Shown here: in pieces, positions 1 to 64,000 of the stretch
Numbering within the stretch: position 1 is the first letter of the stretch
How the letters are laid out: every line of letters starts with the position of its first letter
DNA from: Dehalococcoidia bacterium
Lineage (GTDB): Bacteria > Chloroflexota > Dehalococcoidia > DSTF01 > RBG-16-68-14
DNA length: 64,000 nt
NCBI GenBank assembly: GCA_040882355.1
Contig: JBBEBM010000054.1
Coordinates: 1 to 64,000 of the forward strand
Reading direction: 5' to 3'
The notes under the pieces: generated by a model
Told to the model about the DNA's origin: nothing
Seen by the model: the letters and a program-made list of their open reading frames with translations, nothing else
The model's database searches: none
Translations under genes and position numbers: made by a program

Positions 1-80
1 AGGGGGCGCAGCGCCCATGCCGGGGGCCTGGGGGTGTCCCCCAGATTCCTACATTACTGGGCGGGTGGGTGGGAGAGATG
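1..80. repeat. GC-rich palindromic intergenic repeat (REP-like)
   Basis: Hairpin CTGGGGG-TGT-CCCCCAG at 28-44, plus GGGCGC-A-GCGCCC near 4-16. Confidence 0.5.
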
Positions 81-112
81 ACGATTGTTCCTGCGCTACA
101 CTAGGGCTCGCC

Positions 113-583
113 ATGACAACGACCTTTCCCCCGCTCGACATCACCGCCTACTGGGCGCCGCTCAACGAGCAGCTCGTCGCGCTCCTCGATCTGGTCCCGG
201 ACGACAAGCTGGACTGGAGCCCGAAGCCGGAGCTCTACAACTTCAAGGGCATCCTGCTCCACGTCGTCGTCGCGCGTCACAACTGGATGGGGCGCGACGT
301 CGGCGACGGCGAAGAGACGCCGGACGTGCTGCGCGAAGGCCAGACGAAGGACGGGCTGAAGGCGCAGCTCAGGCTCTCGTGGGCACGCATGGAGCGCTTC
401 CTCAGCAGCCGCGACAGGCTCGAAGCGACGTACGACGTCCCCCACGGGCCGGCCGGCGTCGCCCGCACCAACGGGCACTGGCTCGCGTTTCACGGCCTGG
501 AGCACGACATCCACCATCGCGCCGACATCTTCCACTACCTCGCCCTCCTCGGCATCGACCACGGCGCGATCGAGGCGCCGTAG
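113..583 (+). CDS. DinB/YfiT family protein
   Basis: LDWSP...LLH and C-terminal HGLEHDIHHRADIFHYL His motif; ATG at 113 preferred to the repeat-derived start at 17. Confidence 0.85.
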   Translation: MTTTFPPLDITAYWAPLNEQLVALLDLVPDDKLDWSPKPELYNFKGILLHVVVARHNWMGRDVGDGEETPDVLREGQTKDGLKAQLRLSWARMERFLSSRDRLEATYDVPHGPAGVARTNGHWLAFHGLEHDIHHRADIFHYLALLGIDHGAIEAP

Positions 584-618
584 GCCGAAGGGCGAGTTGG
601 GCGAGGGCGGGTGTAGGA

Positions 619-862
619 GGCGCAGCCGCGCCTGATGAGGAGAGCACGGAAGTATGGAGATGGGGCCATGTAGGGGCGCATCGCGATGCGCCCTGCCCGT
701 CGCCGGCGAAACGAGCACCGACCGGTCGAGGTCTCGGGTNNNNNNNNNNCCCCGCGGAGAAAGGGGGTCGAGCGGGGGTGCAGGGGGCGCAGTGGCGCCT
801 GCTGAGCAGAGCACGGATGTATGGGCGCCACCCTATGGAAGCTGAGGGTTTTCAACCCTCAG
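619..862. repeat. Cluster of REP-like palindromes and a ~39-bp direct repeat around an assembly gap
   Basis: GTAG + perfect 20-bp palindrome (670-693); CTGAGGGTT-TTC-AACCCTCAG (842-862); GGCGCAG..CGCCTG.TGAG.AGAGCACGGA.GTATGG at 619-657 and 786-824. Confidence 0.65.
740..749. other. Assembly gap (10 N)
   Basis: Run of n. Confidence 1.
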
Positions 863-895
863 ACGCGCAAGGGATAGGCAAAGAAGAACGTCTGG

Positions 896-1873
896 CTACC
901 GCGCCCGCAGGTACGCCGGCGCCCTCGCAGCGCCGCGCTCGCTCAGCGAGCGATACCAGTCGATGGTCCGCGCGAGGCCCTCTTCCAGGCCCACCTCGGG
1001 CGACCAGCCGAGCTCATCGGTGGCGCGGGTGATGTCGGGCTTGCGGCGAGCGATCTCGCCGGGCCGCTCGTCCTCGTGCGCGATCGCCGCGCTCGAGCCG
1101 GAGAGGCGCTGGATGATCTGCGCGAACTCCAGGATCGAGTGCTCGTCCGGGTTGCCGAGGTTGTAGACGCGGCCCGAAACGCCCGTCGAGAGCGCCGCCT
1201 CCAGCCCGCGCACCAGGTCGCTGACGAAGCAGAGGCTGCGCGTCTGGGAGCCGTCGCCGTAGACGGTGATCGGCTCGCCGCGCAAGGCCTGCATGACGAA
1301 GCTCGGCACCATGCGGCCGTCGTCCGGGTCGTTGCGCGGGCCGTAGCAGTTGAAGATGCGCACAATGCGCTGGTCCACGCCGTACTCGCGCCCGTACCAG
1401 GTCGTCAGCGCCTCGGCGTAGCGCTTGCCCTCGTCGTAGCACGAACGCGGGCCGATCGGGTCGACGTTGCCGAAGTAGGACTCGGTCTGCGGGTGCTGTA
1501 GCGGATCGCCGTACACCTCGGAAGTCGAGGCGAGCAAGAAGCGCGCCCCGCTCTGGCGGGCGACTTCGAGCGCGCGACGCGTGCCTTCGGAGTTCGTGAT
1601 CATCGTCTCGATGGGGTAGAGGCCGTACCCGACGGGGCTGGCCGGGCTGGCGAGATGGAACACCGCGTCAACGTCGAACGTCTCCATCTGGCAGACGTCG
1701 CGTTCGACGAACTTGAAGCCGGCGCGTCGCCGCAGGCCGTCGATGTTGCGTAGCTTGCCGGTGATCAGGTTGTCGACCGCCGTCACCCAATGCCCCTGGT
1801 CGAGCAGCGACTCGCAGAGAGTCGAGCCGACGAAGCCCGCGCCGCCCGTCACGAGGATGCGCATGCGCGTCAT
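896..1873 (-). CDS. UDP-glucuronate decarboxylase (UDP-xylose synthase)-like SDR
   Basis: ILVTGGAGFVGS, HLASPASP, ASTSEVYGDP, GPRSCYDEGKR, GDGSQTRS; ATGA overlap with the ugd stop. Confidence 0.88.
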   Translation of the reverse strand: MTRMRILVTGGAGFVGSTLCESLLDQGHWVTAVDNLITGKLRNIDGLRRRAGFKFVERDVCQMETFDVDAVFHLASPASPVGYGLYPIETMITNSEGTRRALEVARQSGARFLLASTSEVYGDPLQHPQTESYFGNVDPIGPRSCYDEGKRYAEALTTWYGREYGVDQRIVRIFNCYGPRNDPDDGRMVPSFVMQALRGEPITVYGDGSQTRSLCFVSDLVRGLEAALSTGVSGRVYNLGNPDEHSILEFAQIIQRLSGSSAAIAHEDERPGEIARRKPDITRATDELGWSPEVGLEEGLARTIDWYRSLSERGAARAPAYLRAR

Positions 1874-3237
1874 ACGAGCACCCGATGGCCGTTCGCGGCC
1901 CGTGACTCGTCGGCGAGGCCGATGCCCAGGTAGACGAAGCCCTGCCTGCGCGCCTCCTCCGGGTCGAGCGCGTTGCGCCCGTCCGCCAGCACCGGCGTGC
2001 GCATCACGTCGCGCAGCCTGCCGAGGTCGAGCTGGCGGTACTCCGGCCACTCCGTCACCAAGATCACGGCGTCGGCGTCGGTCGCGGCGATGTAGGGGTC
2101 GGTCTCGTAGTGGACGTCGGGGAAGAGGGCGCGCGCGCCGTCCACCGCGACCGGGTCGCAGGCGCGCAGGTCGACCTCCTCGTACTGGAGCGAGTGGATC
2201 AGGTCGAGCGAGGGCGCGTCGCGAACGTCGTCCGTGCCCGGCTTGAACGCGAGGCCCAGCAGCACGACGGTGCGGCCGCGCAGCGTGCCGAGCACGTCGC
2301 GCAGGCGGGCGATGAGTTTGCGCTTCTGATCGGCGTTGATCTGCAGCACCGCGTGCAGGAGCTGCGGGTGCGAGCCGTACACCGCGGCGAGATGCGCGAG
2401 CGCCTTCACGTCCTTCGGCAGGCAGCTCCCGCCGAAGCCGAGGCCGGCGCTCAGAAAGTCCGGCCCGATGCGCGGGTCGAGGCCCATGCCACGCGCGACG
2501 TCTCGCACGTCCGCGCCGACACGCTCGCAGACGGCGGCGATCTCGTTGATGAACGAGATCTTCGTCGCCAGGAACGCGTTCGAGGCGTACTTCACCATTT
2601 CGGCGGTCTTGATGTCGGTGAGCACGACCGGGCAGCCAAGCGGCTCATACAGCGACGCGACCTCGTCGCGCGCGTCCGTGTCGTCGGAGCCGAGGACCAC
2701 GCGGTCCGGCTCCAGGAAGTCGCGGACGGCGGTGCCCTCGCGGAGGAACTCGGGGTTGGCGACCAGCGGCAGCGGGCCGGCGCCGTTGCCCTCGAGGGCG
2801 AGCATGTGCTCCAGCGTCTCGCTTATGCCGACCGGCGCCGTGCTCTTGCTCACGATGATCGGGTGCCGCTCGCCGGCAACACGGACGACTTCGCGGGCTG
2901 CGGAGCGCACATGGCGCAGGTCGGGCGTGCCGTCGGGCGTGATCGGCGTTGCCACGGCGATGAAGACGAAGTCGGCGTCGCCAGCGCCCTCCGCGTAGTC
3001 GGTGGTGAAGGTCAGCCGGCCGGACACCGTGTGCCGCTCGACCAGCTCGCCCAGGCCCGGCTCGAAGAAGGGCAGCTCGCCCCGCCGGAGCCCCTCGATG
3101 CGCCCGCGGTCGATCTCGACGCAAGTGACCCTGTGACCCAGCTCAGCGAAACAGGCGGCAGTGACCAGGCCAACGTGCCCGGCGCCCGCCACCGCGATTC
3201 TACGTTCCATTCTCGCCCCCGTTCGATTCAGTGCCAT
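1870..3237 (-). CDS. ugd: UDP-glucose 6-dehydrogenase
   Basis: GAGHVG, KSTAPVG, NPEFLREG, AEMVKYASNAFLATKISFINE, GFGGSCLPKD, GLAFKPGTDDVRD; alternative start 3210. Confidence 0.95.
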   Translation of the reverse strand: MALNRTGARMERRIAVAGAGHVGLVTAACFAELGHRVTCVEIDRGRIEGLRRGELPFFEPGLGELVERHTVSGRLTFTTDYAEGAGDADFVFIAVATPITPDGTPDLRHVRSAAREVVRVAGERHPIIVSKSTAPVGISETLEHMLALEGNGAGPLPLVANPEFLREGTAVRDFLEPDRVVLGSDDTDARDEVASLYEPLGCPVVLTDIKTAEMVKYASNAFLATKISFINEIAAVCERVGADVRDVARGMGLDPRIGPDFLSAGLGFGGSCLPKDVKALAHLAAVYGSHPQLLHAVLQINADQKRKLIARLRDVLGTLRGRTVVLLGLAFKPGTDDVRDAPSLDLIHSLQYEEVDLRACDPVAVDGARALFPDVHYETDPYIAATDADAVILVTEWPEYRQLDLGRLRDVMRTPVLADGRNALDPEEARRQGFVYLGIGLADESRAANGHRVLV

Positions 3238-3248
3238 GCTTCTACCTC

Positions 3249-3280
3249 AAACTACGCAGCACCGGTTGAGAACGTGTTGA
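3249..3280 (-). promoter_or_regulatory. TCAAC-N6-TCAAC box + -10 upstream of ugd
   Basis: Minus strand TCAAC(3280-3276)-N6-TCAAC(3269-3265)-N10-TAGTTT. Confidence 0.65.
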
Positions 3281-3607
3281 CATAGGCGGAGGGTTGTGAG
3301 GGCGTTCCCAGGTACGGCTCCCGGCAACCGCCCACGACCGCGCCGGGCCTGTTGGCCGCTTCGCTGCGCCCAACTGAGGCCAGAGAAATTCCTAGTGCTA
3401 TGGTTAGGCCGTTCATGACATCTACGTAACAGACTAGTCCACACCGCGTTAGAAGCATTGACAGGGGGTCAAGGCATTATGGAAAATGGGTAGATGCTCA
3501 CATGAGCAGGGGGAGCACGGGCGATAATCCGAAGCGGCAAATACGCTCAGCGTTGAGCATGACCCTCCTCCTCAAGGTGGCAAGCGTCCAGTCCAGTACA
3601 TAACTGC

Positions 3608-3635
3608 TTGACAAGAATAGGCATAGCCGTATAGT
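3608..3635 (+). promoter_or_regulatory. Sigma70-type promoter of the regulator operon
   Basis: TTGACA-N16-TATAGT in an AT-richer intergenic region. Confidence 0.6.
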
Positions 3636-3760
3636 GAGCGCGAGTGCCGGGGGAGACCAAGTCGCTCTAACCAGCGTCCCATCGTTACCCGCACGTCTAG
3701 TCGGCCCGCAGGAGGGACACATCGGACACGCCTAGTCCGGCCGACTGAGAAATGAGGAAT

Positions 3761-4438
3761 ATGGCGCTTCAGATCCTGGTGGCATCCGATCACGCGATCA
3801 TCCGCGATGCGGTGGTTGAGTTGCTTCGCGCCCAGCCGTCGCTACACCCTCGAGGGACGCGGCTAGACTCGCAAGAGGAGCACGTCGAGAAGGCGTCGCT
3901 CGTGCTCTGCATTCTCGACAAGCGGCCCGACATTGCCGACGTGGTCGCCGGGCTCAACCAGCGTCACCCGGCAGCTCCGGTGCTCTGCCTGCTGCTCACG
4001 CAAGACGATGAAGCGGTCGTCAGCGCACTCCGGTCCGGCGTTCGCGGCGTCATCGATGACACGTTCGATGGGGACCAGCTCATCGAGAGCATTCAGCAGT
4101 GCGCCGAAGGCCAGTTCGTGATGTCGAAGTCGCTCGCCACGCGCCTGGCGCAGCAGTACGCCTTCGGACCTGAGGCGGCGCCCACCACCGCTCCCGACGC
4201 GGACCTCACTCACCGCGAGAACGAGGTCCTGGGCCTACTGGCGGAGGGCTGCACGAATCGACAGATCGCCACGAAACTCTGCGTATCCGAGCACACCGTT
4301 CGCGCCCATCTAAGGGCGATCATGCAAAAGCTCCAGGTGAGCAACCGCGTGCAGGCGGCCACCATCGCCTGGCAGAGCCGGCTCACCCAGCGAGAAGTTG
4401 CTGGAAGAGGTGTTGGGCATGCCCATTCTCGTCGTTGA
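3761..4438 (+). CDS. NarL/LuxR-family response regulator with atypical receiver
   Basis: LTHRENEVLGLLAEGCTNRQIA..L.VSEHTVRAH HTH; N-terminal receiver-like fold. Confidence 0.88.
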   Translation: MALQILVASDHAIIRDAVVELLRAQPSLHPRGTRLDSQEEHVEKASLVLCILDKRPDIADVVAGLNQRHPAAPVLCLLLTQDDEAVVSALRSGVRGVIDDTFDGDQLIESIQQCAEGQFVMSKSLATRLAQQYAFGPEAAPTTAPDADLTHRENEVLGLLAEGCTNRQIATKLCVSEHTVRAHLRAIMQKLQVSNRVQAATIAWQSRLTQREVAGRGVGHAHSRR

Positions 4439-5099
4439 AGACGAACCCGACCTGAGCGACCTCCTACGCTACATCCTGCGACGCGCGGGACACGATGTCA
4501 TCGTCGCGTTTGATGGAGACGCGGCCCTCCGTATGTGGAGGGAGCAGAACCCGGAGCTGATCCTCCTGGACATCGGCCTGCCGCGGAAGGACGGGTGGGA
4601 GGTCTGCCGCGCGATCCGCAACGAGTCGCCCACCCCAATCGTGATCCTCACCGGGTCGGACGGCGACGAGGATATCGTCCGCGGCCTGGACCTGGGAGCG
4701 GACGACTACCTGGTCAAGCCGTTCAGCCCCAAGCAGCTTCAGGCGCGGGTGCGCGCTGTTCTGAGGCGGGCCGCGACGCGGGAGCCCGTGGACGCGAACT
4801 CCGCAATCAGCGCGGGTGACCTCACGATCGACGGACTCTGGCGTACCGTCGTCTGCGACAGTCACGAGATTCGCCTCACCCGGCTGGAGCATCGCATCTT
4901 GTATGACCTGGCGCTCCACCTGGGGCAAGTCGTGCCGCACGACGTCCTCATCCAGCGAGTCTGGGGTTACCCGGGCGAGGCGAACAGCAGCATCATCAAG
5001 GGCCACATTCGTAACATCCGGTCGAAACTCTCCGACATGGGCAGCGGTACAACCATCCGCGTCATCCCCGGCGTCGGCTATATGATGAGCGCCGGCTGA
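4419..5099 (+). CDS. OmpR/PhoB-family response regulator
   Basis: ILVVEDE, LILLDIGLP, GADDYLVKPF, winged helix ending IPGVGY; GAGGTG RBS. Confidence 0.93.
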   Translation: MPILVVEDEPDLSDLLRYILRRAGHDVIVAFDGDAALRMWREQNPELILLDIGLPRKDGWEVCRAIRNESPTPIVILTGSDGDEDIVRGLDLGADDYLVKPFSPKQLQARVRAVLRRAATREPVDANSAISAGDLTIDGLWRTVVCDSHEIRLTRLEHRILYDLALHLGQVVPHDVLIQRVWGYPGEANSSIIKGHIRNIRSKLSDMGSGTTIRVIPGVGYMMSAG

Positions 5100-5387
5100 C
5101 CACGCGACCGGTTTTGCACCCAAGAGACCCGTTTCTGCACCCGTTCCTGCCAGCGACGTCAACCCAGGTCGAGGGGGCAGCGGAGTACAACCAATTGCGT
5201 ACCACCCGTCGAGCAAGGATCGCCGCCCGGGTGCGTTGAGACACTGATATGGTATCGCTAGCAACCGCAAAGCACGGAGGCGCAATGACCAGGCATGAAG
5301 TCCGGCTGGGTGGCCGACGGTCTTCCCAGGGCAGCGCTCCCATGCGCCGTCCGGGGTTGGTCGAGGTCGCCTACCGTGAATGAGGTA

Positions 5388-6083
5388 ATGAGCATTAAGG
5401 TCCTACTCGCTGACGACGACCTCGACTTCCTCGACGTGACGGCGTATGCCCTGCGCCGCGCGGGCTTCCTCGTAACCGCCGTAGCGGACGGGGAGGAGGC
5501 GCTCGACTGCTGGAAGTCGGAAGACCCCGATATCGTCCTGCTGGACATCGCCATGCCGAAGAAGACCGGCCTGGAGGTCTGCCAGGCGATCCGCGGCGCG
5601 TCTGAAACGCCCGTGGTTCTCATCACCGGCCACAGGCGCGAGCACGAGATAGTTGAGGGCTTTGAGGCGGGCGCCGACGACTACGTAACGAAGCCCTTCA
5701 GCGTCCAGCACCTGGTAATGCGCCTGCGCGCCATCTACCGCCGCGCCTCCGGCCGCGCAGCCGACGTTGCGCCGCGCCGCCTCACGCTCGACCCACTCGT
5801 AATCGACCTGGACTCCTTCGAGGTCACGATCGATGAGGAGCCCGTGCGCCTGACGCGGCTCGAGTTTCAGCTCCTTTACTGCCTCGCCGCTAACGCCGGC
5901 CGCGTCGTGACAACGTCGCGCCTGATCGATTTCGCGTGGGGTCTCGACGGAGAGGGAGACGGCTCATTGCTCAAGACCCACTTCTCGCACATCCGCCGCA
6001 AGCTCCGGGAGGTCTCCGCCCATCCGATCAGCATCCAGGCGATCGCGGGCGTCGGGTACAGTCTCCACATCCACGCGAACTAA
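5388..6083 (+). CDS. OmpR/PhoB-family response regulator
   Basis: VLLADDD, VLLDIAMP, GADDYVTKPF, LTRLEFQLL, AGVGY; GAGGT RBS. Confidence 0.93.
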   Translation: MSIKVLLADDDLDFLDVTAYALRRAGFLVTAVADGEEALDCWKSEDPDIVLLDIAMPKKTGLEVCQAIRGASETPVVLITGHRREHEIVEGFEAGADDYVTKPFSVQHLVMRLRAIYRRASGRAADVAPRRLTLDPLVIDLDSFEVTIDEEPVRLTRLEFQLLYCLAANAGRVVTTSRLIDFAWGLDGEGDGSLLKTHFSHIRRKLREVSAHPISIQAIAGVGYSLHIHAN

Positions 6084-6105
6084 CAGACGCCCTCTTCACC
6101 TTCAG

Positions 6106-6137
6106 TCAACCCTGCATTAACTCCAACGCGAGACAAT
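6106..6137 (+). promoter_or_regulatory. TCAAC box + -10
   Basis: TCAAC-N6-TTAAC-N10-GACAAT. Confidence 0.55.
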
Positions 6138-6269
6138 ATGTCTTGAAGGATTGAGTGGTGCGTCGCTGGGCGCGCCCCTCGAGAAAACGATGGCGCTCGC
6201 GGCATGGACGCCCACCAGAGTCGAGCGGATCCCGTAACGAGCTACAGGCAACACTGGTTGGGAGAGCGA

Positions 6270-6986
6270 ATGAGCACCATCCTTTCCGAGCGAACGCGGA
6301 TCGTCTCCGAGCGACTGCGTCCCACAGAACAGACGACGCTCGCGCAGCGCCTGGCGCTGGTGGGCGAGACACCCCAGACAGGCCTGGCCTCCGCCTGCAA
6401 GCGCATTGTCGACCTGGCCGTCGCAGTCATTGCCATCCCGATCCTGGCCATCCCGGTGTTCGTGATTAGCCTGCTGATCCTGATCGACAACGGCTGGCCG
6501 ATCATCTTCGCTCAGGAGCGTCTAGGCAAGAACGGGCGACCTTTCACAGTCTACAAGTTCCGCTCCATGCGCAAGGACGCCGAGGAACGGCTGCATGAGG
6601 TGCTGGAGCACAATCACATCAAGGATGGGCCCACGTTCAAGCTGAAGGATGACCCGCGGATGACCCGCGTGGGGCGCTTCATCAGGCGCACCAGCCTGGA
6701 CGAGCTGCCGCAGATCTGGAACATCCTGCTCGGCCACATGAGCTTCGTCGGGCCGCGCCCGCCACTGGCCTCCGAGGTGCTGGAGTACGAGGACTGGCAG
6801 CTCCGCCGCCTGGCCGTGACACCGGGCCTGACCGGCCTCTGGCAAGTGAGCGGCCGGAGCGACCTGAGCTTCACGGAGATGGTGACGCTTGACATCGATT
6901 ACGTTGACCGCTGGTCGCCGGCCTACGACATCGCGCTGCTCGCGCGGACGCCTGTGGCCGTATTGAGCGGGCGCGGCGCATACTGA
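6270..6986 (+). CDS. Priming sugar transferase (polyprenyl glycosylphosphotransferase, WcaJ/CpsE C-terminal type)
   Basis: [53 protein letters not shown]. Confidence 0.95.
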
Positions 6987-7013
6987 ACGGGCGGAATCGA
7001 ACGAAACACGCTC

Positions 7014-7056
7014 TCCACGGCCCCTCAACTGCCCTTCAACGGCCTGCGCCTACCGT
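7014..7056 (+). promoter_or_regulatory. TCAAC box + -10
   Basis: TCCAC-N6-TCAAC-N6-TCAAC-N10-TACCGT. Confidence 0.68.
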
Positions 7057-7097
7057 GAGAGACGCAGGTTGAGCGCACCTCAACCGAGACTATCACC

Positions 7098-7700
7098 ATG
7101 AGCAGCATCGCACATGCCCTGCCCACCCTGACCCGGCTGCGCCGGCGCCTGCGCTCGCATTCGCCGTTCGAGTTCTTCTTCGGCTGGCTGCTCACCCGCC
7201 GCTTCGCGAGCGCAGGGGTCTGCACCGTCTCGCCGGGCTTCCCCAAGCCGCGCGTGATCGACTGGGGCGGCGAGATCCACGCCGAGGGCTGCGCGTTCTC
7301 GCCCGGGATGGTCTTCGAGGTCTTTTCGGGCGGCGTGATCCGGATCGGCAAGGGGACCATGTGCAACCAGAACGTGCGCATCGCCGCCGCGCGCGAGGTG
7401 AGCATTGGGCGGAACTGCCTCATCGGCTTCGATGTCGTCATCGCCGACAACGACCTGCACGAACGCCCCGGCCTCGGCCCGCCACGCCCAGTGCGCATCC
7501 AGGACAACGTCTGGATCGGATTTCGGGCGGCGGTCCTCAAGGGCGTGACCATCGGCGAAGGCGCCGTTGTCGGCGCGGGCGCGATCGTCACGGAGGACGT
7601 GCCGCCTCACACGCTGGTCGCCGGCCAGCCTGCGCAGACCGTGCGCCAGCTCCCGGAAACGATGGCATATCCGACGTATCTGGGCGTTATCGAGAGATGA
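7098..7700 (+). CDS. Hexapeptide-repeat acyltransferase
   Basis: VRIQDNVWIG..A.VLKGVTIGEGAVVGAGAIVTEDVP..AGQPA. Confidence 0.9.
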   Translation: MSSIAHALPTLTRLRRRLRSHSPFEFFFGWLLTRRFASAGVCTVSPGFPKPRVIDWGGEIHAEGCAFSPGMVFEVFSGGVIRIGKGTMCNQNVRIAAAREVSIGRNCLIGFDVVIADNDLHERPGLGPPRPVRIQDNVWIGFRAAVLKGVTIGEGAVVGAGAIVTEDVPPHTLVAGQPAQTVRQLPETMAYPTYLGVIER

Positions 7701-8785
7701 GCACGTTCCGGCCCGGATTCGTCCTGGAACAGACGCTTGGCCACGTCACGCACGGCCAGAACCTGCGGCGCTTCATCGGCCGTGAAGCCGGCGTCGAGCC
7801 GAGTTGGTACGACGTGCCGTTCCAGCCCGAGGGCACGCTTTACAGAGTGCCGCCGCTCTCGACGAACTGGAGCCTGAGGGGCAGCCTCTACGCCCGCCGC
7901 GCGCTCCAAGCCGACGGCTGGCGCGAGCTCGATGCGCTCTTCGTGCACACGCTGACGATCGCGCTCTTCGCGACGCCGTTCTACGACAGGATTCCGACGG
8001 TCCTGTCGTTGGACGCCACGCCAATCAACTTCGACAGCGTCGGCCGCCTCTACGGCCACGAGGCGCACCCCGGCGCGGTCGAGCGCGTCAAGCGAAACGT
8101 CGTGCGGCGGGCGGTCTCGCGCGCCGACGCGTTCGTGAGCTGGTCGGAGTGGGCCAAGCGCTCGCTCGTCGATGACTACGGCGCCGACCCGGACCGTGTG
8201 CTCGTCGCCGCGCCCGGCGCTGACCTCGACCTGTTCCCTGCCGGCATCCGGCGCGAAGGCGACGGCCCGGTGCGCATCCTCTTCGTCGGGGGCGACTTCG
8301 TCCGCAAGGGAGGCGACACCCTGCTCCAGGCGTACCGCGATCGGCTGCAGGGCCGCGCAGAGCTGCACTTCGTCACTGCGCACCAGATGCCAAACGAGGA
8401 GGGCGTCTTCATCCACAACGGCGTCAAGCCTAACTCACTCGAGCTGCTGGAGCTCTTCAATACCGCCGACATCTTCGCGCTGCCGACGCGTGGCGACTGC
8501 CTCGCCGTCGTCCTGGGCGAGGCGATGGCTGCATCGTTGCCGATCATCACGACCGCCGTCGGCGCCCATGCGGAGGCAGTCGAGCAAGATCGGTCCGGCC
8601 TGCTCGTCCCGCCCGACAACCTCGAGGCGCTCGGTGACACGCTGGAGACGCTAGTGAACGACCGGGCGCTGCGCCAGGCGATGGGCGCGCGCGGCCGCGA
8701 AATCGCCGAGGAGCGCTTCGACGCGAAACGCAACGCTCTGGCGGTGCTGGATCTGATGCGCGACGTCGCCGGGAGGAGCCGCTAG
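7697..8785 (+). CDS. Glycosyltransferase family 4
   Basis: RILFVGGDFVRKGG, ADIFALPT, EAMAASLP; ATGA overlap at 7697. Confidence 0.9.
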   Translation: MSTFRPGFVLEQTLGHVTHGQNLRRFIGREAGVEPSWYDVPFQPEGTLYRVPPLSTNWSLRGSLYARRALQADGWRELDALFVHTLTIALFATPFYDRIPTVLSLDATPINFDSVGRLYGHEAHPGAVERVKRNVVRRAVSRADAFVSWSEWAKRSLVDDYGADPDRVLVAAPGADLDLFPAGIRREGDGPVRILFVGGDFVRKGGDTLLQAYRDRLQGRAELHFVTAHQMPNEEGVFIHNGVKPNSLELLELFNTADIFALPTRGDCLAVVLGEAMAASLPIITTAVGAHAEAVEQDRSGLLVPPDNLEALGDTLETLVNDRALRQAMGARGREIAEERFDAKRNALAVLDLMRDVAGRSR

Positions 8786-8788
8786 TCC

Positions 8789-9709
8789 ATGCGCTGGCTG
8801 GTGACGGGCGGAGCGGGCTTTATCGGCAGCCATGTGGTCGATGCGTTGATGGCGCGCGGCGAAGATGCGGTGGTCGCGCTCGACAACCTGCGCCGCGGCC
8901 GCTGGGAGCACCTCAGCGCACACGATGGCGATCCTCGCCTCGCGCGCCTCGACGCTGACATCCGCGACGCGGACGCAGTGCGCGAAGCCTGCGCAGGCGT
9001 CGACATCGTCGTTCACCTCGCGGCCCAGTCGAATGTGCTGGGGGCGAGCAAGGACGTCCACTACTCTAGCGAGACGAACGTCGTCGGCACGGTCAACGTG
9101 CTCGCCGGCGCGCTCGACGCGGGCGTGCGACGGGCCGTCTTCACCTCGTCTCGCGAGGTCTACGGCGACCCGGAGGAGCTGCCCGTGCGCGAGGACCGCC
9201 CTCTCGCGCCGAAGAACTTCTACGGCGCGAGCAAGGCAGCCGGCGAGGCGTACTGCGGCGCGTTCCGCCAGCGCGGGCTGGACGTTCGCACGCTTCGTCT
9301 TGCCAACGTCTACGGCCCACGCGACACCCAGCGCGTCATCCCGCTCTGGCTTGATAGGGCACAGCGCGGCCTCGACCTGGAGGTCTACGGCGGCAAGCAG
9401 GTGCTCGACTTCATCTGGATCGACGTCGTTGTCGAAGCGCTGTTGCGCGCTGCCGACCTCGACTCGCTCAGCGAACCGGTCAACGTCGGCAGCGGGCAGG
9501 GCACGCCGATCATCAAGCTCGCCGAACGGATCCTGAGCGCGAGCGGCGGCGGCTCGTCGATCCGAATCATGCCAGCGCGCGAAGAAGAGGTCGTGCGTTT
9601 CGTCGCCGACACGCAACGCATGCGAGACATCCTGGGCCTGGCGCCGCCCGACGACCCGCTCGCCCACCTGCCGCTTCTCGCCGGCCAGCAGGTCGAGGCG
9701 CACGCGTAA
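8789..9709 (+). CDS. NAD-dependent epimerase/dehydratase (UDP-sugar 4-epimerase-like)
   Basis: LVTGGAGFIGSH, HLAA, YGASK, NVYGP. Confidence 0.9.
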   Translation: MRWLVTGGAGFIGSHVVDALMARGEDAVVALDNLRRGRWEHLSAHDGDPRLARLDADIRDADAVREACAGVDIVVHLAAQSNVLGASKDVHYSSETNVVGTVNVLAGALDAGVRRAVFTSSREVYGDPEELPVREDRPLAPKNFYGASKAAGEAYCGAFRQRGLDVRTLRLANVYGPRDTQRVIPLWLDRAQRGLDLEVYGGKQVLDFIWIDVVVEALLRAADLDSLSEPVNVGSGQGTPIIKLAERILSASGGGSSIRIMPAREEEVVRFVADTQRMRDILGLAPPDDPLAHLPLLAGQQVEAHA

Positions 9710-10899
9710 TGTTCGCCGACCTCGTTTCGGCGGCCCTCTGGCCGCTGCTCGCGCTCTCCGCTGCCGCGTCGGCCTTCCTGCTGCTGCTCACGCTGGCGGC
9801 GCTGGCCTACCGCCCACGAACGCTACCGGCCGCCGGCCCGCGGAGGCGGTTTGCGATCATCGTGCCCGCTCACAACGAGGAGTTGCTCATCGGCGACTTG
9901 CTCGATAGCCTGGCCCGCCTCGCGTATCCTACGAACCGTTACGCCGTCCACGTCATCGCTGACAACTGCACGGACGCTACGGCGGAGGTCGCCGAGCGAC
10001 ACGGCGCCACGGTCCACATTCGCCAGGACGCGTCGCAGCCCGGCAAGGGCCAGGCGTTGCGCTGGGTGCTAGAGCGCCTGCGCGAGGATGGGGCGGATGC
10101 CTTCGCCTTCGTGGATGCGGACTCCCGGTTGTCCGAGAACTTCCTTGACGTGATGGATCGCCGGCTCGCTTCGGGAGGGTCGTCGGTCTTGCAGACCAGC
10201 TATCGCGTACAGGATCCCGAATCGGCGCCTCTCGTCGCATTGCGGGCGATGGGCTTCGCGCTGATGCACGACCTGCGCGGGCGCGGAAAGGCGCGCCTCG
10301 GCCTCTCGTGCGGGCTCTGGGGCAACGGCATGGTCTTCGCGCGACCCGTGCTGGACGCGATCGGGTGGCAGAGTTCCTCCGCCGTCGAGGACGCCGAACA
10401 GCACCTGCAGCTCCTCCTCCGGGGGGAGCGCGTCGCCTATGCGCCCGAAGGGCGCGTGTATGGCCACATGCCCGCGACCTTCGGCGCCGCCCGAGGCCAG
10501 CAACAGCGCTGGGAGGGCGGACGGAGGGGTCTCATCGGCCGGTACTGGCGTCCGCTGCTCCAGGCCAGCCTGCGCCAGCGACGCGCTTCGCCTGCCGCCG
10601 CGCTCATCGAGGCGGCGCTGCCGCCGCTCTCAGCGCTCTGTGTAGCGGCCGCCGTCCTCGGTGTCGCAGCCTGGGTGTGCGGTTCGCCAGGCCAGGTCGC
10701 GCTGAGCGCCGCCAACGTCGGGGGCCTCGCGAGCTACGTCGTCGTCGGTCTGCTGCTCTCAGGCCTGCCCGCACGCACGTACGTGGCGCTGGTCCACGCG
10801 CCTCGATTCGTCATCTGGAAGGTCTGGCTCTATCTACGGGAGCTGATCAGCCGCCGCCAGCCGGCCTGGACTCGCACCACGCGCGAGCGCCTCGGTTAG
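9709..10899 (+). CDS. Membrane GT2 glycosyltransferase
   Basis: IIVPAHNEE, ADNCTD, GKG, DAD, ED, QQQRW; N- and C-terminal TM segments. Confidence 0.9.
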   Translation: MFADLVSAALWPLLALSAAASAFLLLLTLAALAYRPRTLPAAGPRRRFAIIVPAHNEELLIGDLLDSLARLAYPTNRYAVHVIADNCTDATAEVAERHGATVHIRQDASQPGKGQALRWVLERLREDGADAFAFVDADSRLSENFLDVMDRRLASGGSSVLQTSYRVQDPESAPLVALRAMGFALMHDLRGRGKARLGLSCGLWGNGMVFARPVLDAIGWQSSSAVEDAEQHLQLLLRGERVAYAPEGRVYGHMPATFGAARGQQQRWEGGRRGLIGRYWRPLLQASLRQRRASPAAALIEAALPPLSALCVAAAVLGVAAWVCGSPGQVALSAANVGGLASYVVVGLLLSGLPARTYVALVHAPRFVIWKVWLYLRELISRRQPAWTRTTRERLG

Positions 10900-11666
10900 T
10901 GTCCTTCGTCCGTCGCTGGTAGCGCGATGCAGAAGCGCGCGCCATCCGCCGCGCCCGACTCAACCCACGCGCGCCCGCCGTGCGCCTCGGCAAGCGACTT
11001 CACGATGTGCAGGCCGAGTCCCTGTCCACCACCGTTCGCACCGGCGAGCCGCACGAACGGCTTGAACACCACCGTGCGCATCTCCTCGGGGATTCCCGGT
11101 CCTTCGTCTTCGACTTCCAGCGCCACCTCCGGGTGAGCGCTGTCCGGCATGCGCAACCGCGCGAGCACGGTGCTCCCGCGCGGCGAGTACTTGAAGGCGT
11201 TGTTCAGCAGGTTCTCGAGCATGCGGCGGAGCTTATCGCGGTCGGCCCGCACCTTGAGGCCGGAAGCGGGCAGCTCGACCATGAGCCTGTGGGTGGGCTG
11301 GAACTCCTGATACTCCTTGCAGATCTCTCGAACGAGGTCCGTCAGGTCGACGACGGCAGGGTGGAGGCGGATCTCGCCGGACTCCAGGTTCGCGTACTCA
11401 ACGAGGTCCTGGATCATGTTCTGGAGGCGCTGCGCCTGCCGCTGGATGACCGTGATGAGATGCGTCGAGTCGTCCGGCTGGAGCTCCTGCTCAAGCAGCT
11501 CGGCCGACGTGGCGATCGTCGTGAGCGGCCCGCGCATGTCGTGGGCGACCGCCGCCGCGAACTCGATCGGGCCCTTCAGCGGCAGCGCCAGCTCCGTCCC
11601 GCCGTTGAGCCGGGCCGGTGGTGTCGACTTGCGGGGCGGACGGCGGTTCGTCGTGCTACTCCCCAT
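10896..11666 (-). CDS. Histidine kinase (HisKA+HATPase) lacking a sensor domain
   Basis: AHDMRGPL, NLLNNAFKYS, DEGPGIP, FKPF, GQGLGL; no TM segment. Confidence 0.9.
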   Translation of the reverse strand: MGSSTTNRRPPRKSTPPARLNGGTELALPLKGPIEFAAAVAHDMRGPLTTIATSAELLEQELQPDDSTHLITVIQRQAQRLQNMIQDLVEYANLESGEIRLHPAVVDLTDLVREICKEYQEFQPTHRLMVELPASGLKVRADRDKLRRMLENLLNNAFKYSPRGSTVLARLRMPDSAHPEVALEVEDEGPGIPEEMRTVVFKPFVRLAGANGGGQGLGLHIVKSLAEAHGGRAWVESGAADGARFCIALPATDEGH

Positions 11667-12507
11667 AGCCGGCCACCTCAAGCTCCAGAGTGTCCTTGCG
11701 CGTCAGCCGCATCCGGCGAGCCGTCTCGGCTAGCAGAAGTCGACCGGCGAAGGGAGCATCCTGTAGGAGATACCTTCGCCAGAGGCGACGAGGCTCGCTG
11801 TAGAGCCGGTGCATCCACTCCAAGCCCAGGCGTTGCATCGGCCTTGGAGCCCGCGCGACAGTTCCGTTCAGGAAGTTGAACGAGCCGCCGACGCCGATGG
11901 AGACGGGCACGCCCAGTGTTTCGCGGTGGTCGTGGATCCAGAGGTCTTGCTTTGGACAACCAAACGCGACGAACAGCGCATCGGGCCTGGCGGCTTTGAC
12001 ACGCGATACGATCTCGTCGTCGAGTGCTGCCGGGAAGGGGTACGCGTACTCGGGCGGCGAATAGGCGCCGCAGACCTGCGCTCCGGGAAAGCGCTCCTCG
12101 AGAACGCTTGCCGCTTGCTCCGCCACGCCGGGCCCCGCGCCCAGCAGGAACATCCGATAGCCGTGCTCCGCCGACAGGGCCGCGCAGGCCTCGATCAGAT
12201 CGGGCCCCGTGACGCGCTCGCACGTCCCGAGGCCTAAGTAGTGGGCGATCCAGACGAGCGGCGCGCCGTCAGGCACGGCCAGGTCGGCGCCGTTGATGAT
12301 CTGGTTGAACTGTGGGAGTGTCTTCGCGATCCGGAGGAAGTCCAGGTTCACCGTGACGACCTGGCGAGGACGTCCCTCCTGGAAGAATGCGCCGAGGCGT
12401 TCCGCGGCGGAGCGCCGGTCGACCGCGTGCACCCAGGTGTCGAATACTCGGATGCGAGGGGCTGTTGGGTGATGGCCGTTCGTGGAAGTCTGCGGCTGGA
12501 TCTGCAT
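11656..12507 (-). CDS. WecB/TagA/CpsF (GT26) glycosyltransferase
   Basis: VTVN, VPDG, RVTGPDL, VAFGCPKQD, GVGGSF, RAP...GLEW..RL..EP.RLWRRY. Confidence 0.95.
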   Translation of the reverse strand: MQIQPQTSTNGHHPTAPRIRVFDTWVHAVDRRSAAERLGAFFQEGRPRQVVTVNLDFLRIAKTLPQFNQIINGADLAVPDGAPLVWIAHYLGLGTCERVTGPDLIEACAALSAEHGYRMFLLGAGPGVAEQAASVLEERFPGAQVCGAYSPPEYAYPFPAALDDEIVSRVKAARPDALFVAFGCPKQDLWIHDHRETLGVPVSIGVGGSFNFLNGTVARAPRPMQRLGLEWMHRLYSEPRRLWRRYLLQDAPFAGRLLLAETARRMRLTRKDTLELEVAGYGE

Positions 12508-12854
12508 CAGTTGCTGTTCGCTCCTGCGGGCTGCCTTATCACGTCGATGGTGCGGTACTCCTTGCGACGGTACTCCGTCATCTGGTCTCGTCTAAGATCA
12601 ACGATGTAGACCCTGAGACTCTTACCGGTGGCGGCGAACAGATAGGAGCAGACCGTGTCCCGTAGCTGCTCATCCTCGCCGATCACCTCCAGCAGGACCG
12701 TGACCTCTTGCTCAGGGCCCAGATCCAGGGGTCGGGCGACGGCCTCAGGCAGCGGGCGCGTCCGAACCGTATTCGCCCAGCCCGAAAGGAGCTTGGCGAA
12801 TACGTCTCGGAACAACGCCGAGCGAAACAGGATCAGTGCCGTCCCTGCCACCAT
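12507..12854 (-). CDS. Hypothetical protein (115 aa)
   Basis: GAAGGAG upstream; stop abuts the WecB start. Confidence 0.6.
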   Translation of the reverse strand: MVAGTALILFRSALFRDVFAKLLSGWANTVRTRPLPEAVARPLDLGPEQEVTVLLEVIGEDEQLRDTVCSYLFAATGKSLRVYIVDLRRDQMTEYRRKEYRTIDVIRQPAGANSN

Positions 12855-13083
12855 GTGCCACCCGTGGGCCCCGGCTCCTTCCCTCAGTCACGAGCCAGGG
12901 CGCCGCTTCCGTGCGTTCCCACCCGGGATCCCTGCTATGATCTGTTCATCGTAAGGTGGGCGGCAGGCTCCGCGAATCACCGCAAGGGCTTAGTTATGTC
13001 TCGTCCGATCCGACGTGGTAGGTAGGCCGTCCAGCCTAGTCCAGGTCATAACGCGCCGCCTCAGGTCAGTGTGTGACCTTACC

Positions 13084-13126
13084 TTAACCGCGCCTCAACC
13101 CGCTCTCAACGGAGCCTGGCTAGCAT
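13084..13126 (+). promoter_or_regulatory. TCAAC box + -10 of the wzz operon
   Basis: TTAAC-N6-TCAAC-N6-TCAAC-N10-TAGCAT. Confidence 0.7.
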
Positions 13127-13192
13127 CAAATTGTAGCTGGATGAATCTTCCCCCGTTATATCCCTGCGGGCGGATGCGTTGTAGGAGAGGTT

Positions 13193-14227
13193 ATGAGTCT
13201 TCGCATGCTTGACCTTGTGTTTCGCCACAAAGTGCTGCTCATCGTGCCGGTGCTGCTCGGCCTGGTGCTGGGCATCGCCTGGTTCGTATCCAGCATGAAG
13301 GACGAGTACGTCTCAGATGCTTCCATCAAGGTGGAGCGTCCCTCATTCCTGCCAACCGCGTTCGAGTTCAACCCGTACCTCTCCGCCGCTCAGAACCAGA
13401 CCGAAGCGATGGTGGAGCTGCTCCCGACGGACACCTTCAGCGCTGCGGTCCTGGCGCGCGCCAACGATCAGATCGGTGAATGTGGCGTGCCCGCCCTGAC
13501 CTACTATGATCTGCTCGGCGGCACGTCGATCACGCCCGCGGGAAACACGATCGTGAGCTTGTCCTATCGCTCGAGTTCGCGTTGTGTCGCCCCAATTGTT
13601 GTTCAAGCGCTCTACGATGAGTACACCGGGGTCTTCGATCTCAAGGTCCAAGCGGACGCTGAGGAAGCCGTGAAGTTCTACACAGGCCAGCTCGATATCG
13701 CGGCCCAGAACCAGGTCACGGCGACCGGAGATTTCAGAGCGTACGTCAGTACGCGGCCTGAATATGCGAACATCGTCGACATCACGAAGCCAGGGGCGGA
13801 GGCGATCGCCGACGAGCAGTATCTCCGCCTTTCTTCGGCGGTCCAGATTTACAAGGACAACTACCAGGTCACGCTTGCCCAGCTTCAAGCAGCGCAAGAC
13901 TTGGCCAACGCCTCCACGAGCGGCTCAGCGACCTTCGAGCTGTATGACCCGCCTAATGAGCCGAACCTGCCGATTGCGCTTGGAACGCGGGCAGTGGCAA
14001 CCAAGCCGGTGATGGGACTCGCGGCTGGCCTCATCGTCAGCGCGGGGCTCTTCTTCGTGCTGTGGCGCCGAGACCGAACGGTGCGCATGGCCACGGACCT
14101 GAACTTCCTGGGCAACGGCGCACCGGTCATGAGCCTGCCCACCCTGCGCTCCAACCGGCGCCGCTGGCCGCGGTCGTTCGTCAGGCTGGCGACGGGTCTC
14201 ACAAACGGAATGAACCACCTTGGCTAG
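13193..14227 (+). CDS. Polysaccharide co-polymerase / chain-length determinant (Wzz/CapA-like)
   Basis: Two TM helices flanking a coiled-coil extracytoplasmic region, YVSDASI, DPP..P motif; AGGAGAGG RBS. Confidence 0.75.
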   Translation: MSLRMLDLVFRHKVLLIVPVLLGLVLGIAWFVSSMKDEYVSDASIKVERPSFLPTAFEFNPYLSAAQNQTEAMVELLPTDTFSAAVLARANDQIGECGVPALTYYDLLGGTSITPAGNTIVSLSYRSSSRCVAPIVVQALYDEYTGVFDLKVQADAEEAVKFYTGQLDIAAQNQVTATGDFRAYVSTRPEYANIVDITKPGAEAIADEQYLRLSSAVQIYKDNYQVTLAQLQAAQDLANASTSGSATFELYDPPNEPNLPIALGTRAVATKPVMGLAAGLIVSAGLFFVLWRRDRTVRMATDLNFLGNGAPVMSLPTLRSNRRRWPRSFVRLATGLTNGMNHLG

Positions 14228-14237
14228 AGAGGCAGAT

Positions 14238-15002
14238 ATGCGCGCGGAAGCCATCAACACCAAGAGGCTCGGGCGATCACGGGCCCGCAAGCCCGCCCTG
14301 AGCGCCAGCGAGGAACGCAATCAGCTCCTGGCCGAGATCAAGGACGACATCGCGATCGCGTGCCCCGAGTACGCCGATCTGGCGAAGACGCTCCGCAGCT
14401 TTGCCGCGCGTTACCTGGTCAAGGAGGAGCCGCAAGGGCTGCTCCTGGGCGTCGTGAGCGCTGAGAGCGGCGAGGGGCGGACAACCGTCAGCCTTGGTCT
14501 GGCTGGTGCGCTCGCCGATATGTGCGCGAATGTCGTCTTGATCGAGATGGCCGCTCAACAGGGGAGCCAGCCGTCGTTCACCGAGGAGTTGGGCCTCAGC
14601 CCTAGCGCAGGCCTGGCCGGCGTTCTCCAGGAACGCGCGTCGATCGAGGACGTGGTGCAGCCCACAGCGAAGGGCAACCTCTGGATCCTCCCGGCAGGCC
14701 AGAACGGCAAACATGATGGTCGGGTGCTGTCGCCGAGCGCGACACGCGCGCTGCTGGCTAAGTTGCGCGGCCGGTACGCCGTGTCCCTGTTCGATGTGCC
14801 TGCCGTGCTCGAGGACGAGGAAGCGCCGTCCTTCGTCGGCCAGCTAGACGGGGCGGTCCTGGTGGTCTCGGCCGGAAAGACGACGGTCGACGAGGTCAAC
14901 GCTACTATGGCGCTTCTGGGGGACGTGCCCCTGCGGGGCGTTCTCCTGAACCAGGTCCACGAGCATGCTCCCCGCTGGCTGGCCTCGCTCCTCGAGGCAT
15001 AG
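14238..15002 (+). CDS. CpsD/CapB-family BY-kinase-like protein (degenerate)
   Basis: VVSAESGEGRTT, NLWILPAG, FDVPA, DGAVLVV, GVLLN. Confidence 0.8.
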   Translation: MRAEAINTKRLGRSRARKPALSASEERNQLLAEIKDDIAIACPEYADLAKTLRSFAARYLVKEEPQGLLLGVVSAESGEGRTTVSLGLAGALADMCANVVLIEMAAQQGSQPSFTEELGLSPSAGLAGVLQERASIEDVVQPTAKGNLWILPAGQNGKHDGRVLSPSATRALLAKLRGRYAVSLFDVPAVLEDEEAPSFVGQLDGAVLVVSAGKTTVDEVNATMALLGDVPLRGVLLNQVHEHAPRWLASLLEA

Positions 15003-15029
15003 CCCCGGCGCATCAGAGGAAACCCCCGC

Positions 15030-15167
15030 ATGAACCTGATGATGCTCGGCCTGTTCGGCTTCATTGCCCTGGGCCTGCTGCGCGCGCCCGACCTGCGCAC
15101 CCACCTGCTGGTGCTCGTCATCGCTATCTGCCTCGTTTCGGCGTACTGGCTGACAGGACGGGTCTAA
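15030..15167 (+). CDS. Small two-TM membrane protein (45 aa), absent from the ORF track
   Basis: MNLMMLGLFGFIALGLLRAPDLRTHLLVLVIAICLVSAYWLTGRV*; AGAGGA RBS; fills the operon gap. Confidence 0.65.
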   Translation: MNLMMLGLFGFIALGLLRAPDLRTHLLVLVIAICLVSAYWLTGRV

Positions 15168-15172
15168 CAGGG

Positions 15173-16684
15173 ATGCAGCGAGCCTATATCCTCCCGTCCG
15201 CGTCCGCCCCGCGCCGCGAAGAGCCGGCGCGCAGCGGGTCGCTCGCGATAGCACTGCTCGCCGCGGGCGCGGCGCTGGCCTGCGCCGCGCTGGTCCCGGT
15301 ACCCGAGCTCTGGGTGATCGCCGCTCTGGCCGTTGGAATCCTCATTGTCGTCGAACCGAGACTGGGCCTGTATCTCGCGGCCGTCGCGGTCGGCCTGGAG
15401 TCGGTGACGTTTGGCGCGCCGGACTCGCCATTCCGCTACCTGTTCCTTGCGATCGGCTCCTCGACGCCGCTCTCCGGCCTGGCGATCAGTCCAGTCGAAC
15501 TGCTCGTCCTGTGGACGACCATCGCCTGGGCCGTCCGCAGCGCGGCGCAAGGGAGCTGGCGCCTCCCGAACCGGTACTTGATGGCGGGCGCGGTCTGTTC
15601 GTTCGTGCTGTTCCTGCTCGCCGTCCAGTACGGTGTGAGCCGGGGCGCGGACCTGACGCTGGCGCTGTGGGAAGTGCGGCCGATGCTGGCCGTCCTACCG
15701 CTGATGCTCATCACGACCGGGCTCGTCACCGAGCGCCGGCACCTTGCCGAGCTCGGAGCCGTGCTCTTTTGCTCGCTCCTGGTCATGGCAGGTGAGCAGT
15801 TCTGGGAGTACCTGTTTCACGTCCGCGGCGCGTATGGCGGAGCGCTGGACCTGGCATTCACGCACGAAAACGGCCCGCTGATCGCGCTGGTCATGGTCAT
15901 CGCGGCAAGTTGGGCGCTCTGGGGACCGAACCCTCGCCAGCGACTGATCGCACTTGCAATTGCCGTCCTTACGGGCATCGTGCTGCTCACGATGCGACGC
16001 CGAGCAGGTCTGGTGGCGGGCGAAGCGGGACTATTGCTGGTGGGGCTCGTGCTCCTGGTGAAGGACCGCCGGCGGTTTATGATCATCGCTCCTATCGCAG
16101 CAGCCGCAGCCGTGGTCTACCTTGGCGTCTACTGGAACGACCCGAACACGCTGGGACAGCCGGCACGCGCCTTCCGCAGCGTCTTCGACACCGAGTCGCT
16201 CGGTGCGCGCGACCAGGCCTCGGACGACTACCGCTTCAAGGAGACGCAAAACGTCTGGTGGAACATCCAGGCCCAGCCAACGCGCGGCCTTGGTTTTGGC
16301 ATGGAGTACCCCAAGCCACAACCGATGCCCGATCTCACCAACTTCTGGCCCTTCTGGCCGCAAATCCCTCACAACACCATCCTCTGGGTGTGGCTCAAGG
16401 CAGGCGTCTTCGCCTTCGTCGCGTTCTGGTTCCTGGTCGGGGCCGCGTGTTCTCAGGCCGCTGCCGTGATCAAGTCCAGCCGGGACCCTCTGATTATCAC
16501 CGCGGCCTCGGCGGTGCTCGCATACATCGTGATGCTATTGATGTTCTCTTACGTGGACCTGGGGCTGCTCAATCCGAGGCTGATGATGCTGTTCGGCATG
16601 TTCCTTGGACTGGTCCCCGTGCTCCAGCACTTCGCCGCTGCGGACAGCCTGAGCCTGCCTACCACCGAGGAGGCAGCGGCATGA
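15173..16684 (+). CDS. O-antigen ligase / Wzy-type polymerase
   Basis: About 12 TM segments, RRAG, YR...GLGFG...PHNTILW motif. Confidence 0.85.
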   Translation: MQRAYILPSASAPRREEPARSGSLAIALLAAGAALACAALVPVPELWVIAALAVGILIVVEPRLGLYLAAVAVGLESVTFGAPDSPFRYLFLAIGSSTPLSGLAISPVELLVLWTTIAWAVRSAAQGSWRLPNRYLMAGAVCSFVLFLLAVQYGVSRGADLTLALWEVRPMLAVLPLMLITTGLVTERRHLAELGAVLFCSLLVMAGEQFWEYLFHVRGAYGGALDLAFTHENGPLIALVMVIAASWALWGPNPRQRLIALAIAVLTGIVLLTMRRRAGLVAGEAGLLLVGLVLLVKDRRRFMIIAPIAAAAAVVYLGVYWNDPNTLGQPARAFRSVFDTESLGARDQASDDYRFKETQNVWWNIQAQPTRGLGFGMEYPKPQPMPDLTNFWPFWPQIPHNTILWVWLKAGVFAFVAFWFLVGAACSQAAAVIKSSRDPLIITAASAVLAYIVMLLMFSYVDLGLLNPRLMMLFGMFLGLVPVLQHFAAADSLSLPTTEEAAA

Positions 16685-17586
16685 CCAAGATGTCCGCGGT
16701 GATCTGCACCAAAGGGCGCCCTGACCTGATCGGGCAGGCCGTGGGCAGCGTCCTCGCGAACGAGCACCCGTCATTCGAGCTGCTGGTGATCGACCAGAGC
16801 TCCGACGATTCGACGGAGCGCGCTCTCGACGCGTATCGAAGCGATGAGCGCCTTCGTTATGTCCACTTAGACCGCGTGGGCCTCTCCGCGGCCTACAACA
16901 CCGGCATTGCGCTGAGCGCGGCGCCGCTGCTGGCCTTCACCGACGACGACTGCATCGCGCCGCCGGACTGGCTGGCGGCGATCGAACGCGCCTTCCAGCG
17001 GCACGCCGACGTCGAGCTGCTCTACGGCCAGACGCTGACGGCGCCGGAGCTGAAGGCCGCCGCCGGCGTTGTGCCCGAGCTGGCGATCAGGCGCGAGGAG
17101 AAGCTGGGCAAGGAGCAGGGCTTTCGCATCTACGGCATGGGCGCCAACTTCGCCATGCGCCGCTCGCTGATCGAGCGGATCGGCGGCTTCGATGAGGCGC
17201 TGGGTGGGGGCGGACCGCTTCGCTCGTCACAGGACTTCGATTTCCAGTACCGGGCGTTTCGATCGGGCGCCGTCTGCCTGCTCTCGCCCGAGGTCTGGGT
17301 GCACCACTACGGCATCCGGCGCGGCCAGGAGTGGACCGACACCATGACGGCCTACGGTGTCGGCGACGGGGCCTTCTACATGAAGCACGTGCGCTGCGGC
17401 GATCTGACGGCGCTACGACTGCTGCTCGGCCGTGTAAGCCGCTTGCTTGCCCGCGAGATGGTCAATCCGATCCGTCGCAAGCCGACTCAGTGGCCCTACC
17501 TGCGCTCCTACTTCGAGGGCATGCGGCGCAGCCTGCGATACGACATCGACCGGGAGAAGCGGCTCTACCGGCTGGCCGGGAGCTAA
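16681..17586 (+). CDS. Glycosyltransferase family 2
   Basis: SAVICTKGR, IDQS, FTDDDC, GANFAM, GGFDE. Confidence 0.92.
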   Translation: MTKMSAVICTKGRPDLIGQAVGSVLANEHPSFELLVIDQSSDDSTERALDAYRSDERLRYVHLDRVGLSAAYNTGIALSAAPLLAFTDDDCIAPPDWLAAIERAFQRHADVELLYGQTLTAPELKAAAGVVPELAIRREEKLGKEQGFRIYGMGANFAMRRSLIERIGGFDEALGGGGPLRSSQDFDFQYRAFRSGAVCLLSPEVWVHHYGIRRGQEWTDTMTAYGVGDGAFYMKHVRCGDLTALRLLLGRVSRLLAREMVNPIRRKPTQWPYLRSYFEGMRRSLRYDIDREKRLYRLAGS

Positions 17587-17592
17587 CCACCG

Positions 17593-18963
17593 ATGCGAAT
17601 CCTGATCATCGGCGCGGGACCGACGGGCCTGGGAGCGGGCTACCGGCTACAGGAGCTGGGCCACGACGACTGGCGCTGCTACGAGGCGTCTGACCACGTC
17701 GGCGGGCTGGCGAGCAGCGTGACGTCGAACGGCTTCGTGTACGACACCGGCGGCCACGTCATGTTCTCGCACTACGAGTACTTCGACAGGCTCGTCGACA
17801 AGATGCTCGGCGACGCCTACAGCGAGATCAGCCGCGAGAGCTGGATCTGGATGCAGGACCGCTGGGTGCCCTATCCGTTCCAGAACAATCTGCGTCACCT
17901 GGACAGCGAGTCGATCATCGAGTGCGTGCTGGGCCTCGCTAACGGGCGCACTGACCCGGAAGACGCGCGCAACTTCCGGGACTGGACGCTCGCCGTCTTC
18001 GGCGAAGGCATCGCCCGCCACTTCATGTTCCCTTACAACTGGAAGGTGTGGGCGCATCCGCTTGAGATGATGGACAAGCAGTGGATCGCCGAGCGCGTCG
18101 CGGTCGTCGACCTGGAGCACACGCTGCGAAACATCCTGGGCACCTCGGACGACTCGCGCTGGGGGCCGAACGCCACCTTCAAGTTCCCGCTCCGCGGCGG
18201 CACAGGCGGCCTCTACGAGCCGTTCGTACCGTACGTCGGGCCGAACATGAGACTCAACACCCGCGTCGAGCAGATCGACACGGCCCGGAAGGTCGTGCGG
18301 CTGAGCGACGGCAGCGAAGACCGCTACGACGTGCTCCTCAACACGATGCCGCTCACGGAGCTCATGCCGCGCCTATCCGACGCGCCCGACGGCGCGCTGG
18401 CGAGCGCGCGCCGGCTCTCGTGGAGCAGCGGCCTCTTCGTCGGGCTGGGGATTGAACGCCGGTGCCCGAGCGACAAGTGCTGGATCTACTTCCCTGAGGA
18501 CAACGCGCCGTTCTATCGCATCACTTACCTGAGCAACTACTCGCCGCACATGGCGCCGGACCAGGGCCACTTCAGCATCATCACGGAGACTTCCGCCTCC
18601 ATCTGGAAGGCGGAAGACCGCAACACGATCGTCGAGCGGACGGTCCAGGGGCTGATCAACACCCGCATCCTCGAAGAGTCGGACCGCGATCGCATCGTCG
18701 ACCGGACGCTGATCGAGGTGCCCTACGCCTACCCCACGCCGACGATCGAACGCGACCCGGCGCTGGCGGTGCTCCAGCCGTTCCTGATGGAGCGCGACAT
18801 CTACTCGCGCGGACGCTTCGGCGCCTGGCTCTACGAGATCGGCAACATGGACCACTCCGTGATGCAGGGAGTGGAGTTTGTCAACCACGTGCTGTTGGGA
18901 GAGCCTGAGGAGACGTGGACGGCCCGCGAGGCGCCCGCCCGCGCCGCCGCCGTCAAGCGATGA
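17593..18963 (+). CDS. FAD oxidoreductase, probable eukaryote-type UDP-galactopyranose mutase
   Basis: GAGPTG, GGHVMFSHY, WVPYPFQNN, WGPNATFKFP..GGTG, SRGRFGAW.YE.GN.DHS. Confidence 0.75.
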   Translation: MRILIIGAGPTGLGAGYRLQELGHDDWRCYEASDHVGGLASSVTSNGFVYDTGGHVMFSHYEYFDRLVDKMLGDAYSEISRESWIWMQDRWVPYPFQNNLRHLDSESIIECVLGLANGRTDPEDARNFRDWTLAVFGEGIARHFMFPYNWKVWAHPLEMMDKQWIAERVAVVDLEHTLRNILGTSDDSRWGPNATFKFPLRGGTGGLYEPFVPYVGPNMRLNTRVEQIDTARKVVRLSDGSEDRYDVLLNTMPLTELMPRLSDAPDGALASARRLSWSSGLFVGLGIERRCPSDKCWIYFPEDNAPFYRITYLSNYSPHMAPDQGHFSIITETSASIWKAEDRNTIVERTVQGLINTRILEESDRDRIVDRTLIEVPYAYPTPTIERDPALAVLQPFLMERDIYSRGRFGAWLYEIGNMDHSVMQGVEFVNHVLLGEPEETWTAREAPARAAAVKR

Positions 18964-19559
18964 CCGAGATCACGGTCCCGACCGCCGCGAGCGAACCGGG
19001 CCGCCTGGCCCGGGCGCTGCGCTACGGAGCGAAGGCGGTGCGTTCGCCAGAGGTCGTTGCGCAGGTGCTACGCGCCCACTGGCAGCTCCACCGCTGCGAC
19101 CGCGTGCCATCGACCGTCCGCTTGCGCGGCCGCGTCTTCGTCGAGAATCACGGCCGGATCGAGCTGGGCGAGCGCGTGCGCATCGAGGCGCGCACCGTGC
19201 CCGTCGAGCTTGCTTGCTGGCGTGAGGCGACGATCAGCGTGGGCGACGGGACGTTCCTCAACTACGGCGTCTCGCTCTCTGCCCACCGCAGCGTGATTAT
19301 CGGCGAGAACTGCCTCGTGGGCAACTACGTCGTGATCATGGACAGCGACTACCACGACCTCACCGACCGCACCCGCCCGGGCGAGGCCGCGCCAATCGTG
19401 ATCGAAGACGATGTCTGGCTCGGCACGCGCGCCACGGTACTCAAGGGCGTGCGCATCGGGCGCGGCGCTGTCGTCGGCGCTGGAGCCGTGGTCACAGAAG
19501 ACATCCCGCCCCGTTCGCTCGCCTTCGGCGTGCCCGCGCGGGTCGTGCGTAAGCTCTGA
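18960..19559 (+). CDS. Hexapeptide-repeat acyltransferase
   Basis: DSDYH, PIVIEDDVWLG..VLKGVRIG, GVPARV. Confidence 0.9.
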   Translation: MTEITVPTAASEPGRLARALRYGAKAVRSPEVVAQVLRAHWQLHRCDRVPSTVRLRGRVFVENHGRIELGERVRIEARTVPVELACWREATISVGDGTFLNYGVSLSAHRSVIIGENCLVGNYVVIMDSDYHDLTDRTRPGEAAPIVIEDDVWLGTRATVLKGVRIGRGAVVGAGAVVTEDIPPRSLAFGVPARVVRKL

Positions 19560-19567
19560 GGCCTAGC

Positions 19568-20599
19568 ATGCCCGCGCTCCGTTGCTCCGTCGTCGTGCCA
19601 ACCTACAACCGGGCGAAGAGCCTCGTCAGGCTGCTCGACTCGCTCGCGCAGCAAGACATCGCGCCTGATGACTTCGAGGTGATTGTCGTCGACGACGGCT
19701 CGTCCGACGGCACCTGGCACGCCTTGAACGAGGCGCGCCAGCCCTACCGGCTACGCCCGCTCTGGCAGCGCAACCAGGGCCCGGGCGTCGCCCGCAACGC
19801 CGCTGTTCGCGTCGCTGCGGGCGAGCTGATCATCTTCGTAGACGACGACGTCATCGCCGCGCCCGACCTGTTGCGCCGCCACATCGAGGCGCACGAGGCC
19901 CCAGGTGATCTGGTGGTCATCGGGCTCATGGCGCTGGCTGACGGCGCTCGCCTCTCGCCCTGGGCCGAATGGGAGTCGTACGCCCTCTACAAGCAGTACG
20001 AGGCGATGCAGGAGGGGCGCTGGGCGCCCACGCCGCGCCAGTTCTACACGGCGAACGCTTCCGTCCACCGAGTCGACCTCATTGCAGCCGGGCTCTTCGA
20101 TCCGCTCTTCCGACGCGCTGAGGACGTGGAGCTCGCCTATCGCCTGCGCGACCTGGGCCTGGCGTTCCGCTTCCTGCCGGAGGCCGTCGCGTATCACCGG
20201 CCCGGCCGGTCGTACGCCGCCTGGCGGCGCATGGCCGAGCAGTATGGCTACTACGACATCCTGATGTGGCGCGCGAAGGGCCGGGCGCACATCATTCGTG
20301 TGATCGGCCACGAGTTCGTCCACCAACGCCATCCCGCTCTCCGAGGAGTTGCGCGACACCTTGTCGGCCATCGACGACGATTAGCGGCCTTCGTAACCGG
20401 CGCAGCGGCAGCGGCGCAGGTTGCGTCCTGGCTCCGCTTCAAGCGCGGCGCCAGGGCCGCCTACAGCGTGATCTTCAACCTGCTCTACTACCAGGGCGTG
20501 TGTGAGGCCCTTCACGGCCGCGATCTCTTCTGGCCTAGCCTGGAGCTCTGGCGGGCGGCCGAGCCGGGGGCGCTGGCCGCGGCGGAGACCAAGCGATGA
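19568..20599 (+). CDS. Glycosyltransferase family 2
   Basis: SVVVPTYNR, VDDGSSD, ARN, FVDDD, ED. Confidence 0.92.
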   Translation: MPALRCSVVVPTYNRAKSLVRLLDSLAQQDIAPDDFEVIVVDDGSSDGTWHALNEARQPYRLRPLWQRNQGPGVARNAAVRVAAGELIIFVDDDVIAAPDLLRRHIEAHEAPGDLVVIGLMALADGARLSPWAEWESYALYKQYEAMQEGRWAPTPRQFYTANASVHRVDLIAAGLFDPLFRRAEDVELAYRLRDLGLAFRFLPEAVAYHRPGRSYAAWRRMAEQYGYYDILMWRAKGRAHIIRVIGHEFVHQRHPALRGVARHLVGHRRRLAAFVTGAAAAAQVASWLRFKRGARAAYSVIFNLLYYQGVCEALHGRDLFWPSLELWRAAEPGALAAAETKR

Positions 20600-21750
20600 G
20601 CGCGCCAGCCCGGCCGAAAGCCGAGCCGATCCCGTTCCGACGTGGGCGCACCAGCGTGAACACGATCCGCGTCGCATTCGTGATGGAGCAAGTCGTCGGG
20701 CACGCTGTCCAGGCGGAGCACATGCAGCGCTGCATCGTCGACCACGCAGAGATCGAGGCGCGTTTCATCCCCGTGACGTTCTTCAACAAGCGCGGCCTCG
20801 TCGAGCGGCTGCCGCTGCCCGGGTACGCCCGCGCGGCCTACCGCGCGCGGCTGGAGGTTGGCGACGGGCTGCGCGACTGGCAGCCGGACGCCATCTTCTG
20901 GAACACGCAAAAGCCGGCGATGTTCTGCTCTCAACTGGTGCAGAAGGTGCCGTCTGTGATCTCCCTGGACGTGACGCCTAAGCAGTACGATGACCTGGCG
21001 GAAGAGTACGGCCACGCGCCGGACAGGCCCGGGGCCATCGCATCGGCGAAGCACTGGCTGAACCGTCGCATCTTCAACCAGGCCCGCCTGCTGCTGCCGG
21101 CAACGGACTGGGTGCGCCGCTCGCTGATAGACGACTACGGCGTCCCGGACGAACGCATCGAAGTGCTGGCGCCCGGCACGGACCTGGAGCGCTTTCACCC
21201 GCCGGACAGCCGTCCATCAAAGGACACGGGCAGGCTGCGCATCCTCTTCGTTGGCGGCGACTTCGCCCGCAAGGGCGGCGACACGCTGCTCGAGTGGTTC
21301 GGCAGCTCGTCCGCGGCTGAGCGCTGCGAGCTTCACATCGTTACGCGCGAACCGATCACGTCGTCGGAGCGCGTGATCGTTCACCGTCTATCGCACGAGA
21401 AGAACCGTCTTGCGCAGCTCTTTCGTGAGGCCGACATCTTCGTCCTGCCGACGCGCGCCGAGTGCTTCGGCCTGGTGCTCACCGAGGCGATGGCGTCCGG
21501 CCTGCCCGTCGTCACCTGCCCCGTCGGCGGCATTCCTGAGGTTGTCGACGACGGGATAAGTGGCGTCCTGGTGCCGCCAGGCGACGTGGGTTCGCTGGAC
21601 GCCGTGCTCACGCGCCTCATCGAGGACCGCCCCATGCGCCTGCGATTGGCCGACAACGGCCGCGCCATCGCCGAGCAGCGCTTCGACGCGCGCAAGAACG
21701 TGGCGCGCGTGGCAGAGATCCTGCACGAGATCGCCGAAAAGAACCCCTAG
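20596..21750 (+). CDS. Glycosyltransferase family 4 (paralog of 7697-8785)
   Basis: FVMEQVVGH, SLDVTP, RILFVGGDFARKGG, ECFGLVLTEAMASGLP. Confidence 0.92.
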   Translation: MSAPARPKAEPIPFRRGRTSVNTIRVAFVMEQVVGHAVQAEHMQRCIVDHAEIEARFIPVTFFNKRGLVERLPLPGYARAAYRARLEVGDGLRDWQPDAIFWNTQKPAMFCSQLVQKVPSVISLDVTPKQYDDLAEEYGHAPDRPGAIASAKHWLNRRIFNQARLLLPATDWVRRSLIDDYGVPDERIEVLAPGTDLERFHPPDSRPSKDTGRLRILFVGGDFARKGGDTLLEWFGSSSAAERCELHIVTREPITSSERVIVHRLSHEKNRLAQLFREADIFVLPTRAECFGLVLTEAMASGLPVVTCPVGGIPEVVDDGISGVLVPPGDVGSLDAVLTRLIEDRPMRLRLADNGRAIAEQRFDARKNVARVAEILHEIAEKNP

Positions 21751-21777
21751 CACGCGGCCGCCATGCGGTCGCGCTTG

Positions 21778-23220
21778 CTAAGACGCGGGAACCGCTTCTT
21801 GCGGTGATTCTGGTTGCCGCGGCACCGCGTCGCCGCGCCTCACCAGAGCGAGCGCGAGCTGCGGGCTGAGAGTCTCAGCCGCGAGCAAGAACACCAGCGG
21901 TGTCATCTGTAGCACCAGCCGCACCGAGGCGTGTCGCAGCAGCTCCCGAGGCTGGTCCGGGCTGATCAGGACGACGAGCGCGTCGGCGGCGAACTGCAGC
22001 ACTATCAGCGCTGCGAGGAGGAGCGCGGCGCGGTCCGGCCGCCAGCCCAACGCGACACCCAGAGCTACGCCGATCAGCGGCAGGTACAACTCCTGGGCGG
22101 TCTTTGCCGTGATCCAGACGACGATCAACGCGCTGTCCTGCACCAGGGAAGGGGCCGTGGCGTCCTGGCCCGGCTCTGAGAGGAAGGCTACGTCCACGTC
22201 ATAGGACTGACGCAGGTAGAGCCATGGCAGCGCTACCACCAACGCCAGCGCGCCATAGCCGGCTGCGGGCCAGAGAACGTCCTGGAGTCTGCGGCCCCCG
22301 GACCACTGGAATGCCGCCACGAGGGCCACCGCGATCAGCAGGAACGTCGTGCCTTCATTCTTCGTCAGCACGCCCAGTCCAAGCGCCAGCGCCGAGACGA
22401 TCAGCGCGGCGGGCTCGCGGTCCCGAGCCCACCCGTAAAGGTAGCCGCCGCCCACCAGGAAGTAGGCGGCGAGGGGGAGATCGGCGTAGCCGGGGATCGA
22501 GAAGCCGGATGGCTCGGCGATGAAGCCAAGCAGGAGCAGCGATGAGAAGAGCCCAGCGACCCAGTCCTTCTGGCCGAGCCGGCGCAACAGGCCGAAGAAC
22601 GTCAGGGTCAGTCCCACGCCAGCTACCCAGGACACGACGAGGAGCGCGCCCCCGTCGGCCTCGCCCAGGAAGAGCGCGAGCGCCGTCATCGTGAGCGGCA
22701 CGAGCGGCGGGTGGTCCGGCTGCGATGTGGCGATCGCGCCGTCCGGATAGTCGGATGCCTGCTCAAAGTAAGGCTTCATCGAGCCGTCCTCGTAGAAAGC
22801 GTTGGCCTGGTAGACGTAGAACGCAAAGCCGTCCGGGAAGTCTCGCCAGCCCGGCTCTTGCTGCGCCAGCGCGGCCAGCGCGCTTCCAAGCGCGATGACT
22901 GCCACGAGGAGCGCGGCGAAGGTAGCGCGCGAGGCCAGGGCCGGCACCGGCGCGCCGGGCCTGCGGCGGGCCAGGTGCACGCCAGCGAGCGCGAAAAGCG
23001 CGATCGGCCAGACAGCGGCCACCTGCCAGAGCGCCCAGTCGACCTCGAGCAGAGAGAGCAGGAGGAGCTCGAGCGCGACGGCCCCCATGCCCAGCAGCAG
23101 GCTCAGCCCAAGCCGCTCGGCCAGCGAAAGGCGCATTCTGTGCAGGGGCGGAACCAGCAGCACTGCCTGGCCCGCGACAGCGATAACGCAGATGGCCAGG
23201 GCGAGCTTGATCAGGTCCAC
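21778..23220 (-). CDS. Polytopic GT-C-like membrane glycosyltransferase
   Basis: More than 11 TM segments, DHPPL, GYADLP, TKNEG. Confidence 0.7.
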   Translation of the reverse strand: MDLIKLALAICVIAVAGQAVLLVPPLHRMRLSLAERLGLSLLLGMGAVALELLLLSLLEVDWALWQVAAVWPIALFALAGVHLARRRPGAPVPALASRATFAALLVAVIALGSALAALAQQEPGWRDFPDGFAFYVYQANAFYEDGSMKPYFEQASDYPDGAIATSQPDHPPLVPLTMTALALFLGEADGGALLVVSWVAGVGLTLTFFGLLRRLGQKDWVAGLFSSLLLLGFIAEPSGFSIPGYADLPLAAYFLVGGGYLYGWARDREPAALIVSALALGLGVLTKNEGTTFLLIAVALVAAFQWSGGRRLQDVLWPAAGYGALALVVALPWLYLRQSYDVDVAFLSEPGQDATAPSLVQDSALIVVWITAKTAQELYLPLIGVALGVALGWRPDRAALLLAALIVLQFAADALVVLISPDQPRELLRHASVRLVLQMTPLVFLLAAETLSPQLALALVRRGDAVPRQPESPQEAVPAS

Positions 23221-23729
23221 GGCCAGTCCACCACCTTCAGGATCACGCCTGTCGACCCGTCCGGCGCCGTGTAGGTTAAGACCCCGCCCAGCCGGCCCTG
23301 CTCCCGAACCAGTCCCTCGACGTCCGCCTGCGCAACGCTGACGGCCGATCCCGGCCCAGCCTCGCTAAAATAGACTAGGTAGCTGTCTGCCACCAGCTCG
23401 CCAAGGCCATCCGACTGGCCGCGCAGCATCGTGCGCGGGTACAGGTACAGACTCGCGATGTTGGCGTCCGGATCACCCATGTCGACGAGCACGACCGTGG
23501 CATCCCGGGGCAGGCGGCTGGCCGCGTAGCGGCCGAATGGCTCGGCCGGGCCGTTCCAGAACGTGGCCTGTTCGGCTGGCGTGAGCGATGAGAGGGTGTC
23601 GCGCAGATCGAGCGCCCCTCTGATGTTCGTCCAGAACTGAGCGACGGCGACAATACTCCAGACGCCAACCAGCGCCGCGAGAAGCCAGGCGCGGCGTGGC
23701 GAGCCGACAGGGCCATGGAGAAGACTCAT
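23211..23729 (-). CDS. Hypothetical membrane-anchored protein
   Basis: N-terminal TM, YLYPR; overlaps the downstream GT-C start. Confidence 0.7.
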   Translation of the reverse strand: MSLLHGPVGSPRRAWLLAALVGVWSIVAVAQFWTNIRGALDLRDTLSSLTPAEQATFWNGPAEPFGRYAASRLPRDATVVLVDMGDPDANIASLYLYPRTMLRGQSDGLGELVADSYLVYFSEAGPGSAVSVAQADVEGLVREQGRLGGVLTYTAPDGSTGVILKVVDWPWT

Positions 23730-23758
23730 ATCTCTAGCTGAACGTTCGCTTCGGGCAG

Positions 23759-23790
23759 ACCTTATCGCCCAGGGGTTGAGGGTGAGTTTA
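23759..23790 (-). promoter_or_regulatory. TCAAC box + -10
   Basis: Minus strand TAAAC-N6-TCAAC-N10-TAAGGT. Confidence 0.6.
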
Positions 23791-23858
23791 GCGCCTGGGC
23801 AATTGAACCGCGAACGAGCTCAGGCGAGGGGAAGCGAGTGATGAGCAACGGGCGGGGG

Positions 23859-25112
23859 CTAACCGTTTGCGCTGGCGGCTTCCTCCTGAAGAGAGCGCTC
23901 CGTCACCTGGCGAACGACAGCCTTCTGCTTCCGCGTGACGAACACGAGCCGATCAGCACCCAGGTAGTTCGATGCCGCGCCAGCCACGATGCCACCAATC
24001 CCCGCGAGCAGGATCGGCAAGCCGAACCACGAGAGGGCGGCGAACACGCCGGTGCTCACTCCCAAGCCCGCGGCCACAGCGACGTGATAACGGAGCCCAT
24101 TACTGACGAGGCCAGCCAGGCCAGACGCGCGCCGGTCGTGCCACGTCAGGTTCCGATTGAGGGCGAAGTTCGTAAGCACGGACGCCTCGAGGGCGATTGG
24201 CCAGGCGATTGCTCTGCCAAGCCCGACCTCCACCCCAAGCACCCAGAGCACTGAGAGGTTCACCACGGCTCCGGTGGCGCCGACGATGAAGAACTTCCAG
24301 ACTCGGCCGGCGCTTGGCACCTCCCTGAACATCCGTAGCGAATGTCGCAGGAAGAGCAGGCCCTGATTCAGGTTCGCCTTGCTGTCGCCGCCAGAGCGTT
24401 CGGCAAACTTGTACGGTACTTCTTCCAGGGCCACCCAAGGCGTTCGCATGAGCACTTCCAGGAGGATCTTGTAACCGATTGGCCGCAGCGAAGCATGCTC
24501 CAGCAGCGCCCTGCGGAAGATGAAGAAGCCAGAACACGGGTCCTGCACCTCCCAGATGCGCTCGTGGAAGAGGACGCGGGAGAACCAGCGTGTTGCCTGC
24601 GAGAGCAGCTTGCGGCTCAATCCGCCCAGGCCGTCGACGCTGCCGTCTCCAACGTAGCGGCTGGCGACCACCACGTCGGCGCCTCGTGTCGTCGCGCGGG
24701 CGAGCATCTGAGGCAGGAGCTCGGGTGGGTGCTGGAGGTCGGCGTCTATCACCGCCACATATGCCCCACCGGCAATCGCAAGCCCTTCGAGGACGGCGCC
24801 GGACAGGCCGTCCCTGCGCTCTCCAGCCGAACGGTGGTGCAGTACGATCCGCTGTCCATCGCGAGCGGCTCGCTCCTCGAGCATCTGCGGAGTGCGGTCG
24901 TCGCTGTCGTCAACGAAGATCAGCTCGTACTCGACGCCGGCCAGCGCCGCGTCCAGTCGAGCCAGCAGAGGATCGATATTCGCTGCCTCGTTGCGCGTCG
25001 GCACGACAACAGAGAGCACCGGACCTACCTGAACGGCGTCGGGCGTGGTCGGGCCGGCCGAGCGCGCGGCCTTTATCTGCTGAGCGGGAGGTCTGCGAGA
25101 TCCAATCACCAT
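23859..25112 (-). CDS. Polyprenol-phosphate glycosyltransferase (Ppm1/Dpm1-like GT2) fused to a GtrA-like domain
   Basis: VVPTRNEA, VDDSDD, DADLQHPPE, DPCSGFF, GYKILLE, then four TM segments (KFFIVG..NF.LN..W). Confidence 0.9.
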   Translation of the reverse strand: MVIGSRRPPAQQIKAARSAGPTTPDAVQVGPVLSVVVPTRNEAANIDPLLARLDAALAGVEYELIFVDDSDDRTPQMLEERAARDGQRIVLHHRSAGERRDGLSGAVLEGLAIAGGAYVAVIDADLQHPPELLPQMLARATTRGADVVVASRYVGDGSVDGLGGLSRKLLSQATRWFSRVLFHERIWEVQDPCSGFFIFRRALLEHASLRPIGYKILLEVLMRTPWVALEEVPYKFAERSGGDSKANLNQGLLFLRHSLRMFREVPSAGRVWKFFIVGATGAVVNLSVLWVLGVEVGLGRAIAWPIALEASVLTNFALNRNLTWHDRRASGLAGLVSNGLRYHVAVAAGLGVSTGVFAALSWFGLPILLAGIGGIVAGAASNYLGADRLVFVTRKQKAVVRQVTERSLQEEAASANG

Positions 25113-25279
25113 AGGTTCCAACTCTACTAATAGCCCAGCGCGGTGAAGCCGCCGTGGCGATGCCGTTCGGAATCGGTGGACTCTGCGCCCTCCCCGGTTG
25201 AGGCGTGCTTCGGCCGGCGGGCCGCGAGCGACCCAGCAAGCCACAGGGAGGGCCTCCGCAACGTCTTCCAGACTGGAAG

Positions 25280-25311
25280 TCAACCGCCTCTCAAGTCTGA
25301 GAAGCTACATT
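25280..25311 (+). promoter_or_regulatory. TCAAC box + -10
   Basis: TCAAC-N6-TCAAG-N10-TACATT. Confidence 0.65.
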
Positions 25312-25327
25312 GCGAGTTAGGGTACAG

Positions 25328-26821
25328 ATGGCCCGCATGGATATCTCAACCGTTACCACCGACACCGACCGCGCGCTGCGGCTGCCGCGCCTTGGCGTGC
25401 GAGTCAAGCTCAGCACCTCGCGTTCTGCCGTCATCGAGGGGCTCGTCCTGCTCGGGCTGCTCGCACTTATCTTCGCCAGCTACTCGCTGCACCTGGCCTC
25501 GGCCGTACTCCCAAACCAGGACGAGGGGACGTACCTGTACGGCGCCAAGCTCATCGCGGAGGGCCAGGTCCCCTACGACGACTTCTTCCTCGGGCATCCG
25601 CCGCTGCTGATGGCGATCTTCGCCGTCCCGTTCAAGCTCTTCGGGGTGGACGTGATGATGGCGAGGATGATCTACATGACGATTATCCTGCTCTCGACCA
25701 TCCCGCTGTATCTGCTGGTGAAGAACCTCTCCGGAAGCAGGATGGCCGCGCTCCTCTCCGTACCGCTATACACGACAGGTACGCTGATCGTCGCGAATAC
25801 GACGCGCACCGTCTTGCTGGAACCGCTGATGAACGCCTTCATCATCAGCGCGATGGCCCTCTATTTCTGGCGACCCGACTCGCTGCGCGTGCGCGTGGCT
25901 GTGGGCGCGCTGTTCGGGTTCGCGTTCATGGTGAAGCTCGTCGCGGTGTTGCCGGCGATCTGCCTGGTGGGCGGTGACCTGCTCTGGCGCCGCGAGGACC
26001 GCCGCTACCTGCTCTCATGGGCGGTCACGGTGGCGGGCGCCGCGCTGGTCCTGCTACCCTCCGCCGCTTACCTGCTGAGCCAGACCGACTTCCTCCACGA
26101 TGTCGTCGGCTCTCAGTTGGACCGGCCCGGTCTGCCCTTCCAGTTGCGGCGCGAGTACTTCATGGAGGAGAGCACCCGCTACCCCGCCATTCCGCTGGCC
26201 CTGCTCGCCAGTGTCTGGCTGCTGGTACGCGGTAGCGACCCCCGCATGCGGGTGGTCGCCGTGGTGGCGTTGGGTCAGGTGCTGATCCTGTTCTTCGCTT
26301 TCCAGACCTTCCTTGGCTTCTATCTGGTACAGATCCTGCCGGCGGTGGCCATCGTGTTCGCGGTGGTGGGCTGCGAGATCGGGCAGCGTCTCTTCAAGCG
26401 TGCCTGGCTCCCGGTTGGCACGGCTTGCCTGTTTGTGGTTGCTGGCCTGATCCCTCTGGCCTACGCCGAGCTCTACCACCGTTACGCCGACGAGCACGAC
26501 TCCTCCGCGCGGGCAGTCGTCCGGCTGCTTCAGCAGGACGATGGCTATGTCTATTCTCAGATGCCGTCGTTCGCGCTCTGGTCGGACCGGGAACTCTATC
26601 CCTGGTACTATGCCGCCGATTCCTATCTGCCGAGAATCACCGACCGCGCGGACGATGACGACTTCATCGATGTGTTTTCCCACTCACAGGCGCTCGCATT
26701 CTGGCGAGGCGAGGTCGAGTACATGCCCCGTGCCGAGGTATACGTGAACGACAACTTCGAACTGGCGTACCAGGACGAGCACTGGGAGCTCTGGGTGCGC
26801 AAGCCGCAGGCCGGCGACTGA
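25328..26821 (+). CDS. ArnT/PMT-like GT-C glycosyltransferase
   Basis: QDEGTYLY..G.VPY.DFF.GHPPL; multiple TM segments. Confidence 0.85.
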   Translation: MARMDISTVTTDTDRALRLPRLGVRVKLSTSRSAVIEGLVLLGLLALIFASYSLHLASAVLPNQDEGTYLYGAKLIAEGQVPYDDFFLGHPPLLMAIFAVPFKLFGVDVMMARMIYMTIILLSTIPLYLLVKNLSGSRMAALLSVPLYTTGTLIVANTTRTVLLEPLMNAFIISAMALYFWRPDSLRVRVAVGALFGFAFMVKLVAVLPAICLVGGDLLWRREDRRYLLSWAVTVAGAALVLLPSAAYLLSQTDFLHDVVGSQLDRPGLPFQLRREYFMEESTRYPAIPLALLASVWLLVRGSDPRMRVVAVVALGQVLILFFAFQTFLGFYLVQILPAVAIVFAVVGCEIGQRLFKRAWLPVGTACLFVVAGLIPLAYAELYHRYADEHDSSARAVVRLLQQDDGYVYSQMPSFALWSDRELYPWYYAADSYLPRITDRADDDDFIDVFSHSQALAFWRGEVEYMPRAEVYVNDNFELAYQDEHWELWVRKPQAGD

Positions 26822-26837
26822 GCGGGCACCAGTCAAT

Positions 26838-28337
26838 ATGAGCGCACGCTCCGTTAGCGAACCGGCCGCCGAGAGCGCGTCGCTCACGATACCGGGCTTC
26901 GGTTGGCGAGGCGGCGTTCGGCTCTCCCGCACCCTCTTGGTAGAGGCTTCGATCCTCGTCGCGGTGCTCATCGCGATCGTCGCGACGTATTCGTACCGTC
27001 TCGGCTCGGTTATCGTGCCCAGCCAGGACGAGGGCACCTACCTCTACGCGGCCAAGCTGATAGCGCAGGGCGAGTTGCCGTATCGCGACTTCTTCATCGG
27101 GCACCCGCCGCTGCTCATGTACACGATGGCGATTCCCTTCAAGATCTTCGGAACGGACGTCATGGCAGCCCGCTACGTCTATATGGGGCTGGTCATGCTC
27201 TCTACGCTTCCCCTGTACCTCATCGTCCGCTACCTCTCAGGCAACCGCTGGACGGCGCTGCTCGCGGTGCCTCTGTACACGGCGGGCATGCTCTTCATCG
27301 CGAATACCGGTCGCACCGTGCGGCTGGAGCCGTTCACGAACGTCTTTCTCATCCCGGCCCTGGCCCTCTATGTCTGGCGACCAGAATCACTGCGTGTCCG
27401 ATTCGTCGTCGGGGCCCTGCTTGGGGCGGCGGTCATGGTGAAATTTGGCGCTGTGCTGCCCGCTGCCTTCATGGTCGTGGGCGACCTGGCGTTCCGATGG
27501 CGCAAGCAATCGCTGGCAGAGTTCGCGAGATCGTGGGCCATCGCCGGCGCGGGTGGCGCGCTGGTGGTCGCGGCGATTGCGGCGGTCGCGCTCATGGGCA
27601 GCGACTTCTTCGACGCCGCGATCCGTTCTCAACTGGACCGGCCGAGCATGCCGCTGGACGAGCGCATCGAGCAGTTCACCAGCGCCAGTGGGCGTTACCC
27701 GCTGGTGCCGCTTGCCCTGGTCGGAAGCCTCTGGCTCCTGGTTTGGAGCAAAGACGCGCGTATGCGGGTCATCGCGCTCGTGACCGCCGGCCAGGTGCCG
27801 TTCCTGGTGTTCGCGTTCAACAGCTTCAACAACTTCTACATGATCCAGCTCCTGCCGGGAGCCGTGATTGTCTGGTGTGTCCTGGCGCAGCAGATCACGG
27901 AGCGCTTTGCGAGCAGGCTCTGGGCGCCGGTTGCGATCGCAGGCACGCTTTTCGCCGCGATCATCGCACCGCTCGTCTACGAGGAGACATACCATCACTC
28001 CCGGGAGTTCCACACCACGTCAGCATCTGCCGTAGTGCGCGAGCTGGAAACGCGCGACGGGTATATCTACGCGCTTCACCCGTCGTTCGCCTTGCAGTCG
28101 GGACGCGACCTCTACCCGTGGTACTACACCACAGATACGTACCTCGCCCGCATCACAGGCAAGGCCGGTGCGGAGGAGTTCCTCCGCGTCTTCGCAGGGT
28201 CGGACTCGATCGTCGTCTTTCCCGGCGAGTTCAACTACCTGCCGTCGGTCACAGCCTACATGGACGAACAGTTTGAGCTGGCCTACGAGGACCAGTACTG
28301 GCAGGTCTGGTCGCGCCGCTCGACTGCCGCGGAGTAG
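26838..28337 (+). CDS. ArnT/PMT-like GT-C glycosyltransferase (tandem paralog)
   Basis: QDEGTYLY..GELPYRDFFIGHPPL; colinear with the previous gene. Confidence 0.85.
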   Translation: MSARSVSEPAAESASLTIPGFGWRGGVRLSRTLLVEASILVAVLIAIVATYSYRLGSVIVPSQDEGTYLYAAKLIAQGELPYRDFFIGHPPLLMYTMAIPFKIFGTDVMAARYVYMGLVMLSTLPLYLIVRYLSGNRWTALLAVPLYTAGMLFIANTGRTVRLEPFTNVFLIPALALYVWRPESLRVRFVVGALLGAAVMVKFGAVLPAAFMVVGDLAFRWRKQSLAEFARSWAIAGAGGALVVAAIAAVALMGSDFFDAAIRSQLDRPSMPLDERIEQFTSASGRYPLVPLALVGSLWLLVWSKDARMRVIALVTAGQVPFLVFAFNSFNNFYMIQLLPGAVIVWCVLAQQITERFASRLWAPVAIAGTLFAAIIAPLVYEETYHHSREFHTTSASAVVRELETRDGYIYALHPSFALQSGRDLYPWYYTTDTYLARITGKAGAEEFLRVFAGSDSIVVFPGEFNYLPSVTAYMDEQFELAYEDQYWQVWSRRSTAAE

Positions 28338-28360
28338 GCGGCGGTCCGAGCCAGAAGCCA

Positions 28361-28392
28361 ACGGCCCCCGGCCTTTGCAGGCCGGGGGCCGT
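28361..28392. terminator. Hairpin between convergent genes
   Basis: Perfect 14-bp stem ACGGCCCCCGGCCT-TTGC-AGGCCGGGGGCCGT; no clear U-tract. Confidence 0.65.
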
Positions 28393-28426
28393 GTCACGCT
28401 CGTCTCGAGCGGCGCTACGAGGCAGG

Positions 28427-30907
28427 CTAACGGCGGGTGAACAGGCCGCCCGCGACCACGCTAGGCTCCTCGATCCGCGCATCCGCGACCGCCGTCACCG
28501 GCGAGGGCGCGCTGCCGGGCACATCGCAGGAAGCCGTCGACGCGAGGGCGAACGCCGCGAGCGGACCGCTGTTCGTCGGGCCGGCCGAAACCACCACGCG
28601 GTCTTCTGTCTGAATCTCGATGTCCGTGAGCCGGAAGCCGTTGCTGCTAGCGTGACGGAACTCGAACGTATTGGTGCCGACCACCACACCGGTAATCGGT
28701 GTGTTGACCGTGGACCAGTTGCGGTTCGCAATACCGATGTTGTTGTCCTTGGCGAGGTGCAGGTTCTGCCAGGCGCCGCCGTTCACGCGCACCTGCATCC
28801 AACCGGTGCTGTTCGTCGGGTCGTCCTTGGTCACCCAGGAGTAGACATGGCCGATGAGCCGCGGCTGGTTGTTGCTGCCGACGAAGACCTGATAGGGCTG
28901 GCTCACGCTGTTCACGGGCTGGTACATGCGATCGACCATGAGGAGCGGGAACTCGTACGCGGAGCGGGCCGCCACAACGGGCCCATCGAAGCGGACGTTG
29001 TCCCAGTGGTAGGTGAAGAACTGCGGGTCGATGCCATCCTTCGACGGGTTATACGTGTCGTGCTCCAGCTTGACCATGCCACGCGTGAAGGACAGCGGCT
29101 GTGGGAACACATCGGAGTGCGACCAGAACGTGCCGTCCGCCTTCTGGATGTCGAAGCGCCAAGCCGTCTGGCTCAGGTTGAACTTGAACGTCCGGCGGAC
29201 TTTGGGGTCGGTGAGCGCCGGGTCGTCCGGGAACGTGCCCCGGTAGTTGCCGCCGGTGAACGTGTAGATCTTCGCGTAGTTCTCGATCAGGCTCACCCTG
29301 ATTACACCGTCATGATTCGAGAACATCACGCCGCGCTTCGGCAGTTCCTCGTTTGGCCCGATGTCGATCAGCATGTCTTCTTCCGGCACGATGAAGAACT
29401 CCAGCCATGACCGGCCGAACGTGTACACGTTCGTGTCGAAGGCGACGGTGCCCATCCGCCCCTCGAAATCGAAGAGCTGGCGTGGCATCATCGTGACGGT
29501 CGCGTAGCCGGACTTGTTGGTAGTCATCATGTGGTCTTTGCAGTTGAATGCCAACTGGGGCCGGGTCTCCTGCTGGAACCCCTGGAAGTCCCAATTGACG
29601 TCGACCATGTGCAGGGCGGGCGGGGCGCCGCAGTCGCTGCCGTGGCCGGCCTCGATCGGAGGGTACGTGATGGTCCCGCCCGGGCCGATGGTCTGGCCGT
29701 CCATCGCGGGGTTGGCGTTCAGCGAGCTGATCGTCACGTCGAAACGGTCGGAATCGAACGGCTGCGGCGCCGGCGGGGTGCCCGTGAACGTGTCCAGGAA
29801 CGTCCAGACGGTCGGGTCAGGCGGCGGCGTCGGTGGCGGCGGCGGGGTCGGGGTAGGGGGTGGCAGCGGGCCATCGACGACAAGGTTGTCGAAGTTTGTG
29901 TCCCAGCCGTTCGTGCTGGCGATGGACACCGTGCTGCACGCCGTGTTCCAGCCCGTGGTAATCGTGATCATCTCGTCGGACTGCACCGCGACATTGCGAG
30001 CGGTCCCGCTGTTGCCGTTGCACTCCAACGTGAGGACGGTTGGATCGCCACCGTTGTAGGCGTCCAAGCTGACCAGCTTTCGTGGCGTGAGGAACGTGAA
30101 GCTCCCGCCGGGAACCTCCGGCCCGCTGAACCCCACGTTCTTGTTTGGGAAGCCAAATGGACCGGAGAGGAACCACGTACCGTCACTACCCCAATCGATC
30201 ACCTGATTAGGGTAGACATCGAAGAGCTGGCGGTTCGAGCCGAGGGCATCGTTGAACGTGATCGTCCAGGTCGACCCCGGCGGAAGCGGCGTCGGCGTCG
30301 GACCCTGTGGAGTAGGAGTCCGCGTAGCCGTGGGGTTAGGCGGTGGCGTGCCTGCTGAGCAGGTGTGGCCGAACTGGGCGACCGCGAATGCGATATCGCC
30401 CGTGCTGATCGCCCCGTCCGCTGGCCCCGAGTCCCAGAGGTCCGCGCCGGCTGCGGGCGCGCTGCGGTCGAAGGCGGCGTGATAGCCGGTGGCCGGCGGG
30501 GCGGACCGGGCGTTTGCGACGGATGTGGCCGATCCGTTGGTGCCCAGACGCTGCGAGACGCGGAAGATGTCAGCCACCGCAACGGCGCGGTCCCTGACGT
30601 TGGCGCCGTCCGGCGTGTCGAAGAAGTCCCAGAAACTGTTTGGGTTGCGCCGACCGCCAGCCAGCGCGTCTGATCCTAGCTCCTGGGCATCGGTGCAACC
30701 GTCGAGGTCGGTATCCGTCGCCCCCGGGCCTGCTCGGACGGACCCGCCGCCCAGAGAAAGGGCGAGCGCGGTGGCTGCCATCCCGAGGAGGGCAACGGGC
30801 AAGAGGAGAAGAGGCAGTCCTGAGCCTGGACCTATCCGCCAGATCGAGGCCATCCTGTGCACTCGTTCAACCCCCGCGCTGCTGTGTTCCGGCCCCAGGC
30901 GATCCAT
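28427..30907 (-). CDS. Secreted protein: flexitail-like domain, PT linkers, two-Cys 'NGWDTNFD' module, uncharacterised C-terminal beta-rich region
   Basis: Hydrophobic signal; DTDLDGCTDAQELG..GGRRNP..FWDFFD..YHAAFDR..QFGHTC; start uncertain (30934/30907/30853). Confidence 0.8.
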   Translation of the reverse strand: MDRLGPEHSSAGVERVHRMASIWRIGPGSGLPLLLLPVALLGMAATALALSLGGGSVRAGPGATDTDLDGCTDAQELGSDALAGGRRNPNSFWDFFDTPDGANVRDRAVAVADIFRVSQRLGTNGSATSVANARSAPPATGYHAAFDRSAPAAGADLWDSGPADGAISTGDIAFAVAQFGHTCSAGTPPPNPTATRTPTPQGPTPTPLPPGSTWTITFNDALGSNRQLFDVYPNQVIDWGSDGTWFLSGPFGFPNKNVGFSGPEVPGGSFTFLTPRKLVSLDAYNGGDPTVLTLECNGNSGTARNVAVQSDEMITITTGWNTACSTVSIASTNGWDTNFDNLVVDGPLPPPTPTPPPPPTPPPDPTVWTFLDTFTGTPPAPQPFDSDRFDVTISSLNANPAMDGQTIGPGGTITYPPIEAGHGSDCGAPPALHMVDVNWDFQGFQQETRPQLAFNCKDHMMTTNKSGYATVTMMPRQLFDFEGRMGTVAFDTNVYTFGRSWLEFFIVPEEDMLIDIGPNEELPKRGVMFSNHDGVIRVSLIENYAKIYTFTGGNYRGTFPDDPALTDPKVRRTFKFNLSQTAWRFDIQKADGTFWSHSDVFPQPLSFTRGMVKLEHDTYNPSKDGIDPQFFTYHWDNVRFDGPVVAARSAYEFPLLMVDRMYQPVNSVSQPYQVFVGSNNQPRLIGHVYSWVTKDDPTNSTGWMQVRVNGGAWQNLHLAKDNNIGIANRNWSTVNTPITGVVVGTNTFEFRHASSNGFRLTDIEIQTEDRVVVSAGPTNSGPLAAFALASTASCDVPGSAPSPVTAVADARIEEPSVVAGGLFTRR

Positions 30908-31445
30908 ACTCCGAACTCCCTTCCTCTGCACCAAGCGGTGGCGATCACGTTACGGGCAGGCTGGATCGAATCGAGGGTTCAGGAACCGCCGCCGCAGCGT
31001 CCCAAAGGAAGATTGTCCCCGAGTTCGGCAGCCTGGCGATCCGCATTCGCGGACCCATAGCTTTGCGTCCCCGCCTTGCGACGGGTTTGCCCTTATCGAT
31101 TCGCGCCGACTGGGTCTCAGGGGAGACGGGCAGGCCCGCCGCCTTCCTGAAACCAGCATGGAGGGATCACCCTCCAGTACCAAGCTCGGCAGGTCTCCCC
31201 TGAGTCTGAACACTGGCCTTGATTGTCGGCTGATCCGCATCTAGGGTCAACCGCCTCAAGGCGCGAGGAGGGGCGGCCTCGCTACTTGGCGCAGCTTCAG
31301 GCTGGAGGCGCCACGGCCCCTGACTCCTGCCTTCGATCTCCGACCCTATCCCGCCGCGTCCGGTATCGAGATTCCTGCTCGGACTTGAGACATCGGAGGC
31401 CCATCGTTCACGATGGGGAGATGAGGGTGAGATCTGTTGGCACCG

Positions 31446-32540
31446 ATGTCCAAGACGCTCCTGATCGTCTCTGCCGACGCGGCCGCTGACGCCGCCCAGG
31501 CGGAGCGCGGGGAAGCGCCTCGCCGGGATTACCACGAGCTAGCCCGGCTGCTCGACGCCGATCTGCTCGACTTCGGAGCGATCAGCCGCGGTACGGCCGG
31601 CTCCAGGCTCGCTCGGCCCCTGGGCGGCGCCGTCGCGCAGGCGCTCTTCGGCTGGCGACGCTCCGGTGCGTATCAGGCGGTCTACTCAGACGGCGAGCAC
31701 TTCGGACTCCTCCTGGGCATCCTCTTCCGGTTCCGGCGCCATCGTCCCCGCCATGTGCTCCTCGCGCATCACCTCACTCCGAAGAAGAAGCATCTCTTCG
31801 CCCGACTCGCGCGGCCGGCCATCGATGCGCTGATCGTCCACGCAGCCCTCCAACGCAGGCTGGCCATCGAGCAGCTCGGCTTCGCGCCGGCGCGGGTACA
31901 CCACCTGCCCTATCAAGCGGACCAGAACTTCTGGCGCCCTCAAGGCCTCGCCATGGCCGACCCGCCGCTGATCTGCTCGGCCGGCCTGGAGTGCCGCGAC
32001 TACGAGACGGTGATCGATGCGATCGAGGGCCTCCCTGTCGGCTTCCACATCGGCGCCGCCAGCCACTGGTCCAGCAAGCGCAATCTCCTCCAGGGACGCG
32101 CTTTGACGGCTCAAGTGCAGGTCGACAGCTACGATTACGTCGCCCTGCGCGATCTCTACGCTCGATCGCGCTTTGTGGTCGTGCCGCTCTTCGACGTCGA
32201 CTTCCAGGCTGGCATCACCCTGATGCTGGAGGCGATGGCGATGGCCAGGGCCATCGTGGTCACACGCACGCAGGCTCAGCGCGACGTCGTCGTCGGGCCG
32301 GTCTGGCAAGCCGGCGCCACGGGTTGGCCCGCTGAGGGACCGCCCCCGGAGGAGTCGAGTGGCATATACGTCGCTCCGGGCGACGTCGACGGCTGGCGCT
32401 CGGCCATCGGCTTCCTCCTGGCGCATCCTGAGGTTTGCCAAAAGCTTGGCGCGAATGGTCGCCGCGCCGTCGAAGAGCGCTTCACCGTGGAGCAGTTCGC
32501 GCAGCGCCTAGCCGCGCTCATCCAACCCGCCGACAGCTAG
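31446..32540 (+). CDS. Glycosyltransferase family 4-like
   Basis: SAG..RDY, VVVPL..AGIT..LEAMAM, V.PGD. Confidence 0.85.
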   Translation: MSKTLLIVSADAAADAAQAERGEAPRRDYHELARLLDADLLDFGAISRGTAGSRLARPLGGAVAQALFGWRRSGAYQAVYSDGEHFGLLLGILFRFRRHRPRHVLLAHHLTPKKKHLFARLARPAIDALIVHAALQRRLAIEQLGFAPARVHHLPYQADQNFWRPQGLAMADPPLICSAGLECRDYETVIDAIEGLPVGFHIGAASHWSSKRNLLQGRALTAQVQVDSYDYVALRDLYARSRFVVVPLFDVDFQAGITLMLEAMAMARAIVVTRTQAQRDVVVGPVWQAGATGWPAEGPPPEESSGIYVAPGDVDGWRSAIGFLLAHPEVCQKLGANGRRAVEERFTVEQFAQRLAALIQPADS

Positions 32541-32586
32541 CCCGCCAAGACGCCAGCCCTATCGTCGCCACCACGGTTGCGTATTC

Positions 32587-32629
32587 TCAACCTTGTTTCA
32601 ACAGGCGAGCATCTCGCGATGAGTAACAT
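32587..32629 (+). promoter_or_regulatory. TCAAC box + -10 at 21 nt
   Basis: TCAAC-N6-TCAAC-N21-TAACAT. Confidence 0.55.
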
Positions 32630-32723
32630 GATTCGCGGGTGCCTCGCCGCGCTTTGACGGCGCACGCCTGCGTCGTAGGGGAAGGCAGTACGGTGAGAAG
32701 AGCGAGGGCGCCCAGAAACGTTC

Positions 32724-33516
32724 GTGGTGATAGACAGTTGGTTGGTGCATTGGCGCCACATGATGCACGCACCCGGGTCTTCTGGGTGCTGCTCCTCACC
32801 GTCGCGCTGGTCCTGTTCGGCTCGCGACTGCTGCCCGCCGCAGGCGCAGGCCCTTGCGACGCGCCCATCGCCAACCCGATCGCCTGCGAGAACTCGAAGG
32901 CCGGCAACCCCGCCAGCGAGTGGGACATCCCGGCCCACGACATGGGCGACCCGAACATCCAGGGCTACGCGGCCACCATCAGCGTGGATCAGGGCCAGAC
33001 CGTCCAGTTCAAGGTCAAGACGCCCGCCAACAACTACCGCCTCGACATCTACCGCCTCGGCTACCACGGCGGCCTCGGCGCCCGCAAGATCGCGACGGTG
33101 CAACCTTCGGCGTCCCTCCCGCAGAGCCAGCCAGCTTGCCTGACGAACGCCGCAGTCGGGCTGGTCGACTGCGGGAACTGGGCGGTCTCCGCTTCCTGGA
33201 GCATCCCCGCCGACGCTGTCTCCGGCGTCTACATCGCCAAGTTGGTCCGGGAGGACGGCACCACCGGCGTCAGCCACATCATCTTCATCCCATCATCACG
33301 CCACGCCGCCCGGTAAGCATCAAGGCTTACAATAGCGGCGCAGCAACCACCGTGACGCTGCAGTGCGCGGGCAAGCCGGACGTACTGACGAACGTGACGT
33401 CCGGTCAGCTCGTGACGATCGCGACCGGATGGGTGGCAACCTGCGGCCAGGTCACGATCCTGTCCAGCAACGGCTGGGACACGAACTTCGATGACCTGGT
33501 GCACGATGGAGGCTAG
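32724..33516 (+). pseudogene. Internally deleted paralog of the downstream DUF4082-type surface protein
   Basis: ~32860-33288 closely matches ~33890-34327, then jumps out of frame into the last ~70 aa of a NGWDTNFD module ending VHDGG*. Confidence 0.75.
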
Positions 33517-33625
33517 CAGGCGGGCGAGCATCTCCTGAGGCGGGCGCTCGATGAGCTGCAAGCGAGACTGCCAGTCCAATCGGGGCCGTCGCCCTCGTTT
33601 CATGCTGAGAGAGGCCTGCGCATTC

Positions 33626-33668
33626 TCAACTTCGTCTCAACCTGGCTCGAAGCTAGCGCTGATATGAT
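33626..33668 (+). promoter_or_regulatory. TCAAC box + -10 at 21 nt
   Basis: TCAAC-N6-TCAAC-N21-TATGAT. Confidence 0.6.
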
Positions 33669-33709
33669 ACATGCGGGTGCCTCGCTGCGCCTCGCAAGCG
33701 CATACCCAC

Positions 33710-36700
33710 ATGGAGAGAGGCCGTATCTTGAGGACAACGAACGACCAGCACACACGTTCCAGGCAGGGCCGCGGCCTTGCCACGACGCTACCGCTTGGAA
33801 GCGGCCGCACGCGGCTATTCTGGGTCCTGCTGCTGGCAGCCGCGCTCACGTTCATCACGTTCCGTCTGATGCCGGCCGAGAGCGCCGCCCCCTGCGACGG
33901 GCCGAACGCCAACGCAATCGCGTGCGAGAACTCGAAGCCCGGCAACCCCGCCAGCGAGTGGGACATCCCCACGCACGACATGGGCGATCCGAACATCCAG
34001 GGCTACGCAGCCGACTTGAGTGTCGACCAGGGCCAGGCCGTCCAGTTCAAGGTCAAGACGCCCGCCAACAACTACCGCCTTGACATCTACCGCCTCGGCT
34101 ACTACGGCGGCCTCGGCGCCCGCAAGATCGCGACAGTTGAGCCCTCCGCGGCCCTGCCCCAGAACCAACCGGCGTGCCTCACCGATCCTTGGGTCGGGCT
34201 GGTCGACTGCGGGAACTGGGCGGTCTCCGCTTCCTGGAGCGTGCCCGCCGACGCTGTCTCCGGGGTCTACATCGCCAAGCTTGTCCGGGAGGACGGTACC
34301 ACCGGCGTCAGCCACATCATCTTCATCGTCCGCGACGACGACGGCCACTCCGACCTGCTCTTCAGGACCTCCGATACCACCTGGCAGGCCTACAACAGCT
34401 ACGGCGGCGCCAGCCTCTACCGCGACTTCGCCTTCAACCTGCCCGAACGCAGAGCGTTCAAGGTCAGCTACAACCGGCCGATCAACACCCGGTCGGACAT
34501 CGACGCGCTCGGGCAGCGGAGCTACTTCTTCAACGCGGAGTATCCGATGCTCCGCTGGCTGGAGCGCAACGGCTACAACGTCAGCTACTTCAGTGGCGTC
34601 GACACCGCCCGTTTCGGCGCGGAGATCCTCGAGCACGACGCACTCCTCTCCACCGGGCACGATGAGTACTGGTCGGGGGAGGAGCGCACCAACGTAGAGG
34701 CGGCGCGAGATGCGGGTGTCAACCTCGCCTTCTTCAGCGGCAACGAGGTGTTCTGGAAGACGCGTTGGGAAAGCAGTACGGACGGCGCGAACACGCCTTA
34801 CGATACGCTTGTGACCTACAAGGAGACCAAGGCCGGCGCCAAGGTCGACCCTAGCCCTCAGTGGACGGGCACCTGGCGCGATCCGCGATTCAGTCCGCCC
34901 TCGGACGGGGGCCGTCCCGAGAACGAGCTGACCGGGACGATCTTCACTGTCAACGGCCCGCGTGCTGACACGATGACAATCTCCGGCGAGTTCGGCGATC
35001 TACGCTTCTGGCGCAACACGGATATCGCCAATCTCCCACCGAACGCAACCTCGACGCTGACGCCGGGGGCGCTGGGCCACGAGTGGGACGAGGACCTGGA
35101 CAACGGCTTCCGGCCTGCGGGGCTGATGCGCCTCTCCGAGACGACGCTCCATTTGGGCTCGCACCTGCTGGACTACGGCGACACGTACGGCGCCGGCGAC
35201 GCAACGCACAGCCTGACGCTCTACCGGCATGCAAGCGGCGCGCTGGTGTTCGGCGCGGGCACGGTCCAATGGTCGTGGGGGCTGGACGGTACGCACGACC
35301 GCGGGCCCAGCACGCCGGACTCCCGGATGCAGCAGGCGACCGTGAATCTCTTTGCGGACATGGGTGTGCAGCCCGGCTCGCTTCAAGGCGGCCTCGTCGC
35401 CGCGTCCGCATCCACTGACGTGTCGCCGCCGACGGCGGCCATTACGTGGCCTGCCAACGGCGCCGTCATCGAGAGCGCCGGCCCGGTCACCATTACCGGT
35501 ACAGCGGCGGACGCCGGCGGCGGCATTGTGGCCGGCGTGGAGGTCTCCCTTGACGGCGGCAACACCTGGCACCCTGCTGAAGGACGCGAAGGCTGGTCGT
35601 ACACCTGGGCACCAACGATCATCGGCCAGGTCACCCTCATGACCCGCGCGGTGGACGACAGCGGTAACGTTGGGGCGCCCTCAGCCGGCCTGACCGTTCA
35701 GGTAGACCGGGCGACGATCACATTCGACGACCTCACGCTGGCGCCACGCCCGCTGGACGGCGTCTACCCCGCCGCCGTGGCCGACTGGGGCACCGGCGGC
35801 TGGTACCTGGCCGGGATCTACGGCGAGTTCGACAGCAACAGCGTTGGCTTCAACGGGTTTGGCCTGACGGACGGCACGATTTCGTTTACGACGCCTGCGC
35901 GCGTGATCAGCATTGAGGCCTACAACGGCGGCACCAGCGCGAGCACGATCACCATCTCCTGCGCCGGTAACCCCGGCGTCGCGACGATGCTCGATCCGGA
36001 CGAGCTGGAGACGATCTTCACCGATTGGACCGTCGTGTGCGACGCGGTAACGATCGAGAGTACCAACGGCTGGGACACGAACTTCGACAACATCGCCTAT
36101 GACTACGCCGGCGCGGGGTCGGACGTCACGGCGCCCGTCATCAGCGCCGTGGCCGCAGCCAACGTTGGTGCGACGAAGACGACGATCAACTGGACGACCG
36201 ACGAGCCTTCGAACTCGCAGGTTGAGTACGGCACGACGACCGCGTACAGCTCCCTGACGGCGCTGAACACACTCCCGGTCACCGGACACTCGGTGCAGCT
36301 CACGGGCCTGACACCCGGCACCCTCTACAACTTCCGGGTGAAGAGCCGCGATCCGGCAGGAAACCTGGCCGTCTCTGGCAACTTCACCTTCACCACGAGC
36401 TCCACCCCGACGTGCCCTTGCACAATCTGGGACATCTCGGTCACGCCCGCTGTGCCTTCGCACCCCGACAACCAGCCTTGGGAGCTGGGCGTGAAGTTCA
36501 CCAGCGACCTGAACGGGTATGCCACCGGCGTTCGCTTCTACAAGGGACTCTCTAATACTGGGACGCACAGCGTCAATCTCTGGTCCAGCTCAGGGACGCT
36601 GCTTGCTACAACGACTTCTTCGAACGAAACGACGTCTGGTTGGCAAGAGGCCCTCTTCCCCGCTCCGGTAGCAATAGCTGCCGGCACAACGTACATCGCG

Positions 36701-38506
36701 TCCTACCACATGGAACACGGCGGATTCTCGCTCAACGACGGGTATTTCTCGCTCGGCGGCGCGGACAGTTGGCCCTTGCATGCCCCTGCCAGCCCGGTCG
36801 CCGGAGGCAACGGCGTGTACCGCTACGGCGCAAGCGGCTTCCCGAACCAGTCCTACAATGGCTCGAACTACTGGGTGGACCCGGTCTTCCACACGCAACC
36901 GGTCGACCCCGTGCCGCCCAGCGTGACCGGTCGCTCGCCTGCGACAAGCGCGACGAACGTCAGCCCGGTGGCCAGTGTCACGGCCAGCTTTAGCGAGCCG
37001 GTTTCGTCCGCATCGATCTCCTTCCAGTTGCGGGACGACACGAACGCGCTGGTGCCGGCTGCCCTGACTTACGACGCCAGCACGCGCATCGCGACGCTCA
37101 ACCCAACAGCGCCCCTGGCAACGACGGAGACGTATACGGCGACGGTAAGCGGGGCCACAGACGCCGCCGGGAACGCGATGTCTCCGGTCTCCTGGTCGTT
37201 CTCGACGCCGACTTGCCCCTGCAGCATCTGGCCTGCCTCGACGACGCCGCAGGTTGCATCCGTCGCCGACACCAACCCTTGGGAGTTGGGCGTGAAGTTC
37301 ACGAGCGACCTGGACGGCTTCGTGACCGGCATCCGCTTCTACAAGGGGCCGGCCAACACGGGCACGCACACCGGCAGCCTCTGGAGCGCCACCGGCACGC
37401 TGCTTGCGACGGGCACGTTCGCGAATGAAACGGCCACCGGCTGGCAGCAGCTCAGCTTCACCGCTCCGGTAGCGGTCACCGCGGGCACCACCTATGTCGC
37501 CTCGTATCATCTGGACAACGGCGGGTTTGCCGTCGACGCGGCCTACTTCGCAGGAGCGCCGACCCAGGGCACGCTGCTGCGCGCGCTCTCCGACAGCGAG
37601 GCCGGAGGCAACGGCGTGTACAAGTTCGGCGCCGCGGGATTCCCGAACCAGTCGTACAATGCCAGCAACTACTGGGTGGACGTTACCTTCGACACCACGG
37701 CGCCGGACCTTCTGCCGCCCACGCTGCTCGGGCGCTCGCCCGCGTCAGATGCGACGAAGGTCGACGTGCTCTCTACCGTGACCGCGACATTCAGCGAAGA
37801 CGTTGTCCCGGGATCGATCTCCTTCGTCCTGCGCGACGGTAGCAACGCTGTCGTGCCATCGAACGTCGGTTACAACGCAGGCACGCGCACCGCGACGCTG
37901 ACACCGAACGCTGCGCTCGCGCTGTCGAACACATTCACCGCCACCCTGACGGGCGCGGCGGACCTCGCGGGTAACGTGGTGGCACCGACGTCGTGGTCGT
38001 TCTCAACGGCGACGTGTCCCTGCACGATCTGGGACAGCTCGGCGACGCCGGCTGTCGCGTCAGTTGGCGACTCGAACGCGTGGGAGATGGGCGTGAAGTT
38101 CCGCTCTCAGGCCAACGGCTACATCACGGGCATCCGGTTCTACAAGGGGCCCGGCAACACCGGCGTTCACACCGGTAACCTGTGGAGCAACGGCGGCGGG
38201 CTGCTGGCAACAGCCACGTTCAGCAACGAGACGCCAACAGGCTGGCAGCAGGTGAACTTCGCGTCGCCGGTGGCCGTCACTGCCGGGACGACGTACGTGG
38301 CATCCTATCACATGACCAACGGAGGCTTCTCCTGGAACGAGTTCTACTTCTCGGCAACAGGCCTGCTCAGCTCGCCGCTGCGCGCGCTCCGTGACGGAGA
38401 GGATGGCGGGAACGGCGTGTATCGCTTCGGTAGCAGCGGATTCCCGGACCAGAGCTACCACGCGGCGAACTACTGGGTAGACGTCGTCTTCTCACCGACG
38501 CCCTAG
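33710..38506 (+). CDS. Large secreted protein: N,N-dimethylformamidase-beta-like domain, Ig-like domains, NGWDTNFD module, FN3, three DUF4082 domains
   Basis: IACENSKPG, TWQAYN.YGG.SLY, GHDEYWS; three copies of WELGVKF..GVRFYKG..GNGVY..NYWVD; alternative start 33671. Confidence 0.88.
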   Translation: MERGRILRTTNDQHTRSRQGRGLATTLPLGSGRTRLFWVLLLAAALTFITFRLMPAESAAPCDGPNANAIACENSKPGNPASEWDIPTHDMGDPNIQGYAADLSVDQGQAVQFKVKTPANNYRLDIYRLGYYGGLGARKIATVEPSAALPQNQPACLTDPWVGLVDCGNWAVSASWSVPADAVSGVYIAKLVREDGTTGVSHIIFIVRDDDGHSDLLFRTSDTTWQAYNSYGGASLYRDFAFNLPERRAFKVSYNRPINTRSDIDALGQRSYFFNAEYPMLRWLERNGYNVSYFSGVDTARFGAEILEHDALLSTGHDEYWSGEERTNVEAARDAGVNLAFFSGNEVFWKTRWESSTDGANTPYDTLVTYKETKAGAKVDPSPQWTGTWRDPRFSPPSDGGRPENELTGTIFTVNGPRADTMTISGEFGDLRFWRNTDIANLPPNATSTLTPGALGHEWDEDLDNGFRPAGLMRLSETTLHLGSHLLDYGDTYGAGDATHSLTLYRHASGALVFGAGTVQWSWGLDGTHDRGPSTPDSRMQQATVNLFADMGVQPGSLQGGLVAASASTDVSPPTAAITWPANGAVIESAGPVTITGTAADAGGGIVAGVEVSLDGGNTWHPAEGREGWSYTWAPTIIGQVTLMTRAVDDSGNVGAPSAGLTVQVDRATITFDDLTLAPRPLDGVYPAAVADWGTGGWYLAGIYGEFDSNSVGFNGFGLTDGTISFTTPARVISIEAYNGGTSASTITISCAGNPGVATMLDPDELETIFTDWTVVCDAVTIESTNGWDTNFDNIAYDYAGAGSDVTAPVISAVAAANVGATKTTINWTTDEPSNSQVEYGTTTAYSSLTALNTLPVTGHSVQLTGLTPGTLYNFRVKSRDPAGNLAVSGNFTFTTSSTPTCPCTIWDISVTPAVPSHPDNQPWELGVKFTSDLNGYATGVRFYKGLSNTGTHSVNLWSSSGTLLATTTSSNETTSGWQEALFPAPVAIAAGTTYIASYHMEHGGFSLNDGYFSLGGADSWPLHAPASPVAGGNGVYRYGASGFPNQSYNGSNYWVDPVFHTQPVDPVPPSVTGRSPATSATNVSPVASVTASFSEPVSSASISFQLRDDTNALVPAALTYDASTRIATLNPTAPLATTETYTATVSGATDAAGNAMSPVSWSFSTPTCPCSIWPASTTPQVASVADTNPWELGVKFTSDLDGFVTGIRFYKGPANTGTHTGSLWSATGTLLATGTFANETATGWQQLSFTAPVAVTAGTTYVASYHLDNGGFAVDAAYFAGAPTQGTLLRALSDSEAGGNGVYKFGAAGFPNQSYNASNYWVDVTFDTTAPDLLPPTLLGRSPASDATKVDVLSTVTATFSEDVVPGSISFVLRDGSNAVVPSNVGYNAGTRTATLTPNAALALSNTFTATLTGAADLAGNVVAPTSWSFSTATCPCTIWDSSATPAVASVGDSNAWEMGVKFRSQANGYITGIRFYKGPGNTGVHTGNLWSNGGGLLATATFSNETPTGWQQVNFASPVAVTAGTTYVASYHMTNGGFSWNEFYFSATGLLSSPLRALRDGEDGGNGVYRFGSSGFPDQSYHAANYWVDVVFSPTP

Positions 38507-38529
38507 GCCGAACAGACCGCGATCTCTGC

Positions 38530-38566
38530 AACTGGCCCGGCTCTTGGAGCCGGGCCAGTTGGTTTT
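38530..38566 (+). terminator. Rho-independent terminator (possibly bidirectional)
   Basis: 14-bp stem AACTGGCCCGGCTC-TTG-GAGCCGGGCCAGTT followed by GGTTTT. Confidence 0.75.
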
Positions 38567-38619
38567 CGCGGCAGGTCGATACCCTGCGCCGACGGCGGCG
38601 AAGCGATCGCCGCGGCTGG

Positions 38620-39057
38620 TTACGGCGTGGGCTCCAGAACGACAACGGGGATCTGGCGATCCGTCTTGGTCTGGTACTCCGCATACGCCGGCCACGCATC
38701 GACGGCCAGCGCCCACCAGCGCTCCCGCTCATCTCCGCGCACCTCGCGGGCGCCCATCTCGTAGACGTTCGCGCCGTCCTGGAGCGTCACGGCTGGCGAG
38801 GCGACCAGGTTTAGGTACCAGACAGGATGCTTCGGAGCGCCGCCCAGCGAAGCGATGACAGCGTACATCCCATCGTGCTCGACGCGCATCAGCGGCGTCT
38901 TCCGCACCTTGCCGCTGTGCCGACCCTGCGTGGTGAGGATCACGACCGGCTTACCCATGAGTGTCCCGCCCTCGACGCCCCCAGTAGCCTCGTATAGGGC
39001 CACCTGATCGGCGACGAACTTCACAGGGCTCGGCCCGTACTCTCCCTGGTTAGGCAC
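38620..39057 (-). CDS. Deazaflavin (F420)-dependent nitroreductase family (Ddn-like)
   Basis: [43 protein letters not shown]. Confidence 0.92.
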
Positions 39058-39192
39058 GCGCCGATGGTACTGTGAAGCCCTACCTAGCCGCAAGCCGGTA
39101 TGGTGTCCCCAAGTGCGATTGTGTGACGCTGGCAAGGATCTACTGCGCTAATCGGCGGAACCCGTCACGCGCTGGCGGTGTATAAGGCAGAG

Positions 39193-39990
39193 ATGGGCAC
39201 TCGACGGACGCCGAGACGCGCGCAACCAGCTTCGCGTGCCATGCTGCTTTCCTTGAGCGCCGCTGCTGTCATCCTTGCGGCGGCCGCGTGCAGCGACGAG
39301 CAAGGCGGCAACTCGGAGGCAACCCCGACCGTTCCCGCCGTGACCGATCAGAAGAGTGCGCCTGGTGTCGAAGGGCGGGTAACGCTGAGCGGCACCCTGA
39401 CGCTGGATGACCAGCCGCTGGATGCCGAGTTTCGGGGCGCGCGGGTCATCCGCGACGGACTGCCGGCGGCCTGCCAGTCAACGATCTATCCGGTAGTGCG
39501 AGGGCGTTACGAGGTCGAGGTCGCTTCGGATGCCGAGGTGCGCGGCTGTGGCGCGCCTGGAGCCGAGATCGTGCTCTGGGCCTTCGCCAATGACGCGTAC
39601 GTCTTCAGTCAGCAGACGGTGCCATGGCCCGGGAGCGGCGCCGCAGCCACGTTCGACGCGAGCTTCTCCTCCACGGCGCCCCAGGGCGCGAGTCTGCCAG
39701 TCACCGAGTTCAAGGGCCACCTGTTCGATCGCGATGGGAGCGCACTGCCCAGCGGGACGGCGGTCGAGGCTTACATCGGCGAGGTGCGCTGCGGCGTCAC
39801 ATCGCTTCGATACGGGGAAGACGTCGAACGCTTCTACACCTTGATCATCGCCGGCCCGGAATCCATCTCCGGCTGCACGGAAGGCGCACGATTGACGTTT
39901 CGCCTTGACGGCGAAGCTGCCGCAGACACCGCAGTCAACGATCTCAAGGGCGGCAGTGAAGGTCACGAGCTGGACCTTACTGTGCAGTAG
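39193..39990 (+). CDS. Putative lipoprotein with two repeated Cys-pair domains
   Basis: Lipobox LAAAAC; two similar G..V.A....CG..Y...GC units. Confidence 0.7.
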   Translation: MGTRRTPRRAQPASRAMLLSLSAAAVILAAAACSDEQGGNSEATPTVPAVTDQKSAPGVEGRVTLSGTLTLDDQPLDAEFRGARVIRDGLPAACQSTIYPVVRGRYEVEVASDAEVRGCGAPGAEIVLWAFANDAYVFSQQTVPWPGSGAAATFDASFSSTAPQGASLPVTEFKGHLFDRDGSALPSGTAVEAYIGEVRCGVTSLRYGEDVERFYTLIIAGPESISGCTEGARLTFRLDGEAAADTAVNDLKGGSEGHELDLTVQ

Positions 39991-40650
39991 CGTCCCGAGC
40001 CACCGGACCGCGCGGCCACTGAGGAGGCGGGTCCCGAGCAGCGGTCCACCGACCAGCGGCCGGCAAAGCGGACGATCACTATGTCGGCCTGGCGTCATGA
40101 GTGAGGGATCTGGGACGCGGTCTCTCTTAGGTCTCCTTCCTCAGCTAACTGGCGGAAGTAGGGCCCACCCATTCTCTGAGATCTTCCTTCCGCCGGGCTA
40201 TTCGCCGCACAAGCCCTCGTCCTCGCGAATTGCCGTGCAACAATTCCGACGGCAGTAACCAGAAGGATCGCGAGCACATTGGCCCCGCTGCCGATAGCTC
40301 CTCGCAGAGCGAGCCTGTCATCGCCAGGCCAGCGAGGACGGCGAGGGACCCTGGCGCCTTGAGATTCACGCTCGTCACTGGACGCAGCTCGCCACCTCAT
40401 GCGCCAAGCGTGACGGTGCGGGCGAGATGGTAGACGCCTGCCGCTGCTCCTCCGGGTGGAGCAGCGGCGACGCCAATCGCACTGGCGCTCACGATATCGT
40501 TCCGACGGTCGTGGTTGCTAAGAAGCCCCCTCGGGCAACGTCGGCACCCGCAAGGCGGCGATCAGGCTGTCTTCTGCGATGGGAGCCACGGCCCGAATCC
40601 GACTCGACAGGGACAGTCGGCGGCACGGCGAAGGAGCCGGCGGCTGGTCG

Positions 40651-41622
40651 TTACTGGACGAGCGCCGGGGCGGGCACCTTCGCGCCGGCCATGCGGCCAG
40701 CCATCCTGCGTAGCGCGGTCCGATACACGCGGAGGCGGGCGAGCGCTCGCTGCGCCTCTGGCGATGACGGCGCGATCTCGTCAAGCTGCCAGGACGCGCA
40801 GACCTCTTCGACCACGTCCTGATAGAACTGCTCCGGCCCGAACACGTCGTGCGAAGCCAGATACAGGCTGCGTTCCGCGAAGTCCGCCATGACGTAGCCA
40901 GGCATCTGAAAGGCGATCAGCACCTTGGCGACCGGCTCCGCGTACTCCGGCTGAGCATCCAAGTGCGCCTTCACGACGTCCCGGTAAAACGAATAGTGCC
41001 GAGTCTCGTCCTTCGCGATCCTGCGCAGCGCCTGCGACAACGCCGGGTCTTCGCCCTCGCAGACGCGGGCCGTGTGATTGTAGAACGCCCGGGTCGCCAG
41101 CTCCTGGACGGTGGTGTAGACCATCGCCTCGAAGGGGGTGCTCAGCGCGTGGGACCAGCCGCTGGCCAGCACGGCCTTCCGGCGCGTGCCTCGCTCGGCG
41201 TGGTCGCCGTTGTCGGTAAGCAGCAGGTACGTCTCCAGCAGTGTGGAGTGCTGGTCTTCCTCTGAGGTCCACACGCGGACGAACTCCTGGAGGGGCTCCA
41301 GCGAATTCTGGAAGCCCTCGTACAGGACGGCAGTGTACCAGGGGAGGTTCGCCTCAGTGAGCAACGCCGTCTCCACCGCGGTGTAAGCAACCTCTGAGAG
41401 CGGCTTGTGGAGCTTGGCGGGCGCGTGGTAGGCCTCCAGCGGCAGGAAGTCGTGGTACGACCAGTCGATTCGCGCGGACGCCTTCTTATGTCGATCGAGC
41501 AGCTTCGCGATGTGCGGCTCAAGTGATGGGAGGAGGGGCGGGAGCGACGGAAGGCGGCTCTCTTCAGGCTTTCCTGCGCCAGCGCCTCGCGTGAATGTGA
41601 GCGTCTTGTCGGAGCTCGGCAA
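40651..41622 (-). CDS. Acyl-ACP desaturase-like ferritin-fold diiron protein
   Basis: TEANLPWY, WTSEEDQH, QELAT, IAKDETRH, FQMPG; TTG start after AAAGGAGG. Confidence 0.88.
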   Translation of the reverse strand: MPSSDKTLTFTRGAGAGKPEESRLPSLPPLLPSLEPHIAKLLDRHKKASARIDWSYHDFLPLEAYHAPAKLHKPLSEVAYTAVETALLTEANLPWYTAVLYEGFQNSLEPLQEFVRVWTSEEDQHSTLLETYLLLTDNGDHAERGTRRKAVLASGWSHALSTPFEAMVYTTVQELATRAFYNHTARVCEGEDPALSQALRRIAKDETRHYSFYRDVVKAHLDAQPEYAEPVAKVLIAFQMPGYVMADFAERSLYLASHDVFGPEQFYQDVVEEVCASWQLDEIAPSSPEAQRALARLRVYRTALRRMAGRMAGAKVPAPALVQ

Positions 41623-41801
41623 GCAACGACCTCCTTTTGACGTTTGCTCCTGGTCGTCGAGTGCGGTACGAGCGGTCGGCTGCGGCCGGTCGAAGACGAG
41701 GACTGTCTGAGAGTAGTGTACCAGGACTGCGATGTGCTTACAAATCCTTTCTTGGGATGTGCGTAAGCAAGTGCCCACGGCGACACCAGGCCAGAATGGG
41801 G

Positions 41802-42635
41802 TTACGCGGATCCGGTGACAGGCTGCCAGTAGCGGCGGCCCTCGCCGCGGAGCACGCGGCCGAAGGTGAGGCCTGGGAAATGAGCGGTCGCTAGGAGCGC
41901 GCCGCTCTCCTCGATCTCCCGAGCGACGGTTTCCTGTGTCCGACGAGCGAGCTTGCGGTCGACGTCGCCGAGGCCCGACCACTCCGCCTCTTCGAGCTGG
42001 GTCGGACAGCTTATCGCGTCGCCCAGAATGAAGGCGCGCTCGGCGCCAGACGAGCGCACAACGCCGGCGTGGCCCGGCGTGTGCCCTGGCGTGGCGATCA
42101 CGGAGACGCCGGGCGCCGGGGAATCGCCGTCGTTTGCCGGCTCAAGCTTGCCGCGGAGCGTCTCGAACATCGCGGGCACCGAGAGGGCCGTTCCTGGATG
42201 ATCCGACGACGCCCAGAACGCGTGCTCGTCGGAGGTCCAACGATAGACGTCGTTCGGGAACGCCGGCCGTGGAGCGCCATCCTCGCTCAGCGTACAGGTG
42301 CCGCAGTGGTCGACGTGAAGGTGTGTGACGAACACGGTATCGACGCCTTCCGGCCGGACGCTGGCCTCCGCCAGCTCGCCGAGCAACGCACCACCGCGGA
42401 ACGTGTACATCTCCTCCGAGCCGAGCCCGGTATCGATCAAGATCCGCCGGTCGCCGGAACGCACCAGCAAGCACGCGAACGAGAACTCGAGGTTGCCTTC
42501 GTGGTCGAGCCAGCGCTTGTGCGGCTCCCAGTGTTCCTCCGTCGTGCCCCGGTAATAGGCGGTCGCGGGAAACTTGGCGTAGCCGTCGGAGACGACGAGC
42601 ACGTCGAGATCGCCGATGCGAAACGCGCTGGGCAC
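41802..42635 (-). CDS. Metallo-beta-lactamase-fold hydrolase
   Basis: LIDTG, THLHVDH, TPGHTPGH, GD, HF. Confidence 0.9.
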   Translation of the reverse strand: MPSAFRIGDLDVLVVSDGYAKFPATAYYRGTTEEHWEPHKRWLDHEGNLEFSFACLLVRSGDRRILIDTGLGSEEMYTFRGGALLGELAEASVRPEGVDTVFVTHLHVDHCGTCTLSEDGAPRPAFPNDVYRWTSDEHAFWASSDHPGTALSVPAMFETLRGKLEPANDGDSPAPGVSVIATPGHTPGHAGVVRSSGAERAFILGDAISCPTQLEEAEWSGLGDVDRKLARRTQETVAREIEESGALLATAHFPGLTFGRVLRGEGRRYWQPVTGSA

Positions 42636-42648
42636 GGACCCGCCCGTC

Positions 42649-43437
42649 TTACGGCTTTCGAATGTACGCGACGCCGTCGTCGCTGGCGATACGGTGGGGC
42701 AGCCGGCGCTCGGCTAGGAACTCGTGAACTGCGACGGTGCAACCGTCCCAGTCGTAGTAGTCGTCGAAGATGACGAAGCCGCCCGTCGACACCTGATCGT
42801 AGAGTTGCTCCAGGCAGGTGCGCACGCTCGCGTACCAGTCGCAGTCGACGCGCAGCAGCGCTATCGGTCCGATGCGTTCGCGCGTCGCGGGCAGCGATTC
42901 ATCGAACCAGCCCTTGACGATCTCCGTGAAAGGTGCGAGGCCCAGCCCCCGAGCGCTGCGCTGCACGTCCTCCACAGGAACGCGGCAGTTGTCGAAGTAC
43001 TCCGGACTGTCCGTTTTCGCGATGTACGCGCGCGCCGGGTCGCCGTCGATCTCCTCCGGCGGTTGGTGCCCTTCGAACGAGTCGAACAACCACACTTTGC
43101 GGTCCTGCACGCCCTGGCGGCGCAGCAGGTCGGCGATGAGGAACGCCGAACCGCCCCGCCAGACTCCGCACTCGACGAAGTCGCCGGGTATGTCTTCCGC
43201 CAACGCCCAGCGCGCGTATCGCCCAAGCTGCAACAGAGACCGCTCCGCTACCATCGAGAGAGGGCGAACGCGATCCAGGGATGCGGCGAGGTACGATCGC
43301 TCCCGCCAGCGCCCGAACTGCTGCTGAACGAGCCAGCGCGCGTGGCGCGGCCCCCGCAGCGCAAGCTTCCCCAGCGCGCGCGCGCCGCCCGTCTTCGCCG
43401 GTAAGGCGCCCGAGGTGGACTTAGCGCTCAGGGCCAT
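42649..43437 (-). CDS. TylF/MycF/NovP-family O-methyltransferase
   Basis: GDFVECGVWRGGS, FDSFEG, KGWF, LRVDCDWY, DDY. Confidence 0.93.
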   Translation of the reverse strand: MALSAKSTSGALPAKTGGARALGKLALRGPRHARWLVQQQFGRWRERSYLAASLDRVRPLSMVAERSLLQLGRYARWALAEDIPGDFVECGVWRGGSAFLIADLLRRQGVQDRKVWLFDSFEGHQPPEEIDGDPARAYIAKTDSPEYFDNCRVPVEDVQRSARGLGLAPFTEIVKGWFDESLPATRERIGPIALLRVDCDWYASVRTCLEQLYDQVSTGGFVIFDDYYDWDGCTVAVHEFLAERRLPHRIASDDGVAYIRKP

Positions 43438-43445
43438 GCTCTTGC

Positions 43446-46400
43446 CTAGCCTCCGTCATGCACGATGTTGTCGAAGTTCGTGTCCCAGCCGTTCGTCGAT
43501 AGTATCGTCACGCTGGCGCACGTCCCGACCCAGCCTGTCGTTATGGTAACAACCTGGCCTGAGGCGACGTTCGTCACCACGTTCGGCTTGCCGGCGCACT
43601 GCAGGGTCACGGTAGTCGCGGGACCGCCGTTGGCCGCCTGGATGCTCACCAGCCGGCGCGGCGCGATGAACGTGAACGTCCCGCTCGTCAAGGCGGGCCC
43701 ATTGAAACCGACGCTCTTCGTCGCGAAGCCTCCGTAGGGCTCGGAGTGGAACCAGCCACCGGTGCCCCAGTTGATCACGCCCGTCGGGTACTGGCCGTTC
43801 AGTGGCAGGTTCTGCGTCGCAATGTCATCGAACGTCACCGTGGCGGCCCCGGGGAGCGGCGTGTTCGTCGGGGTCGCGCTGGGCGTCGTCGTCGCTGTAC
43901 GCGTCGGCGTTGCAGAAGGCGTCGGCGTCGGAGTCGCTGGCGGCGGCCCGCCCCCTGCGGAGTGGACGATGTTGTCAAAGTTGGTGTCCCAGCCGTTGGT
44001 CGACAGGACCGTCACCTGGCCACACGTCCCTGCCCAGCCCGTCACGATCGTTGTGACCTGGCCCGACGGGATGTTCGTCACCACGTTCGGGTTGCCGACA
44101 CACTGCAAGGTCACGGTGGTCGCCGGGCCGCCGTTGGCAGCCTGGATGCTCATGAGCTGTCGTGGCGTGATGAACGTGAACGTCCCGCTTGTCAGGCCCG
44201 GCCCGTTGAAACCAATGCTCTTGGTCGTGAATCCGCCGTAGGGCTCGGAGTGGAACCAGCCACCGGTGCCCCAGTTGATCACTCCTGTCGGATATTGACC
44301 GTTCAGCGGCAGGTTCTGGGTCGCAATATCGTCGAAGGTCACGGTTGCCGCCGGCACCGGTGTATTGGTTGGCGTCGGGGTGCGGGTGGCGGTCGGCGTC
44401 GCGGTAGACGTGGGTGTGCTCGTCACCTGCGGCGTAGCGGTATGCGTTGGCGTGTTCGTCGGCGTGGCCGTCGCCGTGTCCGTGGCCGTCAGGGTCGGCG
44501 TGGCGCTCGGCGTCGGCGTGTCGGTGGGTCCGGAAGGCGTGTCCGTAGCCGTCGCCGTGGGCGTGGGCGTGGACGTTGGCAGAACGGGCGTGTCCGTCGG
44601 ACTCGGCGTGACGGTAAAGGTCGGCGTCGACGTCCGCGTTGAAGTGGCCGTCGGCGTGCTGGTCTGTGTGGGCGTCACCGTCGCAGTGCCAGTCGCAGTG
44701 GCCGTGGCGGTTGTCGTCGCCGTAGCCGTGGCGGTGGGCGTGGGCGTCGGTGCGGCGGCGCTCGTGGCGTAGACTATGTTGTCGAAGTTTGTGTCCCAGC
44801 CGTTGGTGGACAGGACGGTCACGCTTCCGCACGTCCCAGCCCAGTTCGTGTTGATCGTCGCAACCTGGCCCGAAGGAACGTTCTGTACCACGTTCGGTTG
44901 ACCGGCGCATTGCAGGGTCACCGTGGTCGCAGGACCGCCGTTGGCCGCCTGGATGCTCACGAGGCGGCGCGGCGTGATAAACGTGAACGTCCCGCTCGTC
45001 AGGGCCGGACCGTTAAAGCCGACGCTCTTTGTCGCGAAGCCTCCATAGGGCTCTGAGTGGAACCACGCACCGGTGCCCCAGTTGATCACGCCCGTCGGGT
45101 ACTGACCGTCCAGCGGCAGGTTCTGCGTTGGGATGTCGTCGAAGGTGATCGTGGTCGTCGGCAGCGGCGTATTCGTAGGTGTCGCCGTCGCCGTGCGAGT
45201 CGGCGTCAAGCTAGGCGTGGGCGTCGGCCCACCCGGCGTGTCTGTCGGGCTCGCCGTGGCGGTCGGCGTGGGCGACGGCGTTGGTCCACCAATCGTCCCG
45301 TCACCGAACCGCAAGTCATCGAAGTTGACCTCCCAGCCGGCGGAGCTGAAGACCGTCACCTGAGAGCACAGGCCGGTCCAGCCGGTCAGGATGGTCATGA
45401 GCTGCAGAGGCGCAATGTTCACGTCGACGTCCGGCTGCCCGGCACACTGGATCCGCACGTTGCCGGTAGCCGCCGCGCCGCTGGTCGCGTCGATCGCGAC
45501 CAGGCGCTTCGGCGTCACGAAGCTAAATGTGCTGCTCGTGATGCCCGGCCCGTTGAAGCCTATGCTCTTCGTGATGAAGTTGAGGAACGGTCCAGAGTGG
45601 TACCACTGCCCGTTGCCCCAATTGATCACGCCGGTCGGGTACTGGCCGTTGAGCGGCTGGTCCTGACCCGCGATGTCATCGAACGTCACCGTGGTGACGG
45701 GAGTGGTGGTGAAGTTGGCGGTGATCGTGTAGCCGGCTCCCTGCCCCGTGTTGACGTTGTGCTGCTTCGCGCCTCCATCGGACCACGAAGAGAACACCGC
45801 TTCGGCGTCAGCGATCAGTTGGGGCGAGGTAACGCCGAGCGAACGCACCGAGTTGGCGACGGCGTCAAGCGTCACGGGTGTCTGGTATTCCACGCCGTTG
45901 TAGACGATCTTCAGCCGAGGCGGATTGGTCTCGAAGGTGATCGGCACCGTTTCAGCGTCGATGAAGGCGCGGCTCGTCCCGGTGAGCGGACCGAGGCCGG
46001 AGTCAGTCGCCGATGCGGCAAACTCGAAACGGAGGCCGTCGCCGTGCTCCGGGACGACGAACTGACCTCCCGGCTCTGGGTCCGTGGACTCGTCTTGATC
46101 CGAGATGAAGCCGTGGGGGTGGCAGCCGCCGAGGTCACAATGGTGGAGCGTGATCTGCCAATCGAGCAGCAGTTCTGCCAAGGGGTCATCCGGGTCGACA
46201 GCCGAGCCTGTGTACGTGATCAGATCGCCGGTCTTGAAGGTGGAGCCGTCAAGCGGCGCGTCGATGGTGACGATCGGCTCGCGGTTCCCAACGGTGATCG
46301 TCACCGTGTCCGAGTTCTGGCCACCCTGGCCGTCGTCGACCGTAAGCGTGGCGACGTAGATGCCATTCGTCGCGTACGTGTGGGCCGGATTGGCGGCGGT

Positions 46401-49400
46401 CGAATCCGTGGTGCCGTCACCGAAGTCCCAGAGATAGGTGAGCGGGTCCAAGTCCGGGTCCGACGACGCCGCGCTGGAGAACTGCACGTCCAACGGGGCC
46501 AGGCCGTTGGTTGGCGTGGCGCTCGCCAGGGCGAAGGGCGCGCGGTTCGCCGACGTGGAGCGGATGTGCCGGATCTCGGCGAAGCCAATGCTGACGTAGT
46601 AGACCTCGCCGTCCGGGCCTGTCTGGTAGGCCACCGGGTTATCGAGGGGATCGCCGAAGTCCTCAATCGAGATGAGGTTGTCGTTGGCATCTGTCTTCAT
46701 CTTCCACTGCCACGACTGGGGGTAGTCGCCGAAGATATAGACGTTCTGATCCGCATCGGGATAACTCGTCCCCCAGGCGCCGCCGACGACCGCGTTGCCT
46801 CCGCCAACGGTGTGCTGGAACGCGTAGAGAGGCGGCGTCACGGCACCGGCTCCCTGCTCGTAGAGCGACTCGCATGCGGGGTTGTCCTCGCCATCATATC
46901 CGGGCTGCTTCGGCGCGCCTTCGTAACACGGCCAGCCGAGGTTCACGCCCGACTTCACGACGTCGATCTCTTCCCAGGTGTTCCAGCCGACGTCCCCAAG
47001 ATAGTACGTCCCTTGGACCCCTGGCTTCTCGTTGATCCGGAAGGCGTTCCGCGTGCCATACGCGTAGACCTTCGACCGATTTGCGTTCGGGTTTCCATTC
47101 CAGAAGGGGTTGCCGGACACGCCTGTCCCGTCGAGATTGATGCGCAGCACCTTGCCCGAAAGCAGGTTCAGGTTCTGTGTGCGGAACGCGTCGTCGTCCA
47201 CGAAGTTGAAGTGCGCGCCGTCGCCGGTTTCGACGACGAGGTAACCGTCCGACGTAAACCGGACGTTGCCCACGCTGTGCGACGGACTGTCGGAGGGGAT
47301 GCAGTCGGCGCCCTCTGCGAAGTTGTTGCACGAACTACCAACGACGTTACCCAGGATGACGTCCTCGGACGCCGTGGACGCCGTGTCCCCGGTGACAGTG
47401 TACCGTGCCAACCGGCCCGTCTTTCTGGCGCCGTAGTCGCCACCGTCCTCGTAGGTATACAACAGATAGACGTATGGGTTGTTCGCGAAGTCGGGGTGGA
47501 CGGCCATGCCGATGAGGCCGTGGTCCCAGTAGTCATTCACGCGGTCCTGGATGTCGATGAGCGGCGTGGCGAGCACGTGCCCATTTTTGAAGACCCGGAC
47601 GATGCCGGACTTCTCGGCGATGAAGATCCGTCCGTCCGGCAGCAACTCGAAGGTCGTTGGGTCGACCAGATCGGGGTCTCCAGGTCCGGGGGCGACCTTC
47701 AGGTCTTCGAACCCAGCCGGCACTTGCGGTGGGTTCGCCTGGATCTGGGCCGAGTCCTCTTCTGACGCAGCCGGCTGCTCGACGGGCGCCGGAGCTCGCT
47801 GGAGGGCGGCCGGATCTCCGCTCCAGAGACAGCCGCGACCCGCAGCCTGGGCCTCAGCCTCAGCGGCCAGGTAACGATCGCGGTACTGGTGCTGCTCGTC
47901 GGACGCCCGCGCGAGGCCCGCGCGAATGAGGATCTCGCCGATGAGGTCGCCCTCCGGAGTAAACCCGTGGTAGAGACGAAGGCCCTCGGCGTCAAGATCA
48001 TAAGGCGCTTCTTGCTCGAGGTGGATCCCGCCTACGAGGCCCCAGTGGAACCCGATCGCCTCGCGGCCGCATGGCGTATTGCCCGGCGGCGCATCAACAC
48101 CGATATACCGGACGCCCCAGACGCTGCCCTGGAAGAACTCTATGCTGTCACCCTCGATCACGCGGGCAAACGGCAGGTCAAGTGATTGGACGCTTGGCGG
48201 GTACGACTCGATGCCGCTGAGGTCATCCTGCGGCGGCGCCGGAGTCGGTGGCGGCGCGCCCGGCAACGGCGGCACGCCACCGGCGAGGGCTTCGACGGCG
48301 GCAGCCGCGTCGATACGTCCCCAACCTGAGTCGCTGTCCCAGCCGGCCGGACCAATGTCAGTCGCCGTCGTTACCAGCAAGGCGCGCACGCCGTCCGGCG
48401 TGAGGTCCGGCTGCTCACCTAACAGGAGCGCTGCAACGCCGCTCACCTGCGGGGCCGCCATCGACGTGCCCGTCTTCAAGACGTCGCAGAACTGGTCGTA
48501 GCGGCCGGTCTGCGCGAGGACCTGCGCGGTCGCGCAGTAGCTATTCTGGAGGATGCCGTCGGTGAAGCCGTCGCCGTTCTGGTCGACGCGGTCATCTCCG
48601 CCGGGCGCGACAACGTCGAGCGCGGCGCCCCGGTTCGCGTAGTAGGAAATAGCGCCGTCGAAGCGCGACGCGCCAACGGCGATGGTCGTGGGATATGCGG
48701 CAGGGCAGCTCACGGCGCCCCCGCTGTTGCCCGAGGCTGCGATCACGCTGACACCGTGGCCGTTGGCATACTCCAGCGCCGGGTTCAGCCCGACGACTTC
48801 GGTGCAGTATGCGCCCGAGGCGTCTTGACCGCCCGTGCCTGGAAAGCCCAGGCTCATGTTGATAGCGTTCGCGCCGTGATCGACGGCGTAGTAGATCGAC
48901 TCCACGACGTTCGCCGTCGTCCCACGGCCGTCGGCGCCTAGCACCTTGAGCGGCATGATAGCGGCCGCTGGGGCTACGCCTGCCACCGCGTAACCGTTGT
49001 CCGCGTTTGACGCGATGCCGCTGGCCACGTGCGTCCCATGTCCGTGGTCGTCGTTTGCGTGATCGTCGTCGTCCGTGAAGTCCCAGGGCAACACGAACCG
49101 CGTGTCCGCAAAGTCGCGGCTCTGGGCGAACACTCTGGCGGTCTTAGGTTCCTGGTATGTCTCGTATGCGACGCCGGTATCGATCACCGCGACGACCACA
49201 CCGTCACCCTTCGCTGCCGCGCCGTCCCAGGCAGACTCCGCGTCTATCCCCGCGCCGGCGCCGTGGAGGTGCCACTGGTCCGCGTAGTGGGGGTCGTTAG
49301 GGACTCCCAGCGCCTGCGCGACCAAGTTCCGGCCCGCTTCCTGCACGGCGGGATTCGACCGTAGCTTCTCAAGGGCCGGCGCCACCTGGCTGTCCGCCAC

Positions 49401-49685
49401 GCGCAGCGTCACCAAGCCCGACAGCTCCTCGGCGCCACGAACCATGCCGCCCACGGAGCCGGCGATCTCCTCTATCTCGGCCGGATCGGTCCCCGGCTGA
49501 AACACCACGACCAGCTCGCCCGGGAGGCTTTGCTGCTCCCGGGACGTTCCGGCGACGTCCGTCTCTTCGAGGAGTGGGGGGTCGATCTGCGCCTGCGACC
49601 CGGCACCTGAAAGCGCCACGACCAGCCCGCCGAGGGTAGCAAACAGCAGCAACGCCGTGACTTGGAGGGAGCGAGTCGCTCGCAT
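43446..49685 (-). CDS. 2079-aa secreted multi-enzyme protein: S8 protease, SNase-like domain, PQQ glucose/sorbosone dehydrogenase-like propeller, PKD, four NGWDTNFD modules, PT linkers
   Basis: [83 protein letters not shown]. Confidence 0.9.
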
Positions 49686-49769
49686 TGGTTGTGTTACTCC
49701 TTCACAGACAGTAGGTCGGGCCGCTTCCTGCGGCCCGCAGTTCTCCGAATGGTTAGGCCTTCTCCGGCA

Positions 49770-52013
49770 TCAACGTGTCGACACTAGTTCGCGGGCGGGC
49801 GCCGCGCCCCGCGCCGGCGCCGCTTGCCCGTAGGCGCGAGCGAGCTTCCGCACCGCTTCGATCACGTCTTGCACATCCACCTCGCCCATCTTCGGATAGA
49901 GCGGCAGCGAAAGCAAGCGATCGCTCAGCGCGGCGGCGTGCGGGAGAGTTTCAGGCCGAAGACCGAAGCGCTCCCGGTAGAACGGCTGGACGTGCAGCGA
50001 ACGGAAATGGATGCCTGAGGCCACCTTCTCCGCCCGGAGCGCTTCGACGAACTCATCGCGGTTGATGCTCAAGAGGTCGGTACGCAGCAGAACAACGAAG
50101 AGGTGCCATGCATGATGTACGTCGGGCACACTGCGCAAGATTTCAATCTCCGGCACGTCGGCGAGCGCCTCGCGATACATGGCGGCGTAACGCGCGCGCG
50201 TCTGAAGGAAGCCATCCAGACGCTGAAGCTGTACGCGGCCGATCGCGGCCTGGAGGTCGGTCATGTTGTACTTGTACCCCGCCTCCAGCGTCTCCCAGTG
50301 TTGCGTTCCGTTCTTGCCGTAACGCTGCCAGGCATCGGCGCTGATCCCGTGGAGGCTGAGCAGCCGCGCGCGATCAGCGAGCGCGTCGTCGTTGGTCAGC
50401 AGCGCGCCACCCTCCGCCGACGTCATGTTCTTGATCGGGTAGAAGCTGAAACACGCGGCTATCGAGCCGTCCAGGTTGCCGATCCGCCGGCCCTTGTACT
50501 CCGCCCCGATAGCGTGGGCCGCGTCCTCGATCACGGCCAGGCCGTGCTCGCGCGCGATGGCGTGGACCGCATCCATGTCGACGGGGTGGCCGGCCATGTG
50601 CACCGGGATGATCGCCTTCGTTCGCGGGGTGATCTTGCGCTCGATTTCCCGCGGGTCGATGTTGAGCGTTGTCGGGTCCACATCGGCAAACACAGGCGTG
50701 GCGCCCTGGTGGATGACCACGTTCGCGGTCGCCGGGAACGTGATCGGCGACGTGATCACCTCGTCACCCGAGCCGATGTCCAGGGCGGCGAGGGATAGAT
50801 GGAGCGCCGCCGTGCAACTGTTGACGCAGACAGCGTGCTTCGCGCCGGTGTATTCCGCCAGCTCCTCTTCAAACTTCTTCGTCTTCGGTCCGGTGGTGAG
50901 CCAGCCGGAGCGGAGGGTATCGATCACTTCGCGCTCCTCCTCCCGCCCAACAAGCGGCTGGGCAAAGAGCAGCATCTCCTCACGCACAGGGTCTCCGCCC
51001 TCCAGCGCCGGCGTGTCGTCGCACTCTCGCAGGTGGCGGACGGTGAAGAAGCGGCTTTCACTGCAGTCACCCATCGCGCCGGAGCGGATCGCGCGGCCGA
51101 TCTCCACGATGCTCTCCTCGACCTTGCACTGCGGCCGGTAGCCGAACACTTCGGCCGACCGCTCGAACGTGACTCGATAGCTGCGCCGATCGTCGTCGTC
51201 CGGCACCGTCTCCACCTTCACGTCCAGGTCCGTGAGCGAGTCGCGCACGATCTCGGCGAGCTGCTGGATCTGGTAGTTCTGCGCATCGCTGCCCAGGTTG
51301 TAGACCTGGTGGTCGATCAGCTCGACGGGCGCCCGGAGCGCGTGCAGGTACGCGCGTGCCGCGTCCACCACGTGGAGGAATGGGCGCCACTGGCGTCCGC
51401 CGCCGGTCACGTGGATCACGCCCTTCTGGACGGCGTTCATCACCATCAGGTTGATTGCTAGATCGAAGCGCATGCGGGGTGAGAGGCCGTAGAGTGTCGC
51501 CATCCGGAACGCCGCAGTGGCCATACCCGGCGCCGGCAACAGCATCAGCCCCTGCTCCGCCTTCTGCTTCATCTGGGCGTAGAGCGAAACCGGGTGCAGC
51601 TCCGACTCCTCGTCGACGATAGGCGCCGGGTTGGAGCCGTAGACGCTGCAGGACGAGGCGAACAGGAAGCGCTGCACGCCGGCTCGGGCGCTGCGCCGCG
51701 CCAGCTCCATCGTCGCTTCGTAATTGATCCGCTCCGTGCGCTTCGGCTTGAGGTCGCACGCCGGATCGTTCGAGAGCGAGGCCAGATGGACCACCGCGTG
51801 CACGCCATCGAGCAGGCCGTCCTGCGCGTCGAGATAGCGAAGATCGCCTTCGACCAGGCGCAGGCGGGCGTGATCGAGCACGGGAGCCAGCGGCTCGCGG
51901 CCGAAGTAGAAGCGATCGAGAACGATCACTTCATAGCCCTCGTCGAGTAGCAGCGGCACGAGCACCGAACCGAGATAGCCGGCGCCGCCGGTCACCAGGA
52001 CACGTTCTGTCAT
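49770..52013 (-). CDS. Bifunctional NAD-dependent epimerase/dehydratase + DegT/DnrJ aminotransferase
   Basis: VLVTGGAGYLG, ASSCSVYG, YAQMK; then SGWLTTGP, NSCTAALH, EDAAHA, FSFYPIKNMT.AEGG. Confidence 0.92.
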   Translation of the reverse strand: MTERVLVTGGAGYLGSVLVPLLLDEGYEVIVLDRFYFGREPLAPVLDHARLRLVEGDLRYLDAQDGLLDGVHAVVHLASLSNDPACDLKPKRTERINYEATMELARRSARAGVQRFLFASSCSVYGSNPAPIVDEESELHPVSLYAQMKQKAEQGLMLLPAPGMATAAFRMATLYGLSPRMRFDLAINLMVMNAVQKGVIHVTGGGRQWRPFLHVVDAARAYLHALRAPVELIDHQVYNLGSDAQNYQIQQLAEIVRDSLTDLDVKVETVPDDDDRRSYRVTFERSAEVFGYRPQCKVEESIVEIGRAIRSGAMGDCSESRFFTVRHLRECDDTPALEGGDPVREEMLLFAQPLVGREEEREVIDTLRSGWLTTGPKTKKFEEELAEYTGAKHAVCVNSCTAALHLSLAALDIGSGDEVITSPITFPATANVVIHQGATPVFADVDPTTLNIDPREIERKITPRTKAIIPVHMAGHPVDMDAVHAIAREHGLAVIEDAAHAIGAEYKGRRIGNLDGSIAACFSFYPIKNMTSAEGGALLTNDDALADRARLLSLHGISADAWQRYGKNGTQHWETLEAGYKYNMTDLQAAIGRVQLQRLDGFLQTRARYAAMYREALADVPEIEILRSVPDVHHAWHLFVVLLRTDLLSINRDEFVEALRAEKVASGIHFRSLHVQPFYRERFGLRPETLPHAAALSDRLLSLPLYPKMGEVDVQDVIEAVRKLARAYGQAAPARGAAPARELVSTR

Positions 52014-52846
52014 TCCAATCCTCCGTCGTTCTTGGCGGGGCGTGCCAACGAGATGCTGAAGGTAAGCTCGCAACGGTCCAGCGCAAAGCCGGAGCGCTCA
52101 TACAGGTTGACGGCAGGCAAGTTGCCCGCCTGGGTCTTCACGTAGGCGGCGCGCATGCCCTCCATGCGGAACCAGTCCAGCGCACCGTCGACCATCGCGC
52201 GGCCGGCGCCACGACGCCGGTGTGTTGCCGATGAGGCGACGAGCGGGATGCGACCTTCGTCGCCGTTCACAGCGCACGAGATAAAGCCGGCGACAGCCCC
52301 GTCCGCCTCGAACACGAGCACCTCCCGCGCGAGGGCGTTGCACAGGTTTGTGATCCACTGCCGGTGGAACGCTTCGACCTGTTCGGCCGTGAAGTGCGGG
52401 TCGGCGCCGAAGCGGCTGTGCGTGAACACAGCGCCCGCCATGTCCCGCAGGGCCGGGAGGTCGGCATCTCGCCAGGGGCGCACGCCGGGCGGGCTGGGAC
52501 GGGGCCGGCGAACGTCGTGGTCGAAGTGGTAGACGAAGTCGACGCCAACGTCGACAAGCCGCAAACCGGCACGCTCCGCTCCGTGTGTGGTCGCCGGGTC
52601 GTCGCCCGGCACGCGATAGATCAGATGATCGTAGTGCTCGGCCCGGGCCTCAGCAAGCAGCGCCTCGAGCAGCGCGTGGACGGCTGCGGCGCGGCCGGCG
52701 CCTGCGGCGGGCTCGACCCCTTCGATGACGCCGAAGGAGCCGTCGAAGAAGTCGCTGTCCCAGTCCAGGCGGCGTACTGCTGCCCTCCCGAGGCTGGGCT
52801 GGTCGACGGAGACGGTCGAGCGCGTTGCGCTCACGAGGCTACTCAT
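52010..52846 (-). CDS. WecD-like GNAT (NDP-amino-sugar N-acyltransferase)
   Basis: LDWDSDFF, SRF..DP, RRRGAG, VKTQAGN.PA..LY...GF; start uncertain (52846/52915). Confidence 0.85.
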   Translation of the reverse strand: MSSLVSATRSTVSVDQPSLGRAAVRRLDWDSDFFDGSFGVIEGVEPAAGAGRAAAVHALLEALLAEARAEHYDHLIYRVPGDDPATTHGAERAGLRLVDVGVDFVYHFDHDVRRPRPSPPGVRPWRDADLPALRDMAGAVFTHSRFGADPHFTAEQVEAFHRQWITNLCNALAREVLVFEADGAVAGFISCAVNGDEGRIPLVASSATHRRRGAGRAMVDGALDWFRMEGMRAAYVKTQAGNLPAVNLYERSGFALDRCELTFSISLARPAKNDGGLE

Positions 52847-52989
52847 AGGTTTTCGTCGCCGGCGGCGTCTAGCTTCGTCGCTGGCCCTCTCTAGATACAA
52901 CTCCAGACTAGTCATCCTGGGTTGAGAAAACCCTTCAGCAGGGTGTAGATGAAGTACGAAGGGAGTTTTGCAGCAGATTCCTGTTGAAT

Positions 52990-54216
52990 CTACCTGTGGC
53001 GCGAACCGGAGGCCTTCGTCAGCGCCTGCTCGTAGATCGCCAGCACACCCTCCACGAGATGGTCTTCCGAGAAGCGCTCGGTGGCTAGCCGGCGGCCCCG
53101 CTCCGCCAACCGGCTGCGGAGGTCCGCGCTCTCCAGCAGCCGGAGCGCAGCCTCGGCGAGCGCCCCGGCGTCGCCGGGAGGAACGACGAGCGCGTGCTCT
53201 TCGGAACGCATGACGTCGGCCACCATACCGACATTCGTCGTTACGACGGGGCGCTCCATCGCCATCGCCTCCAGAACGGTGTAGGGCCCGCCTTCCCAGA
53301 GCGAGGGCATCACGAACACGTCCATTGCCGCCAGCAGTTCTGGAATGTCCCGCCGCTCGCCGAGAAAGAGGAACCGCGAGGCGATCCCTAACGCTTCGGC
53401 TTGTCGCTCGAGGGCAGGCCGCAGCGGCCCATCGCCGACGACCACGAAGCGCGTCCTGGCGCGGCGTTTCGCCATGCGGGCCGCCATCTCCAGGAAAACA
53501 GCGCCGCCCTTCCGCTCCTCGGCGAGACGGGCGACCATGCCCACGACCTCCGCGTCCGGGGCCAGGCCAAGAGCCTCCCGGGCCTGCTGGCCATCGACTT
53601 TCGAGGGGTCGAAGCGAGTCAGATCGATGCAGTTGTGCACGACAGCGAACTTGCGCGCGTCGCGGCCCAGATCGCGCGTGAAGTGCACCATGTTCTGGCT
53701 GGAGACACAGAGCACCGTCGACAGTGCCCGGTCCTTAGCGCGCATGCGCCAGCGTTGCAGCAGCGAAGGCGGCCGTTCGGGCGGCTGGTGTTCCGTGCGC
53801 ACGATCGCCGCCATGCCGGCCAGCGTCGCGGCCGCCATCACCAACTCCCCGCCATACGGGCCCGTCAGGTGGAGGTGGAGAACGCCATGGCGATGGGGGC
53901 GGAGCAGACGTGTCAGCGCGCGCAGGCGCCGGATCGCGCCCCGTGGCCCTTGGCCCTCCGATACGACTCGCACGTGGACACCCACGGCAAGGCAGGCTGC
54001 GCGGAGGGGCGCGATCACATTGTCCGGGGGGCAGATCAGCGTGACGTGATGTCCGCGGCTGCGGAGGCCGCGCGCGAGCTTGAGGATGTGCTCCTCCATG
54101 CCGCCCATCATCCAGCTATTCGTGAACAGGACTACCGGCGGGCGCGGTATCGCAGTCGCGCGGCCATCCTCGAGCGGAGCGCCCGTTAGGCGGTCGGACT
54201 CGCGGAGGGCGCTCAC
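52990..54216 (-). CDS. Glycosyltransferase family 4
   Basis: GGMEE, RL..RKG, DVFVMPSLWEGGP..LEAMA. Confidence 0.93.
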   Translation of the reverse strand: MSALRESDRLTGAPLEDGRATAIPRPPVVLFTNSWMMGGMEEHILKLARGLRSRGHHVTLICPPDNVIAPLRAACLAVGVHVRVVSEGQGPRGAIRRLRALTRLLRPHRHGVLHLHLTGPYGGELVMAAATLAGMAAIVRTEHQPPERPPSLLQRWRMRAKDRALSTVLCVSSQNMVHFTRDLGRDARKFAVVHNCIDLTRFDPSKVDGQQAREALGLAPDAEVVGMVARLAEERKGGAVFLEMAARMAKRRARTRFVVVGDGPLRPALERQAEALGIASRFLFLGERRDIPELLAAMDVFVMPSLWEGGPYTVLEAMAMERPVVTTNVGMVADVMRSEEHALVVPPGDAGALAEAALRLLESADLRSRLAERGRRLATERFSEDHLVEGVLAIYEQALTKASGSRHR

Positions 54217-55460
54217 GCGCGTCGCCCGGTCCTGGCGGCCAGCGCTTTCGCGAACACGCCCAGGTAGCCATCAGCCATGCGTTCGATCGAGAAGCGCTCC
54301 AGCGCGGTCTCACGAGCGGCAGCGGCCGTTCGCGCGCGGAGCTCATCATCCAGGAGCAGCGCCATCGTCGCTTCCGCGAGCGCGCTGGAATCGCCCGGCG
54401 GCACGATCAGGCCGTTGCCGCCGTCTGCGATCACCTCCGGAACCATGCCGACGCGACTGGCAACCACGGGCATGCGCATCGCCATCGCTTCGAGCAGGCT
54501 CGTGGGCCCGCCCTCGAACAAGGATGGCATGACGAAGACGTCCATCGCCGCCAGCACGGCCGGTACGTCCGCCCGCCAGCCGGCGAACGTCACGCGTTCG
54601 CTGATTCCCAGCACCGCCGCCCGCTCTTCCAGACGCGGGCGTAGGACGCCATCGCCGACGATGAGGAATTGCGCGTCCGGCACGCTGGCCACGGTGCGCG
54701 CGGCCATCTCCAGAAAGTCATCGAGACCCTTTCGCTCGTCGTCCAGCCGGGACACGGTGCCGACGACGAGATCAGCCGGACCGTAGCCGAAGCTATCGCG
54801 GACCGCCGCCCTGCCCGTACCAGGCACGAAGCGGTCCAGCTCGATTCCCGTGTTGACGACGTCGACCTTGGCCGGCCGTCGTCCCATGACTCGAGCGAAC
54901 GCTTCGCGGTTCTCGATCGCACCGACGACGACGCGGTCCGTGAGCGCGTCCTTGAACCAGAGCGCGACCTTTTCCCTGAAGCTGATTGGCGGCTCGGGAG
55001 GCGTTAGGTCGGCCCGGACGACGGCGCCCGCTCCGGCCTGCTTCGCCGCGAGCGTCATGCCGCCGCCCCGCGTAAAGTAGCCCATGATCAGCACAAGCAC
55101 GCTGCCCGGGTGCGCCCGGATGGTGCCGGCGAACGCTCGATGGCGGCGCAGGCGACCTTTCACAGAAACGTCGCCGTCAGCCTCGATCGTGTGGACCTCG
55201 ACATCGGCCTCTGCGAGCGCGCCGCGAACGCCGTTCATAGCCTCCGAACTGTGGCAGACGGCGGCCACCGGGTACCCGCGCTGTCGAAGCGCCCTAGCCA
55301 GCATCATTGCGTACCCGGCCGTGCCGCCCACACCGCCCCACTCGTCCAGGTACAACAGGATGGGCACGCTCACGTCCAGCCGCGACGCGCTCGCCGGGCC
55401 CGTCAGCGGTGCTGTCTCTGCAGCCAAGGTCTCCTCGATGCTCGCCCGGACTTGACTCAC
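54213..55460 (-). CDS. Glycosyltransferase family 4 (tandem paralog)
   Basis: RLDDERKG, DVFVMPSLFEGGP..LEAMA. Confidence 0.93.
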   Translation of the reverse strand: MSQVRASIEETLAAETAPLTGPASASRLDVSVPILLYLDEWGGVGGTAGYAMMLARALRQRGYPVAAVCHSSEAMNGVRGALAEADVEVHTIEADGDVSVKGRLRRHRAFAGTIRAHPGSVLVLIMGYFTRGGGMTLAAKQAGAGAVVRADLTPPEPPISFREKVALWFKDALTDRVVVGAIENREAFARVMGRRPAKVDVVNTGIELDRFVPGTGRAAVRDSFGYGPADLVVGTVSRLDDERKGLDDFLEMAARTVASVPDAQFLIVGDGVLRPRLEERAAVLGISERVTFAGWRADVPAVLAAMDVFVMPSLFEGGPTSLLEAMAMRMPVVASRVGMVPEVIADGGNGLIVPPGDSSALAEATMALLLDDELRARTAAAARETALERFSIERMADGYLGVFAKALAARTGRRA

Positions 55461-56425
55461 TGCGAGTACGCCCCGTACAGCCGCCGGTATGCTCTGCCGC
55501 CTGCCACCGTGAGCACGAGCACGCGCACGAAGCTCGTATAGAACCTGCTGTCCAGCAGGACGGCCGGCGATCGCGAGAGCATCGCGGCCAGCCCCCTCCA
55601 GGCCCGGCTCTTGCGCAGGTGGGACAGGTCGTACCAGAGCTGGAGGAACAACGCGCGCCGGCGAGCGGGCCGCCAGAGCGCCGCCAGCTCGGCGGCGGAT
55701 GGCGGGAGCAGCGCGAAGTTGCGATCGACCACGAGCAGGTTCTCATCGATCGCCTGACCTGGCGTCGCCTTCGCGTGACTCATGTTGTTGTCGTGTACGC
55801 GGTAGGCGTAGCACGGCTCGGCCACGTAACCCACGGCGGAGACGGTCGCGATGCGAAGCCACAGGTCCCAATCGGCGGTATTGGGCAGACGCTGGTCGTA
55901 CCCGCCGAGCTGCTCGAGGCAGGTCCGGCGCACGAGCGTGCCGGAGTGAAGCACGTAGTCGAACTCAATCAGCCGGGTGAACTCGTCCAGACCATCGACG
56001 ACGAGGTCGTGGTCGGAAAACTGCGAAACGGAGCGCTCGCGGCCCGTCGAATCGACCACCTTGTGCGCGCAGTGGACGAACCCGACGTTGGGGTAGCGCT
56101 CGAATAGCGCGACCTGGCGCGCGACGGCGTCGTCCCGCGTGGCGAAGTCGTCCGCGTCGATCGATCCCACGTAGTCCCCTCGAGCCAGCGCGATACCCTC
56201 GTTGTGGCTCCAGATGTGCCCCATGTTGCGTTCGTGACGCACCACCCGTACCCGAGGATCGCTCTCGTAGCGCGCGAGCACGTCGGCGGTGCCGTCGGTG
56301 GACACGTCGTCGATCACGATCAGCTCAAGCTCTTTGAGCGTCTGATTGAGGAGGCTATCGATCGCCTCGCCAATATACCCCTCGTAGTTGTATGAGGTGA
56401 CAACGAAGCTGACTTTGGGCTTCAC
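55457..56425 (-). CDS. Glycosyltransferase family 2
   Basis: VSFVVTSYN, IDDVSTDGT, DADD, DWDLWLR; GTG start. Confidence 0.92.
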   Translation of the reverse strand: MKPKVSFVVTSYNYEGYIGEAIDSLLNQTLKELELIVIDDVSTDGTADVLARYESDPRVRVVRHERNMGHIWSHNEGIALARGDYVGSIDADDFATRDDAVARQVALFERYPNVGFVHCAHKVVDSTGRERSVSQFSDHDLVVDGLDEFTRLIEFDYVLHSGTLVRRTCLEQLGGYDQRLPNTADWDLWLRIATVSAVGYVAEPCYAYRVHDNNMSHAKATPGQAIDENLLVVDRNFALLPPSAAELAALWRPARRRALFLQLWYDLSHLRKSRAWRGLAAMLSRSPAVLLDSRFYTSFVRVLVLTVAGGRAYRRLYGAYSQ

Positions 56426-56432
56426 AGGAGCG

Positions 56433-57998
56433 TTACTCCCCCGGCCCGTCGACAGGCGTCGAACGCGACTCGGCCCGGTCCAAGACGTAGGAACGCAGCG
56501 CCCGGAGGTCCTTCGGCGAGACGGTGCCCAGCGCGAGAGACGCGCCACCGTAGACGGTGGCTCCGACGAGGACCACGAACGGCAGGTACATCTCTCGCAG
56601 CGGCCAGATCAGGGCGGCCATGAGCGCGCCCGCAGCCAGACACTTGAGGGCAACCATCAGGCTGCTCCGCTCGAAGACGCCCTCGCCTCGCAGCAGGAGC
56701 AGACCCATCACCATCATGAACAGCTCGGTGATCACCGTCGCGGTCGCGGAGCCGATAGCACCGTTGTTATAGGCGGCGTCCGTCACCGGGATGAGGATAC
56801 AGTTGATCGCGGGGTTGAGCAGCGCCGCCGCGACCGCCATGATCGCCCACATGCGCTGCTTGTCGAGCGAGTTCAGCGCGGTGCCGATCATCATGTCCGC
56901 CCCCATAATCGGAATGTGCATGGCGAGAATGATGATGAGCGGTGTCGATCGTGTGAACTCGCCCCAGCCGAGAAAGTAGACGAGCGGCTCCGCGATCACC
57001 ATCGTGCCGAGCGCGATCGGCACAGTAGCGACCAGCACGACCTGCATCGCCCGCCGCGCGATCGCATCGAAGGCCGGCCGATCATGCTCCGCGGCGCTCG
57101 CCATCGCCGGGAAGACCGCTGTCATGATAATCATCGGGATGAAGACCGGGATCGAGACGATGCGGTACGCAGCCCCGTACCACCCAATCACGGCCTCCGT
57201 CGTGAAGAAGGACAACAGGATCACGTCGACCTGTCCGTAGATCAGGAGCGCCGACTGCCAGACGAAGAAGGGCAGCCCAGCGAACAGGAGCGGACGCCAG
57301 GTCGCGACGTCGATCCGCCCGCCGATGGCGCGATTCCTGACGACCGCGAGGAAGTAGCCGCCGACCCCAAGCGAGCCGGCGAGCACCCAGGCGAGCACAA
57401 CGCCATGCACACCCTGGCCCTGCGAGAGAAAGAGCGCGACGAGCGCGAGCAGCGTCAATTTCGAGAGCGAGTTGACCAGCGCCACCGGGCGCATCTCCTG
57501 CAGGCCCTGGAGCGTGCCCGTTAGGATGCCCGTCACCGACACGACGGCGATATTGACACAGTACAGATAGATCAGCTCCATGGTGGAAGGGCTGTAGCCA
57601 AGGAGGAGCGCCAGCCCGACAGCCATGCCGCTGGCGGCGAGGACCAGCGGGACACGTGAAGCGAGCGCGTTCAGCACCTGAGGAGCCGCCGCCTGCCTGC
57701 TTCGCGCAACCTCCTTCGTGAGGTAGATGGCTGTGCCCAGGCTGGCGAGCAGCCCGAACAGCTCGGTGAACGAGGAGGCTAGCGTGAGCCGCCCGAGCGC
57801 GACATCGCCGATGTAGCGCGGGAGCACGACCGCGAGACCTGCTGCTGAGAGCCACGTGAAGACCTGGGCGAACCCCAGCGCCAGGATGTTGCGCACAATG
57901 CGCGTGCCGCCGGCGAACCCGTCGCCGCGCGCGGGGCTATCGCCGGCAGGACCGCGCGCGGGCCGCGCTCCGGGGAGTGTTCCGCTTTCAACCGTCAC
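56433..57998 (-). CDS. wzx: Polysaccharide flippase (Wzx)
   Basis: About 14 TM segments, RNIL, PRYIG, IY.QVD..L, G.YGAAYR, GAIG.A.AT; start uncertain (57998/58034). Confidence 0.9.
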   Translation of the reverse strand: MTVESGTLPGARPARGPAGDSPARGDGFAGGTRIVRNILALGFAQVFTWLSAAGLAVVLPRYIGDVALGRLTLASSFTELFGLLASLGTAIYLTKEVARSRQAAAPQVLNALASRVPLVLAASGMAVGLALLLGYSPSTMELIYLYCVNIAVVSVTGILTGTLQGLQEMRPVALVNSLSKLTLLALVALFLSQGQGVHGVVLAWVLAGSLGVGGYFLAVVRNRAIGGRIDVATWRPLLFAGLPFFVWQSALLIYGQVDVILLSFFTTEAVIGWYGAAYRIVSIPVFIPMIIMTAVFPAMASAAEHDRPAFDAIARRAMQVVLVATVPIALGTMVIAEPLVYFLGWGEFTRSTPLIIILAMHIPIMGADMMIGTALNSLDKQRMWAIMAVAAALLNPAINCILIPVTDAAYNNGAIGSATATVITELFMMVMGLLLLRGEGVFERSSLMVALKCLAAGALMAALIWPLREMYLPFVVLVGATVYGGASLALGTVSPKDLRALRSYVLDRAESRSTPVDGPGE

Positions 57999-58007
57999 TT
58001 CACTAAC

Positions 58008-58142
58008 AGCTAAGCAACGTCGCGTTGCGGGCACGTTGAGAAGGGGTGGAGCTTGGATTCAGACAGCTTCGGAGCCGGGCTGGCGCGGCCAACGCCTTCT
58101 CGACTCAGCTTCATCGGCCCGTCAACCGTTTCGGGCCACGAT
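58008..58142. promoter_or_regulatory. Divergent pair of TCAAC boxes
   Basis: Minus: TCCAC-N6-TCAAC-N6-GCAAC (58050-58024)-N10-TTAGCT; plus: TCGAC-N6-TCATC-N6-TCAAC (58100-58126)-N10-CACGAT. Confidence 0.55.
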
Positions 58143-58148
58143 GACAGC

Positions 58149-59318
58149 GTGCAGCAGCGACCGGCCCGCATCCTCTTCCACCCCTTCCACTTCATCGCGG
58201 AGAGCTGGAACGGCATCGATGAGCACCTGCGGCTACTCGCCAAACATCTGGACCGCGACCGCTTCGAGCTGCTGGTCATGGAGCACGCTTCGGACGGCCC
58301 ACAGACCCGCCAGCTCGCCGAACGGGCCAGCCTGCGACTGATCCAGGCGCCGTACAGGCCCGGCGCCAGCGCGCTGACTCGCCTGCGCGCGCTGCGCCGT
58401 GTCTACGCTGGTGAACGCATCGACGTCGTTCATCTGCACAGCCCGGCGGCGGGCGGCCAGGCGGTCGCCGCGCTCGCATCCCGGCTCGCCGGCTGCGCAA
58501 CCATCGCCACCTACCACCAGGTGCAGCCCTGGCGCGCGCCACTGCGAAGCCGCCTGCTCAATCGGCTCGTCCACTCATTCGTCATCGATACCACGATCGC
58601 CGTCTCCACCGGGGTGAGGGCCACGCTGGCAGCGCAGACAGGCGTGCCCGCATCGCGCGTGGTCGTCGTTCACAACGGCATCGATGCGTCGGACCCATCC
58701 CGACGTGCAGCGGACGCCCCATCGCGCGCCCGGGGCGAAGTACGGCTCGCCTACTTCGGCCGCCTCTCGCCTGAGAAGGGGCTAAGCACACTGCTTCGGG
58801 CGCTCGCGCCGCTCGCCGAACGCTGCCCCGGGACGCGGACCTGGATCGTGGGCGATGGACCGCAGCGCGTCGAGCTAGAGGCGCTCGCCGGCCAACTGGG
58901 CGTCGCGAGTCGCGTCCAGTTCTTCGGTTTCCAGCCAGATGCGCGCGCCCTCATGAGCGATGTCGATATCCTGGTCCACGTGCCCGAGTATGAAGGCTTC
59001 GGTTTGGTGGTGCTCGAAGCGATGGCCGCCGGACTGCCCGTGATCGTCAATGACTCACCCGGCGGCCTGGCCGACATCGTCGTGCCGGGCGAGACCGGGC
59101 TGGTCGTGACCACCGGCGACGTAGCTGCGCTCGCTGACGGACTGGCGTTGCTCGTGGCTGACCCGGGCGAACGAGCGCGTCTGGGCGAGAACGGTCGTGT
59201 CCGCTGCGAGCGGGAGTTCTCGGCTCGATGGATGGCAGAGCGCACCGCGGCCGTGTACGAGGATGTCATCTCGCGGCGCGGCGAACAGCCCGCGGCAACG
59301 GGAATACCGCTGCGGTAG
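58149..59318 (+). CDS. Glycosyltransferase family 4
   Basis: GRLSPEKG, EGFGLVVLEAMAAGLP; GTG start inferred from the promoter position (ORF opens at 58053). Confidence 0.92.
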   Translation: MQQRPARILFHPFHFIAESWNGIDEHLRLLAKHLDRDRFELLVMEHASDGPQTRQLAERASLRLIQAPYRPGASALTRLRALRRVYAGERIDVVHLHSPAAGGQAVAALASRLAGCATIATYHQVQPWRAPLRSRLLNRLVHSFVIDTTIAVSTGVRATLAAQTGVPASRVVVVHNGIDASDPSRRAADAPSRARGEVRLAYFGRLSPEKGLSTLLRALAPLAERCPGTRTWIVGDGPQRVELEALAGQLGVASRVQFFGFQPDARALMSDVDILVHVPEYEGFGLVVLEAMAAGLPVIVNDSPGGLADIVVPGETGLVVTTGDVAALADGLALLVADPGERARLGENGRVRCEREFSARWMAERTAAVYEDVISRRGEQPAATGIPLR

Positions 59319-59324
59319 CTGAAT

Positions 59325-60452
59325 CTAGGCTAGCTTCGCCTTGTGGTTTCGGGTAGCTCTCCGCCAGAGCGCCCGTAGCTTGTCGGAGCGGCGCCCCATC
59401 AGTAGCAGCGAGGGCAGGGCGCCACGCAGCCCCTCCGCCGGCGCGAACTGGACCGCGCGCCGCCAGCGACCTCTTCGCTCATCGGCCTCGATGACATCCT
59501 GCTCTCGCCAGAGCAGCCGGTGCAGCCGGCTCACACGAGCCAGGGCGGCTGCTTCGCCGGGCAGCGGCGTGCCGAGCAGCCGCTGGAGCAGCCAGAGGGT
59601 GTGCTGGAGTGAGGCACCCACCCCCTCAGCGCGCGCCGTCTCATCGAGCCAGCGCCAGTCGAGTTGATCGCCGGCACGTCGGACGATCAGGTCCAGGTCC
59701 TTGAACCAGATCAGCCGCTCGAAGCCGTGCCGGTGCAGGTGCACGGCGAGCGCGAGGAACAGGTCGTTCAGTCCCGGCCGGCGCGCGCGCCCGCGCTGGA
59801 ACGTCCACGCCTCGCTCCGCTGCCAGAGCCCGTCCAGCTCGCGCGGCCGCAGGCCGACCTGGAGGTGATCGTAATGCACGTCCAGCGACAGTCCTGTCCT
59901 CGTATGCACGTAGGCCGTCTCGAACGGCGTCTCGCAGGTGCCATGCTGTGCGGCGTGCGTGCCACCGTGATCTTCGGCGACCGCATACCCGAGCCGGCCG
60001 CAGAGCGCCGCGACGCGTTCGCTTGCTTCGAGCGGAACCAGCAGATCGATGTCCCGGTAAGGGCGCAGGCCGGGGTCCGGGTAGAACTGCTCAGCGATCA
60101 CGGGACCCTTGAGCACCGCGACCGGCACGCCTTCGGCCTCAAGCCCGAGCAACGCTTCCTCCATCGCCTGCGCCAGCGCGAGCGCGGCGATGGTCGACGC
60201 CCCAGCTTGCGTTCGCAGCGCGTCCACAGCGCTCTCTGGTACGAGACCGGCGATCTCCGGCGCGGAGACGACACGCAGCAACCACGGCCCGACGCCATGT
60301 CGGTGGGCAAGCGCCGCGACGGCGTCCCAGTCGCGTACTGCGAGCGCCGCGTCGATCACCGCAGGTGCTGCAGCGGGCGCATCGCCGCGAAGCGCGTCGA
60401 GGACGAAGGTGGCTTCCGCTGAACTAGCGCGTGCGTGAGAGGACGACGCCAT
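59325..60452 (-). CDS. Lasso-cluster-type nucleotidyltransferase (NTP_transf_5-like)
   Basis: A..HGV, VLKG....Y.DPGLRPY.DIDLLV, LDVH, H...H...RLIW..D. Confidence 0.88.
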   Translation of the reverse strand: MASSSHARASSAEATFVLDALRGDAPAAAPAVIDAALAVRDWDAVAALAHRHGVGPWLLRVVSAPEIAGLVPESAVDALRTQAGASTIAALALAQAMEEALLGLEAEGVPVAVLKGPVIAEQFYPDPGLRPYRDIDLLVPLEASERVAALCGRLGYAVAEDHGGTHAAQHGTCETPFETAYVHTRTGLSLDVHYDHLQVGLRPRELDGLWQRSEAWTFQRGRARRPGLNDLFLALAVHLHRHGFERLIWFKDLDLIVRRAGDQLDWRWLDETARAEGVGASLQHTLWLLQRLLGTPLPGEAAALARVSRLHRLLWREQDVIEADERRGRWRRAVQFAPAEGLRGALPSLLLMGRRSDKLRALWRRATRNHKAKLA

Positions 60453-60461
60453 GTGTGTTTC

Positions 60462-61265
60462 CTAGTAGTGGGCGAGCGATCCCGCCGCCTTCGCCTGGCG
60501 GACCGCCAGCTCGAACGCGACGAGGCTCAACGGCAAGAGTAACGAGAACCCGGCCAGCGCGGCGATGTGCGCGGCGATCGAGACGCCGGTCGCGCCTTCA
60601 AGCAGGGTCCCCCTCAGCGCTTCCATCGTGTGGGTGAGCGGCAGCAGCGGCGCAAGGCCCTGCAGCCAGGCAGGCAGCACCGTCGTCGGGTAGAGCACGC
60701 CGCTCACGAGCAGCGACAGCGTCGTCAGGCCGGCCGTGATCGGCTCCGGCTGCTTGAACCAGACGACGAACGCGGCAGCGAAAATGCCGATGCCGGCGAA
60801 CGTCGCTACTGTCAGCACAAACGCCAGGAGCGCGACGGGGGCGTCGTCCGCGTGGAGGTTGGCGCCGAGGAAGAGCGCACCGACGCTCAGGGCCACGACA
60901 AGGCGCAGCACGGCGTAGGCGAACCCGTACAGCGATGAGTAGCCAAGGAACGCCGGCAGCGACGTGCGGCTGCTCAGCATTACCTCCAACGTGCCGGTCA
61001 CCTGGGCGCTGCGCACGATGCCGGCGAACTGGCCGGCGACGACTTGCACGAACAGCGCGAACGCTACGCCCACGAGCGCAAAGCCGAAGTAGTCGCCGCC
61101 GTAGACCGCGAGGTCCTCCGGCGATCCCTGGTTGATCAGGTCCGAGATGAAGAGCATACTCACCAGCCCTAACAGCATGCCGACGAAGCCTTCGACAAAG
61201 CTCACGCGGTAGGTAACCGCAACCCGCAGATCGCGCAGGAAGAACGCGGAGGCTTTAGCGGGCAT
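60462..61265 (-). CDS. ABC-2 type transporter permease
   Basis: Six TM segments, GTLE, SGVLYP..LP.WL..LPLTH. Confidence 0.9.
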   Translation of the reverse strand: MPAKASAFFLRDLRVAVTYRVSFVEGFVGMLLGLVSMLFISDLINQGSPEDLAVYGGDYFGFALVGVAFALFVQVVAGQFAGIVRSAQVTGTLEVMLSSRTSLPAFLGYSSLYGFAYAVLRLVVALSVGALFLGANLHADDAPVALLAFVLTVATFAGIGIFAAAFVVWFKQPEPITAGLTTLSLLVSGVLYPTTVLPAWLQGLAPLLPLTHTMEALRGTLLEGATGVSIAAHIAALAGFSLLLPLSLVAFELAVRQAKAAGSLAHY

Positions 61266-62262
61266 GACCGTTCCCCTGCTGCAACAGTCGCGCCACTACC
61301 GCGGAGACGGGAGTTGCCTGGTTGAGCGCCCGCACCGTCGCCCCGCCCGCCGTGGTTACGGCGATCAGTTCCGAAAGCGCCAGGTCGCCGTTCTCGCACC
61401 ACACCTCGAGCTGCTGTTCGCCGTCGATCTGGCTCAGCGTCACATCACGCACGCCACGGATCGTCCGGAGGCGAGCCAGCTCGGCCGTGCGAAAGCCATC
61501 GAGCGTAATCGTCAGTCCGCGCAAGCCGTCGGCAGCGACGCGAAGCTCGCCCGGTCGCAGCTCGTTCTGGAGGCGGCCCTCCGCCATGATCGCGATCCTG
61601 TCACACACTGCCGCTGCCTCTTCCGCCTGGTGCGTGACAAGCAGCACCGTCATGCCCTCCTGCGCGACGAGGACGCCCCTGATCAGCGACCAGAGCTCGC
61701 GCGCATTCGCGGGGTCGACGCTGCGCGTCGGTTCGTCGAGCAGGAGCACCTTCGGGTGACGCAGCAGGGCGCGCACAAGGGACATGCGGTGCCGGATGCC
61801 GGCGGAGTAGAACGAGTAAGGCTGGTCCAGATAAGACGCGATGCCCAACCGCCCAGCGATCTCGTCGATCATGTGTCCGGCCGTCGCGCCGTGTATGTCA
61901 TTGAGTGCGGCGAAGAACTCCATGTTCTGGCGGCCGGTCAGGCGCCAGTAGAAGCTGCGGTCCTCGCCGAACGTGTAGGAAACCGCCGCGCGCGCCTCTC
62001 GCTCGTCCGCCACGACGTTGTAGCCCTGCACGAACGCCGTGCCGGCGTCCGGGCGCACCAACGTCGCGAGGACCTTGAGGAGGGTTGTCTTGCCGGCCCC
62101 GTTCGAACCGAGAATGCCGACAACCTCGCCCTGCTCGACGCGTAGGTCAAGCCCGTCGAGCACGCGCGTGCGCGGCCCGCTCAGCGGGTGCCGCAGCGTT
62201 GCGCGCAGGCCGCGGTGAGCCGGGTAGTCCTTGACCAGGCCACGCACGTCGATCGCGTTCAT
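61255..62262 (-). CDS. ABC transporter ATP-binding protein
   Basis: GSNGAGKTT, YSAG, LLLDEPT, TH. Confidence 0.95.
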   Translation of the reverse strand: MNAIDVRGLVKDYPAHRGLRATLRHPLSGPRTRVLDGLDLRVEQGEVVGILGSNGAGKTTLLKVLATLVRPDAGTAFVQGYNVVADEREARAAVSYTFGEDRSFYWRLTGRQNMEFFAALNDIHGATAGHMIDEIAGRLGIASYLDQPYSFYSAGIRHRMSLVRALLRHPKVLLLDEPTRSVDPANARELWSLIRGVLVAQEGMTVLLVTHQAEEAAAVCDRIAIMAEGRLQNELRPGELRVAADGLRGLTITLDGFRTAELARLRTIRGVRDVTLSQIDGEQQLEVWCENGDLALSELIAVTTAGGATVRALNQATPVSAVVARLLQQGNGHAR

Positions 62263-63236
62263 TCGGCCGGCTCTGCCGTCGTTATCGTGTCGACAACCTC
62301 GTTCAATCGCCCCAGATCACGCGGGCAGGCCAGCGCGTAGACCGGCGTCATCTCTGCGACCTTACGGAAGACTTCAAGCTGTTGCGCCAGCAGCTCCGGC
62401 TCCAGCGCCAGGAGTTGCGCCATGTAGCCATTTGCCAGGAGCGCCAGCAGCGCGTCGCGGCCGTGCAGTTGCCGGACGGCGACATGGCCTTCAGGCGTCA
62501 CCGGCACAAGGACGTAGAGTGCGCGCAGGGGCCGCGCCCCGTCGCACACTTCACCCAGTTCTGAGCCGGGCGCGACACGTTTGTCGAGCCACGAGGCGTG
62601 ACGCGGCAACTTTTCCCACGTCGAGCCATCGAACAGGTGCTGGAGCGCGTCTGGCCAGAGTTTCATGCTGGGGAAGCTGGGGCCGACTCTTGGCCCATCG
62701 TCGTTGAGTTCAAGCGCCAGCACGTCGTCGGTGAGGAGGGCGGCGCCTCGCGCCAGCAGCGCCGCCCCAAGCGTCGATTTGCCGTATCCGGAGGGCGCCA
62801 GCAGGCCAACGGCCCCGCCTTCGATCACGACCGCGCTGCCGTGAAGGCTGGTCTGCCCCTGCAACTGCAGGGCGAAGCCAAGCACCGGGCCGCTCACCGC
62901 CGCGGCGGCGTCAGAGAGCTTCGCTGCGTCCGCCGACCACTCGATGAGGCGTCCGTCACGCATGACGCTGAAGCGTCCGATCTCCGGATACACCCAGAGG
63001 TAGCGATCGCCCTGTCTTTCGACACGGTAGAAGACCGCGCCGTCCTCGTCGATAACTTCATGGACCGGGTCGCCGGCAGTCGACCGCCATTCCTCATGCT
63101 GCCGGCGCACCTTCAGGACCGGTGTTCCCGCGCTGATCGCGGGCAGCATGGGCAGCGGCAGGTCGCTCTCGAGCACCGTACCGTACGCCCGATACAGAAA
63201 GGTTGGTCTGGCGGCGATGGTTTGCGAACGCGTCAT
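62259..63236 (-). CDS. HPr-kinase-like lasso peptide kinase (PadeK/ThcoK type)
   Basis: LHGSAV, Walker A APSGYGKST, LTDD; lies directly after the precursors. Confidence 0.85.
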   Translation of the reverse strand: MTRSQTIAARPTFLYRAYGTVLESDLPLPMLPAISAGTPVLKVRRQHEEWRSTAGDPVHEVIDEDGAVFYRVERQGDRYLWVYPEIGRFSVMRDGRLIEWSADAAKLSDAAAAVSGPVLGFALQLQGQTSLHGSAVVIEGGAVGLLAPSGYGKSTLGAALLARGAALLTDDVLALELNDDGPRVGPSFPSMKLWPDALQHLFDGSTWEKLPRHASWLDKRVAPGSELGEVCDGARPLRALYVLVPVTPEGHVAVRQLHGRDALLALLANGYMAQLLALEPELLAQQLEVFRKVAEMTPVYALACPRDLGRLNEVVDTITTAEPAE

Positions 63237-63321
63237 GGCCTGTCCGAAGCCTCACCACGCCTCTGCTGGTCCGAAGGTGTGTCCCGCGGCCAGCATCGAG
63301 AGGCGGGAGTGCGAGGTTTAG

Positions 63322-63486
63322 CTAGTCCGCACCCCCACCGCTTAGGGAATGCAGAATGTCCTGGTTCTCGAAGAGCACCAGGCCGTCACCAGCGCCAAAG
63401 GTCTTGTTCTTGGCCATCTTGGTGATCGCCCGAATGTCGCCGTAGGGCAACAGTACGGGCTTCTCATACGCCTTGCGAATCCCCAT
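63322..63486 (-). CDS. Lasso-type precursor peptide A (54 aa)
   Basis: MGIRKAYEKPVLLPYGDIRAITK-MAKNKTFGAGDGLVLFENQDILHSLSGGGAD; YxxPxL/GxxxxxT-like leader; AAAGGAGG RBS. Confidence 0.85.
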   Translation of the reverse strand: MGIRKAYEKPVLLPYGDIRAITKMAKNKTFGAGDGLVLFENQDILHSLSGGGAD

Positions 63487-63618
63487 ACAGCCCCTCCTTT
63501 CCTTGCGCTTGGACGAGTCGGTCAGCGTCTTCTGACCGCGGGACACCTCAGCTAGCGTTCAGCCCCGCCGCTGGCGCAGATGTGTCCCGCGGCCAGCATC
63601 GAGAGGCGGGAATGCGGG

Positions 63619-63768
63619 TTAGCTGATCGTTTGCAGAATGTCCTGGTTCTCGAAGACTACCAGGCCGTCACCAGCGCCGAAGGTCTTGTTCTTCGGCATG
63701 GTGGTGATCGCCCGAATGTCGCCATAGGGCAACAGCACGGGCTTCTCGTACGTCTTGCGAATCCCCAT
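63619..63768 (-). CDS. Lasso-type precursor peptide B (49 aa), absent from the ORF track
   Basis: MGIRKTYEKPVLLPYGDIRAITTMPKNKTFGAGDGLVVFENQDILQTIS*; AAAGGAGG RBS; C-terminal Ser. Confidence 0.85.
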   Translation of the reverse strand: MGIRKTYEKPVLLPYGDIRAITTMPKNKTFGAGDGLVVFENQDILQTIS

Positions 63769-63915
63769 ACAGCCCCTCCTTTCCTCACGCTTGGACGAGT
63801 CGGTCAGCGTTCTGACCGCGGGACACCATAGTTGTCAACCCGACCGCGGGCGCGCCGGCGCCGAGCGCCACGCGCATGCCGCTGTGGCCTTTTCGCGGCG
63901 GGGGTCTCACATGCC

Positions 63916-64000
63916 TTAGGACAGACCAGTATCGCCTCCTCCGCTGGGTTGAGCCTCCCAGTGGAAGAAGATGAACAGGTCTCCGGGGCCCCAGTCCTTG
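63916..64000 (-). CDS. Probable third lasso precursor, 3' part (cut by the window edge)
   Basis: ...KDWGPGDLFIFFHWEAQPSGGGDTGLS* shares K-x-[FW]-G-x-G-D plus a hydrophobic run, and ends in Ser. Confidence 0.7.
   Translation of the reverse strand, partial: KDWGPGDLFIFFHWEAQPSGGGDTGLS

Follow-up and report, generated by a model that had tools for sequence, protein, structure and literature searches.

The 64,000-nucleotide stretch analysed here (the window) belongs to a Dehalococcoidia (Chloroflexota) MAG rather than to an actinobacterium and contains a large cell-surface polysaccharide gene cluster, together with genes for putative regulators and a histidine kinase:

3608..3635, forward strand: sigma-70-type promoter TTGACA-16-TATAGT of the regulator operon (LuxR-type gene, RR1), without a TCAAC box (consensus scanner)
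3752..4438, forward strand: LuxR/GerE-type regulator whose receiver domain is degenerate (Response_reg E 9e-4, under the Pfam cutoff)
4419..5099, forward strand: RR1, OmpR-family response regulator (Pfam domains), recognition helix SIIKGHIRNIRSKL
5388..6083, forward strand: RR2, OmpR-family response regulator with a canonical receiver (Pfam domains), presumed recognition helix SLLKTHFSHIRRKL
10896..11681, reverse strand: short histidine kinase with HisKA and HATPase_c and no sensor or membrane domain (Pfam)

RR1 and RR2 are OmpR/PhoB-family response regulators with an N-terminal receiver (Response_reg, 102 and 99 bits, respectively; Pfam cutoff 30.2) and a C-terminal winged helix (Trans_reg_C, 60 and 68 bits; cutoff 26.2). 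The phospho-acceptor set (acidic pair, Asp, Thr, Lys) is canonical in both, namely VEDE, LLDIGLP, ILTG and VKPF in RR1 and ADDD, LLDIAMP, LITG and TKPF in RR2. Neither protein scored above the cutoff of any NCBIfam equivalog searched (PhoB, MtrA, OmpR, CpxR, WalR/YycF, and others); MtrA was the best (196 and 182 bits vs. a cutoff of 300), and since both fall under the PhoB cutoff (TIGR02154; 173 and 155 bits vs. 296), neither is PhoB. The closest solved structures are those of RegX3, RpaA, MtrA, PrrA, and PhoP of Mycobacterium and cyanobacteria, which have the same full-length OmpR-family architecture; RR2 aligned end to end with RegX3 (2oqr; E 1.1e-45) and RpaA (9dvt; E 1.9e-40). Its segment SLLKTHFSHIRRKL, the presumed recognition helix in this family, aligns with KTLDVHVKRLRSKI and ETIRVHIRHLRTKL of RegX3 and RpaA; at the variable positions of the helix the residues are different, as another half-site would require.

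The LuxR-type gene is the first of the regulator operon, its last 20 nt being overlapped by the RR1 gene, and a consensus scanner found a consensus sigma-70-type promoter within 3200-7200 only ahead of this operon. The kinase gene is co-oriented with a WecG/TagA-type transferase gene (11656-12507), whose end it overlaps, and this pair is conserved among orthologous loci. Cluster-situated activators of the SARP type carry an OmpR-type DNA-binding domain fused to a BTA domain and lack a receiver. Such an activator was rejected here, as there was no BTAD domain in the 47 window proteins scanned and both RR1 and RR2 have receivers.

A preliminary description of the window had proposed a locus-wide set of TCAAC-N6-TCAAC boxes, i.e., direct repeats that are followed by a −10-like hexamer. 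When the sequence was re-read, all 11 of its sites were present and agreed in position, strand, and hexamer. Each is given below as read from the sequence, with the genes that follow:

3249..3280, reverse strand: TCAAC-N6-TCAAC (3265-3280), 10 nt, TAGTTT (3249-3254); UDP-glucose dehydrogenase gene (ATG at 3237), then an epimerase gene
6095..6137, forward strand: TTCAC-N6-TCAAC-N6-TTAAC (core 6106-6121), 10 nt, GACAAT (6132-6137); priming sugar transferase gene (Bac_transf, 6204-6986)
7014..7056, forward strand: TCCAC-N6-TCAAC-N6-TCAAC, 10 nt, TACCGT; operon 7098-10899 (hexapeptide acyltransferase, GT4, epimerase, GT2)
13084..13126, forward strand: TTAAC-N6-TCAAC-N6-TCAAC, 10 nt, TAGCAT; operon 13193-21750 (Wzz-like protein, BY tyrosine kinase, Wzy, glycosyltransferases)
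23759..23790, reverse strand: TAAAC-N6-TCAAC, 10 nt, TAAGGT; two genes without a family match (23729-23211, 23220-21778)
25280..25311, forward strand: TCAAC-N6-TCAAG, 10 nt, TACATT; two PMT_2 (GT-C) glycosyltransferase genes (25328-28337)
32587..32629, forward strand: TCAAC-N6-TCAAC, candidate −10 TAACAT at +21 (32624-32629), no hexamer at +10; short DMFA2_C paralogue
33626..33668, forward strand: TCAAC-N6-TCAAC, candidate −10 TATGAT at +21 (33663-33668); DUF4082/DMFA2_C/Ig-domain surface protein gene (1,500-1,600 aa, to 38506)
52905..52925, reverse strand: half-site with the proximal TCAAC only (52921-52925; the distal unit is GAAGG), 10 nt, TAGTCT; GNAT gene (52846-52010) and epimerase-aminotransferase gene
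58008..58050, reverse strand: TCCAC-N6-TCAAC-N6-GCAAC, 10 nt, TTAGCT (weak); Wzx-type flippase and three glycosyltransferase genes (57896-52990)
58100..58142, forward strand: TCGAC-N6-TCATC-N6-TCAAC, 10 nt, CACGAT; GT4 gene (GTG at 58149)

The UDP-glucose dehydrogenase transcript would be near-leaderless, because the ATG lies 11 nt past the hexamer, and the GT4 transcript is probably leaderless, given a GTG 6 nt past its hexamer. The box at 6095..6137 lies 38 nt past the RR2 stop codon, and the promoter at 52905..52925 possibly also serves the S8/PKD giant gene (49685-43446). Sites 32587 and 33626 lie in duplicated upstream regions and therefore count as one event; apart from this pair, the flanks of the sites share no similarity. 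A third, weaker upstream unit, nnnAC, continues the 11-bp register at most window sites, and sometimes a fourth. Within the window, there is no box at the operon encoding the regulators, at that of WecG and the kinase, or at the flexitail protein gene (28427-30934). The regulon extends beyond the end of the window, with two more boxes just past it on the same contig, the 81 kb C54 (66852-66867, reverse strand; 66982-66997, forward strand).

The box is far commoner than in shuffled sequence. The exact motif occurs five times in the window vs. 0.03 expected, a count of at least five being reached in 0 of 100 shuffles, and with up to one mismatch there are 13 occurrences vs. 1.74 expected (shuffle maximum 6). 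The box is confined to the polysaccharide locus: among the 66 matches with up to one mismatch in the 3.33 Mb genome (82 contigs), all 15 on C54 are intergenic and point the same way as a gene that starts at most 283 nt downstream, whereas 34 of the 51 elsewhere fall inside called coding sequence. These intergenic labels are approximate, because the gene caller is crude (GC3-based; 80% coding). When all pentamers were scanned without bias at periods 8-22, TCAAC at period 11 was the sole outlier (6 in 9,578 nt of locus intergenic sequence vs. 3 in 649,713 nt of other intergenic sequence), and no second periodic motif emerged in the locus. A PWM was also built, trained on the same sites that it ranks top.

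The box is phased with the −10 hexamer. TAnnnT begins 10 nt after the box in 7 of 13 sites (background 0.005 per position; binomial P 1.3e-13) and at +21 or +22 in three, among them 32587 and 33626, where the hexamer is at +21 only; it occurs at no other offset within 0-35. The looser nAnnnT is at +10 in nine of the 13 sites, and TAnnnT is at +10 in none of the 51 matches outside C54. Moreover, the box promoters lack a −35 element: the best match to TTGACA averages 1.7 of 6 positions and reaches at least 4 at none of the 13 sites, compared to a mean of 2.5 at control sites (n = 5,710). The PhoB/OmpR activation geometry that had been suggested is thus borne out by the features of class II activator sites, i.e., direct repeats of 11-bp period oriented with the gene, some 10 nt between the proximal unit and the −10 (with exceptions), and no recognisable −35 with the box in its place.

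Escherichia coli PhoB binds as a head-to-tail dimer to two 11-bp direct-repeat units of seven conserved and four variable bases. Its pho box adjoins the −10 and substitutes for the −35 (PMC4971064). The locus resembles this system in its OmpR-family regulators, 11-bp direct repeats, and box in the −35 place, with binding at the locus predicted, and differs in its half-site, TCAAC, and in its target, an envelope-glycan locus rather than the phosphate regulon. The site of streptococcal CiaR, TTTAAG-N5-TTTAAG, is likewise a direct repeat of 11-bp period 10 nt from the −10; the authors of that work predicted promoters by this 10-nt spacing, and a 13-residue recognition helix is conserved between species together with the motif (PMC3091779). 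We applied the same logic of helix-with-motif conservation to the regulators of the locus, although half-site, helix (VVEVYVSKVRKKL vs. LLKTHFSHIRRKL), phylum, and target genes all differ, and the CiaR sites were verified by binding and transcript mapping whereas those of the locus are predicted from sequence. Operators of Streptomyces coelicolor PhoP contain from two to six 11-nt units, or even more; their core is well conserved, and weaker units that extend it are bound in a cooperative manner (PMC2275107). The strong proximal pair and weaker nnnAC units of the locus are reminiscent of this arrangement, and by analogy extension may be cooperative here; the PhoP unit is of GTTCAC type and serves another regulon.

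Comparison with other genomes, in which related genomes are non-independent samples, indicates that the box is co-conserved with the regulator family: it accompanies orthologues of the OmpR-type regulators of the locus in other families. A module of genes for the LuxR-type protein, RR1, RR2, WecG, the short kinase, UGDH, Bac_transf, Wzz-like protein, BY-kinase, and Wzy recurs in G019, G318, G167, G199, and L049. Among boxes with up to one mismatch, TAnnnT stood at +10 in 8 of 17 in G019, G318, and G093, in 0 of 13 in G167, G199, and G037, and in 0 of 11 at unrelated loci, while ten paralogue regulator loci (33,260 nt) had no box. Raw box density in the AT-richer unrelated loci (0.72 per 10 kb) is near the module-locus value, and only the composite of box and −10 hexamer discriminates; even this survey is noisy at lower GC (9 vs. 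7 in G290, 10 vs. 2 in G365). In a reciprocal test, four genomes were chosen only by excess of the composite pattern (four each vs. none for the reversed-pattern control), and in three of these (G093, G333, G036) boxes lie immediately next to a tandem pair of OmpR-type genes. Evidence to the contrary comes from G024, which has a divergent box pair with correct phasing, no OmpR-type gene within 10 kb, and a genome-wide best match to the RR2 DNA-binding domain of only 31%.

The promoter at 6095..6137 is conserved across 12 orthologous loci. When these were aligned, the sole conserved pattern was AC..T.AAC..TCAAC..(10 nt)..A..AT, with pairwise identity of 79% in motif columns vs. 33% in others and at least 80% conservation at columns +12, +15, and +16. 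nAnnnT stands at +10 in 11 of the 12, the remaining one being TACAAC in G019. In metagenomic relatives, a box 23-51 nt past the RR2 stop codon is followed after 10 nt by nAnnAT in 10 of 16. The co-occurrence and the phylogenetic footprint support the earlier suggestion that the adjacent OmpR-family regulators may co-activate the locus, with the refinement that not every surface-protein gene is boxed.

On these comparisons, we consider it probable that the TCAAC repeats are binding sites of a locus-encoded OmpR/PhoB-family regulator, most likely RR2. Of the two, RR2 (5388-6083) appears the likelier reader because its helix is kept wherever boxes occur and because G037 has boxes without RR1. The RR2-type helix LKTHxSH[IL]RxKL was retained in every box-bearing genome, including in pairs only ~30% identical to RR2, whereas the RR1-type helix drifts between lineages and the box stays constant. 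In G037 (99% complete), there was no RR1 orthologue and there were 14 exact boxes vs. 2 in the control; genus g29 has a kinase and an RR2-like gene only, and the variant TTAAC-N6-TTAAC occurs 20 times in its five genomes vs. 0 in the control, one variant box lying ahead of each kinase-regulator operon. These boxes without a nearby RR1 orthologue, together with the lack of a second periodic motif in the locus, make it unlikely that RR1 (4419-5099) reads the boxes, either alone or in a mixed array with RR2 (e.g., RR2 on the two proximal units and RR1 on the weaker nnnAC units, or a heterodimer). Nevertheless, RR1 adjoins RR2 in every full module and has a conserved helix of its own, KGHIRNxRxKL, and the third and fourth units would be compatible with such an array. 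A division of labour is also suggested by the acceptor Asp, which is lost in the RR2-type protein of G167, G036, G333, and G093 and retained by its upstream paralogue in G167, G036, and G093. A joint role is conceivable, as the full module retains RR1 and the LuxR-type protein too. It is highly improbable that the LuxR-type protein (3752-4438), or an alternative sigma factor with TCAAC as its upstream element, reads the boxes instead. The position of its gene at the head of the regulator operon and its weak matches to sigma-70 region 4 helix-turn-helix models speak for such a reader, but searches next to the boxes of G037 and of genus g29 yielded no LuxR-type homologue, and Pfam detected no sigma factor gene in the locus. 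GerE-type domains, moreover, usually read inverted repeats, the spacings of 10 and 21 nt are too short and too long, respectively, for the −35 and −10 of sigma-70 or ECF factors, and the TCAAC box does not look like the sigma-54 consensus.

The boxes could alternatively be repression operators, at which a regulator over the −35 region blocks polymerase until removed by a signal. The array does overlap the region that polymerase must contact, and for Streptomyces PhoP some PHO boxes are described as negative when overlapping promoter elements (PMC2275107). Repression is nonetheless very unlikely, given that the box promoters offer no −35 element for occlusion, that the −10 and start site are left uncovered, and that activators require just such a strict spacing of 10 nt from the −10, on a single face of the helix. 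That the repeats are chance matches or remnants of dispersed repeats with no regulatory role has a negligible probability; the duplication at 32587 and 33626 and four exact matches elsewhere in the genome are of the kind it predicts, but the shuffles, the restriction to the locus, the orientation, and the dissimilar flanks of the other sites are all contrary, and the +10 phasing and 12-promoter footprint refute it in practice.

From these patterns we infer binding, activation over repression, the paralogue that reads the box, and the signal. In the mechanism envisaged, each 11-bp unit would carry one winged-helix domain, and two to four such domains would line up head-to-tail on a single face of the DNA. 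Because its last unit stops 10 nt short of the −10 hexamer, this array would occupy the position of the missing −35. There it may recruit or stabilise the housekeeping RNA polymerase, i.e., class II activation as for PhoB and CiaR. Some 13 promoters across ~64 kb would thus fire together, driving genes for nucleotide-sugar synthesis, the priming transferase, the Wzz/BY-kinase/Wzy/Wzx machinery, glycosyltransferases, GT-C enzymes, and a giant surface protein, together with a neighbouring peptide-maturation cluster. An ordinary constitutive-type promoter would supply the regulators themselves, and the sensor-less kinase beside WecG is presumed to be the source of the phosphoryl signal.

About a dozen promoters of a large cell-surface sugar cluster in an uncultured member of the Chloroflexota share a box that replaces the −35, a familiar design of PhoB/CiaR type newly seen in a little-studied group. 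A regulatory module within a comparable cluster has been described in cyanobacteria: the synechan cluster is of Wzx/Wzy type, is not a single operon, and contains XssS-XssR-XssQ, i.e., a kinase, a receiver protein, and a DNA-binding activator, of which XssQ binds a consensus upstream of several genes (PMC13125312). We note the likeness to the locus without claiming homology. The targets of XssQ are glycosyl- and sulfotransferase genes only, whereas the boxes of the locus are also found at genes for polymerisation and export.

In Pfam and NCBIfam scans, the genes between positions 900 and 63,000 make up a single large envelope-glycan and surface-protein locus. Forty-seven window proteins were covered by the main Pfam scan, to which extra Pfam and NCBIfam scans were added. 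The contig (C54, 81 kb), whose first 64 kb are the window, belongs to a 3.33 Mb genome of 82 contigs with roughly 66% GC. The nearest named records to the regulator gene of the window come from metagenome-assembled genomes (MAGs), at 68% identity for Dehalococcoidia and 49% for Chloroflexota; this places the genome in Chloroflexota and rejects the actinobacterial origin to which its GC content had pointed.

Content of the glycan locus (Pfam/NCBIfam) and its regulatory genes
Nucleotide-sugar enzymes: UDP-glucose dehydrogenase, epimerases
Transferases: priming Bac_transf; WecG/TagA-type
Assembly machinery: Wzz-like (weak), BY-type tyrosine kinase, Wzy polymerase, Wzx-type flippase
Glycosyltransferases: many GT2 and GT4; two PMT_2 (GT-C)
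Surface proteins: DUF4082/Ig-domain giant; S8-protease/PKD giant; flexitail protein
Exporter: ABC-2
3752-4438, plus strand: LuxR/GerE-type protein with degenerate receiver, inside the glycan locus
4419-5099, plus strand: RR1, OmpR-family response regulator, inside the glycan locus
5388-6083, plus strand: RR2, OmpR-family response regulator, inside the glycan locus
10896-11681, minus strand: short histidine kinase without sensor or membrane segments, directly 3' of the WecG gene

The LuxR/GerE-type gene (3752-4438, plus strand) is the first of the regulator operon and is kept in the full modules of the sampled genomes G019, G318, G167, and G199. Its receiver is degenerate: the Pfam match has an E value of 9e-4, the acidic pair is SD, and the conserved Lys is missing. 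The kinase consists of HisKA and HATPase_c only, with no sensor or membrane segment, and such a gene always lies 3' of a WecG/TagA-type gene in orthologous loci (window 10896-12507, minus strand; relatives' loci L015 2547-4114, L040 14729-16683, and L049 4674-6269).

The preliminary description proposed a locus-wide regulon marked by TCAAC-N6-TCAAC direct repeats (boxes) of 11-bp period, and all eleven of its sites were found in the sequence at the described places, confirming the observation. The motif is more frequent than expected by chance, with five exact boxes in the window versus 0.03 expected and 13 with at most one mismatch versus 1.74. Across the whole genome there are 66 boxes with at most one mismatch, 15 of them on C54, which makes up 2.4% of the genome. 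All 15 are intergenic and lie at most 283 nt from the gene start that they face; of the 51 off C54, 34 fall in called coding sequence, which is what chance predicts. A motif-free scan of every pentamer at periods 8 to 22 also singled out TCAAC at period 11 (six occurrences in 9,578 nt of locus intergenic sequence versus three in 649,713 nt elsewhere). Most sites continue in 11-bp register with a weaker third unit that ends in AC, and some add a fourth. Beyond the window end, sites at C54 66852-66867 (minus strand) and 66982-66997 (plus strand) share a divergent spacer, with a PqqD-like/AsnB-like operon on one side and a carbamoyltransferase gene on the other. No box was found upstream of the regulator operon or the WecG-kinase operon, and no second periodic motif that could serve RR1 or the LuxR-type protein emerged from the pentamer-by-period scan or from upstream regions without a box.

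The fixed 10-nt distance between box and -10-like hexamer was borne out. TAnnnT lies exactly 10 nt past the proximal unit (+10) in 7 of 13 sites (background 0.005 per position, P = 1.3e-13) and nAnnnT in nine, versus TAnnnT in none of the 51 boxes outside C54. Otherwise, TAnnnT occurs only at +21 or +22 (three sites), and at no other offset within 0 to 35; the exceptions in the window are two sites with the hexamer at +21 and one half-site. The box also takes the place of the -35 element: the best match to TTGACA at this position has a mean of 1.7 of 6 and stays below 4 at every site, compared to a mean of 2.5 of 6 for 5,710 generic intergenic TAnnnT sites, 15% of which score at least 4. Ordinary promoters of this genome possess a -35 element; an example is TTGACA-16-TATAGT at 3608-3635, in front of the regulator operon. 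A consensus promoter scan of 3200-7200 returned matches only there and at 3458-3487, and did not pick up the three box promoters in this interval. GTG at 58149 and ATG at 3237 lie 6 and 11 nt after their hexamers, respectively, which suggests leaderless or near-leaderless transcripts at both. Sequencing runs containing this DNA numbered five, all of DNA type and from two studies; none was an RNA run, which has no bearing on whether the genes are expressed.

Two candidate sites outside the locus, C82:16981-16996 (before a 338-aa gene with no assigned function) and C28:30297-30312 (about 240-440 nt before a DarA-like gene), were rejected; with TGAGnT in place of TAnnnT at +10, both are likely to be weak or accidental matches. 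The flexitail-domain surface protein gene at 28427-30934 (minus strand; NF041520, 102 bits versus a cutoff of 40) is preceded by no TCAAC box. For the GT2 and GtrA-domain gene at 23859-25283 (minus strand), the longest frame extends 5' as far as the box at 25280-25295, which belongs to the divergent GT-C operon; the start at 24758 given by a GC3-based caller is wrong, as it falls within the GT2 domain. Within 32541-33868, a short paralogue (32639-33316) is a duplicate of the 5' part of the giant DUF4082/DMFA2_C gene, with the region upstream of it copied as well, and both copies have a box and the common leader segment CATG[AC]... GCGGGTGCCTCGC.

The box promoters have the class II activation architecture of OmpR/PhoB-family regulators. 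PhoB is described as binding, as a dimer, a 22-bp pho box of two 7-bp direct repeats, which in E. coli takes the place of the -35 element (PMC4971064). The CiaR repeat TTTAAG-N5-TTTAAG is reported at a distance of 10 from the -10 element (PMC3091779), and Streptomyces PhoP operators are described as two to six or more 11-nt units, comprising core and extension units (PMC2275107). RR1 and RR2 both have the domains and residues of the OmpR/PhoB family and score under every curated equivalog cutoff.

The boxes had been attributed to one or both adjacent OmpR-family regulators. Co-occurrence and footprint in relatives support this attribution, with RR2 as the likelier reader. The segment aligned with the DNA-reading helix of family members of known structure, which we take to be the recognition helix, is LLKTHFSHIRRKL in RR2 and IIKGHIRNIRSKL in RR1; the equivalent 13 residues of CiaR are given as its recognition helix (PMC3091779). 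The RR2-type helix, LKTHxSH[IL]RxKL, is retained in every box-bearing genome. It persists even in the box-adjacent paralogues of G036, G333, and G093, whose identity to RR2 is only about 30% and which no longer have the acceptor Asp. The RR1-type helix varies (KGHLSAIR, KARISSIR). No RR1 orthologue was found in G037 (99% complete), a genome with 14 exact boxes versus 2 in the control and a perfect triple repeat before its kinase-RR2 operon. A genus with only the kinase and an RR2-like gene (g29) first appeared to be box-free, an impression overturned by the one-base variant TTAAC-N6-TTAAC-N6-T[AC]CAC upstream of its kinase-regulator operon. Genome-wide, the variant TTAAC-N6-TTAAC was counted 20 times in five genomes versus 0 in the control. 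Since the RR2-type helix is kept, the RR1-type helix drifts, and the boxes of G037 and g29 occur without RR1, RR2 is favoured as the reader. RR1 may still act as a partner of RR2 on the boxes. As OmpR-family receivers form dimers in many solved structures, a predicted RR1-RR2 complex would carry no discriminating weight.

The g29 operons have a leader of about 300 nt 3' of the TTAAC boxes that is conserved across genomes (L045 190-520; L047 about 1840-2170; L048 about 1635-1965) and may be a structured RNA. RR2-type proteins that lack the phospho-acceptor Asp and have the recognition helix occur in four genomes, and from their sequences appear to be phosphorylation-independent regulators.

RR2-type proteins without the acceptor Asp (locus, coordinates, genome, acceptor-region sequence)
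L037 5285-5938, G167: LLSAEMS
L083 1510-2118, G036: VLAMDE
L082 1105-1770, G333: VLGVDR
L081 1498-2172, G093: VLGVSE

Close homologues of RR2 are patchily distributed, being present in 12 of 400 other genomes of the class (E ≤ 1e-52; sample including the unpublished genome G266, on which no conclusion here depends). The full module, i.e., LuxR-type, RR1, RR2, WecG, short kinase, UGDH, Bac_transf, Wzz-like, BY-kinase, and Wzy, is present again in G019, G318, G167, G199, and the MAG contig L049, and these loci bear the box. G019 has TCAAC-N6-TCAAC followed after 10 nt by TAGGCT, and two further boxes with TAATCT and TACAAC; G318 has five boxes across about 50 kb, with +10 hexamers TAATCT, TATCGT, TAGATT, CATTGT, and CAATCT. 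The +10 rule fails in the G167, G199, and G037 loci (0 of 13 boxes). Ten loci with paralogous OmpR-type genes from relatives (33,260 nt) contained no boxes.

We surveyed the class for the composite pattern of box, N10, and TAnnnT, allowing one mismatch and using the reversed pattern as control. Counts were 9 versus 0 in G000, 4 versus 0 in G019, and 5 versus 0 in G318, and the survey was noisy where the control was likewise high. Four genomes (G093, G333, G036, and G024) were chosen by motif excess alone, at 4 versus 0 each; the first three contain a tandem OmpR-type pair with boxes immediately adjoining, and G024 has a correctly phased divergent box pair with no OmpR-type gene within 10 kb. 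This pair (L080 9623-9831; G024:C6:1075606-1075846) consists of boxes with one mismatch each, with TAGACT or TATGGT at a distance of 10 nt; it is flanked by a 568-aa gene without assigned function on one side and by genes for GT4, a PIG-L deacetylase, and an ABC exporter on the other. Bare box density does not discriminate from AT-richer DNA, and bare-box counts per genome were discarded as a carrier test, as carriers could not be told from non-carriers by them. G006 lacks an RR2 orthologue and has seven exact boxes, none with TAnnnT at +10; five are in fully open-frame stretches and one is rRNA-like.

In a metagenome scan, 16 relatives had usable DNA past the RR2 stop. In ten of these, a box lies 23-51 nt after the stop (38 nt in the window), followed at exactly 10 nt by nAnnAT. 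A global MAFFT alignment of the RR2-downstream spacers was uninformative (41% mean identity), and 12 orthologous promoters were instead aligned with the box as anchor. The only columns conserved at 80% or more were AC (-23, -22), T.AAC (-15 to -11), TCAAC (-4 to 0), and.A..AT (+12, +15, +16); pairwise identity was 79% in motif columns and 33% in all others. At least eight families of the class have the system; related genomes do not count as independent samples.

A broader reading joins these elements into a glycan programme set by feedback from its own pathway, not by an external signal; we regard this combination as distinctly unlikely. The tandem paralogues would divide one job. RR2-type proteins would read T[CT]AAC repeats across Dehalococcoidia, having given up phosphorylation in several lineages, and RR1 would retain the phospho-switch and bind alongside RR2 at the weaker upstream units, forming a mixed array. 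The sensor-less kinase, whose gene is invariably paired with a WecG/TagA-type gene, would report lipid-linked precursor synthesis from within the cell. The scope would be about 45 genes and 13 promoters, plus the peptide-maturation cluster at the window end. If true, the whole envelope-glycan programme would be under feedback from its pathway.

The more limited reading, in which RR2 is the predicted activator at the boxes, sharpens the earlier interpretation and is supported as a well-defined activator regulon that spans the locus, familiar in design and belonging to a class that is little studied and mostly uncultured. As this design is mechanistically well known, the finding extends it and overturns nothing. 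Our literature search found no paper combining TCAAC, direct repeat, and response regulator. Those portions of the literature available on Chloroflexi/Dehalococcoidia regulators and exopolysaccharide regulation held nothing specific, and included no described transcription-factor regulon in Chloroflexota/Dehalococcoidia. The finding supplies a testable regulator-motif pair (the RR2-type helix and T[CT]AAC at 11-bp period) and, for the cell-surface glycan machinery of this group, a promoter architecture and a predicted regulon. These can be used to annotate promoters and operon starts in MAGs, and provide a ready fragment set for DAP-seq or EMSA with protein made in E. coli. The XssS-XssR-XssQ system, likewise embedded in its cluster, is a functional analogue from the cyanobacterial synechan cluster (PMC13125312); this precedent suggests that co-expressing the regulator could turn on the whole cluster in a heterologous host.

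Under the 66852 box, a peptide-maturation-like cluster extends on the minus strand through C54 64100-66760 (L017 100-2760) and 59325-64000. No transglutaminase-type peptidase was seen in it.

Genes of the cluster, in order (all minus strand)
First in order: PqqD-like gene, then Asn-synthase-like gene
63619-63768 (49 aa) and about 63322-63485 (54 aa): two tandem paralogous small ORFs, both starting MGIRK[TA]YEKPVLLPYGDIRAIT
62259-63236: HPr-kinase-like gene
60462-62262: ABC-2 exporter genes
59325-60452: NTP_transf_5 gene

From this gene content, the 59325-66760 cluster looks like a RiPP type, which we presume could be lasso-type.
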